A stretch of 64,000 nucleotides of DNA from Bacteroidota bacterium. Its GTDB lineage: Bacteria; Bacteroidota; Bacteroidia; Bacteroidales; FEN-979. This document shows positions 1 through 64,000 of this stretch, in pieces. Positions within the stretch are counted from its first letter, which is position 1. Each line of letters opens with the position of its first letter. Both the position numbers and the translations under genes were made by a program. Below the pieces are notes generated by a model that was not told the origin of the DNA, made no database searches, and was given only the letters and a program-made list of their open reading frames with translations. The stretch is taken from the NCBI GenBank assembly GCA_026391835.1, contig JAPLDF010000042.1, forward strand, positions 552-64,551. The letters are read 5' to 3'.

Positions 1-3000
1 CCTGAAGTAGTCCAGAGGATCGACGTATAATTGTAAGCCATGGCTCCTGACACGGTATAGGCTGAACCTTTGCATACAGTGGCATCAAGCCCGGCATTCG
101 CTGTCGGACCAGGCATCACAGTGAGGATCATGTGATCTGTAGCGGCACCGCAAGGTGCGTTGCCCGTTGCAGTCAATGTAAGTGTTACATCGCCCGTGAA
201 TCCGGCTGCCGGGGTAAAAGTCGGCAACATGGTACCTGCATTCGCAAGGACTCCTGCCCCGGATGGGGTGAAGGTCCATAGTACTGTCGGAGCATTCTGT
301 TTGCTGGCACCGGTTATCGCATAGGCAATTCCTTCACAGATGCTGGCATCGGGTCCGGCATTGGCAACCGGGGCTGCTACAATGGTAAGCACCATGGTCC
401 GGGTAGTCCCGGCGCAAGGTGAATGCCCGGTAAGATTCAATGTCAGGGTAACGGTTCCTGCAAGTACATCAGCAGTTCCCGGCGTATAGATCGGGTTAAG
501 TATCCCGGGATTGCTGAAGGTGCCTGTTCCTGAAGTAGTCCAGTTAATTGCAGTATAGTTCAATGCAGTCACTCCGCCGAAGGGGTAGTCTGAGCCTTCG
601 CAGATCGAAGCAGGGGTTAAGGAACTTGCAACTACCGAAGACCAGATCGTCAATACCATATTGCTGGTAACATCCGGGCATGGTGTATTGGCGATTGATT
701 TCAGCGTCAGTGTGACACTGCCGTTGGCAATGTCGGTTGCGGTTGGCGTATAGGTCGGGTGGAGCGAAGTTGCATCAGGTGTGAACGTTCCGCCGGTGGG
801 TGAAGTCCACAACAAACTTGCATAATTGGTTGCAGTTGATTCACTTAATGTATATTCCGAAACATCACAAATCGAGGCATTCTGGCCGGCAAAGGCTGTC
901 GGGGACTTGACAATCGTCAACGTCATGGCACTTGAGTCACCAGGACATGGAATTCCGCAGCAACTTGAGCATTTAACATAGAGGACAACTGATCCATGGG
1001 TTATGTCTGATGCACCTGGCGTATATATAGGATGCAGCGCAGTCGGATCGCTGAAATAACCCGATCCGTTTGTTCCCCACATCATCGATCCGCAGTTGAG
1101 TGCGCTTGAACCATTTAAGGTGTAAGTCGAGCCCTGGCATATAGTGCCGGCGGCACCTGCTTCAACATCACATGGAGGATAGATTGTTACATCGGACATA
1201 TCCTTGATTGTATCACATACACCGTTGTATATGCCCCAGGAGAAGGTATAAGTTCCGGCACTGAGGTTTGTTACCAGGGTTGTCGGACTGGATGGTGATG
1301 CAATTATCGGGGTTGTGCCGCCTGCCGGTATTGAAACCAGCTGCCAATAACCGTTTCCATAGATCGGAATGTTTCCGGTAAGGGTTGCGGAAACTGTCGT
1401 GGCTGACAAACACAATTTCTGATCATTTCCTGCAAAAGGAGATGACGGGCTATGATAATTCGTCACAGTTATATCAGCGTGATCCGTACAGGTAATGGAA
1501 CCAAAGGTGGTAGTGATGGTATACCTGAAAACATATGGGGTGGTGCTGGTGGTAAGCCCGGCAACAGAGGCCATCGGTGAATTTGAAGGTCCCATGGTAA
1601 CTGCAGGTGATCCGGCAGGTTTTGAAACAAGTGTCCAGTTGCCCGTGCTGCCGGCAGGAGGCCAGTTCCCGGTAAGGAAGGTCATATATTGATTACAGAG
1701 TAGCTGGTTGACGCCCGGATCGGCAGTGACGGCCTGGACGATATTATAGAATATGGTGTCGTTGGTACAGCATGGTACCGGGGCGGCATTGTCGCATATC
1801 CCTATGATGACACGGTCGGTTCCTGTATATCCGGAAGTTGGTGTGTAAACAAAGGTACTTCCGCTCAGCCAGCTGATGGTTCCATGTGCCGGGTTTGAAA
1901 CCGGAGTCTGGTTCACATGAAGCGGCAACCCTTCAGGTGAATAATCACCATTGAGCAGCACATCAACAGGGAAGTTGGTGGAATTTTTACAAACATAGAC
2001 ATTCCTTTCACTATAGGTAACCGGGCAACATGCCCCGACTTCACATTTTGCGGGTGCCGAAACAAGCGGATCACAGGGTGAACCATTTTGGGTGATCACA
2101 CAATGGTACCATGTCGAGCCAAGGACATTCATCGTTGGTGTAGTATAGCTTGTATTGCTGGCACCTGTAATATCGGAATAAGATCCTGCATTGCCTGTTG
2201 AACTCTGCTGCCACTGGTATGAAAGGGTTCCTGTACCACCACTTGCTGAAACGATCATCGTATGCGTGGTTCCGCGGCAAATTGCTGCCCCTGCAGGTTG
2301 TGTGCTGATGATGGCACTTTGTTTGAATTCAAGGATAACCTGGTCAGATACATCGCTGCACGTCCCGAGTCCCTTGCCTGTCAATGTAAGCGTTACAAAG
2401 CCGGTCTGTCCGGCAGCAGGTGTGTAGGTCGGGCTCAGCGTGGTGGCATTTGTCAGCGTGCCGGGGCCCGGAGCTGTCCACAGGATGGAGGCAACATTGG
2501 TTGCTGTGGCACCAGTGATGGTGAAGGGTTTGCTTTCGCAGGTCACACCACCTGATGGTGCACCAATACCTGCATCAATGATTGGTCGCGGCGTAATGGT
2601 CAAAACCATAACATCAAAAGCACCGGAACAGGGTGAATTTCCGGTTACGGTCATGGTCAGGTTTACAGGTCCGCTTTCAGCCGGAGCAGGCGCATAGGTC
2701 GGGGTCAGCGTAGTTGCATTGGTCAAAGTACCCAGGCCATTGTGTGTCCATAAAATGGAAGTGTAATTATAGGCAATCGCTCCTGAAATGGTATGGGAGG
2801 TCGTCTGGCATGTTTCACCGTCAGGACCTGCGTTGACGATCGGACCTGGAACGATGGTCAGAACCATCTGATCGCTGGCGTTGCCACAGGGAGTATTCCC
2901 GGTTGCTGTAATTGTCAGGGTAACCGGTCCTGTTTCGTTCAAGCCAAAGGTGTAGGTCGGGGTCAACCCTGTTGCATTTGTCAGGTGGCCGGTTCCGTTG

Positions 3001-6000
3001 TGTGTCCAAAGCAGGGCACTGTAATTGGAAGCTGTGGCTCCGCTGACTGTATAAGATCCTGACACTGAACACATATTGCCATCAACGCCTGCGTTTACGA
3101 CAGGAGACGGGAGGATAGTGAGACGCATTGTACTGGCTGCTGCTGCGCATGGGCTTGTGCCTGTCGCTGTAAGCGTCAGGTCGGCGTGACCAAGTGCAAT
3201 ATCCGAAATACCCGGGGTATAGATTGGGTTCAGGCTTTGATTGTTGTTAAAGTACCCGTCTCCGGAGGTGGTCCAGAGGAGTGTTGTATAGTTGGTAGCT
3301 GTTGCAGAGATAAGCAGGTAAGTTGAAGTCTGGCAGATGGTGGCATTTCCGCCAGACACAGCCGTGGCGGCCGGTACGATGGTGATGACCATTGCATCGG
3401 TGGCCGGTGAACACAACGATCCGCCTGCAGGAGTTGCAGTCAGCGTAAGTGTCACACTCGATTCACCAACTCCGAATGTATAGGTTGGGGAAATCGTATT
3501 GGCATTTGTGAGAACACCGGATCCCAATCCCTTTGACCAGGAGAGTGTAGTGGCATAAGTGGCTGTTGCACCTGTAACAGTATAAGATAAGGCAGAAGCA
3601 CACCTGCTTACATCCGGACCGGCATTTGCAACCGGCTGGCGCTGGATGGCGAGTGTCATGGATGCGCTGGTGTTTGCACACGGGCTGTTGGCAGTGACAT
3701 TCAGTGTGAGTGTCACCGTGCCGGCAGCAATATCGGCCGGGCTGGGGGTGTAAACCGGGTGCAGGTTACCTGCATTGTTGAAAGCACCGGTTCCGCTGGT
3801 CGACCAGAGGAGGCTGGCGTAATTGGTTGCCGAAGAACCGCTCAGTGTATAGTTTACGGCTGTTTCACACATGGTGGCATCTGTTCCTGCAGAGGCTGTG
3901 GCAGCGGGAACAATGGTGATAACCATGGCATCAATTGCTGCGCTGCACTGGGATCCTCCCGCCGGGCTGGCAGTAAGGGTAAGCGTGACACTCGTTTCAC
4001 CCGCTCCGAATGTATAGGTTGGGGAAATTGTACTGGCATTTGTGAGAATACCGGATCCCAATCCCTTAGACCAGGACAATGTGGAGGCATAGGTCGAGGT
4101 TGCACCCGTTACCGTGTACGAGAGTGCCGAAGCGCACCGCGTAACATCGGGACCTGCATTTGCAACAGGCTGGTGCTGGATGGTGAGTATCATGGAGGCA
4201 CTTGTGTTTGCACACGGGCTGTTGGCTGTGACATTCAAGGTGAGTGTCACCGTACCTGCAGCAATATCCGCAGGGCTTGGGGTGTAGACCGGGTGTAAGG
4301 TCGCCGCATTGTTGAATGCACCTGTTCCGCTCGTCGACCAGAGAATACTTGCATAATTGGTCGCTGATGATCCACTCAGGGTATAGCTTGCCGTGGTTTC
4401 GCAAATAGTGGCATTCGAACCGGCCGCGGCTGTCGGCGGGTTAATTACTGTTATGGTAGCACAACCGGAGATCATACTGTTGCATCCGACGCCGGTCTGG
4501 CTGATCAGTACCTGGTAATAGGTTGTTGTGGTCATCGAAGCGGCCGTATATGAACTTGTGGTTGCACCGCCAATGTTGTTGAAAGTGCTTCCGCAACCGG
4601 ATGTATTTGATTGCCACTGGTAACTGAATGCTCCTGTTCCGCCAGTAACGGTCACGCTCATGGTATGGCTTGAGCCGCTGCAGAGGGTTGTTCCCAAAGG
4701 TTGAACTGAAATACCCGGATCATCCACGACAATCACCTGTGCACAAGTGGTATAGAGCGTGGCACAAGCCGGATTTGTCACGGAGATCACGCACCTGTAG
4801 TACCTGGTACCAGAGGGCAGCGTGGTTGTTGTATAGGAGGCATTTGTAGCTCCTGTGATGTCGAAATAACCAAAGGCGCAATCAAGGGTGGAAACCTGCC
4901 ACTGGTAAGCCAGCGTGGCACTTCCGCCATCAATAGTGACGTTCATGGTATGTGTGCCGCCTGCGCACAATGTTGTTCCGGCAGGCTGGGCGGTGATCCG
5001 CGGAACACTTACGGTTACGCAACGCGACGTCAGCGGACCGCAACCGAGGCCGGTCTGGGTGACAAGTACCCTGTAAATCGTGGTCTGTGTCAGGTTTAAG
5101 GTAGTATAGTTCAGGTCAGTAGCACCCAAAATACTGGACCAGTTGGTGCCATTGCAGGGGCCTGTGCCTGTTTGCCATTGATATCCGTAGGAACCGATTC
5201 CGCCAGTTACCGTAACGGACATGGTGGTTGCCGTTCCGCTGCAGATGGTAATATCAGAGGGTTCTATTGTTATTACAGGATCAGGGATCACAGTAATCAT
5301 TACATTGTTGGAGATCGCCTGGCAGGTAACCGGGTCGCCACCGATGGTTGAGGTTGCTACACGATGATACCATGTGTTGGCGATGAGTGCGGCAACAGCC
5401 GTATAATTTGCCCCGGTTGCACCGCTGATGTTGGAGAATGTTGTACCATTTGGACTTGACTGCCATTGGTAGGTAATTGTTCCATCGCCTGCACCTGCAG
5501 AAACGCTGGTCAAAGTTGCAGGAATTCCACCTGTACAGATCGTCTGATCGCCAGCTATGGAACCAGGGGTTACATTGTTGACTAAAACTCTCAGGATATT
5601 CGAGGTTGCCGAACATATAACAGGGTCGCCTCCGATGGTCGAAGTGGTAATCCGCTGGTACCATGTATCTGCAGTCAAAACACCCGGATCAAAGGTTACA
5701 TTTGTTGCACCTGAAATACTGGTAAACGATCCTGCAAGGCCGGTCGGGCTATCCTGCCACTGGTAGGTAAGGACTCCTTCACCCGAGGGTGCCGGTGAGT
5801 TGGTAAAGGCAGCCGGGTCGCCGCCGCTGCAGATCGTTTGAGCTGCGGCAATGGTTCCGCCTGTAACTGTGTTAACATTGATCTTGACGACACTTGTGAA
5901 ACCATCACAGTTCACACTGTTCAGGAATGACCTTGTCCTTCTGCGGAACCAGGTATCCACAGAAATCGGACCAGGCGCATAAGCTGCATTGGTTGCACCT

Positions 6001-9000
6001 GCAATAGTCCCAAATCCTGACCCAGGACCTGTGATGCTTGACTCCCACTGGAACGTGATGGTACCGTCGCCTGTCCCTGTAATATCATTTGTAAAGGGCG
6101 CTGGAGTTTGTGTGGCACAGATTGTTTGCGCCGCAGAGATCGCCCCGGGATCCAGGTTGTTTACCGTTACCCTGAGAATGTTGGTGATTTCGGAACATGG
6201 CTTGGTATTCAGGGTAGATGTCGTAATCCGCTGGTACCACGTATCGGCGGTAAGTGCAAGCGCTGTATAGGTAGCATTTGTCGCACCGGTGATGCTTGTA
6301 AAAGAACCGAGGGATCCGGTCAGGCTTGACTGCCACTGGTAACTCAGGGCACCGTCGCTGACAGGGACCGTCAGATTTGTAAACTGTGTGGCGTTTGATC
6401 CGCTGCAGATCGTCTGGCTGCTTTGGATAACACCGGGCGTGAGATTGTTCACCCAGATATGGAGCGTATTGGTAGTGGCTGTACATGGAACCCCGGTGAG
6501 TGTGGAGGTTGCCACACGCCTGTACCATGCATCTGCAATGAGGGGCACTTCATCGTAGGTGGAATTGGTCGCACCCGCAATGATGCTAAAGCCGGAGGTT
6601 CCCGGTGATGTAACGCTTTTTTCCCACTGGTAGGTAATGATGCCGTCGCCGGTAGCATCAACGCTGGTGAATGCAAGAGGATCATCATTCACGCAAATCG
6701 TCTGATCTGTGGCAATACTGCCCGGCGTAAGGTTGTTGACCGTGACCAGGGCAGTTGTGGAAGTGGTTGCATCGCAACCATTTCCGGTAGCGGAAATGAT
6801 CACACGATAATAGGTATCTGCGATAATTGCGCCGGTATTGTATGAAGCACTGTTGGTTCCTACAGTGGTCCAACCGTTTATGCCGTCAATACTTTTCTGC
6901 CACTGATAGACAAGCACTGGTGTCCCGCCGCTGGCAACAACACTCATGGTAAAATTGCCTCCAGAGCAAATGATGTTGCCTACTGGCTGGGTGCTGATGA
7001 TCGGATCGGCAACCACGGTAACCGTTGCTACCGAAGTGATGAGGTCTGAACAGGTTGGATTAGAAACAGTGATCACACACTTATAATAGTTTGTTGTTGA
7101 CAGTGCGGCTGTGGTATAGGTCGGGCTGTTTGCCCCGGTTCCTCCAACCACATTGGCATAAATTCCGCCAAATGTGGTACACTCCTGCCACTGGTAAGTA
7201 TAAGTCGCAGTGCCACCATCAGATGTTACTGTTGTAGAAAGGGTTGCCGTACCCCCGTTGCAGATGGATGCACTGGTTGGATTTGTAACAATATGAGGAA
7301 TATACACAGTAACACAACCTGACGTCAGTGAGTTGCAGGCAACGCCGTCCTGGCTTATGAGCACGTGGTACGAAGTCGTTGCCTGGACTGAAGTTGCAGT
7401 ATAGGAACTTTGAGTTGCCCCAAAAATATTGGACCATGTTGGTGATGCACACGTCCCTGTACTATTTTGCCATTGATAGGAAAGAGTCCCGGTCCCGCCG
7501 TCAACAACGACCGACATGGTATGGCTTCCGTTGTAGCAAATGGTCGCGCCAACCGGTGGTGTTGTAATTGTCGGATCGCCGGCAACCGTGACCTTTATGC
7601 AACGTGAAACAACCGGTCCGCAACCGACGCCGGTCTGGCTCACAATACACTGGTAATAATAGGTATTCGGTGTGTTCAGTTGTCCTGTCGAATAGCTGTT
7701 GGTGGTAGCTCCCAAGATGTTGCTCCAGGTACCGGTGCAGTCACCGTTGCTTTGCTGCCACTGGTAACTGAATGCACCCAGTCCGCCTGTTACGGTGACA
7801 CTGAGGGATGCCGTGCCACCCTGGCACATGCTCACATCACTTGACTGAAGTGTAAAGGCCGGATCGGCAAGAACCTGCACCAGAGCCGAATTGGTAATCA
7901 TGTCGGCGCAATATGGTGACGTAACAGAAATGACACACTTGTAGTAGTGATTTCCTGTTGTAAGCGCATCGGTAATATAAGTTGTTGAATTTCCACCTGT
8001 TCCGGTTGTGACATCTGCCCATGGGCCTCCTGCGGCTGATGCTTCCTGCCACTGATAACTAAGTGTGGCACCTCCCGCATCGGCCGAAATGGTCATCGAA
8101 TGGGTTCCGCCTTCACATAAGGTGGTTCCAGTCGGATGGGTCAGAATCCTGGGAACTGTAAGTGTTATGCAATCAGATGTCAGTGAATTGCAACCGTTTC
8201 CTGTCTGACTTACAAGCACGTGATATGAGGTCGTCAAACCCGGGGAGGCAGAATAGGTGCTTGCATTGGCACCCGAGATCGGAACCCAGAATGGAGCTGC
8301 ACAGGTTCCGGCACTCCGCTCCCACTGGTAACTGAACGTACCGGTCCCTCCGGTTACACTTACTGAGAGAACCGTCGGAACACCAAGGCATGAAACACCG
8401 CCAACAGGCTGTACCGAAATACCGGGATCCGGATTTACAATAACATGGGCTGCCGGGGTGACAACAGAACCGCATTCCACGGTACAATGATACCAGATAT
8501 CTGATGTCAGCGCAGGTGTTGTGTAGCTTGCATTTGTGGCACCTGTAATCGCATGCCAGTCGTAAGGCGAATCAGTTGTGGAATAATCCCATTGATAGGT
8601 ATAAACCCCTGATCCTCCTGATGCTGATACGCTTACAGTCGCTGTACCGCCATTGCAGATGGTAACATCGTTCGGGCCGGCGACGACAACATCAGAATAC
8701 TTGGTAATTTGCATGATATCGGTTTTGTCGCAGGTAGGATCACCGGTTGAAACGGTCCATTTGAAAATATATGTACCGATGGCCCCCAGGTTGGTGACAA
8801 GGGTATTGGATTGATTTGGATTTGCAATGATTGCCACAGCAGGTGTTATCCCTACCTGGCTCCATGTCCCGGTGCCGGTAATTGGCGTTGTTGCATGCAT
8901 GGTTGCAGAAACCTGGGTGTTGCAAAGGATCTGGTTCGGCCCTGCGATGGCATTGGAGGGGATCGAACTGATCGTGACTTCGGTAATGTCTTCACTCGAC

Positions 9001-12000
9001 GGACATGCCGGGTTCACTGTGATGGTCCATTTGAATTGATAAATTCCGACAACCATATTGGTGACATTGGTCACCGGTGAGGTCGGGTTGAGAATGAATG
9101 CGGTGGATGGTCCCCCCGGCAACTGTGTCCACAACCCCGTTTCACCTGCTGCCAGTGCATTACCGGTAAGCGTTACGGGCTGGAACAAGCATATCGTGGC
9201 ATCACCGCCCGCATTGGCGGTGGAGGGTGTTGCATAAATGGTGATCTGCATATCATCAAAAGCGCTGCAGGTTCCCAGCTGGGAAGTCCATCTGAAGGTA
9301 TAAACACCGGGAATAAGCCCGGTTACGGTTGTATTGTAGAGAGAAGGATCGGTTATCACGGCAAGGTTGGGCGTAGTACCGATCTGTGACCAGGTACCTG
9401 TACCAAACGAGAGTTGATTTCCTGCAAGCGTCGCCGAATTTGCTGAATTGCACCATAGCTGGTCGTCTCCTGCAAGCGGGGCGGTAGGTTCCTCATGCGT
9501 TGTTAACGTAACCACAGATGTGCACGAATCGCAAACACCGTTTTTCACGGTCCACCTGAAAACAGAAGATGTTTCAAGGGCCAGGCCGGTGACCTGCGTG
9601 GTATTCAGGTTTGGAGATACAATGGTGGCAGGCGGTCCGCTTACCTGTGTCCATGTACCAACGCCGTGTGCCGCTAGAGTCGCAGCCATATTGGTCATCG
9701 TACCGCAAATATCCTGCGCAGGGCCTGCATCGCATGGCGTTGTTACCCCATAATTTTCAATCCGTACTTCATCAGCATTGCTGCAGCCTCCGTCGGCGAC
9801 TGTCCATCTGAAAATATAAAGCTGGCCACCAACAGCGCCGTTGAATACGGCATTGTAAGCGTGATTGTCCGGTGAAAAGCTTCCGCCTCCGCCAGTTGGG
9901 TAAAGTTTCGTCCATGTACCAGTCCCGATCAGCGGTTGTGTGGCAGCCAAGATGAGACTTGACAGGTTGCATACAAACTGGTCAGGCCCTGCCTGTGCGG
10001 GCGAAGGCTGCCCGGAAATGATCACCTGCATGCTGTCAACTGAATTGGGGCATAGCCCGCCGCCAATGGTGTAGAGAAATGTATAGGTACCTGTGAGCAA
10101 CCCTGAAACAGTTGCTGAATTCGGCGACGTTGTCAAAATGGTTGCATTGTACGGGGGAAGCGGATTCAGTTTCGATTGCGACCAGACACCATTGCTGCCG
10201 ATGTTCCCGACAAGGTTGGTCTGGGTTACCGCACATAAAAGCTGGTCAGCTCCTGCATTGGCCGATTCACCTACATTGATGGTTACCAGGTCTTCGCTGA
10301 TGGGGCAATAGGGTCCTCCGGCAGTGGTCCATTTAAAAATATAGGTTCCACTGATCAGGTTGCTTACGGTGGCAGCCGGATCGGTGATACTCGAGAATGT
10401 CGGCGTATTGGGGCCGCTCACCATCGACCAGAAAGCTGTGCCAACTGCTGCCGGTGTTGCAGCCATCAGGACAGATAATGGGTTGGGGCCGCAAATCAGC
10501 TGATCGGGACCGGCATAGGCTGGTGTTGATGGAACTGAAATATAAAACTTGACCGAATCCACGGAAGTTCCGCAAGCACCGCTGCTGATAATCCAGTTGA
10601 ACTGGTATACGCCATTGGTAAGATTTGTTACCAGTGAATTATATAAAGCTGTATCAACGATCACAGCACCACCCGGGCCGACGGTTTGAATCCATCTGCC
10701 GGTTTCTCCTGCCGCCGGTGCATTGCCGGCGAGGTTCAGCGTTGTACCGCAAATAGTCCTGTCGGCTCCTGCATTGGAAGGAGTCACATGGTTGGCGATG
10801 GTGATCATCACAGTATCCCTGGTAGATCCGCAACCTGGATAGGATATCTGCCATTCGAACGTATAGGTGCCATTCGCCAGCCCGCTTGCCTGCGTGAGAT
10901 AAGCCGTCGGATCCGCAAAAGTAACAGTACCGGGTCCGGTAAGTTTTGTCCAGAGCCCGTTGTACGGATTCGGATCATTCCCGTGAAGCGTGACAACCGA
11001 AGTTCCCAGTGCATTGCACTGATCAGGCCCGGCATTGGCTATCAGCGGGTCTACCCCGCCGGTCGTGGTTAGCAGGCAGATATCTGCCGATGAGCTGCAG
11101 GCATTGCTGATCGTCCATGTAAATGTGTATACCTGGCCGGCTGCAAGATTTGACAAAACAGCATTTGGCGCATGACTGTCGGGTAAAAAGGTAGGGCCTG
11201 CGGGAGATACCGTCCACGTTCCAACTTCATTCAATGCAGGAACATTTCCAAGCATCCTGTACGGGAAATAGTTGCAGATGGTTGAATCCGGACCTGCTGC
11301 AGCAGTACTGGGCGCTCCATTGGCTACAATGATACGGGTATCCGACTGGAACGTCGGACACGTCGGACCACCAGACACCAGCCATCGCAAACGGTATGGC
11401 CTGCCCGGGATGAGTCCTGAAATGGGAGAACTGGGATTATGAATATCTCCGAACACAGGGACACTGGGTCCGCTCACAAAAGTCCATGTACCTGTTCCAT
11501 GGCTGATGAAGTTCCCGGCCATTGAAGTGGAGGTAATATTACAGCCAAGGATTTGCGGGGTGCCGGAATTGGCATGGGTGGGTGAATGGGAAGTGGTAAC
11601 TGAAACTTCCTGGGTTACGGTGGTACAGGCATTGCCCGACCCCGGAACAACCCTGAAGCGGATGACATAGGTGCCATCACCGCTCAGGTGATAGATCAGC
11701 TGAGGTGAGGTGGTGGCGGCAAACCACCCTGTGGGGATGGTGGGGTAGTACCAGTTGGTCGGCCCGCTTACGATGCTCCACTCGAGGCTGCCGCCCCCGG
11801 TAAGTGAATAGGTGATCGTGGCAATGGAATCATCACAAGGTAAAACCGGCGTCGCATCAAGCGATATGGTTGGGTTTACATTGTAGGTAACGGAGGTCGA
11901 AGCTGATGAACTGCATCCCGTGAGGCTGTTGACGATCGTATAGCTGAATGTATAGCTGCCGGTAGGATTTGTAATCGTAACACCTGTGATAGGGTTTGTA

Positions 12001-13091
12001 GGATTTGCAATACTCACTCCCGGGCGACCGGATGTCTGAACCCAGGTGCCGGTTTCATTTGCATAAAGCGGGTTGTTGCCGGTAAGGACAAAATTTAGAC
12101 GTGTATCGCAAAAAACCTGGGCACCGCCTGCGCTGGCACCGGTAACACCACCGAGTGCATGGCTGACGGTAATCGTGTTGGTCGCTGTGCCATTGGCACA
12201 TGGGCCCGACACGGTCCATTGAACTGTGTAGGTACCTTCCACCAGGTTTGAAATAGAGGAGCTGTTTGAATTCGCATTTCCGAAAACAGGCGTGGATGGT
12301 CCGCTGATGAAGGTCCAGTGCCCGCTTTGCCCGCTAATTCCGCATCCCCCGAATGATCCGTTGAGTGTGGCGGATGTGGTGGCAGTATAACAACCTCCGA
12401 CAATGATCGGGGTACCAGCCGTAACCGGGCTGACCCCGCCGATGTTGGTGACGGTCATGTCATCAAAATCATAGCAACTGTTGGTTCCTGTAATGGTCCA
12501 TCGCAGTGTCGTTATACCGCAGGCATTCTGGGCGAGGGTAACCGTACTGTTCCTGGATGTTGGTGAATTGATTGTAACTCCATGGTTGGTGCCGACAACC
12601 TGCCATAAACCGCTTTCCCCGGCACCGGGAGCATTCCCGTTGAGGGTGAGAATATTAACCCCGGGGCATGAAATCAGGTCAGTTCCGGCAACCGAGGTCG
12701 TAATAGGCTTCACCTTCACCCACACGGAGTCATAAACCAGAGAACCATCCAGGCACTTGGCACTGAAATAAAACCAGTAAACCTGGTTCGAAACATAGCC
12801 GGTAACATTGGTATTAAAACTATATGGCGATACAATGTTCACCGACGGACCGCTTTTTTGACTCCAATGGATATCCCCGCCTCCGGCCTGGTAAAGTCCG
12901 GATGAGTTCCCGTGCAAAAGCATCGGCTGGTTTACGCATATGGAATCGGGTATGCCTGCATTCACAGTACAATTCTGCGAACGAACTTCATTGTTGAACA
13001 AGGGCATCATGAATGCCCAAATCGCCATGGTAAGGATTATCTGAAACTTACGTGTTTCAATAATGCCAGATAATTGTAATAATTGTTTCAT
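1..13091 (-). CDS. Giant repetitive secreted cell-surface (adhesin-like) protein; N-terminal >=4,363 codons, C-terminus lies beyond window start
   Basis: Not in the supplied ORF track because it has no stop in the window. Manual translation of the minus frame (codon first bases at positions = 2 mod 3) from ATG 13091 gives MKQLLQLSGIIETRKFQIILTMAIWAFMMPLFNNEVRSQNCTVNAGIPDSICVNQP... Spot translations of 13091-12100, 9479-9421 (PLAGDDQLWCNSANSATLAG) and 4439-1 (...NAGPDASICEGIAYAITGA...NYTSILWTTSG) show no stop. Every listed minus-strand ORF >=60 aa in 1-13091 is in one of the other two frames. The N-terminus looks like a signal peptide and is followed by Cys-paired beta-sandwich-type modules. 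Confidence 0.85.
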   Translation of the reverse strand, partial: MKQLLQLSGIIETRKFQIILTMAIWAFMMPLFNNEVRSQNCTVNAGIPDSICVNQPMLLHGNSSGLYQAGGGDIHWSQKSGPSVNIVSPYSFNTNVTGYVSNQVYWFYFSAKCLDGSLVYDSVWVKVKPITTSVAGTDLISCPGVNILTLNGNAPGAGESGLWQVVGTNHGVTINSPTSRNSTVTLAQNACGITTLRWTITGTNSCYDFDDMTVTNIGGVSPVTAGTPIIVGGCYTATTSATLNGSFGGCGISGQSGHWTFISGPSTPVFGNANSNSSSISNLVEGTYTVQWTVSGPCANGTATNTITVSHALGGVTGASAGGAQVFCDTRLNFVLTGNNPLYANETGTWVQTSGRPGVSIANPTNPITGVTITNPTGSYTFSYTIVNSLTGCSSSASTSVTYNVNPTISLDATPVLPCDDSIATITYSLTGGGSLEWSIVSGPTNWYYPTIPTGWFAATTSPQLIYHLSGDGTYVIRFRVVPGSGNACTTVTQEVSVTTSHSPTHANSGTPQILGCNITSTSMAGNFISHGTGTWTFVSGPSVPVFGDIHNPSSPISGLIPGRPYRLRWLVSGGPTCPTFQSDTRIIVANGAPSTAAAGPDSTICNYFPYRMLGNVPALNEVGTWTVSPAGPTFLPDSHAPNAVLSNLAAGQVYTFTWTISNACSSSADICLLTTTGGVDPLIANAGPDQCNALGTSVVTLHGNDPNPYNGLWTKLTGPGTVTFADPTAYLTQASGLANGTYTFEWQISYPGCGSTRDTVMITIANHVTPSNAGADRTICGTTLNLAGNAPAAGETGRWIQTVGPGGAVIVDTALYNSLVTNLTNGVYQFNWIISSGACGTSVDSVKFYISVPSTPAYAGPDQLICGPNPLSVLMAATPAAVGTAFWSMVSGPNTPTFSSITDPAATVSNLISGTYIFKWTTAGGPYCPISEDLVTINVGESANAGADQLLCAVTQTNLVGNIGSNGVWSQSKLNPLPPYNATILTTSPNSATVSGLLTGTYTFLYTIGGGLCPNSVDSMQVIISGQPSPAQAGPDQFVCNLSSLILAATQPLIGTGTWTKLYPTGGGGSFSPDNHAYNAVFNGAVGGQLYIFRWTVADGGCSNADEVRIENYGVTTPCDAGPAQDICGTMTNMAATLAAHGVGTWTQVSGPPATIVSPNLNTTQVTGLALETSSVFRWTVKNGVCDSCTSVVTLTTHEEPTAPLAGDDQLWCNSANSATLAGNQLSFGTGTWSQIGTTPNLAVITDPSLYNTTVTGLIPGVYTFRWTSQLGTCSAFDDMQITIYATPSTANAGGDATICLFQPVTLTGNALAAGETGLWTQLPGGPSTAFILNPTSPVTNVTNMVVGIYQFKWTITVNPACPSSEDITEVTISSIPSNAIAGPNQILCNTQVSATMHATTPITGTGTWSQVGITPAVAIIANPNQSNTLVTNLGAIGTYIFKWTVSTGDPTCDKTDIMQITKYSDVVVAGPNDVTICNGGTATVSVSASGGSGVYTYQWDYSTTDSPYDWHAITGATNASYTTPALTSDIWYHCTVECGSVVTPAAHVIVNPDPGISVQPVGGVSCLGVPTVLSVSVTGGTGTFSYQWERSAGTCAAPFWVPISGANASTYSASPGLTTSYHVLVSQTGNGCNSLTSDCITLTVPRILTHPTGTTLCEGGTHSMTISADAGGATLSYQWQEASAAGGPWADVTTGTGGNSTTYITDALTTGNHYYKCVISVTSPYCADMITNSALVQVLADPAFTLQSSDVSMCQGGTASLSVTVTGGLGAFSYQWQQSNGDCTGTWSNILGATTNSYSTGQLNTPNTYYYQCIVSQTGVGCGPVVSRCIKVTVAGDPTITTPPVGATICYNGSHTMSVVVDGGTGTLSYQWQNSTGTCASPTWSNIFGATQSSYTATSVQATTSYHVLISQDGVACNSLTSGCVTVYIPHIVTNPTSASICNGGTATLSTTVTSDGGTATYTYQWQECTTFGGIYANVVGGTGANSPTYTTAALSTTNYYKCVITVSNPTCSDLITSVATVTVVADPIISTQPVGNIICSGGNFTMSVVASGGTPVLVYQWQKSIDGINGWTTVGTNSASYNTGAIIADTYYRVIISATGNGCDATTSTTALVTVNNLTPGSIATDQTICVNDDPLAFTSVDATGDGIITYQWEKSVTSPGTSGFSIIAGATNSTYDEVPLIADAWYRRVATSTLTGVPCTATTNTLHIWVNNLTPGVIQSSQTICSGSNATQFTNLTVPVSDGALSYQWQSSLTGSLGSFTSITGATNATYTALALTADTWYQRITTSTLNTKPCSEITNILRVTVNNLDPGAISAAQTICATQTPAPFTNDITGTGDGTITFQWESSITGPGSGFGTIAGATNAAYAPGPISVDTWFRRRTRSFLNSVNCDGFTSVVKINVNTVTGGTIAAAQTICSGGDPAAFTNSPAPSGEGVLTYQWQDSPTGLAGSFTSISGATNVTFDPGVLTADTWYQRITTSTIGGDPVICSATSNILRVLVNNVTPGSIAGDQTICTGGIPATLTSVSAGAGDGTITYQWQSSPNGTTFSNISGATGANYTAVAALIANTWYHRVATSTIGGDPVTCQAISNNVMITVIPDPVITIEPSDITICSGTATTMSVTVTGGIGSYGYQWQTGTGPCNGTNWSSILGATDLNYTTLNLTQTTIYRVLVTQTGLGCGPLTSRCVTVSVPRITAQPAGTTLCAGGTHTMNVTIDGGSATLAYQWQVSTLDCAFGYFDITGATNASYTTTTLPSGTRYYRCVISVTNPACATLYTTCAQVIVVDDPGISVQPLGTTLCSGSSHTMSVTVTGGTGAFSYQWQSNTSGCGSTFNNIGGATTSSYTAASMTTTTYYQVLISQTGVGCNSMISGCATITVINPPTAAAGSNATICETTASYTLSGSSATNYASILWSTSGTGAFNNAATLHPVYTPSPADIAAGTVTLTLNVTANSPCANTSASMILTIQHQPVANAGPDVTRCASALSYTVTGATSTYASTLSWSKGLGSGILTNASTISPTYTFGAGETSVTLTLTASPAGGSQCSAAIDAMVITIVPAATASAGTDATMCETAVNYTLSGSSATNYASLLWSTSGTGAFNNAGNLHPVYTPSPADIAAGTVTLTLNVTANSPCANTSASMTLAIQRQPVANAGPDVSRCASALSYTVTGATATYATTLSWSKGLGSGVLTNANTISPTYTFGVGESSVTLTLTATPAGGSLCSPATDAMVITIVPAATAVSGGNATICQTSTYLLISATATNYTTLLWTTSGDGYFNNNQSLNPIYTPGISDIALGHADLTLTATGTSPCAAAASTMRLTILPSPVVNAGVDGNMCSVSGSYTVSGATASNYSALLWTHNGTGHLTNATGLTPTYTFGLNETGPVTLTITATGNTPCGNASDQMVLTIVPGPIVNAGPDGETCQTTSHTISGAIAYNYTSILWTHNGLGTLTNATTLTPTYAPAPAESGPVNLTMTVTGNSPCSGAFDVMVLTITPRPIIDAGIGAPSGGVTCESKPFTITGATATNVASILWTAPGPGTLTNATTLSPTYTPAAGQTGFVTLTLTGKGLGTCSDVSDQVILEFKQSAIISTQPAGAAICRGTTHTMIVSASGGTGTLSYQWQQSSTGNAGSYSDITGASNTSYTTPTMNVLGSTWYHCVITQNGSPCDPLVSAPAKCEVGACCPVTYSERNVYVCKNSTNFPVDVLLNGDYSPEGLPLHVNQTPVSNPAHGTISWLSGSTFVYTPTSGYTGTDRVIIGICDNAAPVPCCTNDTIFYNIVQAVTADPGVNQLLCNQYMTFLTGNWPPAGSTGNWTLVSKPAGSPAVTMGPSNSPMASVAGLTTSTTPYVFRYTITTTFGSITCTDHADITVTNYHSPSSPFAGNDQKLCLSATTVSATLTGNIPIYGNGYWQLVSIPAGGTTPIIASPSSPTTLVTNLSAGTYTFSWGIYNGVCDTIKDMSDVTIYPPCDVEAGAAGTICQGSTYTLNGSSALNCGSMMWGTNGSGYFSDPTALHPIYTPGASDITHGSVVLYVKCSSCCGIPCPGDSSAMTLTIVKSPTAFAGQNASICDVSEYTLSESTATNYASLLWTSPTGGTFTPDATSLHPTYTPTATDIANGSVTLTLKSIANTPCPDVTSNMVLTIWSSVVASSLTPASICEGSDYPFGGVTALNYTAINWTTSGTGTFSNPGILNPIYTPGTADVLAGTVTLTLNLTGHSPCAGTTRTMVLTIVAAPVANAGPDASICEGIAYAITGASKQNAPTVLWTFTPSGAGVLANAGTMLPTFTPAAGFTGDVTLTLTATGNAPCGAATDHMILTVMPGPTANAGLDATVCKGSAYTVSGAMAYNYTSILWTTS
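3363..4430 (-). repeat. Two near-identical 534-bp tandem units (each = two 89-aa modules) inside the giant CDS
   Basis: Anchor strings recur at exactly +534 bp: tccgaatgtataggttggggaaat at 3471 and 4005; gtcgaccagag at 3799 and 4333; conserved Cys codons at 3333, 3867 and 4401. The translated units are about 90% identical (…SAGTDATMCETAVNYTLSGSSATNYASLLWSTSGTGAFNN… versus …AGSNATICETTASYTLSGSSATNYASILWSTSGTGAFNN…). Confidence 0.8.
4440..8650 (-). repeat. About 15 tandem Ig-like coding modules (period about 285 bp), each with a (Y/F)QW(Q/E) motif
   Basis: The plus-strand signature ccactggta / ccattgata (reverse complement encodes YQW) recurs near 4613, 4897, 5170, 5460, 5753, 6040, 6330, 6615, 6897, 7185, 7470, 7755, 8045, 8320 and 8590, spaced 270-293 bp. 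Confidence 0.7.
8650..13000 (-). repeat. Coding modules of about 270-290 bp with the motif AGxDQxxC...L.G/AN...G.W (roughly 15 copies, PKD/Ig-like)
   Basis: Translated examples: NAGIPDSICVNQPMLLHGNSSG..IHWSQKSGPS, VAGTDLISCPGVNILTLNGNAPGAGESGLWQVVG, PLAGDDQLWCNSANSATLAGN. The copy number is estimated from periodicity and was not counted exactly. Confidence 0.5.
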
Positions 13092-13941
13092 ATTGCCTGG
13101 ATTTGAAAAGTGATTGAAAATCGGAGGGATGTTATTTGTATCGATTGTTTCTGAATTATTCGTTTTACGACAGAACACCTGTCAGGTTACGCTATGGTAG
13201 ATTTAAAACACAACAATTTCATCTTAGATATAAGTTTATGAATTAGTTGAAAATTTTTGTATCAATTCAACATCTGGTTTAAAAATTAAAGCAGATGGAT
13301 ATGTCGGCATGCAATTAATGATGAACACGACTTAAATCGTCTTTCGTATACGCCTAACGCACAGACATTTAAAAATATTAAAGCAACCAGAATTGTAAAT
13401 TTAAGCCGCTAAGTTAATATAAAAACCGCTATTAAAACATAAGAGCCTAACAAAATCGAACATATGTGCGATTATTTCACATTAAAACCCGTTTTCAACA
13501 GGATCGACCTGGGAAAAAGTTCAGCTATTGAAAAAAATACGATTTTAACATGTTCGCATTTAGGCATATACCGTATTTTATTGGAGGTTGTTTTCACTTA
13601 TCATGCTTTCCTGCACACATGTTGCAGAATTGTTGCCCTTTTTTAATTTTAGCCATCCCCCGGTCAGCGTATTTTGCCGTTTTTGGTGTTAAAAATTTCA
13701 CCTTCTGCATGTTTTCATTCACCAGTTCCGGTTTTGGCATTCACCCCTGTATCCCCGACTTCCCAATTTTCCCCACTTTTCAGAGCACCGCTTTTACAGG
13801 ATTTGGAGACAAATCATAAAAAATGTTTGCCATTTTGACTAATTTTACCATAACATTTTTTTCAAAAAAAATTAATTCTGCAATAATTCAGACGAAATCC
13901 TTGCCGGGGAAGGAGAGGCCATGGTCTGCAATAAATTTTCA

Positions 13942-13949
13942 TACTTTTG
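13942..13949 (+). promoter_or_regulatory. Candidate Bacteroidota -7 box TACTTTTG upstream of the DUF1566 gene
   Basis: Exact match to the TAnnTTTG consensus, 44 nt upstream of ATG 13993. Confidence 0.4.
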
Positions 13950-13992
13950 CACCCGGGTACATAACTGAAATCAACACGATAAAAATTACACC

Positions 13993-14598
13993 ATGATGAA
14001 TAAATCTATTGGATCTCTCCTGGTTTTCTTCCTTTGTTTCCATTCCGTTTATAAAATTCATGCGCAGGATAAAAGCCATGAAACCATATCGGTGAATACT
14101 GCAGCAGGAAAACATGTACCCGGTGATAATTTTGGTGGCGGAAAGATTTTCTGGCTGGATGAAACAGGACAGCATGGCCTGGTCGCTGCACCAACAGATC
14201 AAAGCGCCGGTGGTATTGCCTGGAATCCCGGGAAAGCCATTGTATCCGGGGCCAGTGAGGATGTTCTTTATTCCGGTCAAAAAAACAGCGAGAAAATAGT
14301 TGCCGTTCAGGGCAATACCTTGCAATATGCTGCAAAACTCTGCCTTGACTTTTCAACCACGGTAAATAATGTTGTCTACAGCGATTGGTACCTGCCTTCC
14401 AGGTTTGAACTGAACCTGCTTTACCAGCAAAAAACTGCTGTTGGCGGATTTAACCAAACCAGCGGGATTTACTGGAGTTCTACTGAAAGTGCCTTAACAC
14501 CCGGAACCATGGCCTGGGAGCAGGAGTTCAAATTCGGCTCACAACATGAAGATGATAAAGACCTGCCCGATCAGGTCAGGTGCATCAGGAAGTTCTGA
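13993..14598 (+). CDS. Secreted DUF1566 (Lcl C-terminal-like, lectin-fold) domain protein
   Basis: Signal peptide MMNKSIGSLLVFFLCFHSVYKIHAQ. Motifs YSDWYLPSRFELNLLY, IYWSSTE and VRCIRKF are typical of DUF1566. Confidence 0.7.
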   Translation: MMNKSIGSLLVFFLCFHSVYKIHAQDKSHETISVNTAAGKHVPGDNFGGGKIFWLDETGQHGLVAAPTDQSAGGIAWNPGKAIVSGASEDVLYSGQKNSEKIVAVQGNTLQYAAKLCLDFSTTVNNVVYSDWYLPSRFELNLLYQQKTAVGGFNQTSGIYWSSTESALTPGTMAWEQEFKFGSQHEDDKDLPDQVRCIRKF

Positions 14599-14615
14599 AC
14601 ATCCGGCAGCCCTGC

Positions 14616-15317
14616 CTAATCGGCAACACACCTTACCGAAATCCCCGTGCTCTTATAGTTCAGGTACCTGCCAATTCCCTCCCTGGCATTGAAAAGTGTG
14701 CGGATCCAGACATCGGTTTCATTTTCCGGTGTTGAAGACCAGAAATAACCTATTACCTGGATTTTATCGAAATAATAACTGCCGGTGGCATAGCTATAGC
14801 CTCCTGGCAATGCAGTAAATCCGCTCTGGTTGGTTGCACCGAAGTTGGGCAGCTTGAAATGGGTATCACCAGGCTCTTTCATCCGCTTGCCTGCTGACAC
14901 ATCACCCCCGAGAAAAGCAACGAGGGTATCCCATTCTTCATCGGCAGGTACATGCCATCCTGCCGGACAGATGCCCTTTGCCTTTGGGGTTCCTGTATAT
15001 TGCATTGCCTCGTTCCATTGATACAATCCGCCGTAAACATTGCAATTTTCCTCAAGGTTCCCGTAGCAGAACTTCTCGATGATATTGTTGTTGGCTTGCT
15101 TATGGTCCCCCCTGATACGGGTTCCCGTGTTGAGATTTTCCTTTAGCCAGCATTGGCTGCCGATCTGAACCGTTCCATAAATCTTCCCGTCACGGGAATC
15201 TTTCAGGCTATCGCCGCAAACAAACTTTGGCTGCCCGGGATTGTTACCGGATTGCTGGGTAAAAGCAGGCAAAACCATTGCTATGAACAACATCAGAATC
15301 AGAAAACATGTTTTCAT
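14616..15317 (-). CDS. Secreted Fibrobacter succinogenes major paralogous (FISUMP, TIGR02145-type) domain protein
   Basis: Signal peptide MKTCFLILMLFIAMVLPAFTQ. Motifs YGTVQIGSQCWLKENL, GGLYQWNEAM, CPAGWHVPADEEWDTL, NQSGFTALPGG, FWSST and SVRCVAD. Confidence 0.8.
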   Translation of the reverse strand: MKTCFLILMLFIAMVLPAFTQQSGNNPGQPKFVCGDSLKDSRDGKIYGTVQIGSQCWLKENLNTGTRIRGDHKQANNNIIEKFCYGNLEENCNVYGGLYQWNEAMQYTGTPKAKGICPAGWHVPADEEWDTLVAFLGGDVSAGKRMKEPGDTHFKLPNFGATNQSGFTALPGGYSYATGSYYFDKIQVIGYFWSSTPENETDVWIRTLFNAREGIGRYLNYKSTGISVRCVAD

Positions 15318-15560
15318 AAACCATTTTTTTTGATTAAACCGGGAATCGCTTCATCTTTCTATCTCAATATTAAGAATATACCCTCTTTTATGAAGTTATA
15401 ATTGAGAGCCTTATAAAATTCCATAGTACAAATTTAAATAATATTAATTCCTGATATCCATTATAAATCTAAAATTATTTCAGGTTGCTGTTAATCGAAT
15501 CCTGCCATAAAAATCATTTCAACGAACCATGCGGGGATATTGTCTCATGGATATCATCGG

Positions 15561-15598
15561 ATAAAATATAAAAACCCCTGTTCATTGCTGAACAGGGG
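15561..15598 (-). terminator. Rho-independent terminator downstream of the 1,761-aa gene
   Basis: Perfect 10-bp stem cccctgttca (15575-15584) / tgaacagggg (15589-15598) with loop ttgc. On the minus strand it is followed by TTTTTATATTTT. It lies 55 nt after the stop codon. Confidence 0.75.
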
Positions 15599-15652
15599 CG
15601 GGGAACAGGATGATCGGATTAGTGAAAAATGAGCAGTATGAGTAATCCCGGG

Positions 15653-18600
15653 TTAATTTTTCAGACAACGTACCGGATTACCGGTCGATTTGAGGTTATA
15701 ATAACTTCCAAGGGAGGCAACTGACAGTGAAACACTCCGGAACACAGGCCCGTTGGGCGATGCGTAATCTGTGGATGTATGAAAGTAGCCGGTCTGGTAA
15801 ATGTTCGTATAAAAGATGCTGCCACCATAGTTGTAGCTGCTTCCGCCGGGTAATGCGGTGAATCCGTATTCGTTGGTTGCACTTGTATTGGGGGCCCTGA
15901 AATGACTGGTTCCGGCCTCCTTCAGTTTTCCACCTGCAACAGAAATTCCGCCGGCATAGGTAGCAAGGGTGATAAACTCAGCTTCGGTTGGGATGTGCCA
16001 GCCCGACGGACAGATCCCCTGTGTTCCGGGAGTGGTAACATATTGCATCATTTCATTCCACTGGTACAAACCTCCGTACATGTCGCAATTGATTAAAGAA
16101 TCATTGTAACAGTATTTTTCAACAACTGCGTTGTTGGTTTGTGCTACAGTGATGTTCAGTTTGGTTCCAAGGTTAATATTCTCCCTCAGCCAGCATTGTG
16201 TCCCGATTTGAACGGTATTGTAGGTCAGTCCGCCGTAAGAAACCGTTGGCAGACCGGTACAGGCAGTCCCTGTTGTATAAACAACCATGGCAAGCCTGTT
16301 GGAAGAAGCGGGGTTATTTGACAAACATGACACACTGTAGTTCGAGGTCACCACACAGGTTACTTTGTCATAATTTGCTGGTGTATAAGTATAGGTGCTG
16401 CTGTTTGTTCCGACGGCAACATTGTTCACTTTCCACTGGTAAACAGGCGAGGTGCCGCCGTTTTCGACAGTTGCAGTGAAGGTGACCTGCGTTCCCGGCA
16501 TAACTGCATATAATGAAGCTACAATCGATGCCTTTACAGGTACAAGGGGGTTGACAGTCATGTTTATTACGTTGGAGGTTGCAGGATTGCCGGTTGCACA
16601 GGGGGCGTTGGAAGTAGCAACACATGAGATTGCATGGTTATTGAGCGGAACATAGGTATAGGTGGCATTGGTTGCCCCGATTATGATATTTCCGTTCAAT
16701 TTCCACTGATAGGTGGGTGCAGTTCCGCCATTGACGAGGGTTAAGCTGAACGTAACCGCGCTGCCCGTGCAGGAAGGGTTGGCTGAAGCGGTGATGGTGA
16801 GGCTGACCGGTAATAGCGGGTTAACTGTCATGGCAACTACATTGGAAAAAACTGAACTGTTTGAAGGACAGAGTGCATTTGATGCCAGTTCGCATTTGAC
16901 CGCATCACTGTTGGCAGGGATATAGGTATAAGCGGCATCGGTTGCTCCCGTTACAATTGTTCCGTTCACAAACCATTGATATGCCGGTGATGTACCTCCG
17001 TTGCCAATGGTCGTCGTGAATGTAACGCTGGTGCCTGCACAAACATTATTGGCCGATGGCGTTACTGTAATCGTGACAGGTAATATGGGATTTACTGTAA
17101 TTGTGTCTGCAATTGAGGTAGCAGGGCTTCCAATGGCACATGGCGCATTTGAAGTCAGGACGCAGAGTACTTTATCTCCATTAACTGGCACATAGGAATA
17201 AACCGGGTTGTTTTCTCCAACATTTGCACCATTTATCTTCCACTGGTAATCAGGAAATGCACCTCCATCTATGGGTGTGGCAGTGAATTCAACCAGGGTT
17301 CCTGCACAAACAGCACCTGCAGGAACTGCAGCAACAGTTACAGATGTATTGCCGGGACTTGGGTTCACCATCATGGTATCGGCATTGGATGAAGCAGGAT
17401 TGTTGCTCACATAGGGCAGGCTTGATGTCATCTCACAATGAATCACATCACCGTTTTGCGGGGCATAAATGTATGTTGCACTGTTGGATCCAACACTGTT
17501 GCCATTCACTTTCCACTGGAACAATGGGGAGTTTCCTCCGTTCACCGGGGTTGCAGTTACTGTTACTAGGGCACCCTGGCACATTGCATCTTCAGGGTTA
17601 CATATAATACTTACACCGGCTGAAAGCGCAGGGTTGACGATGATGGTAACCGTATTTGTCGGCAAAGATCCGCCACATGTTCCTGTGGCATTTTGTAGTT
17701 GCCTGTAATAGGTGGTTTCTGTCAGCGGACCAGCCTGGTAATTGAGTGAAGTTGCACCCGGAATATCACTGAAAGTGATGTTGTCCGTTGAAAACTGCAT
17801 CTGGTAAACCGGTGATGTTCCGTTTGACGGCGGTACCCCGATCAATTCGGCCGGGGTCATGCCCACAACAATCGTCTGATCTCCGCTGATCGAGCCAGCC
17901 ACGAGCCGCGGGGTAACCGTCATGGATTCTTCGTTCGAAAATGCAGGATTACCGCTAGTGCATTGTATATTCGAGGTGAGCGTGCACGTAACCTTGTCAT
18001 TGTTTGAAGGTACATAGGTAAAATGGTCGCTGCTGGTACCGGCATTGCTGCCATTCACCTTCCACTGGTAGGCTGGGATGGTGCCGCCATTGACAGGGAT
18101 CGCGATAAACGTAACTGATGTTCCCTGGCAAACCTGGTTTTCAGATGCGGTAATCGTAGCACTTACAGGAAGTAGAGGATTGATACCTAAAGCAATGACA
18201 TTCGAGATACCTGGATTTCCTGTTGGGCAGGCAACACTGGAAGTGAGCGTACATTTGATTTGTACAGGATTCACTGCTACGAAGGAGTATGTTGCATTGG
18301 TAGCACCCGGAATATCTTCGTCGTTCGTCATCCACTGGTATGCCGGTTGGGTACCACCGTTTACCGGGATAGCCGTGAACGTAACATTTGTTCCGGCACA
18401 AACAGGATTCACGGGTGTAGAAATCGAAACACTCACCGGCAGCAATGGGTTCACTGTCATGGTTACCGGATTCGAAACAACCGGATTGGCGCTCGGACAG
18501 GTAACATTTGCTGTCAATTCGCATTTTACGAGGTCACCGGAAACAGGGATATAGGAATAGGTTGCATTGGTCTCGCCTGGTTTGTCAAGGCCGTTCACTT

Positions 18601-20938
18601 TCCATTGATATGCCGGGGAGGTGCCACCGTTTGTCGGAATTGCTGTGAAGGTCACAATGGTTCCTTCGCAAACTGGATTTGCCGATGCTGTAACCGATAC
18701 TGCAACAGTTTGCGATGGGTTCACTTCCATGGTGACGATATTCGATGTAGCAGGGCTTCCGGTTTTACATGGTAAAGAGGATGTCATTTTACAGCCGACC
18801 TGGTTTCCGTTGGCCGGAACATAAGCATATGTTGCATTTGTGGCACCCTGGACATCTGTACCATCCACCTGCCACTGATATGCAGGTGGAGTGCCACCGT
18901 TTACAGGAGTGGCAGTGAAAACAACACTGGTTCCCTGGCAAACAGGATTGGCTGAGGGTAAAACCGAAACGCTTGCAGGCAGCATCTGGTTGACTGTCAT
19001 TTGCACGATGTTCGATAGTGCCGGGTTCCCGGTTGAACACTGAACAGATGAGGTCAGTTGGCAACTGACCAGGTCGTCGTTCCCCGGGATATAAGAATAA
19101 GTTGCCGTAGTTGCACCGGGAACATCTGAACCGTTCACCTTCCACTGGTAGGAAGGATCGGTTCCGCCATTCACCGGGGTAGCTGTGAAATCAACAATAT
19201 TGCCGGTACATGACGGATTTGCTGAAGCTGCTATTGATAAGCTGACCGGCAGGTTTCCATTTACGGTTACGCCGATCGTTTCGGATAATGCAGGATTGTT
19301 TGAAACACATGAAAGACTAGAGGTCAGTTGGCATGAAACCAAATTGCCACTGGCAGGAACAAAGGTATAGGTGGAATTTGTTGCGCCCGGAATGTCCGAT
19401 CCATTCAGTTTCCATTGATATGAAGGAGTCTGGCCACCGTTTACAGGCACAGCGTAATATGTAACCGCGGTGCCGGCGCAAACAGTGCTGGCAGAGCTGG
19501 TAATTGAAACGCTGACAGGAACAAGGGGGACAATAACTGCAGTATGGGTTGATGTTTTGGGCCCGTTACAACCCTGTGCCATGGCAGTGATCACGGAGGT
19601 GCCACTCCAGGATGATGTATAGGTTACGGCCCCGGTATTGGGGTTGATCGTGTTGTTGGCAAGCAAACTGAGGGCATCAAGGCTGTAGGTTATACCGGTT
19701 GAATGAACAGCTGTTGCATAATAGGCAACAGTTCCATCTCCCTGGCAGCGGGAAGATGTTTCCCCGTTTGCAAATACAGGATACCCGACTTCACTTTTCT
19801 CATTCACCTGTCCGTTGACATAATACATCGTCATCGGTTCGTCACCCAATGCAACCTGTATGCCGTCAAGATATTGGCAGGAAGTTCCATTGTCGAACCA
19901 GGTCAGGTAGGTTGAACCGCCGTTATAGTTAAAATGCATGGTGAAAAGAACGGTATTGTCAGCATAGTTGATGCCCTGGGTGGCGGAACTCGTAACGACA
20001 ACCTCACCAGGTACCGTGACATTGAATGACAAACCGGGATATCCCGATGTGTTGGTAGCTTCCGAAAAGTTAAGTACTTCAGGATTATAATGGAGTGTCA
20101 GGGTAATATTTCCGATATTTATAAAACCGGCGACATTTACCGGGATGACAACGGATGTACCGGGGCAAGCCATCAGGTTTGGTATGGTGGTGATCGGAGC
20201 TCCCGAATACTCGCTTGTTATCAGGGAATCTACGTCTCCGTATGCAATTTTGTTATTATTGTCAGCATAAGCCCGCACGTAATATTTAGTGTTTGCAATG
20301 AGTCCGTTAATTTGACTGATAAAAGCGCCCGTACCTGTTCCATTCCTGGTTGTATCATCCTCAATCGTAGGTTTTGGGGAGGTACTCCAGCATACACCGC
20401 GCACGGTAACAGGCGAGCCGCCGTCATCGGTAATATAGCCGCCGCTCATCGCGCTTCTTTGCGTGATGTGGCAGCAGGTTGAGGTTGTCAGAAGGGCGGC
20501 ACAGCCTCCCCATGTTGGCTGGCCATTGCAGAAGGAGAGCTGCTGACCGTGCATCCCCGGGGGAATTGTCACCCAGGCTGAACCATTCCAGAAAAGCATG
20601 TCTCCGCGGTTGGCACCCTGGGGCGTTGCAACAGCAACCCACTGAACACCACTCCAGAAATAATAACCCGGGATCACCTTGTTAGAATCAATGCCGCCGC
20701 TGGCTGTGTTAAACACCAGCAGGCCGATCGCAACAGGTGATGCAACCGGTGCGGCAGTGCGCAGTGATGTCAATGCGACCCTTGGCGGCAGGAAACCTTT
20801 TATGGATGATTTTACATCGAGCATGGCCGAGGGATCTGGCTGGCTTCCATCTGAGTTTATCCCCACCTGGGCATGTAACCCCATGGTGAAAAACATCAGC
20901 AAAAATGTCAAACCGGAAAGTATTAAGTGCTTTTTCAT
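15653..20938 (-). CDS. 1,761-aa secreted modular surface protein: conserved N-terminal motif, FN3-like and cohesin-like domains, about 12 Ig-like repeats, C-terminal FISUMP domain
   Basis: Intact ORF with signal peptide MKKHLILSGLTFLLMFFTMGLHAQ. N-terminal motif SAMLDVKSSIKGFLPPRV. Cohesin-like segment at aa 250-380 (CPGTSVVIPVNVAGFINIGNITLTLHYNPEVLNF). 11 canonical repeats plus 1 variant carry P.YQWK.NG. The C-terminal about 200 aa match the FISUMP pattern (YNTVQIGTQCWLRENI, GGLYQWNEMM, CPSGWHIPTEAEF, NEYGFTALPGG, VRCLKN). No T9SS CTD was recognised. Confidence 0.85.
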   Translation of the reverse strand: MKKHLILSGLTFLLMFFTMGLHAQVGINSDGSQPDPSAMLDVKSSIKGFLPPRVALTSLRTAAPVASPVAIGLLVFNTASGGIDSNKVIPGYYFWSGVQWVAVATPQGANRGDMLFWNGSAWVTIPPGMHGQQLSFCNGQPTWGGCAALLTTSTCCHITQRSAMSGGYITDDGGSPVTVRGVCWSTSPKPTIEDDTTRNGTGTGAFISQINGLIANTKYYVRAYADNNNKIAYGDVDSLITSEYSGAPITTIPNLMACPGTSVVIPVNVAGFINIGNITLTLHYNPEVLNFSEATNTSGYPGLSFNVTVPGEVVVTSSATQGINYADNTVLFTMHFNYNGGSTYLTWFDNGTSCQYLDGIQVALGDEPMTMYYVNGQVNEKSEVGYPVFANGETSSRCQGDGTVAYYATAVHSTGITYSLDALSLLANNTINPNTGAVTYTSSWSGTSVITAMAQGCNGPKTSTHTAVIVPLVPVSVSITSSASTVCAGTAVTYYAVPVNGGQTPSYQWKLNGSDIPGATNSTYTFVPASGNLVSCQLTSSLSCVSNNPALSETIGVTVNGNLPVSLSIAASANPSCTGNIVDFTATPVNGGTDPSYQWKVNGSDVPGATTATYSYIPGNDDLVSCQLTSSVQCSTGNPALSNIVQMTVNQMLPASVSVLPSANPVCQGTSVVFTATPVNGGTPPAYQWQVDGTDVQGATNATYAYVPANGNQVGCKMTSSLPCKTGSPATSNIVTMEVNPSQTVAVSVTASANPVCEGTIVTFTAIPTNGGTSPAYQWKVNGLDKPGETNATYSYIPVSGDLVKCELTANVTCPSANPVVSNPVTMTVNPLLPVSVSISTPVNPVCAGTNVTFTAIPVNGGTQPAYQWMTNDEDIPGATNATYSFVAVNPVQIKCTLTSSVACPTGNPGISNVIALGINPLLPVSATITASENQVCQGTSVTFIAIPVNGGTIPAYQWKVNGSNAGTSSDHFTYVPSNNDKVTCTLTSNIQCTSGNPAFSNEESMTVTPRLVAGSISGDQTIVVGMTPAELIGVPPSNGTSPVYQMQFSTDNITFSDIPGATSLNYQAGPLTETTYYRQLQNATGTCGGSLPTNTVTIIVNPALSAGVSIICNPEDAMCQGALVTVTATPVNGGNSPLFQWKVNGNSVGSNSATYIYAPQNGDVIHCEMTSSLPYVSNNPASSNADTMMVNPSPGNTSVTVAAVPAGAVCAGTLVEFTATPIDGGAFPDYQWKINGANVGENNPVYSYVPVNGDKVLCVLTSNAPCAIGSPATSIADTITVNPILPVTITVTPSANNVCAGTSVTFTTTIGNGGTSPAYQWFVNGTIVTGATDAAYTYIPANSDAVKCELASNALCPSNSSVFSNVVAMTVNPLLPVSLTITASANPSCTGSAVTFSLTLVNGGTAPTYQWKLNGNIIIGATNATYTYVPLNNHAISCVATSNAPCATGNPATSNVINMTVNPLVPVKASIVASLYAVMPGTQVTFTATVENGGTSPVYQWKVNNVAVGTNSSTYTYTPANYDKVTCVVTSNYSVSCLSNNPASSNRLAMVVYTTGTACTGLPTVSYGGLTYNTVQIGTQCWLRENINLGTKLNITVAQTNNAVVEKYCYNDSLINCDMYGGLYQWNEMMQYVTTPGTQGICPSGWHIPTEAEFITLATYAGGISVAGGKLKEAGTSHFRAPNTSATNEYGFTALPGGSSYNYGGSIFYTNIYQTGYFHTSTDYASPNGPVFRSVSLSVASLGSYYNLKSTGNPVRCLKN
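16320..19528 (-). repeat. About 12 tandem coding repeats of about 240-260 bp (80-85 aa Ig-like modules with the motif C.G..V.F.A.P.NGG..P.YQWK.NG)
   Basis: Counted from the protein: PSYQWKLNG, PSYQWKVNG, PAYQWQVDG, PAYQWKVNG, PAYQWMTND, PAYQWKVNG, a variant SPVYQMQFS, PLFQWKVNG, PDYQWKING, PAYQWFVNG, PTYQWKLNG, PVYQWKVNN. The first repeat starts near aa 471. Confidence 0.8.
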
Positions 20939-21644
20939 TTGGAATTGTTTTTAAATTAATTCAATTTTCACAATTATATATTTATTCATTCTCTAAATAT
21001 TTTCGTTAATTCTTATCATTCTGAAAATCAACAATAAACATCAATGAAACATCCAAATTTCAACAATAACTGTTTTTGTTGTTAGGGAAGTTAAGCCACT
21101 AGCTGCTTATTATTTTCAGGAAATTAAAGAACAATCTTGTTGTGAACCAATGAAAATTATTAAAAAGTCTCCATATTGCCACATTCTACGCACCAACCGT
21201 TAATAAGTTTCAAAAAAGGTAAAAAAAAATATAAAACAGGAACCTGAATTCCAGTTTTTAAAATGTTGAAAAACACAGATAAAATGTTATGTTCATTGTT
21301 TTTCATTGCTTTTTTTTCGAACTCCTTAATCATTATCTCCGGTACCTGTTTATTAAATCACTTTTCTAATCCTTACAAAATTACATTGTATAGAACTGAT
21401 TGTCAATTGGGTAAAACCGTACAAAATTCTTATGGGAAAACGGAATCAAAAAATTTGATCAAATTGCATGAAACTACATATCAGCAGGTAACATTTTTTT
21501 CTTGGCGTGCATTTTTTTTTCGGGAAATAAAAAAAAACAGCAAAATTGCCACTGATACATGACGGGTTGAGGAAAAATGCAATAAAGGAGGGGAACCCGG
21601 CTTATGTTACAAAAAACCGGGGCAACCGTTTAAGAATGTGGAGA

Positions 21645-22934
21645 TTATCGTTTAGGCGCCAGAAAACGGTTAAACAAAAGTAACCCTATAATGGTGAGAA
21701 CACCGATCATGCTGAAGGTGAGCCACAACAAGGCAGGCTGGTTCATCTTTTCCACGAACCTCACATACAGTGCTGCACCGAGAATGCCTCCTACCCCGCT
21801 CCCGATCACACCGTACATAAAGGACCAGCCCTGGTACAGGGCTTTCTTATCGGCGGGGGCGATCAAACCTACATATGCAATGAATTTCGGATGGGCGATC
21901 ATTTCGCCAAGTGTGAATACAAACATGGAAGCCAGGAAGATCCAGCCGCTGGGGGAGATGGCAAGCATCGCCATGCCGATTGAACCCAGAGAAATGCCAA
22001 AAATCATCGTCGGCAACGCCTTCGTTTTGCGCACGAGGCTGGATACCAATAGCTGAAGAAGAATGATCGCCCCCGCATTCATCACTGTAACATGCTCTGC
22101 ATCAAACTTCCATGTGGGGTGTTCCAGGAATAATGAAAGGATGCCATTTATAAGGTTGTTGAATCCTGTCATATCAACTTTTTCATTCAGGTACCATAGC
22201 ACGGAATCATACACCTGGAAATACATGATCCAGAACCCTGAATAAATGACGATCATCAGGATAAAACGATAGTCGCGCAAAACTGTAAGCATCTCCGTGA
22301 AAACCTGCCTGACCGGTTTTGCCACCCTTGCCCCTGTCGGTTCTTTGTAAACAAAATAATTCAGCAGCAAGAGCCAGCCAGTACCAACCGCCGCCATGAA
22401 AAAGATATAATTGTAGGAGATGGATTTCAGATAGGGCACCAGGATTAACGGGAACAGGAAGGCCCCGAGGTTGATGGACCAGTAGTAGATGCCGAATCCC
22501 AGCGAGGAGGTCGATTCATCGGTCACGCGTGCAATCGTACCGGAAATCATGGGTTTAAAAAAACCGGCGCCAAGTGCCACTAGAATCAGGCTGCCAAAAA
22601 CAGTGACATACGTGGTTGAGAAGCCTGCAAACCAGTATCCGAGGCTCATCGTGAAAAAAGCAAAGAACAGTACCTTGCGGTAACCGAACCTGTCGCCAAT
22701 CGCTCCCGATAAAATAGGCAGGAAATAGAGCAGAGGGGTGATGGTGCTTTTTATCACACCTACACTCTCCTTTGAAAAACCCAGGCCTCCCTCCTGCTTC
22801 GACAACACCAGGTAAACTGAAAGCACCGACATCACACCATAATATGATCCACGTTCAAAAAATTCCATGGAGATGGCTGTCCAGAAATTTTTCGGGAAAG
22901 AAGCGAGGCTTTTTGAGGATAATGATTTTGTCAT
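21645..22934 (-). CDS. MFS peptide transporter, POT/PTR2 family
   Basis: 429 aa and polytopic. The motif EFFERGSYYGVMSVLSVYL matches the PTR2 signature ExxERFxYYG. Confidence 0.8.
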   Translation of the reverse strand: MTKSLSSKSLASFPKNFWTAISMEFFERGSYYGVMSVLSVYLVLSKQEGGLGFSKESVGVIKSTITPLLYFLPILSGAIGDRFGYRKVLFFAFFTMSLGYWFAGFSTTYVTVFGSLILVALGAGFFKPMISGTIARVTDESTSSLGFGIYYWSINLGAFLFPLILVPYLKSISYNYIFFMAAVGTGWLLLLNYFVYKEPTGARVAKPVRQVFTEMLTVLRDYRFILMIVIYSGFWIMYFQVYDSVLWYLNEKVDMTGFNNLINGILSLFLEHPTWKFDAEHVTVMNAGAIILLQLLVSSLVRKTKALPTMIFGISLGSIGMAMLAISPSGWIFLASMFVFTLGEMIAHPKFIAYVGLIAPADKKALYQGWSFMYGVIGSGVGGILGAALYVRFVEKMNQPALLWLTFSMIGVLTIIGLLLFNRFLAPKR

Positions 22935-22982
22935 GAAACAGGTTCAATTGATTCACGGCGAAAATACCGAAAAAAATCTTTG

Positions 22983-22990
22983 TAATTTTG
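22983..22990 (+). promoter_or_regulatory. Candidate -7 box TAATTTTG upstream of the kinase gene
   Basis: Exact TAnnTTTG match, 20 nt upstream of ATG 23010. Confidence 0.45.
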
Positions 22991-23009
22991 TCGGGTTAAC
23001 ATATAGATA

Positions 23010-24101
23010 ATGGATCTTCTCAAAAACATTGTCAGCCAATTTACTACAGAGGGTGAAGTTATATCTGCACAACCTTTTGGTTCCGGCCACATCAACGACT
23101 CCTACCTTGTTATTACGTTTCCGGAATCCGCCCCCGATTACGTGCTCCAGCGGATCAACCATCACATTTTCAATAACGTACACGAACTTACCTGCAACAT
23201 CCTCAAGGTAACAGGCCATATCGGGCAAAAGCTCCTCACCATGTCTCCCGGTCTTCACGGCTTCGAGGTTATCCATTTGATCGGAACCACAGAAGGTGGC
23301 TTTTATTTTCACGACCAGGATGGTAACTACTGGCGCATGTACAACCATGTGCGCGGCAGCAGGAGTTACGACAAGGTCATCTCAGCCAGCCTGGCGTCTG
23401 AAGGAGGCAAGGCATTTGGCATATTCCAGCACCTGACATCTGATATGGACGCATCCACGTTGTTTGAGGTTCTTCCTGATTTCCATAATATTGCACCACG
23501 CCTGGCTAAATTCAGGGAGTTGGTGACAGATGATCCGGCAAAGAGGGTGAACGATGCTGAATCAGAAATCGCTTTTATAGAATCCCGGGCGGAGGAGATG
23601 CATACCATCCTGCGCCTCGGTGAGTTGGGACAGATCCCCGTGCGTGTCACCCACAACGATACTAAATTCAACAACATCCTGTTTACTCCTGACAACAAGG
23701 CTGTTTCGGTTGTGGACCTTGATACCGTGATGCCCGGTTATATTTTATACGATTTTGGCGATGCCATCCGCACAGGCGCCAGTACCGCCGCTGAAGACGA
23801 GGCGGATCTTTCCAGGGTCAACATTGACCTTACCCTGTTTGAGGCCTATGCAGGAGGTTACCTCGGAATAGCCCGGAATTTCCTGACTGCAATCGAAATT
23901 GACCACCTTGCCTTCTCCGCCAAATTCATGACATACATCATCGGTTTGCGGTTTTTAACCGACCATCTCGATGGCGACCATTACTACAAAACCGGCTTCC
24001 CCGGACATAACCTGCAGCGGGCCAGGACACAATTCAGACTGCTGCAAAGCATGGAGCAGCATTTCGATGAAATGCAGATGATTATCCGGAAATTCAAATG
24101 A
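23010..24101 (+). CDS. APH-fold sugar kinase, likely N-acetylhexosamine 1-kinase (NahK-like)
   Basis: 363 aa. Contains FGSGHINDSYLV, the Brenner-type catalytic motif HNDTKFNNILF and the metal-binding motif VVDLDTVMPGYILYDFGD. It sits immediately upstream of a GH20 hexosaminidase. Confidence 0.65.
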   Translation: MDLLKNIVSQFTTEGEVISAQPFGSGHINDSYLVITFPESAPDYVLQRINHHIFNNVHELTCNILKVTGHIGQKLLTMSPGLHGFEVIHLIGTTEGGFYFHDQDGNYWRMYNHVRGSRSYDKVISASLASEGGKAFGIFQHLTSDMDASTLFEVLPDFHNIAPRLAKFRELVTDDPAKRVNDAESEIAFIESRAEEMHTILRLGELGQIPVRVTHNDTKFNNILFTPDNKAVSVVDLDTVMPGYILYDFGDAIRTGASTAAEDEADLSRVNIDLTLFEAYAGGYLGIARNFLTAIEIDHLAFSAKFMTYIIGLRFLTDHLDGDHYYKTGFPGHNLQRARTQFRLLQSMEQHFDEMQMIIRKFK

Positions 24102-24146
24102 TTTTATTGCTTATTTTGCATAAAATATTGCTTAACTATTAATTAT

Positions 24147-26510
24147 ATGCGCTGTTTTATCTTTTGTTGCTTTTTCCTCCTGGTACCTTTTGTTTTCCAG
24201 GCAGGTACACTTCCCGATTCAAATGGTATTTCCATTGTCCCTAAACCGGTCATGATGAAAACCGGGGCTGGCCAGTTCGTAATCAACCGGCTTACACTTA
24301 TTCTTGTGGAGGGCCATGACGAAGAAGTGACCAAAATTGCCAGGATTTTTGCTGACCGGATCCGGTATTCCGGAGGTCCGTTGATTGAAGTCAGGGAGAT
24401 GACCAAAGAAGACAAAAACCTTCCGGCAGTTGTGTTCGCGCGCAAATTGCAACATTCAACCCTGCCCGATGAAGGTTATGAACTGAATATCACAACAAAA
24501 AAAGTTCTCCTTACTGCAAAGACCGGTGCGGGCCTTTTTTACGGGGTCCAAACACTCTTTCAACTGCTTCCTGCGGATATTTCATCACATAACCTGCCTA
24601 TGTCCCGCAAGGAATGGGAATTGCCTGCTGTCAGGATTTCAGACTACCCGAGATATCCATATCGCGGAATGCACCTTGATGTTTCCCGTCATTTTTTTCC
24701 GAAAGAGTTCATCAAACGGTACATCGACCTGATCTCCATGTATAAAATGAACACCTTTCACTGGCACCTGACCGATGACAACGGGTGGCGGATTGAGATA
24801 AAGAAGTACCCGAAGCTGATGCAGATCGGGGCCTGGCATGTCGACCATGAAGACAAACCCTGGGGAGAACGTCCGGCACAGCAGGAAGGTGAAAGGGCCA
24901 CCTACGGGGGGTACTATTCGCAGGATGAAATCCGGGAAATCGTACAATATGCCGCCGACCGCTATGTTACAGTCATTCCTGAAATCGAGATGCCGGCCCA
25001 TTCCGTTGAAGTTCTTGCTGCCTACCCTCAATTTTCATGCACCAGGGGCCCGTTTACCGTTCCGCCCGGAAGCTACTGGCCCAACATCGATATTCTTTGT
25101 GCCGGCAATGATTCCGTATTCACCTTTATGGAAGACGTACTTACGGAAGTCATGGCTCTTTTCCCGTCAAAATACATCCATGTGGGTGGCGACGAAGCAG
25201 ATAAAACCAACTGGAAAAAGTGTCCGAAATGCCAGGAACGGATGAAGGCCGAGGGGCTGAAAAATGAGAAAGAGCTGCAGAGTTATTTCATAAAGCGTAT
25301 CGAAAAATTTATCATATCGAAAAACCATAAGATGATCGGCTGGGACGAAATCCTGGAAGGTGGCCTCGCCCCGGAAGCAACCGTAATGTCGTGGCGCGGT
25401 ATTGAAGGCGGCATTGCAGCAGCAAGGCAGGGTCACGACGCCATCATGACACCAGGCTCATACTGCTATTTCGATTATTACCAGGCAGATCCGGCCAACG
25501 AGCCGAAGGCTATCGGCGGTCTTGTCACGCTGAAAAAGGTATACTCCTTTGAACCAACACCGGGTGAACTTACTGCCCGGGAAGCCAGGCACATCCTGGG
25601 TGCACAGGGAAACCTGTGGGCTGAATTCATCCCCACACCCGCCCATGCCGAGTATATGGCGGTTCCCCGCATGATCGCCCTTGCTGAAGTGGTGTGGTCT
25701 CCCAAATCCGCAAGAAACTGGACCGATTTCCGGCACCGCATGGCAGCGCAGTATGTCCGGCTCACCAGGATGAAAGTGAACTACAGCAAAGGCTCATTCA
25801 AGGCTGAAGTGAATACTGAATTTGACAAAAAAACAAATTCTGTCAGGCTGATCCTCGGTTCTGAACAGCTGGATGTGCCTATCCGCTATACGCTCGACGG
25901 GAATGATGTAAAACCAACTTCGCCGGAGTATTCCGCCCCGGTTGAGATAAAGGGGAACGGCGTCATCAAGGCCGGGTTGTTTGTCGACGGCCAGTTAAAA
26001 GAGAAAGCCACTGAAATGCCCCTTATTTTTCACCTTGGCATCGGGAAGCCGGTGAAATATCTAACCAGTTACTCTGACCGATACCCGGCGGCGGGCAATA
26101 TTGCGCTTACCGATGGTTTGCGCGGATCGGTCAATCACCGCGACGGGCTTTGGCAGGGTTATCTTGGCAACGACCTTGACCTGATCATCGATCTCGGCCG
26201 TGAAATCCCGGTAAATTCAGTGCAGGCAAATTTTCTTCAAAATCAACGCAGCTGGATCTTTCTGCCGGTTGTGGTGGAATACTCGCTGTCGTCGGACGGC
26301 AAAAAATACCACTCGTTCAACGAGGTGTTAACCAGCATCTCCCCAAAAGAAGACCAGGTCTTCATTCAGCCATTCAATTTTCAGTTCATGGCAAATTCAA
26401 AAGCAAGGTATATCAGGGTTAAAGCCAAAAACCTTGGAAAATGCCCCTCATGGCATGAAGGTGCCGGGGAACCCTGCTGGTTGTTTGCAGATGAAATCGT
26501 CGTCTTTTAG
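24147..26510 (+). CDS. GH20 beta-N-acetylhexosaminidase with a C-terminal F5/8 type C (discoidin-like) domain
   Basis: Signal peptide. Motifs HWHLTDDNGWRIEIKKYP, IHVGGDEADK and GWDEILEGG. The C-terminus (ARYIRVKAKNLG…CWLFADEIVV) is discoidin-like. Confidence 0.9.
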   Translation: MRCFIFCCFFLLVPFVFQAGTLPDSNGISIVPKPVMMKTGAGQFVINRLTLILVEGHDEEVTKIARIFADRIRYSGGPLIEVREMTKEDKNLPAVVFARKLQHSTLPDEGYELNITTKKVLLTAKTGAGLFYGVQTLFQLLPADISSHNLPMSRKEWELPAVRISDYPRYPYRGMHLDVSRHFFPKEFIKRYIDLISMYKMNTFHWHLTDDNGWRIEIKKYPKLMQIGAWHVDHEDKPWGERPAQQEGERATYGGYYSQDEIREIVQYAADRYVTVIPEIEMPAHSVEVLAAYPQFSCTRGPFTVPPGSYWPNIDILCAGNDSVFTFMEDVLTEVMALFPSKYIHVGGDEADKTNWKKCPKCQERMKAEGLKNEKELQSYFIKRIEKFIISKNHKMIGWDEILEGGLAPEATVMSWRGIEGGIAAARQGHDAIMTPGSYCYFDYYQADPANEPKAIGGLVTLKKVYSFEPTPGELTAREARHILGAQGNLWAEFIPTPAHAEYMAVPRMIALAEVVWSPKSARNWTDFRHRMAAQYVRLTRMKVNYSKGSFKAEVNTEFDKKTNSVRLILGSEQLDVPIRYTLDGNDVKPTSPEYSAPVEIKGNGVIKAGLFVDGQLKEKATEMPLIFHLGIGKPVKYLTSYSDRYPAAGNIALTDGLRGSVNHRDGLWQGYLGNDLDLIIDLGREIPVNSVQANFLQNQRSWIFLPVVVEYSLSSDGKKYHSFNEVLTSISPKEDQVFIQPFNFQFMANSKARYIRVKAKNLGKCPSWHEGAGEPCWLFADEIVVF

Positions 26511-27898
26511 TTTTTCACGAACTTGCATACCGACGTTGCCTTGTCCCCGGTAGATTTCAGCAGATAAATACCGTTGGCAAGATCAGACACATCGATGTTT
26601 GTCGCAGGACCCTGCATCTGGCTTTTAAAGACAGCCACCCCGTCGAGCCGGAGAATTTCAACCTGGTAAACAGAATTCCCAGGAACGACCAGGTTTAATT
26701 TTTCACTGACAGGATTTGGATATACCAGGAAACCCGTAGTTGCTCCCTCCCTGGTTCCAAGCGGTGCTGCTGAGGCAGTATTGGAAATCACGCTGAGATT
26801 TTCACTGCCTTTGAGCGAAGGGTTGCATGATTCCGGTTTCAGCACTTCTATATAATAGGTATTTACCCCTGAGGTGGTATACAAATCGGTGTAGGAATCA
26901 ACGTTGCTGGCTACCGAATCAATGACTTCCCAGGCACCCGGATCATGCTTCCTGTGAATTCTGTATGTTAAAAATTCAAAGCCTTCATAGTGGTTCCAGA
27001 TCAGGTTGAACCCTGCAATACCCGGGTTGATGTTCAGGTGGATCGTCTTGTGATAAGCGCTTTTTTCACCCTCGTTTCCTGCGGAATAGGAGGCTGAAAT
27101 ACTGAATTTGTCCGATTTGACCAACGGGTCCGATGTCGGATCAACATACACGCTCATGCTTGTGTAGGGGACTTCGCCGATCTTGGCAAATACATTGTTC
27201 TGGTATGTCTCCTTATAGATATTAAAGTGAGAAACATTAAACCCGGGATACTTATTCCAGATAATTTTGTTTTTATTCAATGTCGTATCAAAAGTTACCA
27301 TGCAGATATTCTGCAGGGCCCCTGAGGTTATAACGGCAATTCCTTCCATCTCGCGCATGCAGTTGGAACCAACAACCGTCGCCATAGCGCTGTATTCACC
27401 AGCCACTGTTTGCAGGCCGAAGGAGATGCTCTGTCCTGTACCCTGCACCCTGTTGGCAGTAAAGCTGCCATTGAACCTTAGTGTATAAAGTATCCCGGTT
27501 TCTGAGCCGGAAAGTCCGACATTGACTGCCGGGTTACCCGGAAAAATTACACCGCCTCCCGTCATGTTGAAGATGCTTGGCTGCGCAACCACCACAACTG
27601 TTTTCGCTGCAGAGCAGGTATACGCCCCCAAAGTGACATTCAAGGTGATATGTTTTTCACCGGGCGTCTCCCATTTCACATAATAAGTTCCACACCCGGA
27701 CCCGGATATGATGACCGCACCGTCAAAATTCCACAAATAGGTTGCATTGACCCCAAAGCCACCGGTATCAACAACCTGCACTTCCTCGTTTACACATGCT
27801 TTATAGGCAGATGTGATTTCACAAACTAGGGGGTTTTGTGCCTTCACTGAAAAGGCAGCAAGAAACAATACAATAATGAGAGTGACGCTCTTTTTCAT
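26507..27898 (-). CDS. T9SS cargo protein (PKD/FN3-like modules plus a type A C-terminal sorting domain)
   Basis: The C-terminus YPNPVSEKLNLVVPG…LANGIYLLKSTGDKATSVCKFVKN is a T9SS CTD pattern. The start is set at the internal MKKSVTLIIVLFLAAFSVKAQ (signal peptide); the ORF extends to 27952. It overlaps the convergent GH20 stop by 4 nt. Confidence 0.8.
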   Translation of the reverse strand: MKKSVTLIIVLFLAAFSVKAQNPLVCEITSAYKACVNEEVQVVDTGGFGVNATYLWNFDGAVIISGSGCGTYYVKWETPGEKHITLNVTLGAYTCSAAKTVVVVAQPSIFNMTGGGVIFPGNPAVNVGLSGSETGILYTLRFNGSFTANRVQGTGQSISFGLQTVAGEYSAMATVVGSNCMREMEGIAVITSGALQNICMVTFDTTLNKNKIIWNKYPGFNVSHFNIYKETYQNNVFAKIGEVPYTSMSVYVDPTSDPLVKSDKFSISASYSAGNEGEKSAYHKTIHLNINPGIAGFNLIWNHYEGFEFLTYRIHRKHDPGAWEVIDSVASNVDSYTDLYTTSGVNTYYIEVLKPESCNPSLKGSENLSVISNTASAAPLGTREGATTGFLVYPNPVSEKLNLVVPGNSVYQVEILRLDGVAVFKSQMQGPATNIDVSDLANGIYLLKSTGDKATSVCKFVKN

Positions 27899-28030
27899 AA
27901 GGAACAGGATTAGAATATTGTGTAAAAATATTACTAATTTCCAAAAAGCCAAAATTTTTGGGAAATTTTTGGTTGGCTATCCCCGGATGAAAGTCAATTC
28001 ATGAGAACGTGTAAGTGTCAGCAATAACTT

Positions 28031-28594
28031 CTAAACAGTCATGATGTCTTTCTCTTTTATGTCGAAGATCTTATCGACTCTGGAGATATGTTCATCAGTG
28101 ACTTTCTGTATATCGATTTCAAGTTTGTCAACTTCATCTTCGGGAACGCCGTCCTTTTTAAGCTTTTTTGCTGTTTCATTGGCCAGCCGGCGAATATTCC
28201 TGATACTGATCTTCGCGTTTTCAGATTCAGCTTTTGCTTTTTTAACCAGGTCGCGACGACGTTCCTCTGTTAATGGAGGAACGGCTATCCTTAATATTTC
28301 TCCTTCATTTTTAGGATTGAACCCCAGGTTTGCAGCCTGAATTGCCTTGTCTATGAGGCCGAGTACGCTTTTGTCCCATGGCTGGACGATGATCTGCCGG
28401 CCATCAGGGGTGCTGATATTGGCTGCCTGATCAATGGGTGTCATGGCACCATAATAATCAATTCTTACACCATCGAGCATCTGCACACTGGCTTTACCGG
28501 CCCGTAACTTTTGCAATTCCTTTTCGAGATGCAGGACAGCCATCTGCATTCCCTCACTCGCCTCAGCGAGTGTAAATTCTATCTCATCGTTCAT
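28031..28594 (-). CDS. frr: Ribosome recycling factor
   Basis: 187 aa. LRAGKASVQMLDGVRIDYYG…PPLTEERRRDLVK is a typical Frr sequence. Confidence 0.95.
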   Translation of the reverse strand: MNDEIEFTLAEASEGMQMAVLHLEKELQKLRAGKASVQMLDGVRIDYYGAMTPIDQAANISTPDGRQIIVQPWDKSVLGLIDKAIQAANLGFNPKNEGEILRIAVPPLTEERRRDLVKKAKAESENAKISIRNIRRLANETAKKLKKDGVPEDEVDKLEIDIQKVTDEHISRVDKIFDIKEKDIMTV

Positions 28595-28623
28595 ATAAAG
28601 TGAGTATTAGATTTATAAAGTCA

Positions 28624-28770
28624 AATAATGCAATCAATGCAAACAATTTAATCAATGCAAGCAATGCAAAAAACAAAACTACAAAGAAAAATTTTCAGAA
28701 TCCATACATCCTTTCATTGTTTGCATTGCATACATTCCTGCATTGCCTGCATTGTTTGCATTCCTGCATT
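28624..28770. repeat. Two opposed arrays of AATGCA-type 8-9 nt units in the pyrH-frr spacer
   Basis: Array A (28624-28668) reads aataatgca atcaatgca aacaattta atcaatgca agcaatgca on the plus strand. Array B (28715-28770) reads AATGCAGG AATGCAAAC AATGCAGGC AATGCAGG AATGTATGC AATGCAAAC on the minus strand, starting 2 nt after the pyrH stop. The two arrays share a perfect 12-nt complement, CAATGCAAACAA. Confidence 0.85.
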
Positions 28771-28772
28771 TT

Positions 28773-29480
28773 TCAGCTAACGACCGTTCCGATTGCTTCT
28801 CCCTTTATAAGTTTCAGCAGGTTGCCTTCATGGTTCATGTTAAACACCACAATCGGCATATTGTTCTCACGGCACAGCGTGAAAGCGGTCAAATCCATGA
28901 TTTTCAAACCCTTCTCATAGGCCTCATCAAAGGAAAGCGTGTCGAATTTCACTGCGGCCGGGTCTTTTTCGGGATCTGCAGTATAAACACCGTCAACCCT
29001 TGTTCCCTTAAAGATGGCATCGGCCTGGATTTCGATGGCGCGCAAGGCCGATGCGCTGTCGGTGGTAAAGTAAGGATTCCCGGTTCCGGCGGCAATTACA
29101 ACAACCTGCCCCTGCATCAGGTGGCTGATGGCTTTCCGCCTGCTCATGGCCTCACAGATTGGCTCAATGGCCAGGCCTGAGAGTAGTTTTACAGTCACCC
29201 CGGTTTTTTCAAGAGCCGCCTGGATGGCCATGCTGTTGATCACAGTGGCAAGCATGCCCATATAATCACCCTGAACACGGTCCATCCCTTCGCTTGTTCC
29301 CTGCAATCCCCTGAAAATATTTCCCCCGCCTATCACCACGGCAACCTCAACGCCTGCTTCAACCACCGATTTGATCTCTGAGGCATAAACAGCCAGGCGG
29401 ACAGGATCAATGCCATAACCCTGGCTTCCTTCGAGTGCTTCTCCTGAAAGTTTCAGAAGAATACGATTGAATTTCATCAT
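28773..29480 (-). CDS. pyrH: UMP kinase
   Basis: 235 aa. RILLKLSGEAL…VVIGGGNIFRG…TVKLLSGLA… is a typical PyrH sequence. Confidence 0.95.
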   Translation of the reverse strand: MMKFNRILLKLSGEALEGSQGYGIDPVRLAVYASEIKSVVEAGVEVAVVIGGGNIFRGLQGTSEGMDRVQGDYMGMLATVINSMAIQAALEKTGVTVKLLSGLAIEPICEAMSRRKAISHLMQGQVVVIAAGTGNPYFTTDSASALRAIEIQADAIFKGTRVDGVYTADPEKDPAAVKFDTLSFDEAYEKGLKIMDLTAFTLCRENNMPIVVFNMNHEGNLLKLIKGEAIGTVVS

Positions 29481-29500
29481 GTTAAGCGTGTTAAAAGGTT

Positions 29501-32500
29501 TTATTCATTGACCCCGTGACAATTCTTATATTTCTTCCCCGATCCGCATGGACAAGGATCATTGCGTCCCACCTTTTTTTCAACTTTCACAGGCTGAGCG
29601 ACGGCCTTTTCCTGCGTATTCGCATTTGATTGCGACAACAGGTCGGAACGCTCTTCACGCATGCGGGCGCGATCCATTTTCCTCGGGGCCTGCGCCTCCT
29701 TGACATTTTCAACCTGGATCGGCACGTCAGCCTTGATCAGGAAGGAAGTTATCTCCTTGTTGGTGCGCTGGACCATGCTTTTAAACAGTTCAAAGGATTC
29801 AAACTTATAGATGAGCAAAGGATCCTTTTGTTCATAAGCGGCATTCTGAACAGATTGTTTCAAATCGTCCATTTCGCGCAGGTGCTCTTTCCAGGCATTG
29901 TCAATCATGCCAAGCACAATTCCTTTTTCAATGCTGAGCACCACCTCCTTACCCTTGTCTTCATAGGCCTTTTTCAGGTTTGCCACGGCCTGCATGGTTT
30001 TCAGTCCATCGGTAACAGGTATGGCAATATTTTCGTACCTGGTGTCATTCTCATAAACATCCTTGATAACAGGGTAGGTCTTTTGGGCGATGTGGTCGCA
30101 TTTGGACTTATAGCGCTTATAAATGTAATTGTATAGCTTGTCACCCAGGTCATCGGTGTTCAGGTTCCCGAAATCTGCTTCCGAGATTGGTGAATCTGCA
30201 GCGAATTCCTTGAGCAGGTCGAGGTTGAAACTATGGAAGTCGCGTTTTTCCTGGGCATCCATGACAATGGTTTCGCACACATCATAGATCATGTTCGAAA
30301 TATCCACGGCAAGCCGGTCCCCGAACAGGGCATGGTGACGTTTCTTGTAGATGGCTTCACGCTGGATATTCATCACATCGTCGTATTCGAGCAACCGCTT
30401 CCGGACGCCAAAGTTGTTCTCTTCAACTTTTTTCTGGGCACGTTCTATTGAGTTGGTGATCATCGAATGCTGGATGACCTCCCCGTCTTTGATCCCCATG
30501 CGGTCCATGATTTTTGCGATCCGGTCGGACCCGAACATACGCATCAGGTCGTCATCAAGCGAAACGAAGAACTGGGAACTGCCCGGGTCTCCCTGCCGCC
30601 CTGCACGGCCGCGCAACTGGCGGTCGACGCGTCGTGACTCATGCCGCTCGGTACCGATAATTGCCAGGCCGCCTGCCTGTTTCACACCCGGGCCAAGTTT
30701 GATGTCTGTACCACGGCCAGCCATGTTGGTGGCAATGGTAACCGTACCTGCACGGCCGGCTTCGGCAACAATTTCCGCTTCACGCGCATGCAGTTTTGCA
30801 TTCAGAACATTGTGGGCAATATTTTTCCGCTTCAGCATCCTGCTGAGCAATTCCGAAGTTTCCACCGAAGTGGTACCGACCAGGCTCGGTCGCCCTTCTT
30901 TGACAAGTTTCTCAATTTCGTCAATAACTGCATTGAATTTTTCCCGTTTCGTCTTGTATACAAGGTCTTCACGGTCATCACGAACAATTTTCTTGTTGGT
31001 TGGAATAACCACCACATCCAGTTTATAGATATCCCATAATTCGCCGGCTTCTGTTTCGGCAGTACCTGTCATACCCGACAGTTTCTTGTACATCCGGAAA
31101 TAGTTCTGCAGGGTAACCGTGGCATAGGTCTGGGTGGCTGCCTCAATCTTCACATTTTCCTTGGCTTCAATCGCCTGGTGAAGTCCGTCGGAATAACGAC
31201 GGCCTTCAAGGATACGGCCGGTTTGTTCGTCAACGATCTTTACCTTGTTGTCCATCACCACGTATTCAACATCCTTTTCAAACAGGGCATACGCTTTGAT
31301 AAGCTGGTTTACCGTATGAACGCGTTCTGTTTTGATGGAATAATCGAGCATCATGGCATCCTTCTTTTCGAGTTTTTCAAGCTCGGACAGATTCCCTCGT
31401 TCAAGTTCTGCGATCAGGAGGCCGATGTCGGGTAAAATATAAAAGCCGGGATCTTCATACGACTGGGTAAGCAGATCGATGCCCAGGTCACGCAATTCAA
31501 TGGTATTGTTTTTCTCATCGATTACGAAATAAAGCTGATCATCGATGAGGTGCATATTTTTCATCTGCTCGGCCATGTAAAAGTTCTCGGTTTTGAGCAG
31601 CAGTGCCTTCATCCCCGGTTCGCTGAGGAATTTAATCAGCGCCTTGTTTTTGGGTAATCCATGATGAGCACGCAGCAGTTGTTCGCCTGCCTTTTTCACA
31701 TTCTCATCATTCTTGGGATCTTCAGAAAGTGCCTTTGCGTCAGCAAGCAACTTGGTTACAAGGTTTCGCTGGGCATTGTAGAGTTTTGTGACATTGGACT
31801 TGAGGTCATCGAACAGCTGGTTTTCGCCCTTGGGTGTGGGGCCTGAGATAATCAGAGGCGTACGGGCATCGTCAATCAATACCGAGTCGACTTCATCCAC
31901 AATGGCATAGTTGTGCGGACGCTGTACCAGTTCCTCGGGATTGCTGGTCATGTTGTCGCGCAGGTAATCGAAACCAAATTCATTGTTGGTTCCATAGGTA
32001 ATATCGGCCAGGTAGGCATCACGGCGGGCCTGTGAATTGGGTTCATGCCGGTCGATGCAATCCACTTTCAACCCATGGAATTCAAACAGGGGCCCCATCC
32101 ATTCAGAGTCACGCTTTGCAAGGTAATCGTTGACTGTAACAATATGAACCCCTTTGCCTGGCAATGCATTGAGATACATCGGGAGGGTGGCAACCAATGT
32201 TTTTCCTTCACCGGTGGCCATTTCCGCAATTTTGCCTTCATGCAGCACCACCCCGCCGATCAGCTGGCAGTCATAGTGCACCATGTCCCAGGTGATCATG
32301 TTGCCGCCTGCCATCCAGCTGTTGCGAAACCTGGCTGTTTCACCATCAATTTCAACGCTGGCTTTCCTTGCAGCAAGATCCCGGTCCGACTGTGTGGCAG
32401 TTACCTCCACAAATTCGTTTTCGAAAAACCTCCTTGCGGTATCCTTCATCACGGCAAATGCTTCGGGAAGGATTTCATGGAGGATCTCCTGTGTCAGTTC

Positions 32501-32788
32501 ATAAGACTCTTTTTCAAGCCGGTCAAGAACCCCGTACAGTTTTTCTTTTTCATCAATCTCGATTTCGTCGGAGTTGAGTTGCTGCCTGAGCTCTTCAATC
32601 TCCTGTTCCTTACCCGAAAGGTGCTCTTTTATCCTGTGCTTAAAGGCATGGGTGTATGCACGAAGCTCATCGTTCGACACGTTTTTAATCACATTCCAGG
32701 CTTCAATGGCCTTGTCGACCATCGGATTGATACTCTTTATGTCCCGCTGAGACTTGTTTCCCAGCATTTTCTTAAAAAAATCTAACAT
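29501..32788 (-). CDS. secA: Preprotein translocase ATPase SecA
   Basis: 1,095 aa. Contains [14 protein letters not shown] and [19 protein letters not shown], with a C-terminal zinc motif [14 protein letters not shown]. Confidence 0.97.
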
Positions 32789-32797
32789 GATTTTGGC

Positions 32798-34192
32798 TTA
32801 TTGCTGCAATATTTTTTGTAAATCGTTTTCCAATCCGGTGCTTGGTTGTTCTGCCGGATATTTATAAATTTTCCCCTCCCTGTCGATCAGCACAAACAGG
32901 GGATAGGTATGTACATCATAATCTTTCAACACTTCCCACTGATCCCCGATGTTTAAAAAAGTCCACACATAATCTTTCTTCAGGTTGATGAAATAAAGCA
33001 TTTTACTAAAGTATTTATCAGCGGAAATACTGACAAAATGAACATTTTCCCGGTACTTGTCATACAACGGCCTGATCAGGTCCATTTCCGAAAGGCAGCC
33101 TTCGCAATAGGTGGTCCAGAAACACAACACCACCGGCTTTCCCAAAAGGCTCTTCAGCGAAAAATTCTTCTGATCCCTGCTCAGCAAGGTGAATTCAGGA
33201 GCCTTTGTCCCCGGCTTGAGTTTGGTAAGCAAACTGATCATATCTTCGGCTACCGTGCGGTTATCCGGATATTTTGTTTTATCTTTTGTTGCATTGATCA
33301 CGGCAAGAACATCATCCTGGTTGTATGCGGTTGTATTGTATAACTCCATCAAACCCTTGAGCATCACCAGCTCCCGCAATTGTTCATTTTTCAGGATGGT
33401 ATCAACCGTCATGGCCTTCATTATGGCTTTATAGGAATCCGGTCCCCTGAGAATGGAGGTAAAGTCGACTTTCCGGATTGTATTGGATGCTGCTGTTATA
33501 TATTTGGTGAAATAGCTGTTAAAAAACTCCATGTACTCCATGTTGTTGTAAAGCACAGGTTTATCATAAAAATATTTTTTTGCAAGTTGCGATTGGTTGT
33601 AATACTGTGTCATCTGCTCAAGGGAGGCAATTTTATACGCTGCATAATCAAGAAAATAGGTGTTTTTTACCGAGCCGAAATGCTGATTCATCCGGATGCG
33701 GAATGTATCGAGCAGGATCTTCTTCCGGTCATGGTAAAGGGCGTTGAAATTCTCCATCAGGAATCCGCTGTATATTGAATTGAAAGCACCGATAAGGGCA
33801 TTCAGCTCCTGGGGATCCTTATCGCCATCCTCGATCATCAGATTCTGTGACTGGATAAAGGGATTCACCTCCGTGTATTCATCATACTTCATCGGGGCAA
33901 TCCTGATATCATACGTTTTAGAGGGTTCCAGGAACATCTCCGTTTTATGGAAATCGATAGAAATAATCGCATTGACAGTCCTGTCAAGGTTAAGGGTCAG
34001 TGAAAAATGGCCGGTTGAATCAACCCGGGAGGTTGCAAGTGGTTTTTCCCAAAAAGTGATCAGGTCGCCAGGCGAAGTTATCCTTATGGTTTTTCGCTCC
34101 GCACCGGGAGCCATACCATTGACAACTGTTTTCTGGGCAACAGAAACCAAAGAAAAACATAAAACCAACATCAGCAAACCGGCAACCCTCAT
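32798..34192 (-). CDS. Secreted TlpA/ResA-like thioredoxin-fold protein with an N-terminal domain of unknown function
   Basis: Signal peptide MRVAGLLMLVLCFSLVSVAQ. The C-terminal segment APEFTLLSRDQKNFSLKSLLGKPVVLCFWTTYCEGCL has a CxxC motif in a TlpA-like context. Confidence 0.75.
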   Translation of the reverse strand: MRVAGLLMLVLCFSLVSVAQKTVVNGMAPGAERKTIRITSPGDLITFWEKPLATSRVDSTGHFSLTLNLDRTVNAIISIDFHKTEMFLEPSKTYDIRIAPMKYDEYTEVNPFIQSQNLMIEDGDKDPQELNALIGAFNSIYSGFLMENFNALYHDRKKILLDTFRIRMNQHFGSVKNTYFLDYAAYKIASLEQMTQYYNQSQLAKKYFYDKPVLYNNMEYMEFFNSYFTKYITAASNTIRKVDFTSILRGPDSYKAIMKAMTVDTILKNEQLRELVMLKGLMELYNTTAYNQDDVLAVINATKDKTKYPDNRTVAEDMISLLTKLKPGTKAPEFTLLSRDQKNFSLKSLLGKPVVLCFWTTYCEGCLSEMDLIRPLYDKYRENVHFVSISADKYFSKMLYFINLKKDYVWTFLNIGDQWEVLKDYDVHTYPLFVLIDREGKIYKYPAEQPSTGLENDLQKILQQ

Positions 34193-34210
34193 ACGTCCAT
34201 ATTTTACAGC

Positions 34211-34240
34211 AAATCGTCAATCCAAAATCGTAAATCGTAA
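34211..34240. repeat. Heptamer array (minus-strand TTACGAT type) abutting the coaD stop codon
   Basis: The minus strand reads TAG|TTACGAT TTACGAT TTTGGAT TGACGAT TT immediately after the coaD stop (34241-34243). Confidence 0.7.
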
Positions 34241-34699
34241 CTATATCAATATTCCTTCCGGCACAAACTGCCGTACATCTCCCCCGTGGCGGAGAATATC
34301 CCTGACAATTGACGAACTGACAGAGGCATATTCCTGGGCACAAAGAAAAAACACTGTCTCGACTTCAGGGTACATCATTTTATTCATTTGGCCTATCCCG
34401 CGTTCAAATTCAAAATCAGCCGATGTCCGCAATCCCCGTAAAATAAAAGTTGCTTTTTCACGGCGGCAAAAGTCAATGGTAAGCCCGGAATAGGTTGAAA
34501 TCCTAATCCTGGGATCATTTCCAAAGACCTGCTTCAGCCATCCAAGCCGGCGCTCCAGAGGAAAAAATGTTTTTTTCTCTCCATTCTCACCGATGGCAAC
34601 AATCAATTGGTCAAAAAGTGGAAGTGCCCTTTTGATGACTGATTCATGTCCCCTGGTAATTGGATCGAAAGAACCGGGGAAGACAGCAATTCTTTGCAT
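34241..34699 (-). CDS. coaD: Phosphopantetheine adenylyltransferase
   Basis: 152 aa. The N-terminus is IAVFPGSFDPITRGHESVIKRA. Confidence 0.9.
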   Translation of the reverse strand: MQRIAVFPGSFDPITRGHESVIKRALPLFDQLIVAIGENGEKKTFFPLERRLGWLKQVFGNDPRIRISTYSGLTIDFCRREKATFILRGLRTSADFEFERGIGQMNKMMYPEVETVFFLCAQEYASVSSSIVRDILRHGGDVRQFVPEGILI

Positions 34700-34719
34700 T
34701 TGTCATTCATTTGTAGCTG

Positions 34720-34727
34720 CAAAGATA
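34720..34727 (-). promoter_or_regulatory. Candidate -7 box TATCTTTG upstream of coaD
   Basis: The plus-strand caaagata is the reverse complement of TATCTTTG, about 21 nt upstream of ATG 34699. Confidence 0.4.
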
Positions 34728-34850
34728 AATAAAACAGGTGGATTAACCCGCGACTGCCATAGTTTGCAAATTTCGCACACCCTTCAGCACCGCGTCAAAC
34801 TGCCGGGGCAGGTTTGATATTGTCAACCCATTAAGATTCAAGAAATAAGA

Positions 34851-35651
34851 CTATTCAAAGGTGAATGAAACCTGGAATATTTTTGAACTCACCTTGTCAA
34901 TGGATTCTGTATAGATGTTGTTTTCACGTTTCAGCATGTTTGCAATTCCATACATCATTTTCAACTCCAGCCCGAATTTAAACCATTCATTGTAAAAATC
35001 AAACCCCACGCCCGCTTCAAGGTAAAGGTCATTTTGATTAAATTTTACAATTTTTTCATTCCTGTTTTTCTGTTCACGCTTTTTTGCCTGGGAGGCAAGG
35101 TCAAGTGAAAATTGGGCGCCTGCAAGCATATATGGTCTGAAATTGTTATACCTGACCGACTTGTACTTGATTTCCAGCGGAAAATTTATGTACGTGGATG
35201 GTATTTTTTTGTTAATTGTCATCCGTTGTATGCTATCCTTACCGCCCGTACGCAACCTGTAGGTTTCAATTTCATAGACGATGGTGCGGTCGCCAAATGA
35301 CAAGGATGGAACGAATTGCAGCTCAAAGTGTTTTCCCATACGCATATTTCCGACGATACTGATGACAAAACCCGGTATAGGCGTTGAGTTGATGGAAAGA
35401 ACTTTGGCCGAATCGGGCAGCGGCAGGATATCGGGAATGTAGGTTGAATCAAAAATATGTGTACGCAGATCCTTGATGGGCCTGATGGAAAGCAGGCTCT
35501 GGTTTACGCCCAGCACAAACCCAAAATGCAGCAGTGACTCAACGTCATAGTTGGGCTGGTTCAGCACAACCATTCGCTGGCCCTTTCCGTTAAAAGGAAG
35601 GCAAAGAGACGTAAATAGCAGGACAACGGTAATAAATCGGTCGATCTTCAA
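34851..35651 (-). CDS. porT: PorT/SprT-family outer-membrane beta-barrel protein (T9SS-associated)
   Basis: 266 aa with a signal peptide. Has an HFGFVLGVNQS motif, alternating beta-strand pattern and a C-terminal aromatic residue (SFTFE). It lies directly downstream of ubiE, as I recall for other Bacteroidota. The assignment is from memory of the family, not from a search. Confidence 0.5.
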   Translation of the reverse strand: MKIDRFITVVLLFTSLCLPFNGKGQRMVVLNQPNYDVESLLHFGFVLGVNQSLLSIRPIKDLRTHIFDSTYIPDILPLPDSAKVLSINSTPIPGFVISIVGNMRMGKHFELQFVPSLSFGDRTIVYEIETYRLRTGGKDSIQRMTINKKIPSTYINFPLEIKYKSVRYNNFRPYMLAGAQFSLDLASQAKKREQKNRNEKIVKFNQNDLYLEAGVGFDFYNEWFKFGLELKMMYGIANMLKRENNIYTESIDKVSSKIFQVSFTFE

Positions 35652-35699
35652 TGAGTCGCTGTGATGTTGATGTCAGAGATTAACGCAGGATTACAGATT

Positions 35700-36401
35700 T
35701 TATTTTTCAGCCATATAGATGGATGCGATTCCCATGCTCAGGCTTAATTGCCTGGTGTTTTTAAGTCCCACCTTCTGAAGAATGTCAAGGAAGTTTTTCC
35801 CGGAGGGGAAAGCGGCGACCGATTCCGGCAAATAGCTGTAGGCAGTGGTGTTTCCTGAAATCAGCCTGCCTGTTAGAGGAATAATATACCGTGAATATAT
35901 TGCATAGAGCTGTTTCATCGGGAATGATTCCGGGTGGGAGAATTCAAGGATCAGCATGACACCACCCGGGCGGAGTACCCGGCTCATTTCGGTCAGCCCC
36001 AATTCGAGATGCTCATAATTCCTGACGCCGAACGCAACTGTTATGGCGTCAAAAGAGTTGTCGGAGAATGGTATTTTCTCAGCATCTGCCTGCTGCAGGG
36101 TGATCAACTTGTTTAACCCCTTTTCTATTAGTTTCTGCCGGCCGATTTCAAGCATTTTCGCGGAAATGTCGATCCCTGTAATTTTTTCCGGTTTAAGTGC
36201 GGCAATTGCTATCGCGAGATCACCCGTCCCGGTTGCCACATCGAGCACAGTAACAGGCTTGCGCTGCCCAAGCAGGCTGACAAGTTTTTTACGCCATACC
36301 CGATCGATGCCAAAAGAGAGAAAATGGTTCAGGAAATCATATTTTGACGAAATATCATCAAACATAACCCGAACAACTTCCTTTTTTGAAGTTTCATCCA
36401 T
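35700..36401 (-). CDS. ubiE: Demethylmenaquinone/ubiquinone methyltransferase
   Basis: VRVMFDDISSKYDFLNHFLSFGIDRVWRKK plus the SAM motif VLDVATGTGDLA. The start is moved to the internal MDETSKKEV because the 25-codon ORF extension (to 36476) overlaps the tsf terminator. Confidence 0.85.
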   Translation of the reverse strand: MDETSKKEVVRVMFDDISSKYDFLNHFLSFGIDRVWRKKLVSLLGQRKPVTVLDVATGTGDLAIAIAALKPEKITGIDISAKMLEIGRQKLIEKGLNKLITLQQADAEKIPFSDNSFDAITVAFGVRNYEHLELGLTEMSRVLRPGGVMLILEFSHPESFPMKQLYAIYSRYIIPLTGRLISGNTTAYSYLPESVAAFPSGKNFLDILQKVGLKNTRQLSLSMGIASIYMAEK

Positions 36402-36455
36402 AACTAAAAGTTCAAATATCAACGCAGACGGCAAGATGTGACATTCACAAAAGCC

Positions 36456-36496
36456 AAAAAAAAAGGGACTATCCAAGCTACCGGATAATCCCCTTT
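36456..36496 (-). terminator. Rho-independent terminator of tsf
   Basis: The minus-strand RNA reads GGGAUUAUCC-GGUAGCUU-GGAUAGUCCC (10-bp stem, one mismatch) followed by U9. It begins about 20 nt after the tsf stop. Confidence 0.7.
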
Positions 36497-36511
36497 AAGA
36501 TTATGAAAAAA

Positions 36512-37345
36512 TTATACGCCCAGTTGCAGACGTTTGAATCCGGTTACGACAAGGTCCTTATCATTGTCAGCGATATATTGCCTGACAGTTTTCTTGGTAT
36601 CCTTGACAAAATCCTGGTTCAGCAAGGTCATTTCCTTAAAGAACTTTTGAAGTTTCCCCATGGCGATCTTTTCGACCATCTCCTCAGGTTTGCCTTCCTG
36701 GCGTGCCATATCTTTACCGATCTCTATTTCACGATCAATCACTTCCTGGGTAACATTGTCTTTGTCAACTGCAACGGGGCTCATGGCGGCAACCTGCATG
36801 GCAAGTTCGTGGCCGATTTCCATCACATTCTTCGCATCGTTTTTACTCAGGCCGATCACGGTGGCCAGGCGGTTTCCAAAATGGTTGTAAGCAAAAACAA
36901 CCGGGGCTTCGATCACTTCATAATGGGCAATCTGGATCTTTTCACCGGTTTTGCCAAGAAGTTCATTCAATTTTTCCTCGACGGTTGTTGTTCCGAGGGA
37001 CATTGGCATCAGGTCGCCGATTGAGTGAATGCGTTTTGAAAGGCCGAGATCAAGCAGGTCTTTCGAGAACTTGATAAACTCTTCTGTCTTACCTACAAAA
37101 TCAGTTTCACAATTTACCATGATCACGGCACCATAGGTTTGGTCATCAGATATTTTTGCAATAACGAATCCCTGGTTGGCATCACGATCGGCACGTTTTC
37201 CGGCCACTTTCTGGCCTTTTTTCCGAAGATAATCAATGGCTTTATCAAAATCGCCTTCCGTTTCCTGCAGGGCCTTTTTGCAATCCATCATCCCCGCGCC
37301 CGACATCTGGCGTAATTTATTAACATCAGCAGCAGTAATATTCAT
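36512..37345 (-). CDS. tsf: Elongation factor Ts
   Basis: 277 aa. ITAADVNKLRQMSGAGMMDCKKALQETEGDFDKAIDYLRKKG. Confidence 0.95.
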   Translation of the reverse strand: MNITAADVNKLRQMSGAGMMDCKKALQETEGDFDKAIDYLRKKGQKVAGKRADRDANQGFVIAKISDDQTYGAVIMVNCETDFVGKTEEFIKFSKDLLDLGLSKRIHSIGDLMPMSLGTTTVEEKLNELLGKTGEKIQIAHYEVIEAPVVFAYNHFGNRLATVIGLSKNDAKNVMEIGHELAMQVAAMSPVAVDKDNVTQEVIDREIEIGKDMARQEGKPEEMVEKIAMGKLQKFFKEMTLLNQDFVKDTKKTVRQYIADNDKDLVVTGFKRLQLGV

Positions 37346-37404
37346 ATTTAAAACTTTTTCGTTTAAAATTCAAAATGGTAAAATACCGGATTAGCGATAA
37401 AAAA

Positions 37405-37432
37405 TCGTAATTCGTAATTCGTAATTCGTAAT
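37405..37432. repeat. 4 perfect heptamers (plus tcgtaat; minus TTACGAA) abutting the rpsB stop codon
   Basis: The minus strand reads TAA|TTACGAA TTACGAA TTACGAA TTACGAT TTTTT starting at the rpsB stop (37432-37434). Confidence 0.9.
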
Positions 37433-38364
37433 TATTTCTTGTTGCTTCTCCCGGCAGGCTTGCTGATACGTTTTCTTGCCGGCTTGTTATCCTCGGGAGC
37501 GGGTTCCAAACCCTTCATTTTGGCCACCTTGGTGTCAACAAAATCCTTTTTCACGATCTTGATGCCATCTTCGTCCACTTCGTCGTCGTCGCCGTCAAGT
37601 AAATGGGATCCCATTCTGCCTTCGAGTTCGTCGCCTTCGCCACGTTCGTCGCTGGCCTCTTTTTTATCGCGGTCGAGTTTGCGTTCCATCAGGCCCTCTT
37701 CCATTGCTCTTACCATTGTATCAACAATAAGGGAAATAGATTTGGAGGCATCGTCATTTGCAGGGATTGGGAAATCAACTGTTCTGGGATCGGAGTTGGT
37801 ATCCACGATCGCAAATGTCGGGATGTTCAGTTTTTTAGCCTCTGCAAGCGCAATGTGTTCTTTGAGGATGTCAACGATAAAAATCGCAGACGGGAGCCGG
37901 TTTAAGTCGGCGATGGAACCTAAGTTCTTTTCCAGTTTGGCGCGTTCACGGGTGATGGTGAGACGTTCCTTTTTAGAAAGGTTGGTATAGGAAGGCGAAC
38001 TCATCAGTTTGTCGATGGAGATCATTTTGCGCACAGCTTTGCGGATCGTGGCAAAGTTGGTAAGCATACCTCCCGGCCAGCGCTCGGTCACGTACGGCAT
38101 GTTGATTCTCTTCACATGCTCGGCTACGATATCCTTGGCTTGTTTTTTAGTGGCAACAAAAAGTACCTTTTTCCCGGCTTTGGCAATCTGTTTCAGGGCT
38201 GCGGCGGCTTCATCCACCTTGGCCATGGTTTTGTACAGGTCAATGATATGGATCCCGTTGCGTTCCATGAAGATATAGGGAGCCATTGCTGGGTTCCATT
38301 TGCGGCGCAAGTGACCAAAATGGACACCTGCATCCAGTAATGCATCAAAATTCGTTCTTGACAT
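37432..38364 (-). CDS. rpsB: 30S ribosomal protein S2 with a long charged C-terminal extension
   Basis: 310 aa. LLDAGVHFGHLRRKWNPAMAPYIF… The C-terminal about 70 aa are acidic then basic. Confidence 0.95.
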   Translation of the reverse strand: MSRTNFDALLDAGVHFGHLRRKWNPAMAPYIFMERNGIHIIDLYKTMAKVDEAAAALKQIAKAGKKVLFVATKKQAKDIVAEHVKRINMPYVTERWPGGMLTNFATIRKAVRKMISIDKLMSSPSYTNLSKKERLTITRERAKLEKNLGSIADLNRLPSAIFIVDILKEHIALAEAKKLNIPTFAIVDTNSDPRTVDFPIPANDDASKSISLIVDTMVRAMEEGLMERKLDRDKKEASDERGEGDELEGRMGSHLLDGDDDEVDEDGIKIVKKDFVDTKVAKMKGLEPAPEDNKPARKRISKPAGRSNKK

Positions 38365-38390
38365 ATAATGATTCTAAAAATTCTAAAATA

Positions 38391-38777
38391 CTAACGTTTA
38401 CTAAACTGGAATCTTTTGCGGGCTTTTTTCTGTCCGAATTTCTTACGTTCCACCATTCGCGGATCGCGCATCAGGAGTCCTTTTGCCTTCAAAGGCGGAC
38501 GGTGCTCCTCGTTGATTTCGCACAGTGCGCGGGCAATCGCAAGGGCAAGCGCTTCAGCCTGTCCACGGATACCACCGCCATCAAGATTCACCTTGACGTC
38601 GTATTTGCCCTGGTTGTTGGTCACCTCAAACGGTTCGGTTACCTTGAATTGAAGAATCGGCGTAGGAAAATAGTTCTTGAATTCGCGGCCATTTACGGTA
38701 ATGATACCCTGGCCCTCCTTCAGATAAATTCGTGCAACGGCAGTTTTCCTTCTGCCGAGGGTGTTGATAACTTCCAT
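38391..38777 (-). CDS. rpsI: 30S ribosomal protein S9
   Basis: 128 aa. GRRKTAVARIYL…GGGIRGQAEA…RMVERKKFGQKKARKRFQFSKR. Confidence 0.95.
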   Translation of the reverse strand: MEVINTLGRRKTAVARIYLKEGQGIITVNGREFKNYFPTPILQFKVTEPFEVTNNQGKYDVKVNLDGGGIRGQAEALALAIARALCEINEEHRPPLKAKGLLMRDPRMVERKKFGQKKARKRFQFSKR

Positions 38778-38778
38778 A

Positions 38779-39234
38779 TTACTTGATTGAGGTTAATTTC
38801 ATTGGTTTCGGTTGCTGTGCTTTGTGCAGATGCTCGGGACCGGCATATACGTATAGGTTGCGGAATAAATCACGCCCCAGGCGGTTCTTGGGGAGCATCC
38901 CCTTGATCGCTTTTTCTACAACGGCTGTCGGCTTTTTAGCGAGCAGTTTGATGGGGGTCACCTCCCTCTGTCCGCCGGGATAGCCCGTATGACTGAGGTA
39001 AACTTTATCCTCCATCTTTTTTCCTGTCAGCTGAATTTTCTCAGCATTGATGATGACAACATTGTCGCCGCAATCGACATGCGGTGTATAGTTTGTCTTG
39101 GTTTTGCCTTTCAGCAACATGGCCACTTTGGCTGCCAGACGGCCAAGAACCTGACCTTCGGCATCGATAAGCACCCAATCTTTGGTCACGGTGGCCGCGT
39201 TGGCGCTTATGGTCTTGTAACTTAACGTATTCAT
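38779..39234 (-). CDS. rplM: 50S ribosomal protein L13
   Basis: 151 aa. KDWVLIDAEGQVLGRLAAKVAMLLKGK…. Confidence 0.95.
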   Translation of the reverse strand: MNTLSYKTISANAATVTKDWVLIDAEGQVLGRLAAKVAMLLKGKTKTNYTPHVDCGDNVVIINAEKIQLTGKKMEDKVYLSHTGYPGGQREVTPIKLLAKKPTAVVEKAIKGMLPKNRLGRDLFRNLYVYAGPEHLHKAQQPKPMKLTSIK

Positions 39235-39286
39235 GCTTCTTCCTGATTATTTTTAACAATGAACCTTTTTCTTCCAAAAGGGGGTG

Positions 39287-39294
39287 CAAAGATA
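39287..39294 (-). promoter_or_regulatory. Candidate -7 box TATCTTTG for the rplM-rpsI-rpsB-tsf operon
   Basis: The plus-strand caaagata is the reverse complement of TATCTTTG, with a TTG 19 nt upstream on the minus strand. It lies about 53 nt upstream of the rplM ATG. Confidence 0.5.
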
Positions 39295-39418
39295 TTCCTA
39301 ATTTTCATTCCCGCAATGCCATTTATTGATTAAAATGACATATTTTTGCATTATCCTTTATTTTATGACAACATATTCTCATTATATGCTTTATTTTATG
39401 ACATTATAAAAAGTTCTC

Positions 39419-39457
39419 TCGCAGATTTTCGCGGAAAAAATCGCGGATATTCGCAGA
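39419..39457 (+). promoter_or_regulatory. Four phased TCGCRGA boxes (possible regulator binding array)
   Basis: TCGCAGA (39419), TCGCGGA (39429), TCGCGGA (39441), TCGCAGA (39451). Spacing is 10/12/10 nt and the order is mirror-symmetric. They lie in the divergent rplM/helicase intergenic region. Confidence 0.35.
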
Positions 39458-39636
39458 ATGAGAATATCCTGTTCGAAAATACATTGACAATATTTAAACT
39501 GATTATCAATAGATTAGAATTAATATTGTAAAAATATCAAAAAATATTTGACTTACCGTATTACCTTATGTTGTCTATACCGATTAAGCATATGAATTCA
39601 CCAATAAATATGTTCAGTTAACCAATCAAATTCAAC

Positions 39637-42108
39637 ATGGAATATCGCCAAAATGAACAATTGCTCCTGGCAACCGAATTTGTTCAGTGCACGAACAAAA
39701 ACATTTTTTTAACCGGGAAGGCAGGGACCGGGAAAACCACTTTTTTGCATAACCTGAAAAAGATCACCCCGAAACGCATGGTGGTGGTTGCCCCGACGGG
39801 TGTAGCTGCCATCAATGCAGGGGGCGTAACCATTCATTCGTTTTTTCAGTTAAGTTTTGCACCTGCGGTTCCGGCTTCGATACAACCCAGGAACGCCAGC
39901 CATCCGGGGGAAGAAAGGTTCCAGCGAAAATTCAACCGTGAAAAAATCAGGCTCATCAAATGCATTGACCTGCTGGTGATCGATGAAATCAGCATGGTAC
40001 GTGCCGATATCCTGGATGCCATCGATGAGGTGCTGCGCAAATACAGGAACCATTATCTTCCCTTTGGCGGTGTTCAGCTGTTGATGATCGGCGACCTGCA
40101 TCAGCTTTCACCGGTAATAAAAGAGACAGAATGGTCGATTTTAAGAAACTTTTACGAGAGCGCCTACTTTTTTGACAGCCATGCGCTGAAAAAAACAAAT
40201 CCGGTCACCATTGAATTGAAAGAAATTTTCAGGCAGTCGGACAGCCATTTTATCGGGCTTCTAAACAAGGTGCGTGAAAACACCATCGACAGGCAAACCA
40301 TCACGGAATTAAATACCAGGTATATCCCCGGCTTTAATCCCGGCGAGGCTGAAGGGTATATTACGCTGACAACCCACAATGCGAACGCTTATGACATGAA
40401 CCAGGTAAAATTGAAAAGCATTTCCGGGCCGTCACAGTTTTTCCAGGCCGAAATTGAAGATGATTTCCCACCGCATGATTTTCCGACAGAAGAGCAGCTT
40501 GAACTGAGACCAAATGCGCAGGTTATGTTTATCAAGAATGACCTGTCTGCTGAAAAGCAATATTACAACGGGAAAATAGGAAAAATTACCCGTATGACAG
40601 ATGAGCTTGTTTTTGTTAAATGTCCTTCGGATGATGCCGAAATCGCAGTTGGCAGGGTGAGATGGGAAAACGTGAAATATACGCTTGACGAATCAACCAA
40701 GGAAATAAAAGAGAACATTGTGGGAAGTTTCACCCAGGTTCCGCTCAAATTAGCCTGGGCCATAACCATTCACAAGAGCCAGGGGCTTACGTTTGACAAG
40801 GTAATAATCGATGCCAATTCCGCTTTTGCATTCGGGCAGGTATATGTGGCCCTCAGCCGCTGCCGGACCTTTACCGGGATCGTATTGAGCACCCCCATCG
40901 CCGTGTCGGGAATAAAAACAGACGCACTGGTGCTGAACTATTCGCACGAGGCCCAGCAACAGGAACCCGGGCCCGGCGAACTTTTTGAGTCCAAATTCCT
41001 TTACCAGAAAGATTTATTTTTTGAACTGTTTGATTTCAAGTTGACCAGGTACAGGTTTGAAACATTGCTGAAACTTGTCCGGGAGAATCCAAACATCCTT
41101 GATCCTTCGCTGATTACCAACTTACTGGCAATGAAAAACCAATGTGATGCAACACTCTTTGAGGTCGCCGAAAAATTCAAGGTGCAGCTTTCTAATTTAA
41201 TGAAGCCGTTGGTGCTGCCCGAAAACAATGATGATTTGCAGGAACGGACCAGGCAGGCGGTCCGGTATTTTTCAACAACCATCAAAACCCATCTGTCGGG
41301 CAGCCTGGGAAACCTGGCAATCGATACGGATAACAAAGCTGTCAAAAAACTGCTGACCGAAGCGGCAGAAAAATTGCAGAAGGAGGTTTTCATCAGGTTA
41401 TCGTGTCTTGAAAACTGCAAGTTGGGCTTTGAAACCATTTCCTATATCAAAATGAGGTCGAATGCAGATGTCGATTTCCGTCCTTCGGTTCAGCAAAAAA
41501 CGCAGTTTCAGCAACAATCCTCAAAAAGCATCCCTCATCCCGAACTGTATGCCGAACTCAGGAAATGGCGCGACAACCTGGCTGATGAACGAGATATCCC
41601 AAAATACATGGTATTGCCGCAAAAATCGATGCTCGACCTGATGCAAAAATTGCCGGCGACACTTCCCGAATTAAAAACCATCAAGGGGATCGGGCAGGCT
41701 AAAATCAACCAGTTTGGCGAAGAGATCATAACCATCATTAATACGTTCTGCTCCGATCATGATATTGTTCCGGCACAGATTGAAATTCCTGCAGTGGAGA
41801 AGAAAGCCAAAGTGAATTCAGGGAAACTCAGTTTTGAGATGTTCAGGGCTGGTAAAACAGTCGCAGAAATTGCCGCGCTGCGATCCCTTTCGACCTCAAC
41901 CGTCGAAGGTCATCTGGCGCCCTATGTAGGAACAGGGGATTTGATGGTAAGTGAATTTGTACATGCTGAAAAATTGAACCGTGTGCTGGATTACATCAGC
42001 GCAAATCCCCATAAAACCCTGGGTGAAGTTAAAAGCGCCATGGGTGATACCGTTACCTATGCGGATCTGAAATTTATTTTTCAGCATTTAAGCCATTTAA
42101 ATTCATGA
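39637..42108 (+). CDS. PIF1/RecD-family ATP-dependent DNA helicase with C-terminal HRDC-like and HTH-like domains
   Basis: 823 aa. Walker A GKAGTGKTTF, then VVAPTGVAAINAGGVTIHSFF, LVIDEISMV, FGGVQLLMIGDLHQLSPV and AITIHKSQGLTFDKVII. The C-terminal segment ELYAELRKWRDNLADERDIPKYMVL…IKGIGQAKINQFG is HRDC-like. Confidence 0.85.
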   Translation: MEYRQNEQLLLATEFVQCTNKNIFLTGKAGTGKTTFLHNLKKITPKRMVVVAPTGVAAINAGGVTIHSFFQLSFAPAVPASIQPRNASHPGEERFQRKFNREKIRLIKCIDLLVIDEISMVRADILDAIDEVLRKYRNHYLPFGGVQLLMIGDLHQLSPVIKETEWSILRNFYESAYFFDSHALKKTNPVTIELKEIFRQSDSHFIGLLNKVRENTIDRQTITELNTRYIPGFNPGEAEGYITLTTHNANAYDMNQVKLKSISGPSQFFQAEIEDDFPPHDFPTEEQLELRPNAQVMFIKNDLSAEKQYYNGKIGKITRMTDELVFVKCPSDDAEIAVGRVRWENVKYTLDESTKEIKENIVGSFTQVPLKLAWAITIHKSQGLTFDKVIIDANSAFAFGQVYVALSRCRTFTGIVLSTPIAVSGIKTDALVLNYSHEAQQQEPGPGELFESKFLYQKDLFFELFDFKLTRYRFETLLKLVRENPNILDPSLITNLLAMKNQCDATLFEVAEKFKVQLSNLMKPLVLPENNDDLQERTRQAVRYFSTTIKTHLSGSLGNLAIDTDNKAVKKLLTEAAEKLQKEVFIRLSCLENCKLGFETISYIKMRSNADVDFRPSVQQKTQFQQQSSKSIPHPELYAELRKWRDNLADERDIPKYMVLPQKSMLDLMQKLPATLPELKTIKGIGQAKINQFGEEIITIINTFCSDHDIVPAQIEIPAVEKKAKVNSGKLSFEMFRAGKTVAEIAALRSLSTSTVEGHLAPYVGTGDLMVSEFVHAEKLNRVLDYISANPHKTLGEVKSAMGDTVTYADLKFIFQHLSHLNS

Positions 42109-42127
42109 AATTATATGAATATCAGCT

Positions 42128-43522
42128 ATGTACGGACGGCTTCTGAGTAACAATCTTTCTCGCGTCAGGCCATTTTGTATCCTGGGGGCCAAAGGTGTGG
42201 GGAAAACGACATTGATCAGTGATTTCGCTTTGAAATTCAGCAACTGGATCCACCTCGACCTTGAAACAGATGCCGATCGCGCAATTTTTCAACCCGGCGC
42301 CACCTCCGGTGAGACACTTCGGGCAATAAGTTTTTTAAAAGGCAGGGAGATCAGGGGAAAAGGGACGCTCATCGTGCTCGATGAAATTGGGAAATGCCCG
42401 GAGGCGATCAGGTGGGCGGGCGGACAGGCGGACGGGCGGACGGGCGGACAGGCGGACGGGCGGACGGGTGGACAGGCGGACGGGCGGACAGGCGGACAGG
42501 CGGACGGGCCGGTGGTGGTAGCGACTTCATCAATCATGACAAAGGAATTATTGGTATTATTGAACAATGAAAAGGAGGTGATGCATCCATATTATCTGCA
42601 TCCCTTTTCCTTTGAAGAGTTTTTGATGGTCATGGATGATCCTGCTTCGATGGAATCTTTCCGCGAGGTTCCCGTACCATATTATGCCTATGATAAATTA
42701 CTGAACTATTTTCATCTCTATGCCCTGATCGGCGGAATGCCCGAAATTACCGGGGCCTATGCGAAAAACCGGCATCTTTCGGGATTGAAAAACATTTACG
42801 GGCAAATCGAAGAACGCTACATGCAGTGCCTGCCGTTTGTTACTGCCGGAACAAAAAGCAGGGACCTTGCCATGGAAGTGTTGCAAAACACCTACCCTTA
42901 CGCTGCCACCCGGATCAGTTTCAACCGGTTCGGGAACCTGGAAAAAGGGAGCAGGGAAATCTCCCGGGCCTTCAAAGCCCTCGAACGGATCTTTCTGCTT
43001 CAAATGATCTACCCGGTTACATCACCCATCTTACCCATGGCTCCTGATACTTCCAAATTTCCAAGATTGCAGCTGCTCGATACCGGGCTGGTGAACTATT
43101 TCTCAGGCATTCAGAAGCCCCTGTTCCAGTCGCATGACATGAATGCGATTTTTGAAGGGCAAATTGCCAGGCAGGTTGTGGGACAGGAGATCCTGGCAAC
43201 CATGCCGGAGGCGTCAGGCCCCTGTTTCTGGGTAAGGGATAAGGCACAGTCCTCGGCATCTGTTGATTTTGTGATCCCGTTCGACGGCATGCTTATTCCG
43301 GTTGTGGTAAGGTCAGGGGAAGCCGGGAGGTTGCGGTCGCTGCACCAGTACGTTGACGAGTCGCCCCATCCTTTTGCTGTCAGGCTTTATGCCGGGAAAC
43401 CTGGAATTCAGCAAACTTCCACCATCAGGGGCAAGAAGTATTATCTCCTGAGCCTCCCCTATTTCCTGGCAGGAAAGATCAGGGAACACCTGGGAGGATT
43501 CAGGAAATTCGTAGAGGGGTGA
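42128..43522 (+). CDS. AAA+ ATPase (COG1373-type, AAA_14 plus DUF4143-like) carrying an in-frame octamer-repeat insertion
   Basis: 464 aa. P-loop GAKGVGKTTL, Walker B LIVLDEIGKCPEA, then 4x GGQADGRT encoded by the GGCGGACR array, then VVVATSS… It starts 19 nt after the helicase stop. Confidence 0.75.
   Translation: MYGRLLSNNLSRVRPFCILGAKGVGKTTLISDFALKFSNWIHLDLETDADRAIFQPGATSGETLRAISFLKGREIRGKGTLIVLDEIGKCPEAIRWAGGQADGRTGGQADGRTGGQADGRTGGQADGPVVVATSSIMTKELLVLLNNEKEVMHPYYLHPFSFEEFLMVMDDPASMESFREVPVPYYAYDKLLNYFHLYALIGGMPEITGAYAKNRHLSGLKNIYGQIEERYMQCLPFVTAGTKSRDLAMEVLQNTYPYAATRISFNRFGNLEKGSREISRAFKALERIFLLQMIYPVTSPILPMAPDTSKFPRLQLLDTGLVNYFSGIQKPLFQSHDMNAIFEGQIARQVVGQEILATMPEASGPCFWVRDKAQSSASVDFVIPFDGMLIPVVVRSGEAGRLRSLHQYVDESPHPFAVRLYAGKPGIQQTSTIRGKKYYLLSLPYFLAGKIREHLGGFRKFVEG
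42419..42506 (+). repeat. 11 tandem GGCGGACR octamers inside the AAA+ ATPase CDS (degenerate flanks 42411-42514)
   Basis: Read directly: GGCGGACA GGCGGACG GGCGGACG GGCGGACA GGCGGACG GGCGGACG GGTGGACA GGCGGACG GGCGGACA GGCGGACA GGCGGACG. With the 24-nt super-period it translates as GGQADGRT repeats. Confidence 0.95.
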
Positions 43523-43527
43523 TATAG

Positions 43528-43585
43528 GAATGATGAATGTGGGAATAACGAATGGAGAAAGGACGAATGGGGAAATGATGGATGG
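43528..43585. repeat. Degenerate 7-8 nt GAATG-periodic array starting 5 nt after the AAA+ ATPase stop
   Basis: GAATG or GAAATG at 43528, 43535, 43550, 43565 and 43572, plus GAATA at 43543 and GATGG at 43580. Confidence 0.55.
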
Positions 43586-43626
43586 AAACCGGCAAATGTA
43601 AGCGGGGGTGTCCAACGATTTTTCTT

Positions 43627-43634
43627 TACCTTTG
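43627..43634 (+). promoter_or_regulatory. Candidate -7 box TACCTTTG upstream of gldA
   Basis: Exact TAnnTTTG match, 26 nt upstream of ATG 43661. Confidence 0.45.
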
Positions 43635-43660
43635 CGCACCATTTTCACACATTCCCTGTC

Positions 43661-44605
43661 ATGTCGATCAGTGTCCTGAACATCACCAAATTATATGGCA
43701 CCCAGAAAGCACTGGATGCCGTTACCCTTGAAATCAAACCTGGCGGAATTACCGGGTTGCTTGGCCCGAATGGTGCCGGGAAGAGCACGCTGATGAAAAT
43801 TCTCACCTGTTTTATTCCACCAACTACGGGAGATGCCTCGGTTTGCGGTTTTGATGTACTGGAGCAATCCATCGAAGTACGAAAAAAAGTCGGGTACCTG
43901 CCTGAGAACAACCCGCTCTATCTTGACCTGTATGTGAGGGAATTCCTGGGGTTCATTGCCGGAACACATCAGCTGAAAGGAAATATCGCCGGTCGCGTTG
44001 CTGAAATGATCGAAATGACCGGGCTGCAGTCGGAACAGCACAAAAAAATCGGTGCTCTTTCAAAGGGTTACCGCCAGCGCGTCGGACTTGCACAGGCCAT
44101 GATCCACGATCCGGAAGTACTGATCCTGGATGAACCAACATCCGGCCTTGATCCCAACCAGTTGCTCGAGATCCGCAACCTGATCACCGAAGTTGGCAAG
44201 ACCAAGACCGTCATGATGTCAACACACATCATGCAGGAGGTGGAAGCCATCTGCAACAGGGCTGTTATCATTCACAAAGGACGCATTGTTGCTGACGACT
44301 CCACCGAAAACCTCCAGCACCTGGCCACTGCCGGTGTGATTATCAAGGTCGAGTTCAACATCCCGGTCGGGGGTGGCCTGCTTCAAAAGATACCCGGGGT
44401 TCTTGACGTTTCTTTTCCACGCGGTGAAGGTGAACACAGGATATTGAACAACGAATCCCGCTTCTGGCACCTCGCTTCGGCACCGGGAACCGACATCCGT
44501 GCAGATGTATTTCAATTTGCGGTAGAACATAAGTATACAGTACTGTCACTTCACCGTGAGGAGCAGAAGCTTGAAGATGTTTTCCAGGAACTGACCAGGT
44601 CATAA
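43661..44605 (+). CDS. gldA: ABC transporter ATP-binding protein, GldA-like (gliding-motility-associated)
   Basis: 314 aa. Walker A GPNGAGKST, signature LSKGYRQRV, Walker B LILDEPTSGLD. The segment GYLPENNPLYLDLYVREFL resembles my recollection of Flavobacterium GldA. Confidence 0.6.
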   Translation: MSISVLNITKLYGTQKALDAVTLEIKPGGITGLLGPNGAGKSTLMKILTCFIPPTTGDASVCGFDVLEQSIEVRKKVGYLPENNPLYLDLYVREFLGFIAGTHQLKGNIAGRVAEMIEMTGLQSEQHKKIGALSKGYRQRVGLAQAMIHDPEVLILDEPTSGLDPNQLLEIRNLITEVGKTKTVMMSTHIMQEVEAICNRAVIIHKGRIVADDSTENLQHLATAGVIIKVEFNIPVGGGLLQKIPGVLDVSFPRGEGEHRILNNESRFWHLASAPGTDIRADVFQFAVEHKYTVLSLHREEQKLEDVFQELTRS

Positions 44606-44658
44606 CTCACCTCATCCTTTTTCCTGTCTATCTTTTTTTTCCTAATCAGAAAATTTAG

Positions 44659-44666
44659 TATTTTTG
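44659..44666 (+). promoter_or_regulatory. Candidate -7 box TATTTTTG, implying a metK leader of about 135 nt
   Basis: Exact TAnnTTTG match, 140 nt upstream of the metK ATG 44806. Confidence 0.35.
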
Positions 44667-44766
44667 CAGCCAGAAAAGTGGACAGATTTGATTGATTGCA
44701 ACCACTGGAAAAAAATGCTAAAACAAATTTTCCTCCCTTCAATCGCAAATCAACTTCATTTAATTC

Positions 44767-44798
44767 ATTCGTAATTCGTAATTTATAATTCGTAATTC
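44767..44798. repeat. Heptamer array attcgta x4 (one degenerate) just upstream of the metK start
   Basis: attcgta attcgta atttata attcgta attc. This is the reverse complement of the TTACGAA unit found after rpsB and coaD. Confidence 0.85.
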
Positions 44799-44805
44799 TT
44801 TTATT

Positions 44806-46149
44806 ATGGGATATTTATTTACATCGGAGTCCGTATCAGAAGGACATCCGGACAAAGTTGCCGATCAGATATCAGATGCCCTGCTTGATGAGTTCATGAA
44901 ATGGGATCCGGAATCGAAAGTGGCATGTGAAACATTTGTGACCACCGGGCTTGTTGTTTGCGGTGGTGAAGTAAGGACACAGGGCTGGGTTGATGTCCAG
45001 GAAACGGCCCGCCGCGTCATCCGCCAGATCGGGTATACAAAGGCGGAATACCGCTTCGACTGCGACTCATGCGGGGTGATCTCCACCATTCATGAACAGT
45101 CTGCAGATATCAACCAGGGCGTTGTCCGCGAAAAGAAGGAAGACCAGGGTGCCGGCGACCAGGGAATGATGTTCGGCTATGCCTGCAACGAAATGGAAAA
45201 CCTGATGCCGATGTCGATCGAACTGGCGCATATTTTCCTGCAGGAACTAGCCGAGATCCGTCGCGAAGGCAAGCAGATGAAGTACCTGCGCCCCGACAGC
45301 AAATCGCAGGTGACCATTGAATATGATGACCATGGAAAACCGATGCGTATCGACACCATCGTGGTAAGTACCCAGCATGATGATTTTATCCAGCCTGCAA
45401 CACAGACAGCAAAGGCTGAAAAGGCCGCTGAAAAAGCGATGCAGGACAAAATAAGGGATGATGTGCAGAAAATACTGATCCCCAGGGTTAAAAAAACCCT
45501 GCCTGCGAAAATACAGAAACTCTTCCAGGGTGATTTCAAACTGCATGTGAACCCAACCGGAAAGTTCGTGATCGGCGGTCCTCATGGCGATACCGGCCTC
45601 ACCGGGCGCAAGATCATCGTTGATACCTATGGCGGACACGGCGCCCACGGTGGTGGTGCTTTTTCCGGCAAAGATCCTTCAAAGGTCGACCGTTCAGCCG
45701 CCTATGCAGCCCGGCATATTGCAAAGAACATGGTTGCCGCAGGTGTTGCCGACCAGGTACTGATCCAGGTTGCCTATGCTATTGGGGTTGCACAACCGGT
45801 CGGTCTTTATGTCAACACGTTCGGAACCGCAAAAGTGAAAGACAAAAAAGGCAACATCCTCCAGGATGGGGTGATCGCCGAAAAAATCAACAAAATTTTC
45901 GACATGCGCCCCTATGCGATCGTTGAGCGTTTTGGCCTGAAGAATCCGATCTATCAGCCAACCGCTTCCTACGGTCATTTCGGACGCGATTTTTATAACA
46001 AAGAGGTGGAAGTTTTTTATCCCGTGAAAGGTTCAAAACCTAAGAAAGTCAATGGAAATGGTAAAGATGTATATACAAAAAAGGTCGACTTCTTTGCCTG
46101 GGAAAAGCTTGATTACACAGACAAACTCAGGAAAGAATTCGGGATTTAA
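44806..46149 (+). CDS. metK: S-adenosylmethionine synthetase
   Basis: 447 aa. [33 protein letters not shown] and [22 protein letters not shown]. Confidence 0.95.
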
Positions 46150-46150
46150 C

Positions 46151-47053
46151 GTGAAGTTGACCCACCTGGTTTTTCTGACTTCACTGTGTCTGATTTCTTT
46201 ACCCGGCCTTGCGCAGATTGACATTCAGCGCTATACCACTGCAACTGATACCTTCTATTGGAAGCGATATATCCATATTCCGAAACCGCCCAGGCTGAAC
46301 CTGCGGCGGTTTTCGGTTTCTCACCCATCCAAACATATCGATTTGTTCCTTGCGGGAAACATGGGTCAATTTCCGCAATTCACCAATGATTCAACACACC
46401 GGCATTCTGCCAAAGATCTGAAAAAATGCCTGTTCCCGGCCGATATCAATGGCGATAAACTGCCTGACATGATTTTCAGCGGGAACAATGGAGGCGGGTC
46501 GGATATTGTGAGAATATGGCTGAATAAACGGGACAGCTTTGAGCTCATCTTTGAAGACTACCAGTACATATCAAAATTCACAAAGACAGGAAATAAACTT
46601 GTGGAACTGCAGACCGGAGACGCCGGGGATGGCGACAACTATCTCTATTTCACCCGTGACTATCGTGTTGGCGAGGATAAGAATGAGCCAATGTTCATCA
46701 AAGGCAAACAGGTTGTAGCCTACAAATATACCGAGGAACCTGCTAAATACTACCCCCAGCCGATTCCATTCCTGGCAAAGGCTGATACCATGTTACTGCG
46801 GGCTTCTGCCGCCATGCAGAATGAGCCATTTAATCCGCAACTCAACACTTTTGGAAACATCATTGCAAAATACCGCACCAAAGCGCGTGGCCTTGTCCTT
46901 GCTTATGCTTCGAATGGAAAAGGGAATGACTGGTTTTTTGTCGAGGTTTCGCCTGCAGCAATGCCTTCGGCGTCGATCCTGTATGATATCGACAAGATTC
47001 CCACGTTTATCCGTGGCTGGGTTTCAAGCCAGTCGGTTCAGCTGGAGCCTTAA
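46151..47053 (+). CDS. Hypothetical secreted protein (one FG-GAP/VCBS-like DINGDKLPD motif)
   Basis: An in-frame GTG lies 1 nt after the metK stop and is followed by the signal peptide KLTHLVFLTSLCLISLPGLAQ. The upstream part of ORF 46052.. overlaps metK and is discounted. Confidence 0.55.
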   Translation: MKLTHLVFLTSLCLISLPGLAQIDIQRYTTATDTFYWKRYIHIPKPPRLNLRRFSVSHPSKHIDLFLAGNMGQFPQFTNDSTHRHSAKDLKKCLFPADINGDKLPDMIFSGNNGGGSDIVRIWLNKRDSFELIFEDYQYISKFTKTGNKLVELQTGDAGDGDNYLYFTRDYRVGEDKNEPMFIKGKQVVAYKYTEEPAKYYPQPIPFLAKADTMLLRASAAMQNEPFNPQLNTFGNIIAKYRTKARGLVLAYASNGKGNDWFFVEVSPAAMPSASILYDIDKIPTFIRGWVSSQSVQLEP

Positions 47054-47059
47054 TCCTGG

Positions 47060-47803
47060 TTAGTGTTTAACGATCAGCTTTTTAGTCTGGCTGATTTTCC
47101 CATCAACCAACAGCGAACAAAAATAAATTCCGTCATTCAGGTTAATGGCGTCAATTGTGACTTTGCCGCTGGCAGTAGCAGGCGACAGTGTCTGCATCGT
47201 TGAGCCGAGAAGATCGCGGACCAGGATTGTTCCCTGCGAGCCTGCAGGTATTGAATAGCTGCAGGTGGCGTTTGCGGAAGCAGGATTCGGATAGACATTT
47301 GAAAGCGAACTCTGCCTGGCAGCAGTTTCGTCAACTCCCAAAGGATATGAGGTGTATTTAACTGTCACGCTTGCCGAATCGTTCACATTTGACCTGTCAT
47401 AGAATACCCAGCGTACAACACTTTCACCAGGTTTAAAATGATGGAAGGCAATTTGCGTATAATGGCCGACAAATTCATTGTTGGTCAGTCCGGCGCCGAT
47501 GGCCTGGGAATACGGGGAGATGTTGGTGGAGGCCGGGTAGCAACCACCTGCCCAGCACATGGTAATTTCGGTAGAATCGAGCATGGTCAGTTCGACTTTT
47601 TTACATAACACATCAACCGAACTGCCACTGGTGTTTGTGACATTGAAATAGGTGATGAGTTCAGCGCTGTCGGGTGATCCTTCCTGAATCATAATGGCGT
47701 TTGGCGCAATCGTTCCATGAATGTTGGAGATGGAAAGGCTTTGTGAATAGCCATACACAAGAACTATTGAAAATAAACAAAAGGAGAGTAACAGTCTTTT
47801 CAT
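47060..47803 (-). CDS. Small T9SS cargo protein of unknown function
   Basis: Signal peptide. The C-terminus VYPNPASANATCSYSIP…LNDGIYFCSLLVDGKISQTKKLIVKH is a T9SS CTD pattern. Confidence 0.75.
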   Translation of the reverse strand: MKRLLLSFCLFSIVLVYGYSQSLSISNIHGTIAPNAIMIQEGSPDSAELITYFNVTNTSGSSVDVLCKKVELTMLDSTEITMCWAGGCYPASTNISPYSQAIGAGLTNNEFVGHYTQIAFHHFKPGESVVRWVFYDRSNVNDSASVTVKYTSYPLGVDETAARQSSLSNVYPNPASANATCSYSIPAGSQGTILVRDLLGSTMQTLSPATASGKVTIDAINLNDGIYFCSLLVDGKISQTKKLIVKH

Positions 47804-47835
47804 ATCAGTTTCTTTTAATGGTCGGGGTTATTGTG

Positions 47836-47843
47836 CAAATTTA
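47836..47843 (-). promoter_or_regulatory. Candidate -7 box TAAATTTG for the 47803 (-) gene
   Basis: The plus-strand caaattta is the reverse complement of TAAATTTG, 33 nt upstream of the ATG. Confidence 0.4.
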
Positions 47844-47885
47844 CAAATTTTTTATTTGCAGAATTAATCTGCCCATAATATTTGT

Positions 47886-47893
47886 TATATTTG
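47886..47893 (+). promoter_or_regulatory. Candidate -7 box TATATTTG for the 47921 (+) gene
   Basis: Exact TAnnTTTG match, 28 nt upstream of the ATG. Confidence 0.45.
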
Positions 47894-47920
47894 TAATGGT
47901 CAAACTCTAAAATAGAAATT

Positions 47921-49615
47921 ATGAAAAGAATATTACTCTTTATCCCATTGTTCGCCAGCCTCTGTTTGGGGTATAGCCAAACACAGCGCCTGGTTATGCT
48001 GGAGGAGTTCACCTCGGCAACCTGTGGCCCCTGCGTCAGCAAGAACTCGCAGTTTCATACCTGGCAGACACAGTATCCCGAAAAATTCACCTCCATCTAT
48101 TATCATGTGAACTGGCCTGCGGCAGGCGATCCCATGAATCTCGCCAATCCCGGCGAAACTGCGGCAAGGGTAAGTTACTACATGAGCCCGACCAACATGT
48201 ATGTCCCATATTCTGTTCTTGACGGGAACTACTACAATGGCAGTGCCGGCGGATGGAACATGTCAACGATCGATGCAAGGCTGGCAGTCCCCTCCCCTTT
48301 TGAAATCCAGTTGAAACATGAAGTTTCAGCCGGCCAGGATACAATTTTTTCAACCATGCTTGTTAAATGCACACAGGATGTTGCTGCAAGTATGACAGCC
48401 CACAACGTGATCATAGAGAAATGGGTCCACTTTACTTCGGCTCCCTGTGCCAGTTCAAACGGAGAGCGGGACTTTTACAATGTGATGAAGAAGATGATTC
48501 CTGGTTCCACAGGTACCACCCTTCCTACATCCATGGTTGCCGGTGATTATGTATTGCTCGAAGGGGTGTGGAAAGCTGGCCTGGTATATGATTTTTCGCA
48601 AATTGCTTCCATCGGATTTGTCCAGGACAAGAGTACCAAGGAGATCTACCAGACGGCAAACAGCTCGGCAAACGCATTGACCCTTCCTTATAATACCGAC
48701 GTGCAGATTGTGGAGGTGCAGAATGTTCTTCCGAAAACCTGCAAAAACAAGATTTCGCCTTCGGTGAAAATAAGGAACAACGGGAACAATGCCATCACCA
48801 GCGTGACCATCAGGTACAAAGTTAATGATGGCACCGTTAACAGCTATACATGGAATGGCTCACTGGCAAGTATGCATAAGGTTGTTGTTTCGCTTCCCGA
48901 ATATGCCTACGATATTCTTTCACAGAATGTCCTGACAGTTTTTTCCACGAACCCGAACAACATATCGGACCAGTATCCGAAAAATGACACGTTGAAATTC
49001 AACTTCACTTCAGCCCCGGTTTCGACCAGCCAGGTGAAAATCTCATTGAGAACTGACAATAAACCGGACGAAACAACCTGGGAGATAAGGAACTCCCTGA
49101 ATGTGGTTGTATTCAGTGGCGGGCCATATGCAGAAGCCAACAAGTTGTACCAGCAAACCGTCACCCTGCCCCAGGCTGATTGTTACTCCTATACCATCAA
49201 CGATTCCGGAGGTGATGGTATTTGCTGCAGCAATGGAAACGGAGGCTATGAAGTTTCTTCAAATGGAACCATCATCAAACAAGGCGGGTCGTTCGGATCC
49301 AGCGAATCCTGTGAGTTCTGGATGGAGGCCCCGGTATCTGTCATGGAAACCAGCAGCAACAATCCATTGATCGTATATCCCAACCCTGTTGATGGTTCTT
49401 CAAAAGTTTCATTCTTCATGAACCACAGCAACGAAGCAAGAATTAATATCTACAGTGCTTTCGGACAGCTGGTGAGCACCCGTTCACTTGGATTCATCAA
49501 TGCCGGGCAGCATGAAACCATGCTTGACGGGCAAAATTTCAAGCCAGGGGTGTATATACTTCAGCTTCATACAGGTTCGGAGGTTTATTCCCGGAAAGTT
49601 TCAATAATCCGTTAA
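47921..49615 (+). CDS. T9SS cargo protein: Omp28-related thioredoxin-fold N-terminal domain, a GDG-CC module and a C-terminal sorting domain
   Basis: Signal peptide. Motifs MLEEFTSATCGPC, TDNKPDETTWEIRN…INDSGGDGICCSNGNGGYEV and VYPNPVDGSSKVSFF…KPGVYILQLHTGSEVYSRKVSII. Confidence 0.75.
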   Translation: MKRILLFIPLFASLCLGYSQTQRLVMLEEFTSATCGPCVSKNSQFHTWQTQYPEKFTSIYYHVNWPAAGDPMNLANPGETAARVSYYMSPTNMYVPYSVLDGNYYNGSAGGWNMSTIDARLAVPSPFEIQLKHEVSAGQDTIFSTMLVKCTQDVAASMTAHNVIIEKWVHFTSAPCASSNGERDFYNVMKKMIPGSTGTTLPTSMVAGDYVLLEGVWKAGLVYDFSQIASIGFVQDKSTKEIYQTANSSANALTLPYNTDVQIVEVQNVLPKTCKNKISPSVKIRNNGNNAITSVTIRYKVNDGTVNSYTWNGSLASMHKVVVSLPEYAYDILSQNVLTVFSTNPNNISDQYPKNDTLKFNFTSAPVSTSQVKISLRTDNKPDETTWEIRNSLNVVVFSGGPYAEANKLYQQTVTLPQADCYSYTINDSGGDGICCSNGNGGYEVSSNGTIIKQGGSFGSSESCEFWMEAPVSVMETSSNNPLIVYPNPVDGSSKVSFFMNHSNEARINIYSAFGQLVSTRSLGFINAGQHETMLDGQNFKPGVYILQLHTGSEVYSRKVSIIR

Positions 49616-49616
49616 T

Positions 49617-50681
49617 TTATTCATTGTGCGGAAGCCTGATTTCCAGGGCACCAACACCATATTTTGACATGGGGGCATCGAAGAACTCGATGCCCTCCTG
49701 TTTTTTAAGCAACTCGATGAGATTGGTGCGTAATACTCCGTTCCCAACCCCATGGATAAAAACCACTTTAAGGAAATGGTTCGCAATTGCGCTATCGAGG
49801 CATTTCAGGAAAAAGCTTTTCTGGAATTCAAGGATTTCTGATTTCTCAAGGTTTGCCGGATCATCAACCAGTTCGTGAATATGAAGGTCAACAACCGCTT
49901 CACGCGGGGCAACCTGGTATTTGACAATCAGCGGGGCGGTTTCCGGCTTCTGCTGATCAGGTTTACCGGTATTGTTCGCATCCTGCTCTGCCGACTGGAA
50001 ATACTCGGTTAGCGATAGTACCCTAACCACGATACCCCTGGCCTGTATGACAGAATTGTCGCGATAGTTTCCTTCCTTAAAAAACTTCTTTCCCTCAACC
50101 CGGAACTCGGAATTGAAAGGCGGAAGCAGCGACTGGCATTGCTCCTTATGAAAAAGGAATTGCATGCAGCCGTCGGTCCAATGTGTCAGCTGCTCCCGGT
50201 TAATGGTATTAATAAGCAGTTTTGAGTCAGGAAATATGCTGCCATAATCAACCCCGGTATAATGGCCGAGGGGTGTTTTACTGAAAATATTGTACAGGAT
50301 ATCGTAGGAACTGTTGTTGACAAGGAATACGTCGAGGTTCCCTGTAACCAGCCATTTTTGATCATGCGGGACAAATGCAAGGTAAATGTCTTCCGATTTG
50401 CGGTCGATGGCAAGGTGAGAAGGAAGTTGAACCAGCCTGTCGTCGCCGGGTTCGGGAGCCTCTTCAGGTTGTGGAGGTATGTCAATGTTGTAATGCTCTT
50501 CAAAAAACCGGCCGGCCGGATCTTTTGCATCGATTTTTATCAATTCACTGATCATCGTCGGGATTTCGAAACCATCCTCGATCATAATACTTACCATGCG
50601 GGTGTCTATCACTTTCGTAACGATTCCACCGCCGGAAGCATTCAGGAATTTTACTTTATCGCCAATTTGGAGGGTGCTCAT
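49617..50681 (-). CDS. Smr (MutS2 C-terminal-like) domain protein with a DUF2027-like N-terminal region
   Basis: 354 aa. The C-terminal segment VDLHIHELV…VVFIHGVGNGVLRTNLIELLK is an Smr pattern. Confidence 0.7.
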   Translation of the reverse strand: MSTLQIGDKVKFLNASGGGIVTKVIDTRMVSIMIEDGFEIPTMISELIKIDAKDPAGRFFEEHYNIDIPPQPEEAPEPGDDRLVQLPSHLAIDRKSEDIYLAFVPHDQKWLVTGNLDVFLVNNSSYDILYNIFSKTPLGHYTGVDYGSIFPDSKLLINTINREQLTHWTDGCMQFLFHKEQCQSLLPPFNSEFRVEGKKFFKEGNYRDNSVIQARGIVVRVLSLTEYFQSAEQDANNTGKPDQQKPETAPLIVKYQVAPREAVVDLHIHELVDDPANLEKSEILEFQKSFFLKCLDSAIANHFLKVVFIHGVGNGVLRTNLIELLKKQEGIEFFDAPMSKYGVGALEIRLPHNE

Positions 50682-50710
50682 GGGTTAGGTTTTAGGTGGA
50701 CATGTTAACG

Positions 50711-50766
50711 GGCGGACAGGCGGACGGGCGGACAGGCGGACGGGCGGACGGGCGGACAGGCGGACA
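50711..50766 (+). repeat. 7 tandem GGCGGACR octamers, 30 nt upstream of the Smr gene start
   Basis: GGCGGACA GGCGGACG GGCGGACA GGCGGACG GGCGGACG GGCGGACA GGCGGACA, read directly. Confidence 0.95.
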
Positions 50767-50799
50767 GGTCGTTGTGAAACATATATTTTTTTCAGACGG

Positions 50800-50807
50800 C
50801 AAAGGTA
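50800..50807 (-). promoter_or_regulatory. Candidate -7 box TACCTTTG for the Smr gene, placing the octamer array in its 5' UTR
   Basis: The plus-strand caaaggta is the reverse complement of TACCTTTG, about 119 nt upstream of ATG 50681. Confidence 0.3.
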
Positions 50808-51013
50808 GTCTATATTTTAGTTTTAACTTTTCAGTGCTTTCCGCGTCAGGAACCATACCCGGATTATGCCTGTCCGTTCAACACTCCTCTCGTTCACACG
50901 CCTGCCGTATATTACTCATTTTAAATAAGATAACACCACATCCAGATATGATAAAGTTTGAATATCAAAAAAAGTAGTAACTTGCGCCCAGTATTAACCA
51001 AAAAATTGTCATT

Positions 51014-52258
51014 ATGAGGAGATTTACAACCCTGCTGCTATTCTTATGTCTGGCAGCAACCACATCGTTCGGAGGTGGGTACCAGGTAGGCTTGCACAGT
51101 GTACGCAACACCGGCATGGGACTTATCGGAACATCGCTGAGCTATGATGCCAGCAGTTTATTTTTCAATCCGGGCGGCGCAGCATTTGTCAATGAAAAGT
51201 GGAGTTTTTCGGGAGGCGTCAGCCTTATTTTTGCCAGGGGAACATTCCAGGCAAAGGATGTGAACTACCAGGCCACGTTAAAACATGAACTCAACACACC
51301 ATTCTATTTTTATGCAGCTTTTAAACCTACCAAAAATCTCAGCGTAGGTATTGCAGTGAATGCACCTTATGGAAACAGGCTTGCCTGGAAGGATGATGCC
51401 GGTGAAAACTGGCAGGGACGTTATCTTATCAAGGATATTTCGTTCAAAGCGATCACATACCAGCCAACCGTTTCCTACAAATTCAAAGAAATTTTCGGTG
51501 TCGGCGTTGGCCTTGTTTATGCAACAGGGACAGTTGACATGAATAAATCAATCTCCGCACAGGGGGTAACCGGCGACGGTTCAGTAAACATCAAAGGAAA
51601 TACCAGTAATTTCGGCTTCAACGCCGGCATCATGGTCCATCCTGACAAGGGCTGGAGCCTGGGACTTGACTACCGTTCCAAAATTGAAATGAAGGTGAAG
51701 GGCGCCGACGCCAACTTCACGGTGGCACCATCTCTCAGCGGGAACTTTCCCGCCAACAACAAGGTGGATGTAATGTTGCCCCTGCCTGCCAACCTTGACT
51801 TTGGCGCTTCCTATGAATTCGGGAAGAACAAACAGTGGATGGTCGGGTTGAACCTGTGCTATGTATTCTGGAGCACCTATGATTCGCTTGTTTTTGATTT
51901 CGAGACAAAAACTGCCGCTGTCAGCCGCACGGCAACTCCTGCGTTGTACACTGACCAGATGATTGTCCGCGTTGGCGCCCAATATAAAATCAGCAAGGCC
52001 ATTATCATCAGGGCGGGTGGCTATTATGATCCGTCGCCTGTAAAGAACGATTACCTGAACCCCCAGACACCGAGTCTCACGGAAGTCGGCGTTACATGCG
52101 GGCTCTCTGTAAATCCCTTCAAAGGATTCAGCATCGATGCAGCCTTCCTTTACCTGATGGGCGCTAAAAGAGACGGAACCTATTCTCCCGAGAATTTTGC
52201 CGGTACATACCGCACAGGTTTCAGTATCCCGGGGATTGGTTTATCTTACAGTTTTTAA
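51014..52258 (+). CDS. Outer-membrane transport protein, FadL/OmpP1/TodX family
   Basis: 414 aa with a signal peptide. GGGYQVGLHSVRNTGMGL at the N-terminus, beta-barrel periodicity and a C-terminal GIGLSYSF. Confidence 0.8.
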   Translation: MRRFTTLLLFLCLAATTSFGGGYQVGLHSVRNTGMGLIGTSLSYDASSLFFNPGGAAFVNEKWSFSGGVSLIFARGTFQAKDVNYQATLKHELNTPFYFYAAFKPTKNLSVGIAVNAPYGNRLAWKDDAGENWQGRYLIKDISFKAITYQPTVSYKFKEIFGVGVGLVYATGTVDMNKSISAQGVTGDGSVNIKGNTSNFGFNAGIMVHPDKGWSLGLDYRSKIEMKVKGADANFTVAPSLSGNFPANNKVDVMLPLPANLDFGASYEFGKNKQWMVGLNLCYVFWSTYDSLVFDFETKTAAVSRTATPALYTDQMIVRVGAQYKISKAIIIRAGGYYDPSPVKNDYLNPQTPSLTEVGVTCGLSVNPFKGFSIDAAFLYLMGAKRDGTYSPENFAGTYRTGFSIPGIGLSYSF

Positions 52259-52278
52259 CTTTTAAATATATACAGATT

Positions 52279-53679
52279 ATGAAAAAAATACTTTTCATTT
52301 TAATGTCCCTTGCGATCCTGTCGGCCTGTGAGCGGAAAATTGACGAATTCAAAGCGTCGGCCAACGGACTGGACCTGTCAAATTTTGTTTCAGTCGGAAA
52401 TTCACTGACTGCCGGTTATGCCGATGGCGCCCTTTACCTGTCGGGCCAGCAGAATTCCATTCCAAACATCATGGCCACCCAGTTTAAAACCGTTGGTGGC
52501 GGAGAATTCAGGCAACCACTGATCGGGACCGAAGAAGGTGTAGGTTTTCAGCCTGTTCCGGGTGGCCTTTACTGTTATACAAAAAGGGTGCTTTATTTCA
52601 CAGATGACCTTGACTGCGCCGGTGTTCCTGTGGTTCCCGAAACCAAATCGTTCAAACCCGGTTTTGTTTCCAATCCTGAACAATCTACCCTGATCCAGCA
52701 GTTATATGCCCCTCCCACAGTGGCAGGTCCTTACAACAACATGGGTGTTCCGGGTGCTACCGTGCAGACACTGTTCTATCCTGGCTATGGCTCTTCACTG
52801 GGGAACCCCTATTTTGCACGTTTTGCCACATCACCGCTGGCGACTATCATGCATGATGCCGTGGTGCAGCAGCCTTCATTTTTCTATCTGTGGATCGGGA
52901 ACAATGACGTTCTCGCCTCGGCACTTGCTGGAACAGATGCACTGCTCACTTCGCTGCCTGTATTTACGCAATTTTACACCATGGCAGTTGACTCATTGCT
53001 GGCTTCCGGTAAAAACCCCAAAGGCATCGTTGCAAACATTCCTGATGTTACCAGCATTCCTTTCTTTACAACCATTTCACAGAAACTTCCATGGAACGGC
53101 GTCCTGCTCGATTCAGCACAGGCAGCAGGTTTAAACCAGTTATACTCCCTGTATGGCCATTCTGATATCAAGTGGAAAAAAGGGCAGAATCCTTTTGTTT
53201 ATACAAAAACTGACGGAACTTGGGCCCAGATGCATGCAGGCGACCTGTTTTTATTAACCATGCCAACCGATTCAGTCAAATGCAAAGGCATGGGTATTGC
53301 CGACCAGAGCATTCAGCCTATTCCCCGCCCTTACCCCATCCCTGGCAAATTTGTTCTCGATGGAGCCGAACAGGCAAACATCAAGGCCCGTCTTGACGAA
53401 TTCAATACAGTTATATATAATGTTGCTGCAAGCAGGAATCTTGCATTTGCAGATATGAATACCTACCTCAGGAAATTTGCCAGCGGTATGGTGTTCGACG
53501 GGATCAAGATGAATACTTCGTTTATATCCGGCGGTTTGTTCTCAACCGACGGGGTGCATTTGAATCCCAGAGGCAATTGTGTTACTGCCAACTTTTTCAT
53601 CCAGGCCATCAACACCAAATACGGCTCGAGCATACCGCAGGCCAGTGTGACCAACTACACGGGACTGGTGTTCCCGTAA
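52279..53679 (+). CDS. SGNH/GDSL-family hydrolase lipoprotein
   Basis: Lipobox LAILSAC. Block I VSVGNSLTAGY, block III GNNDVL, block V DGVHLNPRG. Confidence 0.8.
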   Translation: MKKILFILMSLAILSACERKIDEFKASANGLDLSNFVSVGNSLTAGYADGALYLSGQQNSIPNIMATQFKTVGGGEFRQPLIGTEEGVGFQPVPGGLYCYTKRVLYFTDDLDCAGVPVVPETKSFKPGFVSNPEQSTLIQQLYAPPTVAGPYNNMGVPGATVQTLFYPGYGSSLGNPYFARFATSPLATIMHDAVVQQPSFFYLWIGNNDVLASALAGTDALLTSLPVFTQFYTMAVDSLLASGKNPKGIVANIPDVTSIPFFTTISQKLPWNGVLLDSAQAAGLNQLYSLYGHSDIKWKKGQNPFVYTKTDGTWAQMHAGDLFLLTMPTDSVKCKGMGIADQSIQPIPRPYPIPGKFVLDGAEQANIKARLDEFNTVIYNVAASRNLAFADMNTYLRKFASGMVFDGIKMNTSFISGGLFSTDGVHLNPRGNCVTANFFIQAINTKYGSSIPQASVTNYTGLVFP

Positions 53680-53700
53680 CCTTAAATTAATGAATCAGTG

Positions 53701-53740
53701 AAATGGCGAAATAGATTTTATTTCGCCATTTTGCTTTTTT
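53701..53740 (+). terminator. Perfect 13-bp hairpin plus T-tract between convergent genes (overlaps the rdgB stop)
   Basis: AAATGGCGAAATA (53701-53713) / loop gattt / TATTTCGCCATTT (53719-53731), followed by tgctttttt. Confidence 0.7.
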
Positions 53741-54311
53741 GCCATTTTACCATTTTATCAATGGCCCTCCCCCGGTGGCTTATCCCGTTTTTGAGGTAGG
53801 CGGGCATCGCGGCAAAGGTTTGACGATGGCCATCGGGCCTGAATACAGGATCATACCCAAAACCATCCGCACCTTCCTTTTCGGTTGTAATCACCCCGTC
53901 GATCCTGCCTTCAAAAAGTTGTTCCGCCCCATCCATGATCAGGCAGATGACACAGCGAAAGCAGGCTTTGCGGTTCTCAATTCCTTCCAATTCACGGAGA
54001 ATTTTGGTTACATTGTCATCAAAACTACAGCCTTCGCCGGCATAGCGCGCCGAATAAACACCCGGGCGGCCCTCAAGGGCCTCGATCTCCAGCCCGGTAT
54101 CATCGGCAAAACAGTTCAACCCGGTAATTCCGTGGATAAACCGGGCTTTCTGGACGGCATTTCCTTCAATTGTTTCCTGGGTTTCGGGGATGTCAACATC
54201 CAGGTTCACGTCTTTCAGGCTGAGAATTTGAAGATCATTCCCCATAATCTCCTGAACTTCACGAAGTTTATGGGTATTGTTGGTGGCGAAGAGGAGGTTG
54301 GGCATGATCAA
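53718..54311 (-). CDS. rdgB: Non-canonical purine NTP pyrophosphatase (RdgB/HAM1 family)
   Basis: 197 aa. LLFATNNTHKLREVQEI, FADDTGLEIEAL.GRPGVYSARYAG and FGYDPVF. Confidence 0.85.
   Translation of the reverse strand: MIMPNLLFATNNTHKLREVQEIMGNDLQILSLKDVNLDVDIPETQETIEGNAVQKARFIHGITGLNCFADDTGLEIEALEGRPGVYSARYAGEGCSFDDNVTKILRELEGIENRKACFRCVICLIMDGAEQLFEGRIDGVITTEKEGADGFGYDPVFRPDGHRQTFAAMPAYLKNGISHRGRAIDKMVKWQKSKMAK
53725..53756. repeat. 4 octamers RCCATTTT (minus AAAATGGY) encoding the last 12 codons of rdgB
   Basis: gccatttt gctttttt gccatttt accatttt. The minus strand translates as KMVKWQKSKMAK-stop. Confidence 0.75.
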
Positions 54312-54339
54312 TTAGCAAAATGGTGAAATGGTTTGTTCC

Positions 54340-55308
54340 TTATAATACTTCCTTCAATAAACGGGTGATGAGTTCCGTGAAACTCCAGCCATGGGCGCGG
54401 GCCATTTTGGGAACAATGCTTGCTTCGGACATACCGGGAACTGTGTTGACTTCGAGGAAGTAAAAGTCTTTTCCGGTATGGATATAATCAAACCGGACAA
54501 CTCCTTTGCAATTCAGCCTTTCATAAAGCATCCCGGAAATTTCGCGGCATTGCGCGGAAGTCCCGGCAGGAATGTCGGCAGGCACAATTTCGTCTGCCAT
54601 CCCCTTTTTGTATTTTGCTTCATAATCGAAATATTCCTTTTTCGGAATGATCTCTGTAACCGGGAAAGTGATGATTTTTCCTTCAGACCTGATCACGCCG
54701 CAGGTGAGTTCGCGCCCCTTGATGAACTCTTCAACAAGGATCTCGGAATCTGCCTCAAACGCTTTGGCCAGGGCAGGGCCGAGCTCTTTTTTCAGATTCA
54801 CCTTCGACATTCCGACACTTGAACCGCCATTGTTAGGCTTTACAAAAACCGGCAGTGCAAGTTCTGCAAGAATACCGGCATCGCTCACCGGCCTGTTGTG
54901 AAACAGGTGCATCGATTTAGCCATGTTAATTCCGCCGGGGCGTACGACATCTTTGCAGAAGCTTTTGTTGAATGTAATCGCGGAGGTGGTTACATCGCAT
55001 GACGTATATGGAATTTCAAGCATATCAAAGTACCCCTGCAACTTCCCGTTTTCACCCGGCGTACCATGAATGGCAACAAACACTGCATCAAACTTTATCT
55101 TCCGTTTACCAATCGTAAGGCTGAAATCATTTTTGTCTACAGGAAATTTCTTTAACCCGATCCGGTAGTTCCAGTTTTTCCCCCTGATCTCAATCAGGTA
55201 TGGGCAAAATTTTGCACGGTCCATATGCAGTTCTACCTGGTTTCCGCTCTTTATGGAAATTCCGTATTCTCCTGAATCCCCTCCTGCAACAATGGCAATA
55301 TTCAACAT
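54340..55308 (-). CDS. ddl: D-alanine--D-alanine ligase
   Basis: MLNIAIVAGGDSGEYGISIKSG…HGTPGENGKLQG…EVNTVPGMS. The start is moved to the internal Met because a TACTTTTG -7 box (55329-55336, minus) lies inside the 18-codon ORF extension. Confidence 0.9.
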   Translation of the reverse strand: MLNIAIVAGGDSGEYGISIKSGNQVELHMDRAKFCPYLIEIRGKNWNYRIGLKKFPVDKNDFSLTIGKRKIKFDAVFVAIHGTPGENGKLQGYFDMLEIPYTSCDVTTSAITFNKSFCKDVVRPGGINMAKSMHLFHNRPVSDAGILAELALPVFVKPNNGGSSVGMSKVNLKKELGPALAKAFEADSEILVEEFIKGRELTCGVIRSEGKIITFPVTEIIPKKEYFDYEAKYKKGMADEIVPADIPAGTSAQCREISGMLYERLNCKGVVRFDYIHTGKDFYFLEVNTVPGMSEASIVPKMARAHGWSFTELITRLLKEVL

Positions 55309-55377
55309 ATGCGTCGGTTTTGATGGTACAAAAGTAGTACAAAAATATTGTGCCTTGCGCAAAATTCAATTTTTCCG

Positions 55378-55385
55378 TAAGTTTG
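55378..55385 (+). promoter_or_regulatory. Candidate -7 box TAAGTTTG upstream of the PASTA gene
   Basis: Exact TAnnTTTG match, 61 nt upstream of ATG 55446. Confidence 0.4.
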
Positions 55386-55445
55386 TAGTTTCTTAAGAAA
55401 CAGACAATAAAACTGACCTTTTCAGGTTATCAGATAAAGCCGCGG

Positions 55446-56033
55446 ATGGATTTTTTAGGATTTCTTTTTTCAAAAAAATTTCTCAGGCATTTCCTCATTG
55501 CCATCGGGATAACGCTGGCCTTAATATGGATTGTATTACAATCACTTGCATGGTATACGAAGCACAATGACTACATCGTTGTTCCCGATTACCGGGGATT
55601 GTCATTTGTTGAAGTACAGTCAAATCCTGAAAATGTCAATTACCAGTTCAATGTGATTGATTCGATTTTTGATGCCGATAAGCCGAAGGGGTCCATTCTG
55701 TCGCAGGATCCGTTCCCGGGGGCGAAAGTCAAGAAAAATCGGATGGTATACTTAACCATCACCTCCATGGTGCCGGAAAAAACAACCATGCCCGAACTGC
55801 GCGACCTTACGTTGCGGCAGGCACAGTCGATGCTGGAATCCGCAGGACTGAAACTTGGGAAATTGTCCTATATAAAATCATTTGATGAAGACGCAGTTCA
55901 AAATCAACTGTTTAAAGGACGAATTATAAAAGCAGGAACCGTGCTTGACAAAGGTTCTGTGATCAACCTGTCTATTGGCATGGGCGCAAAAGCTATGATC
56001 GATTCGCTGAAGGTGGATAGTTTGGAGGAATAG
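55446..56033 (+). CDS. Membrane-anchored PASTA domain protein
   Basis: 195 aa. An N-terminal TM helix is followed by two PASTA-like units (VVPDYRGLSFVEVQ…, MPELRDLTLRQAQSMLESAGLKLG…). Confidence 0.75.
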   Translation: MDFLGFLFSKKFLRHFLIAIGITLALIWIVLQSLAWYTKHNDYIVVPDYRGLSFVEVQSNPENVNYQFNVIDSIFDADKPKGSILSQDPFPGAKVKKNRMVYLTITSMVPEKTTMPELRDLTLRQAQSMLESAGLKLGKLSYIKSFDEDAVQNQLFKGRIIKAGTVLDKGSVINLSIGMGAKAMIDSLKVDSLEE

Positions 56034-56035
56034 AC

Positions 56036-56091
56036 GGGCGGACAAGCGGACAGGCGGACGGGCGGACAGGCGGACAGGCGGACGGGCGGAC
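56036..56091 (+). repeat. 7 tandem GGCGGACR octamers starting 2 nt after the PASTA gene stop
   Basis: GGCGGACA AGCGGACA GGCGGACG GGCGGACA GGCGGACA GGCGGACG GGCGGACG, read directly. Confidence 0.95.
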
Positions 56092-56126
56092 GGATGGTAG
56101 TTATAAAAATTTAAATTGACCTGATA

Positions 56127-58100
56127 ATGCGTTTTACCTTATTCATTTTCATTTCTCTGTTCGCAGGGGTTGCAGGATTTTCACAGGAGAAACTTACTGG
56201 TTTGCACATTAACCCGATGGTAAGGGCGCGGGCAATTGAGTATAACCAGATGAAATACCTTGCCAACGGTGAAGATACCCTGCCGGTTGCCATGCCGTTT
56301 TTCGATGATTTCTCGGCAAACAGCGTGTTTCCATCTTCCAAACGGTGGATCGACCGTTTTGCCTTTGAGAACGACGACTTCCCGGTTTTCCCGATAAACC
56401 AGGGTGCCATGACACTTGATGCCATCAATGATTCAGGGAACATGTATCCCACCGCAGTCCCGGGCCCGATGAGCTTTATTGCAGATCACCTGACTTCCCG
56501 CTATATCAGACTTGATTCTGCATTTACGCCTGTTCCACATGCACTTACACCTGCCGATTCCGTTTACCTCAGCTTTTTTTTCCAGCCACAGGGCAGGGGG
56601 ATGGCCCCGCAAAAAATCGACACATTGCTCCTTGAATTTCTCACAATTCCGGCCCACGACAGCATCATACCCGGCGACACCATTAAAATTCCGGATGCCT
56701 GGAAACAGAAATGGTATGCACTGGGAATGTCGCTGGACACCTTCCGGTATTATAACAACAACAAATATTTCATCCAGGTGATGGTTCCGGTTACCGATCC
56801 CGTGTTTTTTACAAATAAATTCAGGTTCAGGTTTACAAATTATGTAAGCCTGGCAAGTTCAGCTGAGCCGAGCTGGCAAAACAACACTGCCCAATGGAAC
56901 CTCGACAATGTTTATCTGAACACTGGCCGTAACAGGTACGACACCGTTTATCCTGAGCTGCGCTTTGTTTACCGCCCTCCTTCCCTGCTCAGGCGATATG
57001 CATCGATGCCCTATCCCCAGTATTGCAACGACCCGACCAACGAGGTCAAGGACACGCTGGAAATCACGATGACCAACCGGGATATAATTCCCCAGATGTC
57101 AACCTACAGTTATTATGTGACCAACCCGGCAACCAGTTTTTCAAAAACATACAACGGAGGAAGTTACAACATCGATCCCTACAAAAGTGTCCCGTATGTG
57201 ACCTACCAGAAATTTGCGCATCCCGAGGTTCCCTTCCTGATCCCCATCAGCCAGGCGGACAGTGCGATTTTTCTGATGAAGCATGTGTTAAGGGCCACGA
57301 CACCCGGAACGGTGATGGGTGATACCATGCAGGCATACCAGAAGTTTTTCAATTATTACGCCTATGACGACGGCACACCGGAAGCCAGTTACGGGCTGAG
57401 CCCTACCGGATCACAGCTTGCCTATGGTTTCAATCTCAACAAATCGCCTGATACCCTGCGTGCAGTCAGCATGTTTTTCAACAGGACGCTGGGCAACGAC
57501 AGCAAACAGTTCTTTTACCTCTGTGTCTGGAATGACAATGCCGGCAAACCGGGTGATACCATCTATTCCGATCTCGTCATGCCGCGCTACGCTGACAGTC
57601 TCAACAAATTCGCCACATACCATATCTATCCACCGCTTGCCATCACAGGAAAATTCTATGTAGGCTGGATACAAACAACCGACGACAATCTTTCGATCGG
57701 GTTCGATCGTCAGAACAGGAGCCAGAATGAGATCTTCTACAACACAACCGGCGTGTGGAACAACTCATCCTTTGAAGGGTCGCTGATGATCCGGCCGATC
57801 ATCGGGAAGCCTATTCCGCTGGGAATCGGCGACATACCGGCCAATGATGTTAAAATATCCGTTTACCCCAACCCTTGCAACTCCGGCCTCTTACACCTGT
57901 GTGTCCCTGACTCCTATGATAAAACAAGCAATTACGGTGACGGCACGATTCTCATTTCCGACCTGGTTGGGCATATTCTGCTGAAAACAGGATTTCAGCA
58001 GGAAATCAATGTAACTTCACTGTCCAATGGATTGTATTTCCTGGAAATCAGGAATCGTGCAGGCGTCCGGGTTGGCACTGCAAAATTTATAATCACCTGA
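56127..58100 (+). CDS. T9SS cargo protein of unknown function
   Basis: Signal peptide MRFTLFIFISLFAGVAGFSQ. The C-terminus VYPNPCNSGLLHL…LSNGLYFLEIRNRAGVRVGTAKFIIT. Confidence 0.75.
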   Translation: MRFTLFIFISLFAGVAGFSQEKLTGLHINPMVRARAIEYNQMKYLANGEDTLPVAMPFFDDFSANSVFPSSKRWIDRFAFENDDFPVFPINQGAMTLDAINDSGNMYPTAVPGPMSFIADHLTSRYIRLDSAFTPVPHALTPADSVYLSFFFQPQGRGMAPQKIDTLLLEFLTIPAHDSIIPGDTIKIPDAWKQKWYALGMSLDTFRYYNNNKYFIQVMVPVTDPVFFTNKFRFRFTNYVSLASSAEPSWQNNTAQWNLDNVYLNTGRNRYDTVYPELRFVYRPPSLLRRYASMPYPQYCNDPTNEVKDTLEITMTNRDIIPQMSTYSYYVTNPATSFSKTYNGGSYNIDPYKSVPYVTYQKFAHPEVPFLIPISQADSAIFLMKHVLRATTPGTVMGDTMQAYQKFFNYYAYDDGTPEASYGLSPTGSQLAYGFNLNKSPDTLRAVSMFFNRTLGNDSKQFFYLCVWNDNAGKPGDTIYSDLVMPRYADSLNKFATYHIYPPLAITGKFYVGWIQTTDDNLSIGFDRQNRSQNEIFYNTTGVWNNSSFEGSLMIRPIIGKPIPLGIGDIPANDVKISVYPNPCNSGLLHLCVPDSYDKTSNYGDGTILISDLVGHILLKTGFQQEINVTSLSNGLYFLEIRNRAGVRVGTAKFIIT

Positions 58101-58164
58101 TAAGTGTGCCGGCATTGCAATTGCCATGCCTGGAAAATTCATACTCCGGTAGGAAAAAAACACC

Positions 58165-59202
58165 ATGGACGATAAACCCGAAATTCCTGAAGAATCCAGT
58201 GAATTATTTGAACATTTCCGATTTGTAGTCGATCGCGGGCAAAATCCGCTGCGTATCGATAAATACCTGATGGCGAAAATTGAAAATGCCTCTAGGAACC
58301 GGATACAAAACTCGGCGCATGCCGGAAACATCCTTGTGAATGATGTGGTGGTCAAGCCCAATCACAAAGTGAAACCCCTTGACATTATCACCATTGTACT
58401 GGCCTATCCTCCCCGTGACACAGAGGTTTATCCCGAAAATATCCCCATCTCCATCGTTTACGAGGACCATGACATCATGGTGATCAACAAAGCGCCGGGA
58501 ATGGTGGTACATCCCGGTCATGGCAACTTCACGGGGACCCTGCAGAATGCCCTGCTTTACCATTTGCAGCAAACCAACCCGGATGATCCTGATGCAAAGC
58601 CCTATCTTGTTCACCGGATCGACAAAGATACCAGCGGGATCATGCTGATTGCCAAGAATGAACTGGCGCAGTCAAAAATCGCAAAACAGTTTTTCGACCA
58701 TACCATCGACCGTACCTATGTGGCGCTCGTGTGGGGAAATATCGATCACGATGAAGGAACCATCGATGCAAATATCGGCCGGGACATCCGCAACCGCCTT
58801 GTGCAGGCTATTTACGACGACCCGGAGAAAGGCCGGCATGCGGTTACACACTACCATGTCCTTGAGCGCTTTGGATATGTAACCCTGGTCGAATGCCGGC
58901 TTGAAACGGGCCGCACACACCAGATCAGGATCCATTTCAAGCACATCGGGCATACGTTGTTTAACGATGACAGCTATGGCGGCTCTGAAATCCTGAAAGG
59001 CACCACCTTTACCAAGTATAAACAGTTTGTAAATAACTGCTTTTCGCTGATTCCCCGCCAGGCCCTGCACGCCAAATCGCTGGGATTTATTCATCCCACC
59101 ACCAAAGAATTCATGCATTTCGACTCTGAATATCCCGCCGACCTGGCGGCGGCCATTGAAAAATGGAGACAATATGGGAAGGGGTTGGTGAATGAGGAAT
59201 GA
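58165..59202 (+). CDS. rluD: RluA-family 23S rRNA pseudouridine synthase (RluD-like) with an N-terminal S4 domain
   Basis: 345 aa. Contains LVHRIDKDTSGIMLIAKN and RTHQIRIHF, with an S4-like RIDKYLMAKIENASRNRIQ. Confidence 0.85.
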   Translation: MDDKPEIPEESSELFEHFRFVVDRGQNPLRIDKYLMAKIENASRNRIQNSAHAGNILVNDVVVKPNHKVKPLDIITIVLAYPPRDTEVYPENIPISIVYEDHDIMVINKAPGMVVHPGHGNFTGTLQNALLYHLQQTNPDDPDAKPYLVHRIDKDTSGIMLIAKNELAQSKIAKQFFDHTIDRTYVALVWGNIDHDEGTIDANIGRDIRNRLVQAIYDDPEKGRHAVTHYHVLERFGYVTLVECRLETGRTHQIRIHFKHIGHTLFNDDSYGGSEILKGTTFTKYKQFVNNCFSLIPRQALHAKSLGFIHPTTKEFMHFDSEYPADLAAAIEKWRQYGKGLVNEE

Positions 59203-59256
59203 CAAATGACAAATGACAAATGACAAATGACGAATGATGAATTATGAAGGATGAAC
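59187..59256. repeat. About 10 heptamers (NNRAATG; core ACAAATG x4) spanning the rluD stop and the plsC start
   Basis: GTGAATG AGGAATG ACAAATG ACAAATG ACAAATG ACAAATG ACGAATG ATGAATT ATGAAGG ATGAACA. The rluD TGA (59200-59202) and the plsC ORF ATG (59244) both lie inside the array. Confidence 0.85.
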
Positions 59257-59996
59257 AGGGAGGGGTGATGCAGGTACTGGCATCGTGCTATTTCTGGGTG
59301 AACCTGTTTCTCACCTCGGCCATACTGTTTCCTGTCGCCATCCTGTTATGGATTACGACTGTATTGTTCGATCGCCGGAGATATCTTTTACATCAATTTA
59401 CCTGCAGGTGGTCCGATATGATCCTGGGAATCAATCCCTATTGGAAAATCAAGGTTGAAGGGCGAAATAAAATCGATCCTGCACAAGTCTATGTGATGGT
59501 CTCCAACCATCAGTCGGGGTTAGACATCCTGGTTCTTTTTAAATTACACACCCATTTCAAATGGGTAGCCAAGAAGGGATTGTTCATTATCCCGTTTATC
59601 GGGTGGAACATGGCCCTGTGCGGGTATATTCCCATTGAACGCGGTCGGGGAAAAAGCAAACTTCAAATGATGGACAAGGCGGCTGAGTCCATTCGTGCAG
59701 GAAACTCCGTCATCATGTTCCCGGAAGGAACGCGGTCGACCGACGGGAATTTGCAAACTTATAAAACAGGAGCTTTCAGGCTGGCGCTTGAAACCAAATC
59801 GCCTATCCTTCCGGTTGTAATTAAGGGAACGTATCATGCAATTAAAAAAGGCGGACTTTTAATCCATAAAAACAGGCAGATCAAACTGGTCATCCTCGAT
59901 CCGATTCCCTATGAATCCTATTGCCACCTCGATTCAAAGGAGTTATCACTGCTCGTTCATGAAAAGACGAAGCAGGAGTTGAAAATACAGGCCTGA
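59244..59996 (+). CDS. plsC: 1-acyl-sn-glycerol-3-phosphate acyltransferase
   Basis: 250 aa. NHQSGLDILVL (HX4D block), FPEGTRS and PVVIKG. The true start could be Met 59268. Confidence 0.8.
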   Translation: MKDEQGGVMQVLASCYFWVNLFLTSAILFPVAILLWITTVLFDRRRYLLHQFTCRWSDMILGINPYWKIKVEGRNKIDPAQVYVMVSNHQSGLDILVLFKLHTHFKWVAKKGLFIIPFIGWNMALCGYIPIERGRGKSKLQMMDKAAESIRAGNSVIMFPEGTRSTDGNLQTYKTGAFRLALETKSPILPVVIKGTYHAIKKGGLLIHKNRQIKLVILDPIPYESYCHLDSKELSLLVHEKTKQELKIQA

Positions 59997-60177
59997 AGCG
60001 GCCCTTCCGTCTGCATTCTCATCTTGGCAATTGGTTGTTCATTTTGACATATTGGCATTGTAAAATTACAAAAACTGCCTTTTTGTCTTATTTCGTTTGA
60101 TTTTTTTCACTGGTATATTGTTTGACTTTTCCCGGGAAACAATAAAATTTCACACACTTAATATAGGAGATAAAACC

Positions 60178-60603
60178 ATGACACTGATCAAATGGCAACA
60201 CAGAAATCCGTTATCGGATATGGTAAGCAACATCTTCGACAATGACCTTGGTGATTTTTTCGGGAAGCGTTTCAGCGATCCTGCAGCCAACATCATTGAA
60301 AGCAGCGATTCATTTCATTTGGAAATCGCTGCGCCCGGGATGGTCAAGGATGATTTTAAAATAAACCTGGAAAACAACATTCTCACCATTTCGGTTGAAG
60401 TTGAAGACCAGAAGCGTGAAGAAGGCAAACAATATTCGAGGAAGGAGTTTTATTACGGCTCTTTCAGCAGATCGTTTACTTTGCCAAAAACCATCGACCT
60501 TGACAATATAAAGGCTGACTACGAAAGCGGGATTTTAAAGATTACCCTCCCTAAAAAGGAAGAGGCGAAGGTTGAGATTAAAAAGGAGATCCGGATCTCA
60601 TAA
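60178..60603 (+). CDS. Hsp20/alpha-crystallin family small heat-shock protein
   Basis: Start set at the internal MTLIKWQ, which is preceded by taggaga. Contains ANIIESSDSFHLEIAAPGMVKDDFKINLENNILTIS…FSRSFTLP…ADYESGILKITLPK. Confidence 0.85.
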   Translation: MTLIKWQHRNPLSDMVSNIFDNDLGDFFGKRFSDPAANIIESSDSFHLEIAAPGMVKDDFKINLENNILTISVEVEDQKREEGKQYSRKEFYYGSFSRSFTLPKTIDLDNIKADYESGILKITLPKKEEAKVEIKKEIRIS

Positions 60604-60627
60604 CCTGTCCGGAGGCTATCACGAGAA

Positions 60628-60656
60628 AAGGCGACCTGTTTGGTTGCCTTTTTTTG
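60628..60656 (+). terminator. Rho-independent terminator of the hsp20 gene
   Basis: AAGGCGACC / tgttt / GGTTGCCTT (one G-U pair) followed by TTTTTG. Confidence 0.7.
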
Positions 60657-60703
60657 TTTTTCATTGATCCAATGGATCCTCAGGCATTCCATATCTTTGC
60701 AGG

Positions 60704-61678
60704 ATGAACAGCACCTACAAGGCCCACATTGCCCTGCTCAGCACCACGTTTATCTTCGGCTTCGCCTACAACATCGTAAAGAGCCTGATGCCGGTAACGT
60801 TGTCGCCGATGCAGCTGATTTTTATCAGGCTCCTTGGCGTAATGATAATTTTCTGGTTGTTCCAGCGGCTGTTTGTACCCGAGAAGGTTGACAGGAAAGA
60901 TCTCATTATGCTAGCAATCTGCGGAATGTTCGGATTTGCCCTCAACCAAACCCTTTTTTACGAAGGGCTGAACCTGAGCACACCCGTGGACGCTTCGCTG
61001 ATTCATGTACTGAACCCGATCCTTGTAATGGTGTTTGCAAGTCTCCTCCTCGGGGAGAAAGTCACCTGGAAAAAAGCAGTGGGCATTGCCATGGGTGCAT
61101 CAGGGGTGCTGATCCTGGTGCTCTATGGACGCACCATGAGTTTTAAAGGGAACCATGCCTGGGGAAACCTGCTGATATTTCTCAACATGGTCTTCTATTC
61201 ACTCTACCTTGTCCTGATAAAGCCCCTTGTCGGGAAATACCATACCACCACCATTTTAAAATGGGTATCATTCTTCGGATTCATATTCATCCTCCCGTTT
61301 TCAGTCAAACCCGCCCTGGAGATCAATTTTGCCGCCATCACGGTCACTGCATGGCTTGGTATCATCTACATCATTGTACTCAACACATTTGTCGCTTACC
61401 TGCTGATCAACTTTGCACTGAAACATGTTAGCACCACAGTAGTCAGCTATTACAGTTACCTCCAGCCTGTCATCGCCGCGATCATGTCGGTAACAATCGG
61501 CCAGGGTGGCATAACCGTTCCAAAGATACTGGCGGCGTTGCTTATTTTTGCGGGGGTGTATGTTGTAAACAGATCACCGCGCCCTTTGACTTCGCTCAGG
61601 GAGCGTCATACCTCACCCCCCGGGCCCTTCGGCTCCGCTCAGGGCCCAGAGGGGGAGTCCGTGCATGAAGTCAGTTAA
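60704..61678 (+). CDS. EamA/DMT-family transporter
   Basis: 324 aa with about 10 TM segments and duplicated EamA-like halves. The C-terminal about 35 aa are atypical and overlap a GGGCCC-containing imperfect hairpin. Confidence 0.75.
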   Translation: MNSTYKAHIALLSTTFIFGFAYNIVKSLMPVTLSPMQLIFIRLLGVMIIFWLFQRLFVPEKVDRKDLIMLAICGMFGFALNQTLFYEGLNLSTPVDASLIHVLNPILVMVFASLLLGEKVTWKKAVGIAMGASGVLILVLYGRTMSFKGNHAWGNLLIFLNMVFYSLYLVLIKPLVGKYHTTTILKWVSFFGFIFILPFSVKPALEINFAAITVTAWLGIIYIIVLNTFVAYLLINFALKHVSTTVVSYYSYLQPVIAAIMSVTIGQGGITVPKILAALLIFAGVYVVNRSPRPLTSLRERHTSPPGPFGSAQGPEGESVHEVS

Positions 61679-61681
61679 GGA

Positions 61682-62746
61682 TCAGAAAAAATGGCGGAAA
61701 GGCAACAGGATCCATTCAAAGATTTTCTCAATCATTGGCCGGCGTTTCCATTCCAGGTAATCAAGTTCCTGCGAGTTCCGGACGGTTTCGGCAATATGTT
61801 CGCGCAGCTGGCGTAAAATATCGGGCTCCGATCCGATCAGGGCAATTTCATACTGGTACCGGAAGCTGCGGAAATCGAAGTTGGCGCTGGCAATCGAAAA
61901 TATTTCATCATCAATGACCAGCAGTTTGGCATGCAGGTTATGCGGGAGATAGAAAAGCAACTTGATGCCTGCATCGTGCAGCAGCCCGAGGTATTTGTTC
62001 CGCAGGATGTCAACCATCCGCATATCGGAATGTTTCGGCATGATAACCGCAACCTCCACGCCGCGTTTACTGGCATCCATCATGGCTTTCCGAAGCAGGA
62101 AACCGGGCAGGAAGTAAGGGGTTTCAATCACCACCGAGGTTGCCGCCTGCCGGATAAGCTGGGTATATCGTTTCCTGAGCCGCTGGAATTGGATGGAAGG
62201 GACATCGCGGATAATTTCAAAGTTACCCGACCTGATCTTCCGGGTGTAGGTGACTTTGTTTGTAATGATAAACGGGTTGAAGGCATTGAAATTTTCAAGA
62301 AACACCTTTTTGAACGCAACGGCGATCTCGCCCTCCATGCGCAGGCACAACTCCCGCCAGTTCAGGTTGTAGCCTGTGATGTTGGCCGATCCGATATAAC
62401 TGACCAGGTCATCAATCACAAGTATCTTGCGGTGGTCACGCCGGTGCCCCCGGGTAAAAATATCACTGTTTATCTTTATCTTCTCGAAAAACTTCACCTC
62501 ACCGCCAAGCCTGATAAGTTCGGTAAAAAAAGTTTCCGAAACCGGTCCCCTGCCCCACGAATCCACAAGGATTTTGACCTTGACACCTTCCTTTGCTTTT
62601 TTTGTGAGCGCATCGCGAAAACGCACCCCCATGTGATCGTTGGCAAATTTGTACGTCTCCAGGAAAACATACTCCTTTGCCTGGGCTATATCAATAAGCA
62701 TCAGGTTATAAAACTGCAGTGTATCATCAATTACCCGGAATTCCAT
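61682..62746 (-). CDS. Phospholipase D-family protein (cardiolipin synthase ClsB-like), two HKD motifs
   Basis: HRKILVIDDLVSYIGSANI and HAKLLVIDDEIFSIASANFD. Confidence 0.8.
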   Translation of the reverse strand: MEFRVIDDTLQFYNLMLIDIAQAKEYVFLETYKFANDHMGVRFRDALTKKAKEGVKVKILVDSWGRGPVSETFFTELIRLGGEVKFFEKIKINSDIFTRGHRRDHRKILVIDDLVSYIGSANITGYNLNWRELCLRMEGEIAVAFKKVFLENFNAFNPFIITNKVTYTRKIRSGNFEIIRDVPSIQFQRLRKRYTQLIRQAATSVVIETPYFLPGFLLRKAMMDASKRGVEVAVIMPKHSDMRMVDILRNKYLGLLHDAGIKLLFYLPHNLHAKLLVIDDEIFSIASANFDFRSFRYQYEIALIGSEPDILRQLREHIAETVRNSQELDYLEWKRRPMIEKIFEWILLPFRHFF

Positions 62747-62987
62747 TTGAATGCAAATTTCCTTTTTCTACCTCATCTCCCCGAGAGACAGTCTCAAAAG
62801 CCTGAAAACCTATCTTCACTGCGAAGACGCCAAGATGCAAAACCAGAACATCAATAATTTTATTTTTAGCGTCTTTGGGTCCTAGGTGTATAAATTGACT
62901 TTTGATACAACCTCAAAGTTTTGTTCAAATTTAATGAAAAGGATCAACCCGGAAGACATGGCATCCCTGAATTGTATAAATTTTACG

Positions 62988-62995
62988 TAAGTTTG
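62988..62995 (+). promoter_or_regulatory. Candidate -7 box TAAGTTTG upstream of yicC
   Basis: Exact TAnnTTTG match, 17 nt upstream of ATG 63012. Confidence 0.45.
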
Positions 62996-63011
62996 CTTAA
63001 AAAAGAGCGAA

Positions 63012-63893
63012 ATGATCAAATCCATGACCGGTTACGGTAAAGCTGTCCTTGATATTACCGGGCGGAAACTCACCATCGAGATCAAAACACTTAACAGCAA
63101 GCAACTTGACCTGAACATGAAAATACCGGGATATTTCAGGGAAAAGGAGTGGGAGGTGAGAGGTATGCTTACCCAGCGGTTTGACCGGGGCAAAATCGAT
63201 TTTTACATCGGGACAGAAGTAACCGGCGAGATGCTGAATTACTCAATCAACCACGCTCTTGCGAAAAAATACCACGCAGAACTGAACAGCCTCGCCAGCG
63301 AACTTCATGAGGGCGGACAGGATTTGCTTTCGCTTGTACTTAAAATGCCGGATGTAATGCAAACCAGCCGCGACGAGTTAAGCGAACACGACTGGCCTTC
63401 CATCGCCGGTGCCATTGATGATGCCATCACCCAGGCAGATTTGTTCCGTATCAATGAAGGGAAAGTGCTGGAGGAGGATATGATGAACCGTGTGAACAGC
63501 ATATTGAAGCTTCTTGAAGAGATTGAGCCTTATGAAAAGAGGCGGATCATCGATTTGCGCGAGCGTTTGCTGCGTGATTTCTCGAAATATTCCGGCGATT
63601 TTAACGGCTCAGCCCCCGACCAGAACCGATTTGAGCAGGAGCTGATCTATTACCTCGAAAAGCTTGATATCACTGAAGAAAAAGTCCGCCTGATGAAACA
63701 TTGCAGGTATTTCCTGGCAACATTGCAGGAAGCGGTTTCACAGGGTAAAAAACTCGGATTCGTAACCCAGGAAATGGGCCGCGAAATCAACACCATCGGG
63801 TCGAAGGCCAGTGATGTGGAGATACAGAAAATCGTCGTACAGATGAAGGATGAGCTGGAGAAGATCAAGGAGCAGTTGGGCAATATACTTTAA
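63012..63893 (+). CDS. yicC: YicC/YloC-family protein (stress-induced endoribonuclease family)
   Basis: 293 aa. MIKSMTGYG at the N-terminus and a C-terminal GFVTQEMGREINTIGSKA motif. Confidence 0.85.
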   Translation: MIKSMTGYGKAVLDITGRKLTIEIKTLNSKQLDLNMKIPGYFREKEWEVRGMLTQRFDRGKIDFYIGTEVTGEMLNYSINHALAKKYHAELNSLASELHEGGQDLLSLVLKMPDVMQTSRDELSEHDWPSIAGAIDDAITQADLFRINEGKVLEEDMMNRVNSILKLLEEIEPYEKRRIIDLRERLLRDFSKYSGDFNGSAPDQNRFEQELIYYLEKLDITEEKVRLMKHCRYFLATLQEAVSQGKKLGFVTQEMGREINTIGSKASDVEIQKIVVQMKDELEKIKEQLGNIL

Positions 63894-63981
63894 TGCAAAC
63901 AATGAAAACAATGCAGACAATGCAGATAATGCAGACAATGCAAATAATGCAGACAATGCAAATAATTTAAAAAAATGCAAC
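63892..63981 (+). repeat. 10 tandem nonamers AATGCARAY beginning inside the yicC stop codon
   Basis: (T)AATGCAAAC AATGAAAAC AATGCAGAC AATGCAGAT AATGCAGAC AATGCAAAT AATGCAGAC AATGCAAAT AATTTAAAA AATGCAACC. Confidence 0.95.
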
Positions 63982-64000
63982 CATTTAAAACGTTGCTTGC

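Follow-up and report, generated by a model that had tools for sequence, protein, structure and literature searches.

What is encoded at the left edge of this DNA, and how far beyond that edge does it continue? The window, meaning the whole 64,000-nucleotide stretch analysed (C29:552–64551), belongs to an assembly of 86 contigs (5.35 Mb, 96.7% complete). The original prediction placed here, on the minus strand, a frame without stops from 13091 to 1 that is missing from the ORF track and encodes an incomplete protein of more than 4,363 residues. Translated directly, the stretch between ATG 13091 and base 3 yields 4,363 residues and meets no stop codon, as claimed. Extension leftward through the 551 bases that precede the window on contig C29 also meets 0 stops, leaving the frame open to the contig end (base 1) with a total of 4,547 aa, so the protein is incomplete there too. 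Assuming about 5% stops per random codon, the chance of an open run this long would be of the order of e^-220. All HMM-detected modules in 1–13091 share this single frame, and the repeats need no frameshift, again in line with the prediction. The 4,547-aa product is already present in a public protein collection, as the identical entry P0001. The frame 3..13091 (minus strand) is a real coding gene.

Allowing open ends in the ORF listing returns 3..13178 (minus strand), a frame of 4,392 aa with an open 3′ end. We prefer ATG 13091 over GTG 13178 as the start, since the orthologues P0004 and P0026 begin at a matching MKQ/MKK position. The frame is indeed missing from the ORF track, because the lister omits by default any ORF running off an end; this reflects a rule of the lister and not a gap in biological annotation.

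A module map, built with HMMs iterated on the protein's own copies plus a Pfam search, divides the in-window product as follows.

3..13091, minus strand: in-window portion of the giant gene (aa 1–4363); 0 stops, hundreds of giant Bacteroidota homologues.
12975..13091, minus strand: putative leader (aa 1–39), basic residues followed by a hydrophobic core, ILTMAIWAFMMPLF; seen in the sequence, conserved in P0004 and P0026.
8691..12968, minus strand: Array I (aa 42–1467), 15 K319L-like PKD modules (AGxDQxxC...W...C); from Pfam PF22352, the module map and a match to GhpA.
4452..8678, minus strand: Array II (aa 1472–2880), 15 YQWQ Ig-like modules of two subtypes; from their own HMM, Pfam Ig_3 and PDB 9ncf_S.
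2316..4433, minus strand: Array III (aa 2887–3592), 8 modules of 89 aa; from the own-HMM map.
2043..2300, minus strand: lone YQWQ Ig-like module (aa 3598–3683); own HMM, 99.4 bits.
1728..2042, minus strand: Big_9/cadherin-like module (aa 3684–3788); Pfam Big_9, E 2.2e-9, above cut-off.
1167..1727, minus strand: two more K319L-like PKD modules (aa 3789–3975); own-HMM map.
3..1166, minus strand: Array IV (aa 3976–4363 in the window, to aa 4547 at the contig end), 89-aa modules; own-HMM map.

The leader is a probable Sec signal, judged by its composition. Array I matches PF22352 (K319L-like_PKD) at 113.2 bits against a cut-off of 27, with five stretches reported by Pfam, and is interrupted by one divergent Ig-like insert (aa 404–505); an HMM from the window's own copies recovers 17 K319L-like modules in all (15 + 2). 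The YQWQ modules of Array II score 71–103 bits each with their own HMM, five of them (aa 2117–2600) belonging to a 'NNLTPG...DTWY' subtype, and the array matches PDB 9ncf_S, an 'Immunoglobulin-like domain protein', at E 1.2e-16. The consensus of Array III reads xANAGxDATIC...LWTTSGTGxF...PxYTP...VTLTLT...PC. Within it, self-BLAST detects a two-module duplication of 534 nt (80.8% identity over 521 nt, offset 534); this duplication is consistent with ongoing array expansion and contraction. Tandem Repeats Finder, whose longest period is 500 nt, reported no repeats. At aa 3684–3788 the Cadherin_5 and Cadherin_4 matches are weak, and Array IV offers 6.5 copies of the 89-aa module before the assembly breaks. 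Threonine makes up 16.7% of the protein, and its 187 cysteines amount to roughly two per module. The Pfam SprB repeat model reaches 20 bits on the window part, below its cut-off of 28. We also considered membership of NCBIfam ZirU_fam and rejected it: the match (77 bits, cut-off 100) merely sits on the lone YQWQ Ig module.

This census agrees with the one read from the sequence by eye, with 15 + 2 AGxDQxxC...W modules, 15 + 1 YQWQ modules, a single Big_9/cadherin-like segment and, in the window, 8 + 6.5 copies of the 89-aa module. All four proposed module classes are present; their independence does not hold, as the AGxDQxxC...W and 89-aa classes are joined by profile–profile alignment (hhalign probability 94.7%, E 5.6e-8, 83 of 88 columns). 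The two classes have a common Cys-Trp-Cys frame, and an iterated HMM seeded from either one gathers both. AlphaFold2, run on a paralogue alignment of the 89-aa module, predicts a seven-strand β-sandwich (pLDDT 95.6), for which Foldseek ranks first 2yrl, the PKD domain of KIAA1837, and sixth 7kpn. The model also superimposes on the GhpA base (9fly) with a TM score of 0.76 and an rmsd of 2.4 Å. On profile comparison and modelling, then, the 89-aa module is homologous to the protein's own K319L-like modules, from which it has diverged, and has a predicted PKD fold.

Standard libraries miss this relationship. Relative to the K319L-like PKD family (PF22352; human KIAA0319L/AAVR, PDB 2yrl and 7kpn), the N-terminal modules lie well above cut-off and the 89-aa module shares the family's fold and Cys...Trp...Cys frame, but its copies fall below every Pfam cut-off (PKD_4 alone appears, at 10–15 bits) and a PDB search with a profile of 23 copies returns nothing by sequence. 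Other proteins with 18–25 copies of the module are likewise blank in Pfam. The module is far from rare: at E ≤ 0.001 its profile matches 7,117 representative proteins, of which 2,053 still match at E ≤ 1e-30, and a single protein can contain as many as 66 copies. It is spread unevenly over the phylum: of 201 genomes in the sample, 9 have it at E ≤ 1e-8. Missed by sequence in both Pfam and solved structures, it could form the basis of a new domain model.

Where does the remainder of the gene lie? Among the 172 contig ends of the assembly, an open frame with an 89-aa module occurs at two, the start of C29 and the end of a second contig, C85, and tblastn with the last 450 residues of the C29 product gives strong matches on these two contigs alone. 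On C85 the frame is again on the minus strand; it enters at the contig tip and closes with a stop at 10138–10140. It adds some 17 copies of the 89-aa module, one SprB repeat (PF13573, 41.8 bits), modules of the PKD-like and Ig_7 kinds and, C-terminally, a type A sorting domain; the SprB repeat, Ig_7 and Por_Secre_tail/TIGR04183 matches are all above their cut-offs. Self-BLAST of C85 finds repeats at offsets of 1,056, 1,593 and 2,662 nt (83–88% identity). The complete 5,619-aa protein P0026 is collinear with both pieces: C29 residues 1–1874 and 3166–4541 correspond to P0026 1–1900 and 2778–4154, and C85 residues 606–1677 and 1566–2149 to P0026 3585–4661 and 5026–5619, with a near-identical C-terminal sorting domain (CTD).

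The two frames could instead be separate giant paralogous genes, each with its other end unseen. The C29 start and C85 end have no overlapping sequence, and the genome does contain other giant repeat genes (open frames of 6,445, 5,245, 4,282, 4,211 and 3,855 aa). Exact-pattern scans of the metagenome contigs yielded no bridging contig for a 32-mer near the C29 start, and no match for the C85 junction with a 0–13-nt gap, in a collection from which entries close to this genome may be missing. Yet a second gene demands two further unseen contig ends, and no third end in this 86-contig, 96.7%-complete assembly bears the module; the tblastn result picks out the same pair, and P0026 unites the orthologous N- and C-terminal parts in a single protein. 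We therefore regard two genes as improbable. Since only these ends carry the module and P0026 is collinear with both and near-identical in the CTD, the C29 and C85 frames are very probably one gene with an unassembled stretch between them. On this alignment, the full protein would very probably comprise at least 4,547 + 2,229 = ~6,780 aa plus the unassembled gap, and the in-window part would very probably be the front two-thirds of a protein of ~6,800 residues or longer with ~70 modules. The two pieces contain 8 copies of the 89-aa module in Array III and at least 24 more. The contig encoding P0004 is cut off slightly beyond the point where C29 ends, within almost identical copies of a unit of two modules, and we attribute the break in C29 to copies of this kind.

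One feature of C85 complicates the reading. About 280 nt (~100 codons) from the contig tip, GCTGCTCTGGACA is present twice in tandem (C85 16534–16559), which shifts the frame. A paralogous repeat copy has a single GCTGCTCTGGACA unit at the corresponding site, and reading C85 with one unit restores a frame that stays open for 2,229 codons, up to the stop. The duplication may be an artefact, whether of assembly or from a minority variant; otherwise it inactivates the gene, in which case it is very recent and possibly reversible. A recent pseudogene, or an on/off allele that varies in the population, would fit the consequence of the shift, a stop ~70 codons on and loss of the last ~2,100 residues with the T9SS sorting domain; moreover, a de Bruijn assembler would be expected to write such a junction only if some reads hold it. 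Against this, the duplication lies so close to the contig end, and within a repeat, that it falls in the least reliable zone of the assembly, and the 2,149 codons past it are fully open and retain the conserved module residues and the CTD, so any inactivation would be very recent or confined to part of the population. We judge inactivation possible but doubtful.

The sorting signal was expected to lie off the window, and by the inferred join it does, on C85; the type B CTD that had been offered as an example gives way to type A. In the C85 piece, the final 75 residues match PF18962 (Por_Secre_tail) at 48.3 bits (cut-off 27) and TIGR04183 at 52.5 bits (cut-off 23), while the C-terminal 750 aa contain no match to PF13585 (CHU_C) or TIGR04131. 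The genome encodes the corresponding machinery: SprA on C80 (TIGR04189, 2,597 bits) and two PorU in tandem on C41 (NF033707, 1,325 and 1,244 bits). Por_Secre_tail matches elsewhere in the genome number at least 150. Six PorP/SprF matches (PF11751) are distributed over C74, C41, C5, C12 and C19, and the same search of the genome places none on C29 or C85. We rejected assignment as type B cargo on these grounds: the type A models match, neither CHU_C nor TIGR04131 does, and no PorP/SprF gene is adjacent. Export by the T9SS as predicted type A cargo is thus well supported, with the CTD depending on the C29–C85 join.

Relatives are plentiful. The N-terminal array is shared by 538 Bacteroidota proteins of 2,400–7,300 aa, carrying source names such as PKD domain-containing, gliding motility-associated C-terminal domain and T9SS type A/B sorting domain. 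Lake MAGs labelled Bacteroidales or Bacteroidota are the origin of relatives. By these matches, the gene is assigned to a well-populated, already catalogued class, that of giant Ig/PKD-repeat T9SS cargo. Close counterparts include P0004 (from a MAG, Bacteroidales bacterium; 5,850 aa, partial; 82% identity over the first 700 aa) and P0026, which are orthologues or close paralogues. All three have the leader, a K15-Y-c-Y-Big_9-K2-c-...-Ig_7-CTD scaffold and a type A CTD, where K is a K319L-like PKD module, Y a YQWQ Ig-like module and c an 89-aa module. Their module strings read as follows.

C29/C85 protein: K15 Y15 c8 Y K2 c7...c16 K
P0004: K15 Y20 c10 Y K2 c14...
P0026: K15 Y4 c4 Y K2 c9 K

The array counts differ, with 15 Y modules here versus 20 in P0004 and 4 in P0026, and 8 c modules versus 10 and 4; P0026 has an additional 'TYTWT' PKD-like block, of which the C29/C85 protein has none. 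Such differences among close relatives indicate that the arrays evolve by tandem duplication and loss, and this same process would explain why draft assemblies break inside the gene. Open frames in G023, G019 and G012, genomes of the same genus, reach 6,229, 6,445 and 5,797 aa and all leave contig ends; 4 of the 4 same-genus orthologues with a long open frame run off their contigs, as here.

Upstream of the gene, a 900-nt spacer precedes secreted lectin-like proteins; the neighbours on this side comprise an Lcl_C protein, a Fib_succ_major protein and a 1,761-aa PKD/Ig protein, among which there is no sign of an operon. A promoter and terminator scan of the spacer stays at chance level, and Rfam finds no RNA family over 1–15000. 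Beyond the C85 stop lie a 277-aa ORF on the opposite strand, with a weak IPTL-CTERM match, and a 465-aa ORF with no family match; no PorP/PorE-type anchor genes were found downstream of the stop.

Taking domains, homologues and T9SS-type features together, the interpretation of a giant modular secreted surface protein that leaves the window is upheld. We are confident, short of certainty, that the locus is one very large gene for a surface fibril or adhesin, exported as T9SS cargo, in an uncultured freshwater Bacteroidales host. A long surface adhesin or fibril is the most likely form of the product, the adhesive role being predicted from the domain types. Following the established T9SS pathway, the leader would route the protein through Sec, the SprA translocon would recognize the CTD, and PorU would cleave it, after which the protein would either be anchored at the outer-membrane surface or be set free. 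Scaled on GhpA (52 Ig-like repeats, 240-nm stalk), an extended chain could span ~4 nm per module and so reach roughly 300 nm, and this projecting chain may serve in adhesion, with particles, polymers or other cells as its targets.

To our knowledge, giant T9SS cargo of such build is abundant in Bacteroidota and nearly all uncharacterized, with roles known only for SprB and GhpA. Genes of this kind are systematically lost or truncated, dropped by ORF tracks that omit open-ended frames and broken within the repeat arrays of draft MAGs. Three minor points are new at this locus: a second contig with a type A CTD, the frameshifting 13-nt duplication and an abundant PKD-fold module outside the domain libraries. 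Current understanding is unchanged by these data, whose value lies in annotation and catalogue work.

Two characterized giants invite comparison. GhpA (grappling hook protein A) of Aureispira sp. CCB-QB1 is a 5,898-aa T9SS substrate with ~52 Ig-like repeats that forms a heptameric, 240-nm stalk; ghpA is followed by genes for GhpB/C, homologues of PorP/PorE, and SprB is likewise described with a C-terminal T9SS sorting domain (bioRxiv 10.1101/2024.01.29.577165). GhpA is the best PDB match of our protein by sequence (phmmer E 3.1e-79; 9flp, 9fly and others) and among the best by fold. The significant part of this match covers GhpA 4635–5727, against the K319L-like array, with Array I matching GhpA 4635–5351; stretches in GhpA 2788–4451 are marginal (independent E 2 to 490), and the hook module (residues 26–1402) has no significant phmmer stretch. 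SprB of Flavobacterium johnsoniae (6,497 aa) has a type B sorting domain and sprF downstream.

Could the C29/C85 protein be a functional analogue of either, as a multi-stranded rigid 'grappling-hook' appendage like GhpA or a mobile gliding adhesin like SprB? Size, Ig-like repeats and T9SS export are common to all three. GhpA additionally resembles our protein in the sequence of its PKD/Ig arrays and in a base on which the 89-aa fold can be placed, and SprB in the one SprB repeat that scores above cut-off on C85. The similarity to GhpA is, however, limited to the PKD/Ig arrays, and our protein lacks anything equivalent to the N-terminal hook module; its K319L-like array sits at the N-terminus but is C-proximal in GhpA, so that array order differs; and, unlike ghpA with its downstream ghpB/C, this gene has a type A CTD and 0 of the genome's 6 PorP/SprF genes on either contig. 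We consider a functional analogue of this sort unlikely. Orthology was rejected in both cases, for GhpA on the lack of a hook module and of ghpB/C-like genes following, and for SprB on a single PF13573 repeat in place of long arrays and no neighbouring sprF-like gene; the type A CTD is a further difference from SprB. There is a still slighter prospect that members of the orthologue group form a rigid, multi-stranded, GhpA-like appendage in which the 89-aa module, with at least 38 copies counted here, would serve as the stem unit. If so, grappling-hook-type organelles would reach beyond the predatory Saprospiria to anaerobic lake Bacteroidales, with anchoring through a type A CTD.

The 89-residue module, a PKD-fold repeat of the giant protein, occurs in the window and on contig C85 (locus L015), which very probably carries the 3′ part of the gene.

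Features of the giant gene, its surroundings and the genome
Window 3–4433 and C85 10138–16841: 89-residue PKD-fold modules
Window 3364–4414: two-module (534-nt) tandem duplication, in the first 89-residue array
Window 4452–8678: YQWQ Ig-like modules
Window 13993–20938, upstream of the giant gene: genes for secreted lectin-like proteins, namely an Lcl_C/DUF1566 protein (201 aa), a Fib_succ_major protein (233 aa) and a PKD_3/Ig_3/PKD protein (1,761 aa)
C85 1123–3174, 3250–4119 and 4627–7098, downstream of the giant gene's end: three further type A CTD (Por_Secre_tail) cargo genes
C19 (~69131), C17 (~53298, ~87733), C40 (~46439) and C33 (~30074): very long open frames

The module has the consensus xANAGxDATIC..YT..GATA.NY.S.LWTT.G.G.F.NA..L.P.YTP...D...G.VTLTLT.T..SPC..A.D.M.LTI, with no match in Pfam and none by sequence in the PDB. 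Around 7,100 representative proteins contain it, with a maximum of 66 copies each, and it is a candidate source for a new domain model within the PKD clan. The copies of the 534-nt duplication share 80.8% identity across 521 nt, somewhat below the 85–90% estimated by eye. On the minus strand of C85, a perfect 13-nt tandem duplication (GCTGCTCTGGACA twice, 16534–16559) falls within what is probably the gene's 3′ portion and shifts the frame; with a single unit, 2,229 codons are open up to the stop.

Further very long open frames (6,445, 4,282, 5,245, 4,211 and 3,855 aa) were found among weak PorU and Por_Secre_tail matches; the genome has several giant surface-protein genes. Its cargo genes with a type A CTD number at least 150; of the three further ones on C85, one specifies a 683-residue BNR/YCF48-like (PSII_BNR) β-propeller protein. 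Two full-length paralogues of the T9SS sortase PorU lie in tandem (C41 78927–85680), adjoined by a PorP/SprF gene (77265–78131).

Upstream of the giant gene, the 1,761-residue protein ends in Fib_succ_major in place of a T9SS CTD. The YQWQ modules match chain S of PDB 9ncf, labelled 'Immunoglobulin-like domain protein' (460 aa), with E = 1.2e-16.

Follow-up and report, generated by a model that had tools for sequence, protein, structure and literature searches.

Short head-to-tail repeats with units of 7 to 9 nt recur at gene boundaries in DNA from an uncultured freshwater Bacteroidales bacterium, often pressed against a stop codon. A preliminary description of 13 such arrays left the question of whether they are a new signal, acting in termination or switching, or footprints of a process that generates repeats. 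We followed it up in the window, that is, the whole 64,000-nt stretch in which the arrays lie, and at related loci.

Tandem arrays in the window

Arrays were sought with Tandem Repeats Finder, a strong array being one with a period of 5 to 12, at least 3 copies and a score of at least 40. The program picked up 12 of the 13 arrays, and 10 arrays in the window were strong, whereas 100 first-order Markov shuffles averaged 0.04 and never gave more than 1 (Table 1). The one that it missed, at 54316-54333 close to the ddl stop codon, was found by eye only and is a two-copy remnant. The unit families were as first reported: GGCGGACR, TTACGAW (equivalent to [A/T]TCGTAA), AATGCARAY (28624-28668, 63892-63981 and, inverted, 28715-28770) and AATG-containing units (53720-53756, 59187-59256 and a degenerate array at 43528-43585). 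GGCGGACR is G-rich on the plus strand at its three loci, a number too small to establish a strand bias.

Table 1. Arrays in the window, with copy number and position relative to neighboring genes
Family	Unit	Position	Strand	Copies	Placement
AATGCARAY	AATGCAAWC	28624-28668	+	~4.8	30 nt upstream of frr start codon (28594, minus strand); Tandem Repeats Finder; arm of inverted pair (hairpin) with next array
AATGCARAY	AATGCA family, inverted	28715-28770	-		2 nt past pyrH stop (28773-28775, minus strand); second arm
[A/T]TCGTAA	TTACGAT (plus strand: AAATCGT)	34211-34240	-	~4.3, degenerate	directly after coaD stop TAG (0 nt); 18 nt left to next gene's ATG
[A/T]TCGTAA	TTACGAA	37405-37433	-	4.1, perfect	rpsB-tsf spacer; shares last base of rpsB stop TAA
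GGCGGACR	GGCGGACR	42417-42509	+	11.6	in frame within AAA_14/DUF4143 ATPase gene (42128-43522)
AATG-containing	GAATGNN, degenerate	43528-43586	+		5 nt past ATPase stop; period-15 row, score 50
[A/T]TCGTAA	ATTCGTA	44767-44798	+	4.6	metK 5' UTR, between SAM-II riboswitch aptamer (44672-44731) and metK ATG (44806)
GGCGGACR	GGCGGACR	50708-50768	+	7.2	divergent start-to-start spacer of DUF2027/Smr gene (start 50681, minus strand) and fadL (start 51014, plus strand)
AATG-containing	AAAATGGY (GCCATTTT on plus strand)	53697-53756	.		convergent GDSL/rdgB spacer; 53720-53756 encodes last ~12 codons of rdgB
	ACCATTTC ACCATTTT (gene sense)	54316-54333	-	~2	6 nt past ddl stop
GGCGGACR	GGCGGACR	56033-56091	+	7.4	begins in stop codon of PASTA-domain gene; ends 35 nt ahead of next gene; an independent Logan contig breaks off within it
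AATG-containing	AATGACA/GAATGAN	59187-59256	+	~9.6	spans rluD stop (59200-59202) and plsC start (59244); unit includes ATGA, an overlapping start and stop motif; copy number same in two independent Logan assemblies
AATGCARAY	AATGCARAY	63892-64000	+	8.3	overlaps yicC stop TAA; inverted partner arm beyond window end (L001 1849-1909), just ahead of gmk

Measured against Pfam-supported genes, 9 of the 13 arrays contain a stop codon or lie no more than 6 nt from one; eight had been listed before, and the ddl remnant is the addition. Placement at gene boundaries holds for most arrays but not for the largest, an in-frame 93-nt insert inside the ATPase gene, and two others (50708-50768, between two start codons, and 44767-44798, in the metK leader) are not on the stop side. 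The ATPase array, translated as (GGQADGRT)n, interrupts the AAA_14 domain past the Walker B region; once it is deleted, the AAA_14 match is contiguous over profile positions 4 to 129. Its total length is divisible by 3, orthologues carry 1 to 7 octapeptide copies at the same site and vary by whole octapeptides, and homologues at ≤60% identity are without the octapeptide.

The recurrence of one unit at several loci, together with the ending of some MAG contigs within arrays (L002, L012, L015, L017 and L056), might suggest that the arrays are fragments of mobile elements (MITE or REP) or assembly artefacts, the two objections foreseen in the preliminary description. We regard this as scarcely credible: the 120-nt flanks of the 13 arrays showed no similarity to one another, an Rfam search of the window gave no match at the arrays, and the coding array keeps the reading frame and has counterparts in orthologous proteins. 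Moreover, more than 20 genomes assembled independently of one another, the chromosome-level L019 among them, have arrays at orthologous spacers, and three Logan contigs repeat the window exactly, copy numbers included.

Distribution, stop-side placement and folding

The clade survey covered 23 non-redundant syntenic loci (446 kb), with gene starts set by a simple ORF rule, and yielded 88 arrays with 3 to 25 copies each. Periods of 7 (38 arrays) and 8 (38) prevailed over 9 (6), 10 (2) and 11 (1), and none of the 88 had a period of 2 to 6. The arrays are almost solely intergenic: 83 of the 88 lie outside ORF interiors, with intergenic DNA making up just 8.3% of the sequence. They are common to a whole group of uncultured lake Bacteroidales, at a density of 1.85 per 10 kb compared with 0.51 in outgroup loci, figures that rest on two syntenic regions and on loci that are not phylogenetically independent.

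Orthologous spacers carry arrays across genera, with differing units, in 9 of 17 genomes for plsC/rluD, 9 of 18 for PASTA/T9SS, 11 of 17 for ddl/rdgB, 10 of 17 for rdgB/GDSL and 13 of 15 for fadL/DUF2027, where inverted pairs are frequent. Four other spacers (rluD/T9SS, PASTA/ddl, GDSL/fadL and T9SS564/T9SS247) are conserved in length, and no octamer or long arrays were found in them among the relatives compared. Every array is missing from its spacer in some relatives, and array-free spacers are short (10 to 19 nt for ddl/rdgB in four relatives), which argues that the arrays are dispensable. They are nevertheless kept at the same spacers across ~20 to 25% nucleotide divergence. That is a long time for a compact genome to retain neutral DNA, and it counts against regarding them as slippage-made filler.

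The relatives bear out the claim that the arrays form a nonrandom family concentrated at gene ends. In the 40 same-strand spacers analyzed, arrays stood a median of -0.5 nt from the stop codon and 18 nt from the start codon; the stop gap was the smaller in 32 spacers and the larger in 8 (p = 1.8e-4). The stop codon was overlapped by 21 arrays and lay within 12 nt of 33, and the unit held the gene's own stop triplet in sense in 17 of 34 stop-abutting arrays, compared with 5 in the antisense control. At the extreme, the ddl-rdgB spacer of L007 and L044 is a single continuous array in 7-nt phase from the TAG stop to the ATG.

The arrays might instead be functional structures in RNA or DNA at 3' ends or between cistrons, with inverted pairs forming long hairpins that would stop transcription, hold off 3' exonucleases or insulate neighboring genes, and G-rich octamers forming G-quadruplexes. 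Inverted pairs do fold strongly (-50.4 kcal/mol, z -3.75, for 28595-28775 on the minus strand; -51.7 kcal/mol, z -6.2, for the 63892 array with its partner across the yicC-gmk spacer; -65.4 kcal/mol, z -8.5, in L004), and at 53697-53735 the array pairs with an inverted copy in an 18-bp stem with a T-run after it, a hairpin that resembles a terminator. However, arrays mostly run in one orientation and form no hairpin, and the yicC-gmk hairpin of the window and L004 is absent in L009 (z -0.3) and L031 (z -1.1). Inspection of the GGCGGACR sequence suggests that its G2-N1-G2-N3 spacing could permit a two-tetrad quadruplex, and a PIF1-like helicase gene adjoins one array, but octamers from relatives (e.g., AAGTGGAC and GGTGAACA) are ill suited to quadruplex formation. 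Divergent spacers carry arrays as often as same-strand spacers do (20%), one array lies in a 5' UTR, relatives with no array at a given site are common, and ordinary intrinsic terminators are present elsewhere in the window. We therefore consider such structures an unlikely explanation and see no support for the proposed role as a general termination signal.

Copy-number change and sharing of units

Related genomes differ by gain and loss of whole units and by point mutation. L007 and L034, which are 93% identical, are separated by 14-nt and 9-nt indels within otherwise shared arrays, and L012 and L044 by point changes inside units. Slippage-prone expression switches had been among the suggested roles. 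In such contingency-type switches, changes in copy number would toggle flanking genes or alter C termini; units of 7 or 8 nt would indeed shift the frame, and some arrays reach the final codons of one gene or the initiation codon of the next. Yet copy numbers are equal in near-identical genomes (L025, L040 and L046; L017 and L042; L054 and L055, including a 17.4-copy array at 99.67% identity), as they are between the window and the Logan contigs. The neighbors are housekeeping genes (rpsB, pyrH, coaD, ddl and rluD), and the first in-frame stop already lies in the first unit, so that copy number leaves the protein unchanged. Switching is thus very improbable.

The octamer units are specific to a genome across unlinked loci. 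Within a genome, octamers separated by more than 1 kb differed by at most one base in 31 to 36% of pairs, compared with 5% of pairs from different genomes and 0.8% of shuffled units, a likeness that label permutation reached in 0 of 2,000 trials. Slippage alone does not account for one octamer at unlinked spacers of a genome. The heptamer [A/T]TCGTAA is common to the clade and conserved across genera (13% of heptamer pairs differing by at most one base versus 3% of shuffled units), and in the metK leader the ATTCGTA unit stands at the same place in ~13 related genomes; this conservation, with position and sequence kept, could reflect selection.

Both patterns might be expected if the arrays were binding platforms for a sequence-specific trans-acting protein or RNA, or products of templated repeat addition, with a specificity that drifts between species so that all loci of one genome follow the same unit. 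Binding proteins have been suggested for TAACTGA repeats (PMC4679880), and a similar unsolved pattern attends the heptamer arrays of Xanthomonas (GGGAATC) and Nostoc (GGGGAYT) described by Rehm et al. in 2015 (PMC4692102). This explanation seems to us quite improbable: no candidate factor was identified, the arrays are dispensable at all sites examined, and their orientation relative to genes is inconsistent. Units also drift gradually inside a single array, as expected without tight sequence selection, and GGCGGACR is retained by the coding array of L052 and L054 even though their octamers between genes are different.

Origin of the arrays and comparison with known repeats

Taken together, these results make it probable that the arrays are slippage-made short-unit repeats of the known 5- to 11-nt class, filler rather than a new signal, and that most have no site-specific function; of the roles offered in the preliminary description, footprints of a repeat-generating process comes nearest to the evidence. 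Replication slippage or unequal exchange would make and maintain the arrays, which would survive only in unconstrained sequence. A tandem duplication running from the final codons through the stop would leave the protein unchanged, whereas the side toward the next gene would be protected by that gene's promoter and initiation region; arrays would press on stop codons for these two reasons. The likeness of octamers at unlinked loci may be kept by ectopic gene conversion or similar copying, and here we assume that conversion operates between arrays of 60 to 150 nt. A minority may have gained a use as long hairpins, including one that resembles a terminator.

The arrays are a known kind of intergenic repeat (long simple sequence repeats or STRR-like) and a trait of this clade. 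The cyanobacterial STRR heptamers (short tandemly repeated repetitive sequences), reportedly described by Mazel et al. in 1990, likewise comprise a few families that form tandem arrays at numerous intergenic sites in one genome. Their units (CCCCAGT, TTGGTCA and CAACAGT) differ from those found here, and to our knowledge they are restricted to heterocystous cyanobacteria.

Genomes rich in simple sequence repeats of 5 to 11 nt were defined by Mrazek, Guo and Shah in 2007 (as summarized in PMC4679880). According to that summary, such repeats share with ours the head-to-tail arrangement, the prominence of heptamers, lineage-specific enrichment in nonpathogens, a mostly intergenic location and polymerase slippage as the proposed origin; here, however, octamers are as common as heptamers, and this Bacteroidales clade is not among the lineages that the summary names. 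Heptamer arrays in Bacteroidetes were described by MacGregor in 2015 (PMC4679880). The TAACTGA repeats of Beggiatoaceae, cyanobacteria and a few Bacteroidetes are also intergenic, lie beside ribosomal-protein genes among others, differ between strains in 7-nt steps and form mixed arrays of several heptamers, but most of them stand in forward orientation just ahead of start codons, whereas ours are stop-side; a search of the window for TAACTGA found none.

The heptamer arrays of Xanthomonas and Nostoc overturn the claim that no described element has a stop-abutting placement. Their units have G3-4 tracts, a preference for four copies and quadruplex formation in vitro, whereas most units here lack G3 and are present in 3 to 25 copies, and those arrays are under-represented between divergent genes (PMC4692102), unlike ours. 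Like ours, however, they are intergenic, mostly 0 to 50 bp from a stop codon and sometimes overlapping it; they recur in corresponding spacers of related species, where both length and sequence vary, include inverted copies, place one family at many loci and are tied to neither gene classes nor mobile elements.

Recurrent 7-9 nt arrays in the window and its relatives

Running Tandem Repeats Finder on the whole window, we recovered 12 of the 13 arrays reported in the preliminary description, the one that was missed having only about two copies. Defining a strong array as one with a period of 5-12, at least 3 copies and a score of at least 40, we found 10 in the window, compared with a mean of 0.04 and a maximum of 1 in 100 first-order Markov shuffles; the window arrays thus belong to the long simple sequence repeats, their units of 5-11 nt being joined head-to-tail in longer runs than expected by chance. 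The unit families were as described: GGCGGACR at 3 loci, [A/T]TCGTAA (equivalent to TTACGAW) at 3 loci, AATGCARAY in 3 arrays, and several further AATG-containing units. When array positions were checked against Pfam-annotated genes, 9 arrays lay at most 6 nt from a stop codon or contained one (those of pyrH, coaD, rpsB, the AAA_14/DUF4143 ATPase, rdgB, ddl, the PASTA-domain gene, rluD and yicC). Three arrays depart from placement at a gene boundary beside a stop codon: they lie inside the ATPase gene, in the metK leader and between two divergent start codons. With these corrections the original observation is confirmed, and the interpretation attached to it is partly supported.

Pfam annotation gave a gene order that begins, on the minus strand, with frr, pyrH, secA, a TlpA-like gene, coaD, an outer-membrane protein gene, ubiE, tsf, rpsB, rpsI and rplM. 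After rplM come genes for a PIF1-like helicase, the AAA_14/DUF4143 ATPase and an ABC ATPase, then metK with a SAM-II riboswitch ahead of it (Rfam), and, among further genes, a DUF2027/Smr gene, fadL, a GDSL lipase gene, rdgB, ddl, the PASTA-domain gene, a type IX secretion (T9SS) cargo gene, rluD, plsC, hsp20 and yicC. The riboswitch was the sole match in an Rfam scan of the whole window, which gave none at the arrays, and no tRNA genes were found in the window. Promoters were also sought, with a sigma-70 model that is ill-suited to Bacteroidota, and its matches were at or under shuffle level. Tandem Repeats Finder reported no strong array in positions 1-28000, a region taken up almost entirely by two very long ORFs for surface proteins, along with a few further genes; these two ORFs probably encode giant surface adhesins and contain no short-unit arrays. 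As called, the 333-codon ORF beside metK overlaps the end of that gene by 98 nt, and relatives keep it at 59-74% identity with the same overlap, which reflects either a mis-called start or a genuine overlap.

Positions of features in the window and in compared loci (L-numbers: loci or contigs of relatives or Logan assemblies)
Sequence	Positions	Strand	Feature
Window	3-13181	minus	ORF of at least 4393 codons, running off the left window end; PKD, Ig, Big_9 and SprB-repeat domains
Window	15653-20938	minus	ORF of 1761 codons; PKD, Ig and Fib_succ_major domains
Window	39637-42108		PIF1-like helicase gene; HRDC and HTH_40 domains
Window	42128-43522		AAA_14/DUF4143 ATPase gene
Window	42417-42509		93-nt in-frame array in the ATPase gene
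Window	44672-44805		metK leader
Window	44767-44798		Array in the metK leader
Window	46052-47053	plus	333-codon ORF without a Pfam match
Window	50708-50768		Array between two divergent start codons
Window	53697-53735		18-bp stem and T-run at the rdgB end
Window	54316-54333		Array of about two copies
L054	18792-19003		Site of the 171-nt indel
L055	18792-18832		Site of the 171-nt indel
L002	1-55		Contig begins or ends inside array
L012	2513-2598		Contig begins or ends inside array
L015	11822-11912		Contig begins or ends inside array
L017	11079-11176		Contig begins or ends inside array
L056	1-30		Contig begins or ends inside array

A scan with the ddl protein, limited to one genome per species, yielded 29 loci, the closest of which (64-81% identity) belong to uncultured freshwater Bacteroidales, some labelled Prolixibacteraceae or Draconibacterium; a metagenome scan with ddl added 21 loci. 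Gene order around ddl is conserved across these relatives, and arrays of 7-9 nt are present down to ~60% ddl identity and almost absent from more distant Bacteroidales loci. We counted 88 arrays in 23 non-redundant loci (446 kb). Over the 443 kb in which periods were tallied, lengths of 7 and 8 nt were equally common (38 arrays each), followed by 9 (6), 10 (2) and 11 (1), and no array had a period of 2-6. Array density in these 443 kb of clade loci was 1.85 per 10 kb, compared with 0.51 in outgroup loci, and the window itself holds 13 arrays in 35 kb. Judged on syntenic loci, the repeats therefore occupy many loci and are enriched in a lineage-specific manner. Although intergenic DNA makes up only 8.3% of the sequence, 83 of the 88 arrays lie outside ORF interiors, and units not divisible by 3 avoid coding DNA. 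The ddl scan also returned a distant candidate-phyla-radiation locus (Candidatus Curtissbacteria; L030, L049 and L050) with five 7-9 nt arrays in 21 kb; arrays of this kind may also be common elsewhere among uncultured lineages.

Stop-side placement and turnover of the arrays

In 40 same-strand spacers with arrays, the median distance from array to upstream stop codon was -0.5 nt (a negative value meaning overlap), whereas the median distance to the downstream start codon was 18 nt. The stop codon was overlapped by 21 of the 40 arrays and lay within 12 nt of 33, and arrays sat closer to the stop than to the start codon in 32 spacers, with the reverse in 8 (p = 1.8e-4). Arrays were about as frequent in divergent spacers (14/71) as in same-strand spacers (40/196) and about half as frequent in convergent ones (8/81), counts that depend on the simple ORF caller used. 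The consensus unit held the gene's own stop triplet in the sense orientation in 17 of 34 stop-abutting arrays, compared with 5 in the antisense control. Such stop-containing units include TAGCCAT, ATTAGAA, CACTTAA and GCAATGA after ddl, and AATGACA, AGTGACA and GAGTGAC after rluD. In two relatives (L007 and L044), the entire ddl-rdgB spacer is one array that keeps an unbroken 7-nt phase between the stop codon, TAG, and the ATG. Its unit changes step by step, TAGGCAT giving way to TGGTCAT, then to TCGTCAT and finally to TCGTAAT, and this drift connects the stop-containing units with the TTACGAW family.

A tandem duplication that began in the last codons of a gene and included the stop codon would leave the protein unaltered and, as a consequence, would go unseen by selection. 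Duplications inside a gene would shift the reading frame, and those near the start of the next gene would disturb its initiation region. Inclusion of the stop codon would thus provide a simple neutral account of stop-side placement, one that may hold for the arrays of Xanthomonas and Nostoc too.

In a synteny table covering 15-18 genomes per spacer, arrays recurred at the plsC-rluD (9/17 genomes), PASTA-T9SS (9/18), ddl-rdgB (11/17), convergent rdgB-GDSL (10/17) and divergent fadL-DUF2027 (13/15, often as inverted pairs) spacers, with the metK leader as a further hot spot. The rluD-T9SS, PASTA-ddl, GDSL-fadL and T9SS564-T9SS247 spacers are of constant length and essentially never contain arrays. 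At one and the same hot spot the units vary between genomes, and because some genomes have no array there and a very short spacer (for example, 10-19 nt at ddl-rdgB in four relatives), no array is indispensable at its site.

There were no same-species contigs among the ddl metagenome matches (top identity, 80%), and we therefore judged copy-number stability on close pairs among the relatives. L007 and L034 (93% identical) share compound arrays with 14-nt and 9-nt indels and point changes, and substitutions inside units set L012 apart from L044 (99.2% identical). Copy numbers were the same within L025/L040/L046, within L017/L042 and within L054/L055 (99.67% identity, including a 17.4-copy array). 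The last two are assemblies of one species from two samples, and their sole length difference, a 171-nt indel flanked by two direct ACCCGTTT arrays, is due to either recombination between the arrays or assembly collapse. In L055, owing to a stop-free array, the DUF2027 gene is called at 444 aa instead of 354 aa. Contingency-locus repeats were considered and rejected, since copy numbers are equal at 97.5-100% genome identity and the flanking genes are housekeeping genes. As read from these sequence comparisons, array change is slippage-type evolution at a moderate rate and not contingency-locus hypervariability.

Three short Logan contigs (runs SRR20698638 and SRR20698639) that span two arrays are 100% identical to the window. 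One of the three breaks within a GGCGGACR array, as expected from the occurrence of the same k-mers at three loci. That several metagenome-assembled and Logan contigs begin or end within arrays implies that the arrays break short-read assemblies, and they are probably under-counted in draft genomes of the clade.

Arrays in a coding sequence, a riboswitch leader and hairpins

The array in the ATPase gene encodes (GGQADGRT)n, with three 8-nt units per octapeptide, and its removal makes the AAA_14 domain match contiguous. All orthologues (61-79% identity) carry a GGQADGRT-like repeat of 1 to ~7 copies at the same site, and homologues at 60% identity or less are without it; the range in orthologue length, from 426 to 525 aa, arises largely at this site. 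The window, L052 and L054 have array DNA of the GGCGGACR type at this site, L053 has a related G-rich octamer, and the coding unit is kept even where the intergenic octamers of the same genome have diverged. PIF1-like helicases, one of which is encoded upstream of the ATPase gene, are a family known to unwind G-quadruplexes, and any tie between this helicase and the G-rich arrays is speculation.

The metK leader has a SAM-II (long-loop) aptamer whose end lies ~75 nt before the ATG, followed by the conserved segment tttcctcccttcaatcgcaaatca and then by a heptamer array that stops 7 nt short of that ATG. The position and unit of the heptamer array are retained in ~13 related genomes, 4 of which have an additional GGTRACAG octamer array between aptamer and heptamers.

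In the pyrH-frr spacer, two arrays are inverted copies of one unit family and fold to a long hairpin (-50.4 kcal/mol; z, -3.75). For the yicC array, an inverted partner falls just past the window end, as seen in L001, an identical Logan contig, and this pair also folds to a long hairpin (-51.7 kcal/mol; z, -6.2). The yicC-gmk hairpin recurs in L004 (-65.4 kcal/mol; z, -8.5), and L009 and L031 have single-orientation arrays there instead, which fold no better than shuffles. Only at the end of rdgB, where units and an inverted copy form a stem followed by a T-run, do the arrays fit the intrinsic-terminator pattern, in which a G+C-rich stem-loop at the end of a gene is followed by a U-run. The hairpins of inverted AATGCA pairs are long and A+U-rich, with no clear U-run, and single-orientation arrays lack the pattern.

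Shared octamers and relation to known repeats

Within one genome, 36% of octamer pairs from different loci, and 31% of those from loci >1 kb apart, were at most one base apart; between genomes the share was 5%, and shuffling the letters of the units gave 0.8% (label permutation, 0 of 2000). Heptamers showed no genome effect, 13% being alike both within and between genomes versus 3% when shuffled, an excess attributable to the [A/T]TCGTAA family found throughout the clade. No similarity links the 120-nt flanks of the 13 arrays, which argues against a mobile element with conserved ends; on these grounds, and given the lack of Rfam matches at the arrays, MITE/REP elements were rejected. A 24-nt higher-order pattern in three GGCGGACR arrays was dismissed as a sign of block copying because the A/G at the variable position differs between loci, as was plus-strand G-richness as a replication-strand signal, given too few independent spacers and the existence of inverted pairs.

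As a conservative guess, ectopic gene conversion would bring one octamer to several unlinked spacers. Alternatively, a trans-acting factor could spread it among them. We consider it improbable that a lineage-specific trans-acting system (a protein or RNA binding the octamer of its own genome, or a copying or unit-adding activity) maintains the arrays and spreads the octamer to unlinked spacers and to a tolerated loop of the ATPase, so that the arrays would be a managed feature of the genome and not neutral slippage debris. The genome-specific octamers are the one feature that could hide something new, and homogenisation that needed a dedicated factor would be new to bacterial genome biology. 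Taken together, the arrays are most likely slippage-made, largely neutral spacer filler that is occasionally co-opted structurally.

With arrays at the same spacers in more than 20 syntenic genomes, the clade is a comparative system in which whole-unit gain and loss, the stop codon within the unit and genome-specific octamer homogenisation can be read, and it bears on the function and spread of bacterial 5-11 nt tandem arrays, a question dating from the cyanobacterial heptamers. In practical terms, the arrays break metagenome assemblies, lengthen ORF calls via stop-free units and alter C-terminal tails.

We found no publication on short-unit repeats of this Bacteroidales clade. According to the summary in PMC4679880, Mrazek et al. 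(2007) defined a set of genomes in which simple repeats of 5-11 nt abound and heptamers stand out, and polymerase slippage was put forward as their origin. MacGregor (2015) described intergenic TAACTGA arrays, Bacteroidetes included (PMC4679880); that unit lies directly upstream of start codons, whereas the clade arrays are biased to the stop side, and two tandem TAACTGA units, with 2 mismatches allowed, had no match in the window. Stop-abutting placement had been thought to be undescribed, but it is already on record for this repeat class: the G-rich heptamer arrays of Xanthomonas and Nostoc, to which Rehm et al. (2015) assigned no function, lie mostly <50 bp from a stop codon, at times overlapping it, include inverted copies, and occur in the same spacers of related species with variable length and sequence (PMC4692102). 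The clade arrays are likewise stop-proximal. They differ in that the Rehm heptamers are of the quadruplex-forming GGGNATC type, with a G3-4 tract per unit and four units preferred, whereas those of the clade are built of TTACGAW, AATGCARAY, AATGACA and GGCGGACR (GG and GGG tracts only) in 3 to 25 copies. Features not described before are the host lineage, the unit families and octamers as prominent as heptamers, together with units that incorporate the stop codon, long hairpins formed from inverted arrays and an in-frame octapeptide array.

Follow-up and report, generated by a model that had tools for sequence, protein, structure and literature searches.

Introduction

Prokaryotic long simple sequence repeats (LSSRs), tandem repeats with units of 5-11 nt, are the closest described systems to the locus analysed here, and they include the cyanobacterial STRR heptamers and the TAACTGA repeats (Mrazek et al. 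2007 in PMC4679880; MacGregor 2015, PMC4679880). The TAACTGA repeats occur in some Bacteroidetes (MacGregor 2015, PMC4679880), and placement rules have been reported for the G-rich GGGNATC heptamer repeats of Xanthomonas and Nostoc (Rehm et al. 2015, PMC4692102). LSSRs with a unit length not divisible by three are reported to be under-represented in coding DNA. The simple-sequence contingency loci of Haemophilus, Neisseria and Campylobacter, in which slipped-strand mispairing causes phase variation, are a further system for comparison, and so are in-frame minisatellites or VNTRs.

The window, that is the whole 64,000-nt stretch of DNA that was analysed, comes from a Bacteroidota bacterium (GCA_026391835.1, JAPLDF010000042.1:552-64551) and contains an octamer array inside the gene of an AAA+ ATPase, for which the first-pass annotation had proposed a slipped-strand on/off switch. 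Like LSSRs, the arrays of the clade to which the window belongs are built of head-to-tail units of 7-9 nt, are present in many copies per genome with an intergenic bias beside start and stop codons, vary in copy number between strains and recur with the same unit sequences. The placement of the G-rich arrays of the clade agrees with that given by Rehm et al. (PMC4692102), and tandemly inverted arrays are a further shared trait. Unlike the known LSSRs, the unit is here the octamer GGYGRACR, the host belongs to uncultured Prolixibacteraceae-like Bacteroidales, and one array is part of the gene of a conserved enzyme, where it has stayed in frame in many species. The literature on tandem repeats and on DUF4143 yielded no description of such arrays for this Bacteroidales clade.

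The host ATPase gene and its neighbourhood

The features of the region that contains the array are as follows, with the sources of each assignment in brackets.

39637..42108, plus strand: Pif1-like SF1B helicase with HRDC and HTH_40 domains (ORF, Pfam of orthologues, NCBIfam)
42128..43522, plus strand: AAA_14 + DUF4143 (COG1373-type) ATPase gene, 464 aa (ORF, Pfam, homologues, AF2, PADLOC)
42362..42385, plus strand: Walker B strand GTLIVLDE, residues 79-86, left anchor of the loop (translation, orthologues, model)
42411..42514, plus strand: coding octanucleotide array (sequence, TRF, pattern count, autocorrelation)
42512..42532, plus strand: next beta strand VVVATSS, residues 129-135, at the sensor 1 position, right anchor of the loop (AF2, conservation)
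43661..44605, plus strand: gldA, ATP-binding subunit of the gliding-motility ABC transporter (NCBIfam TIGR03522)

The encoded protein resembles the AAA_14/DUF4143 (COG1373) family in its two Pfam domains, its Walker A and B motifs and its strong match to the PDC-S01 profile. AAA_14 (PF13173) was detected at residues 15-97 with 38.3 bits against a gathering cut-off of 27, and DUF4143 (PF13635) at residues 276-394 with 38.6 bits against 28.1; the Walker A motif reads GAKGVGKT and the Walker B motif LIVLDE. We found 1002 homologues of the ATPase. A132, S134 and S135 were near-invariant, and the GTLIVLDE anchor was kept in all orthologues. DUF4143 corresponds to COG1373 and has been assigned to the PD-(D/E)XK superfamily, its function being given as unknown (Steczkiewicz et al. 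2012, PMC3424549). The protein matched the PADLOC profile of PDC-S01 (PDLC04788) with E = 3.4e-102 and 340.7 bits; PDC-S01 is one of 145 phage defence candidates, and its anti-phage activity is putative (Payne et al., bioRxiv 10.1101/2024.01.29.577857). The genomic context was not that of a defence system, the gene lying in core synteny in all close relatives and in no defence island.

The AlphaFold2 model, built from 53 homologues, had a mean pLDDT of 88.6 and a pTM of 0.88, with strands at residues 80-85 (Walker B) and 129-134 (VVVATSS). The insert lies in this model between the helix of residues 91-105 and the strand of residues 129-134, and its residues 105-124 had pLDDT values below 50, so that the otherwise confident model places the insert as a predicted disordered loop. 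The sequence search of solved structures gave no match, and the fold search, in which TM did not exceed 0.36, brought up nothing beyond generic AAA+/Orc1-Cdc6/STAND similarity.

Only 19 nt lie between the end of the helicase gene and the start of the ATPase gene, and because of this short gap the two genes are probably co-transcribed. The helicase also had NCBIfam RecD-like and RecQ C-terminal matches, both below the cut-off, while the gldA assignment was supported by a TIGR03522 score of 409.5 bits (cut-off 402.6). The gene order rplM-rpsI-rpsB-tsf, pif1-like, ATPase, gldA, metK and, further on, DUF2027/Smr and Toluene_X was seen in every close relative that was fetched, the relatives compared being MAGs labelled Bacteroidales, Prolixibacteraceae or 'Draconibacterium'. 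The adjacency of the ATPase gene and gldA was kept down to 41% ATPase identity, and the helicase was found upstream of the ATPase only at loci of the insert-bearing clade, where the identity to the query was at least 61%; at a few close loci, namely L023 and some on short or end-truncated contigs, the helicase was not seen. The ATPase gene is a syntenic chromosomal gene of uncultured Prolixibacteraceae-like Bacteroidales.

The octamer array in the coding sequence

The stretch 42411-42514 reads GGTGGGCG, then 11 units of GG[C/T]GGAC[A/G], then GGCCGGTGG. Tandem Repeats Finder (TRF) reported 42417-42509 with a period of 8, 11.6 copies and 88% matches, and also with a period of 24, 3.9 copies and 95% matches; the flanks that extend this core to 42411-42514 are degenerate units. 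When the two-unit GGCGGACR pattern was searched with at most two mismatches, the window gave 23 matches; the expectation from 100 shuffles was 0.18, and none of the shuffles reached 23. All the matches were on the plus strand and confined to three arrays (42411-42505, 50711-50765 and 56037-56091), whose head-to-tail units amount to 11.6, 7.2 and 7.4 copies, respectively. The coding array is real and non-random, and the description of GGCGGACR octamers lying in frame in the ATPase coding sequence from Walker B to VVVATSS agrees with the sequence, with TRF and with the ORF.

The array is translated as AGGQADGRT, GGQADGRT, GGQADGRT and GGQADGP. The repeat peptide was as the first-pass annotation had given it, and only its count has to be revised, from four copies of GGQADGRT to three copies plus GGQADG, or about 3.75. 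An extra loop is likewise present, but the 32 aa claimed for it are too many, the loop being only about 20-22 aa longer than that of repeat-free orthologues; the distance from anchor to anchor is 216 nt in the window and 150-156 nt in those orthologues. The unit was correctly said to be free of stop codons in all six frames, and an antisense ORF (42289..42567) is open across the whole array. The autocorrelation of the coding array was 0.96 at lag 24 and 0.89 at lags 8 and 16.

A unit of 8 nt is not a multiple of three, and the expected consequence for the frame was reproduced by simulation: gain or loss of one or two units led to a stop at 125-152 aa, whereas gain or loss of three units kept the frame. 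As in contingency loci, a hypermutable tandem repeat of this kind lies within a coding sequence, and a change by a single unit would truncate the product. On these grounds the gene could be taken as phase-variable: slipped-strand mispairing of the 8-nt unit would reversibly turn a full-length ATPase (ON) into a truncated product (OFF) and back, as a kind of bet-hedging. Unlike contingency loci, the repeat sits mid-gene in a loop of a folded domain and not near the 5' end, and the host is a cytoplasmic ATPase in core synteny instead of a surface, LPS or restriction-modification gene.

Octamer arrays at this site in orthologues

Orthologues of 61-76% identity in other species have a repeat-derived insert of variable length at the same site, and octamer arrays of about 5-18 units were found in intact orthologous genes. 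Five of the coding arrays, each with its locus, unit number and unit, are given here.

L001: 18 units, GGCGGACA
L002: 6 units, GGCGGACR
L004: 9 units, GGGGGACR
L008: 16 units, GG[T/C]GGACR
L007: 14 units, GGACGAGG

Further loci with coding arrays are L015, L017, L024, L091 and L096, and decayed remnants of arrays were recognized at L013, L019, L020, L025 and L027. At the protein level many of the inserts in homologues are 8-aa repeats, such as GGQADGRT, GGQADKRT, GRGDKGT, GQGDEGT, GQVDGWT and WQVGKLA. Unlike the ATPase of the window, most members of the AAA_14/DUF4143 family have a short, repeat-free loop, and this includes the orthologues below about 60% identity, in whose DNA the repeat was absent from the loop. 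Given this distribution of octamer arrays, remnants and repeat-free loops among the orthologues, the coding array is an old, positionally orthologous feature of one clade, in which units have been born, have grown and have decayed. It had been proposed that the idea of a switch would fail if homologues in unrelated taxa carried the same insert; the recurrence of the insert at the same site in relatives of 61-76% identity comes near to this, but those taxa are related and not unrelated. No second sequence from the window's own species was found in the protein database (best match 76%), in genome contigs or in metagenome contigs.

The repeated peptide VIPSSES[ER] of the distant orthologue L051 was considered as a second octamer invasion and rejected, because its DNA is a 24-nt minisatellite that is not octamer-based; this unrelated minisatellite is in frame and lies in a neighbouring loop.

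The retention of an array at one site in at least 11 species, with lengths and units that differ, may also be read as adaptive in-frame diversification, in which changes of loop length and sequence would tune the ATPase, or evade a partner such as a phage inhibitor of a defence-type ATPase-nuclease, as localized hypermutation with no loss of function. The match to PDC-S01, the minisatellite in the neighbouring loop of L051 and the rapid in-frame changes between otherwise identical haplotypes (described below) are in line with such a role. On the other hand, the loop is predicted to be disordered and of low complexity, in several species the array has decayed to unique sequence or the loop is short, the proposal comes with no known partner or trigger, and neutral slippage combined with a filter on the reading frame predicts the same pattern. 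We consider adaptive diversification improbable.

Length variation and the reading frame

Within clusters of 90% identity the proteins differed in length by multiples of 8 aa (504 versus 496, 486 versus 494, 509/541/581, and 473 versus a form longer by 8). At the DNA level, L008 and L100 had no mismatch over 21.5 kb and a single indel of 24 nt, located in the coding array, and the same was found for L024 and L101, with the reservation that the shorter allele was both times in a MEGAHIT k141 contig, in which the 24-nt superperiod may have collapsed. Repeat number varies among closely related strains in relatives of the window's species, two of the pairs being subject to this assembly caveat. 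Between L005 and L008, strains of one species compared over 15.8 kb, the sole real indels were +9 nt and +8 nt, that is one additional unit of an intergenic 9-mer array and one of an intergenic 8-mer array, in a count that leaves out the scaffold N-run inside the coding array. As in LSSRs, copy number can change by a single unit between strains; single-unit slippage does happen in the clade, in intergenic arrays, and was not seen in the coding array.

In the test of the reading frame, the Walker B peptide and PFSFEEFL served as anchors at each locus, and the frames at these two points were compared. All gap-free loci were in frame. Both ON and OFF alleles would be expected of a contingency locus, whereas 0 of the 13 distinct gap-free array-bearing alleles from 11 species was frameshifted, a count that covers active arrays only and refers to assembly consensus, in which OFF subpopulations of a few percent are invisible and low-frequency OFF variants may possibly be present. 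Eight of the 11 species were retrieved by tblastn with patterns from the C-terminal peptide, independently of ORF calling, and with this C-terminal seeding they would have been picked up even if the array had shifted the frame; the chance that eight species fall in frame at random is (1/3)^8, or about 1.5e-4. A search with the N-terminal 96 aa of the protein for short frameshifted ORFs gave just two fragments on contigs below 1 kb, one of which was in frame through the insert.

The DNA of four truncated proteins was examined, as these might be OFF alleles. P0123 (L005) and P0143 (L006), which start inside or just after the array, have runs of N from scaffolding inside the array; P0132 (L102) has an array of about 30 units joined to unrelated upstream sequence and is probably a chimeric contig; the fourth comes from a contig of 818 nt and is in frame through the insert. 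All four were rejected.

The period of 24 nt seen in the window was general for the coding arrays: in all 7 species compared, lag 24 gave a higher autocorrelation than lags 8 and 16, as against 2 of the 10 octamer intergenic arrays compared. This superperiod indicates, on the evidence of the sequences, long-term turnover with preservation of the frame. In the coding period of 24 nt (8 aa), the length steps of whole peptide repeats and the disordered segment, the array resembles in-frame minisatellites or VNTRs; unlike them, its unit is of 8 nt and is common to non-coding arrays, and the 24-nt period is secondary, imposed by the frame.

These observations bear directly on phase variation. The coding array is the most mutable site of the region in two relatives, slippage by one unit occurs in the clade's intergenic arrays, and the ATPase matches a candidate defence system; defence genes are frequently phase-variable. 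Against this stand the absence of out-of-frame alleles, the restriction of every observed length variant to multiples of 24 nt, the other explanations of the four truncated proteins, the superperiod, and the position of the gene in core synteny by ribosomal-protein genes, gldA and metK instead of in a variable island. An on/off switch is mechanically possible and, as judged from the available alleles, not supported, and we regard phase variation of this gene as unlikely.

Intergenic arrays and the repeat landscape

The first-pass annotation had also placed GGCGGACR in two non-coding arrays, and both were recovered as intergenic.

50711..50768, plus strand: intergenic array, 7.2 copies of GGCGGACR (TRF, pattern count, ORFs)
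56033..56091, plus strand: intergenic array, 7.4 copies of GGCGGACR (TRF, pattern count, ORFs)

The array at 50711..50768 is flanked by two divergent genes, DUF2027/Smr (49617..50681) on the minus strand and Toluene_X (from 51014); it begins upstream of the DUF2027/Smr gene, about 30 nt from its ATG, and its G-rich strand is antisense to this nearest gene. Orthologous arrays were found in the Smr/Toluene_X spacer of L001, L002, L008, L015, L016, L017 and L024, and inverted array pairs occur in this divergent spacer. The array at 56033..56091 takes its start at the stop codon of ORF 55446..56033, which encodes a PASTA domain, and 36 nt separate the end of the array from the ORF 56127..58100. 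The view of the repeat as an element of the DNA level is borne out, since the octamer is present in intergenic arrays and the orthologous genes have octamer-periodic DNA, which goes beyond a likeness of peptides.

Altogether the window contains 10 arrays of 7-9-nt units, and as in LSSRs most of them are non-coding and near gene ends: nine of the 10 are intergenic and abut start or stop codons. The density of such arrays was 2-5 per 10 kb in the relatives and about 0-0.5 in distant Bacteroidota loci. Families of units recurred across loci and species, namely GGYGRACR, TCGTAAW, TAGCGARR and CCATTTTA. Scaffold gaps are also caused by the arrays.

The units of the coding and intergenic arrays were identical in the window and in L001, and 1-2 bases apart in L002, L008, L015, L016 and L017. 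Concerted evolution of the coding and intergenic arrays within a genome was considered and, from a descriptive comparison, set aside: coding arrays of orthologues are at least as much alike across species as coding and intergenic arrays are within one genome, and vertical inheritance of each array is therefore sufficient.

An identical unit at three loci within 64 kb, together with the recurrence of unit families across loci and species, raises the question of whether the arrays act as nucleic acids. In such a case the G-rich arrays would form two-layer G-quadruplexes, as in the quadruplex-forming repeat class of Rehm et al. (2015, PMC4692102), for which four or more G-tracts able to fold are required, or protein sites, the coding copy would regulate the pif1-like/ATPase/gldA transcript, and its translation would be incidental. 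ViennaRNA with G-quadruplexes predicted several two-layer quadruplexes (-51.5 versus -34.2 kcal/mol), and the gene directly upstream of the ATPase encodes a helicase of the Pif1 family. G-quadruplexes are unwound by Pif1 helicases. The G4Hunter scores, however, were borderline at 0.92-1.14, below the usual threshold of 1.2-1.5, with tracts that are mostly GG, and G-richness is not shared by the majority of the other arrays of these genomes (TCGTAAT, AATGACA, CCATTTTA). The link between helicase and insert may also go back to a single ancestral event and is then phylogenetically confounded. A nucleic-acid function of the coding array is in our judgement very unlikely.

Discussion

Our results are best explained by a hypermutable coding LSSR that selection keeps in frame and that produces a variable disordered loop, a tolerated repeat rather than a switch; we give this reading a probability of about two in three. 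The array would belong, as a coding member, to a family of 7-9-nt tandem arrays spread over the genome, LSSRs typical of the Prolixibacteraceae-like clade. It is set in a structurally permissive and presumably disordered loop that connects the helix following Walker B with the next strand, on the surface of the P-loop domain. It would have occupied this site before the sampled species diverged. Replication slippage would make the array hypermutable, and because purifying selection appears to act on the host gene, persistence would be limited to three-unit changes (24 nt, 8 aa), while frameshifted variants would be purged by selection. The length of the loop is probably neutral for function. 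The expected outcome is a Gly/Gln/Ala/Asp/Arg/Thr loop of variable length with no ON/OFF polymorphism, whose units would decay over time into unique loop sequence.

Two points are not easily accommodated by a tolerated repeat. The common octamer at three loci is not accounted for by slippage alone, and the match to PDC-S01 speaks against it since phase variation is frequent in defence genes. A more elaborate scheme takes up both the helicase and the switch: the G-rich GGYGRACR arrays would be cis elements, forming structures or bound by protein, that are handled by the neighbouring Pif1-like helicase and the ATPase-nuclease, and one-unit slippage would reversibly switch the ATPase off in a minority of cells, too few to show in the assembly consensus. 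If this were true, the coding copy would tie helicase/ATPase expression to the stability of the repeat, as a self-reporting feedback loop or a mutator-type switch; we think it highly improbable.

As a tolerated repeat, the array has several implications. The length of a unit alone is not sufficient for calling phase variation, and caution is needed where a switch is proposed on this basis. The analysis also draws attention to a clade of uncultured Bacteroidales in which recurrent arrays of 7-9-nt units, some of them paired in inverted orientation, fill the intergenic spacers, break metagenome assemblies and truncate gene calls. These arrays resemble the cyanobacterial and Xanthomonas repeat families. 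The locus offers a clear case from nature of a hypermutable repeat with a unit not a multiple of three that has been long-lived in an essential-looking enzyme fold, in which the reading frame may act as a filter that lets 8-nt slippage through in steps of 24 nt, with a measurable superperiod of 24 nt as its trace.

Short repeat arrays across the window and related loci

The divergent spacer between the DUF2027-Smr and Toluene_X genes of relatives contains two arrays of one octamer family (GGYGRACR) in opposite orientations, at 18547/18756 in L015, 18686/18860 in L016, 18580/18808 in L017, 18664/19156 in L024 and 12537/12574 in L020, all homologous loci from other genomes. Because the paired arrays of these relatives are inverted, the C-rich strand is the sense strand for both flanking genes. 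Only the left array of the pair is present in the window (50711-50768), and single degenerate reverse-complement units are located near 50885-50905.

Besides the GGCGGACR arrays, the window has seven more arrays with units of 7-9 nt, all of which are intergenic and often span from a stop codon nearly to the next start codon:

28627-28669, unit AATGCAATC
28722-28770, unit TGCATTGCC
37405-37433, unit TCGTAAT
44767-44798, unit ATTCGTA
53720-53756, unit ATTTTGCC
59198-59237, unit AATGACA
63892-63966, unit AATGCAAAC

At 28.6-28.8 kb the first two of these, both built from 9-mers, lie in opposite orientations to each other. Unit families were seen again at orthologous positions in different species: the ATPase start codon is abutted by a CCATTTTA array, a TAGCGARR-type array begins at the ATPase stop codon, including in some distant orthologues (42-48% identity), and the TCGTAAW family was found at several loci and in several genomes. 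Arrays of these recurrent families lie at L005 9541-9590 and L008 9951-9999, and at L006 11005, L008 11511, L022 3946, L027 2473, L085 10930 and L057 11654.

Several public assemblies carry scaffold N-runs within octamer arrays (L005 9896-9994, L006 9821-9920, L051 10983-11081 and L002 about 18830-18946), and such runs shortened the gene calls of two ATPase homologues, P0123 of L005 to 380 aa and P0143 of L006 to 333 aa. Short-read assemblies are evidently broken by the octamer arrays. In the contig L102 (1-330), a GGCGGACR array of roughly 30 units is followed by the C-terminal portion of an orthologous ATPase, and the DNA upstream of this array is unrelated to the ATPase gene; L102 is either a chimeric contig bridged via two same-unit arrays or the product of genuine recombination between arrays.

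The ATPase gene and its upstream helicase

The ATPase (42128-43522) matches PADLOC PDC-S01, a phage defence candidate, at 3.4e-102, but is set here in conserved core synteny adjoining gldA. The invariant Trp96 codon and its neighbours, AGG TGG GYG (window 42400-42420 and orthologues), are already similar to the octamer unit AGGTGGRC and may have served as the in situ seed of the coding array. The distant orthologue of L051 (49% identity) contains an in-frame 24-nt minisatellite unrelated to the octamer (8170-8270, about 3 x GTTATCCCCTCGTCGGAGAGCSRG), which encodes the peptide VIPSSES[ER]; it lies directly after the sensor-1 strand and thus marks another repeat insertion, independent of the first, in the same region of the domain.

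The gene immediately preceding the ATPase is:

39637-42108, Pif1-like helicase (PIF1, HRDC and HTH_40)

This helicase was found only at loci with ATPase identity of at least 61% (the window, L001-L030, L045 and L090-L101), and is not seen at a few close loci, namely L023 and short or end-truncated contigs. Orthologues of at most 59% identity keep gldA downstream, and both the upstream helicase and the insert are absent from them. The clade with the helicase is the clade bearing the repeat-derived insert between Walker B and the sensor-1 strand, and one single ancestral event may lie behind both.
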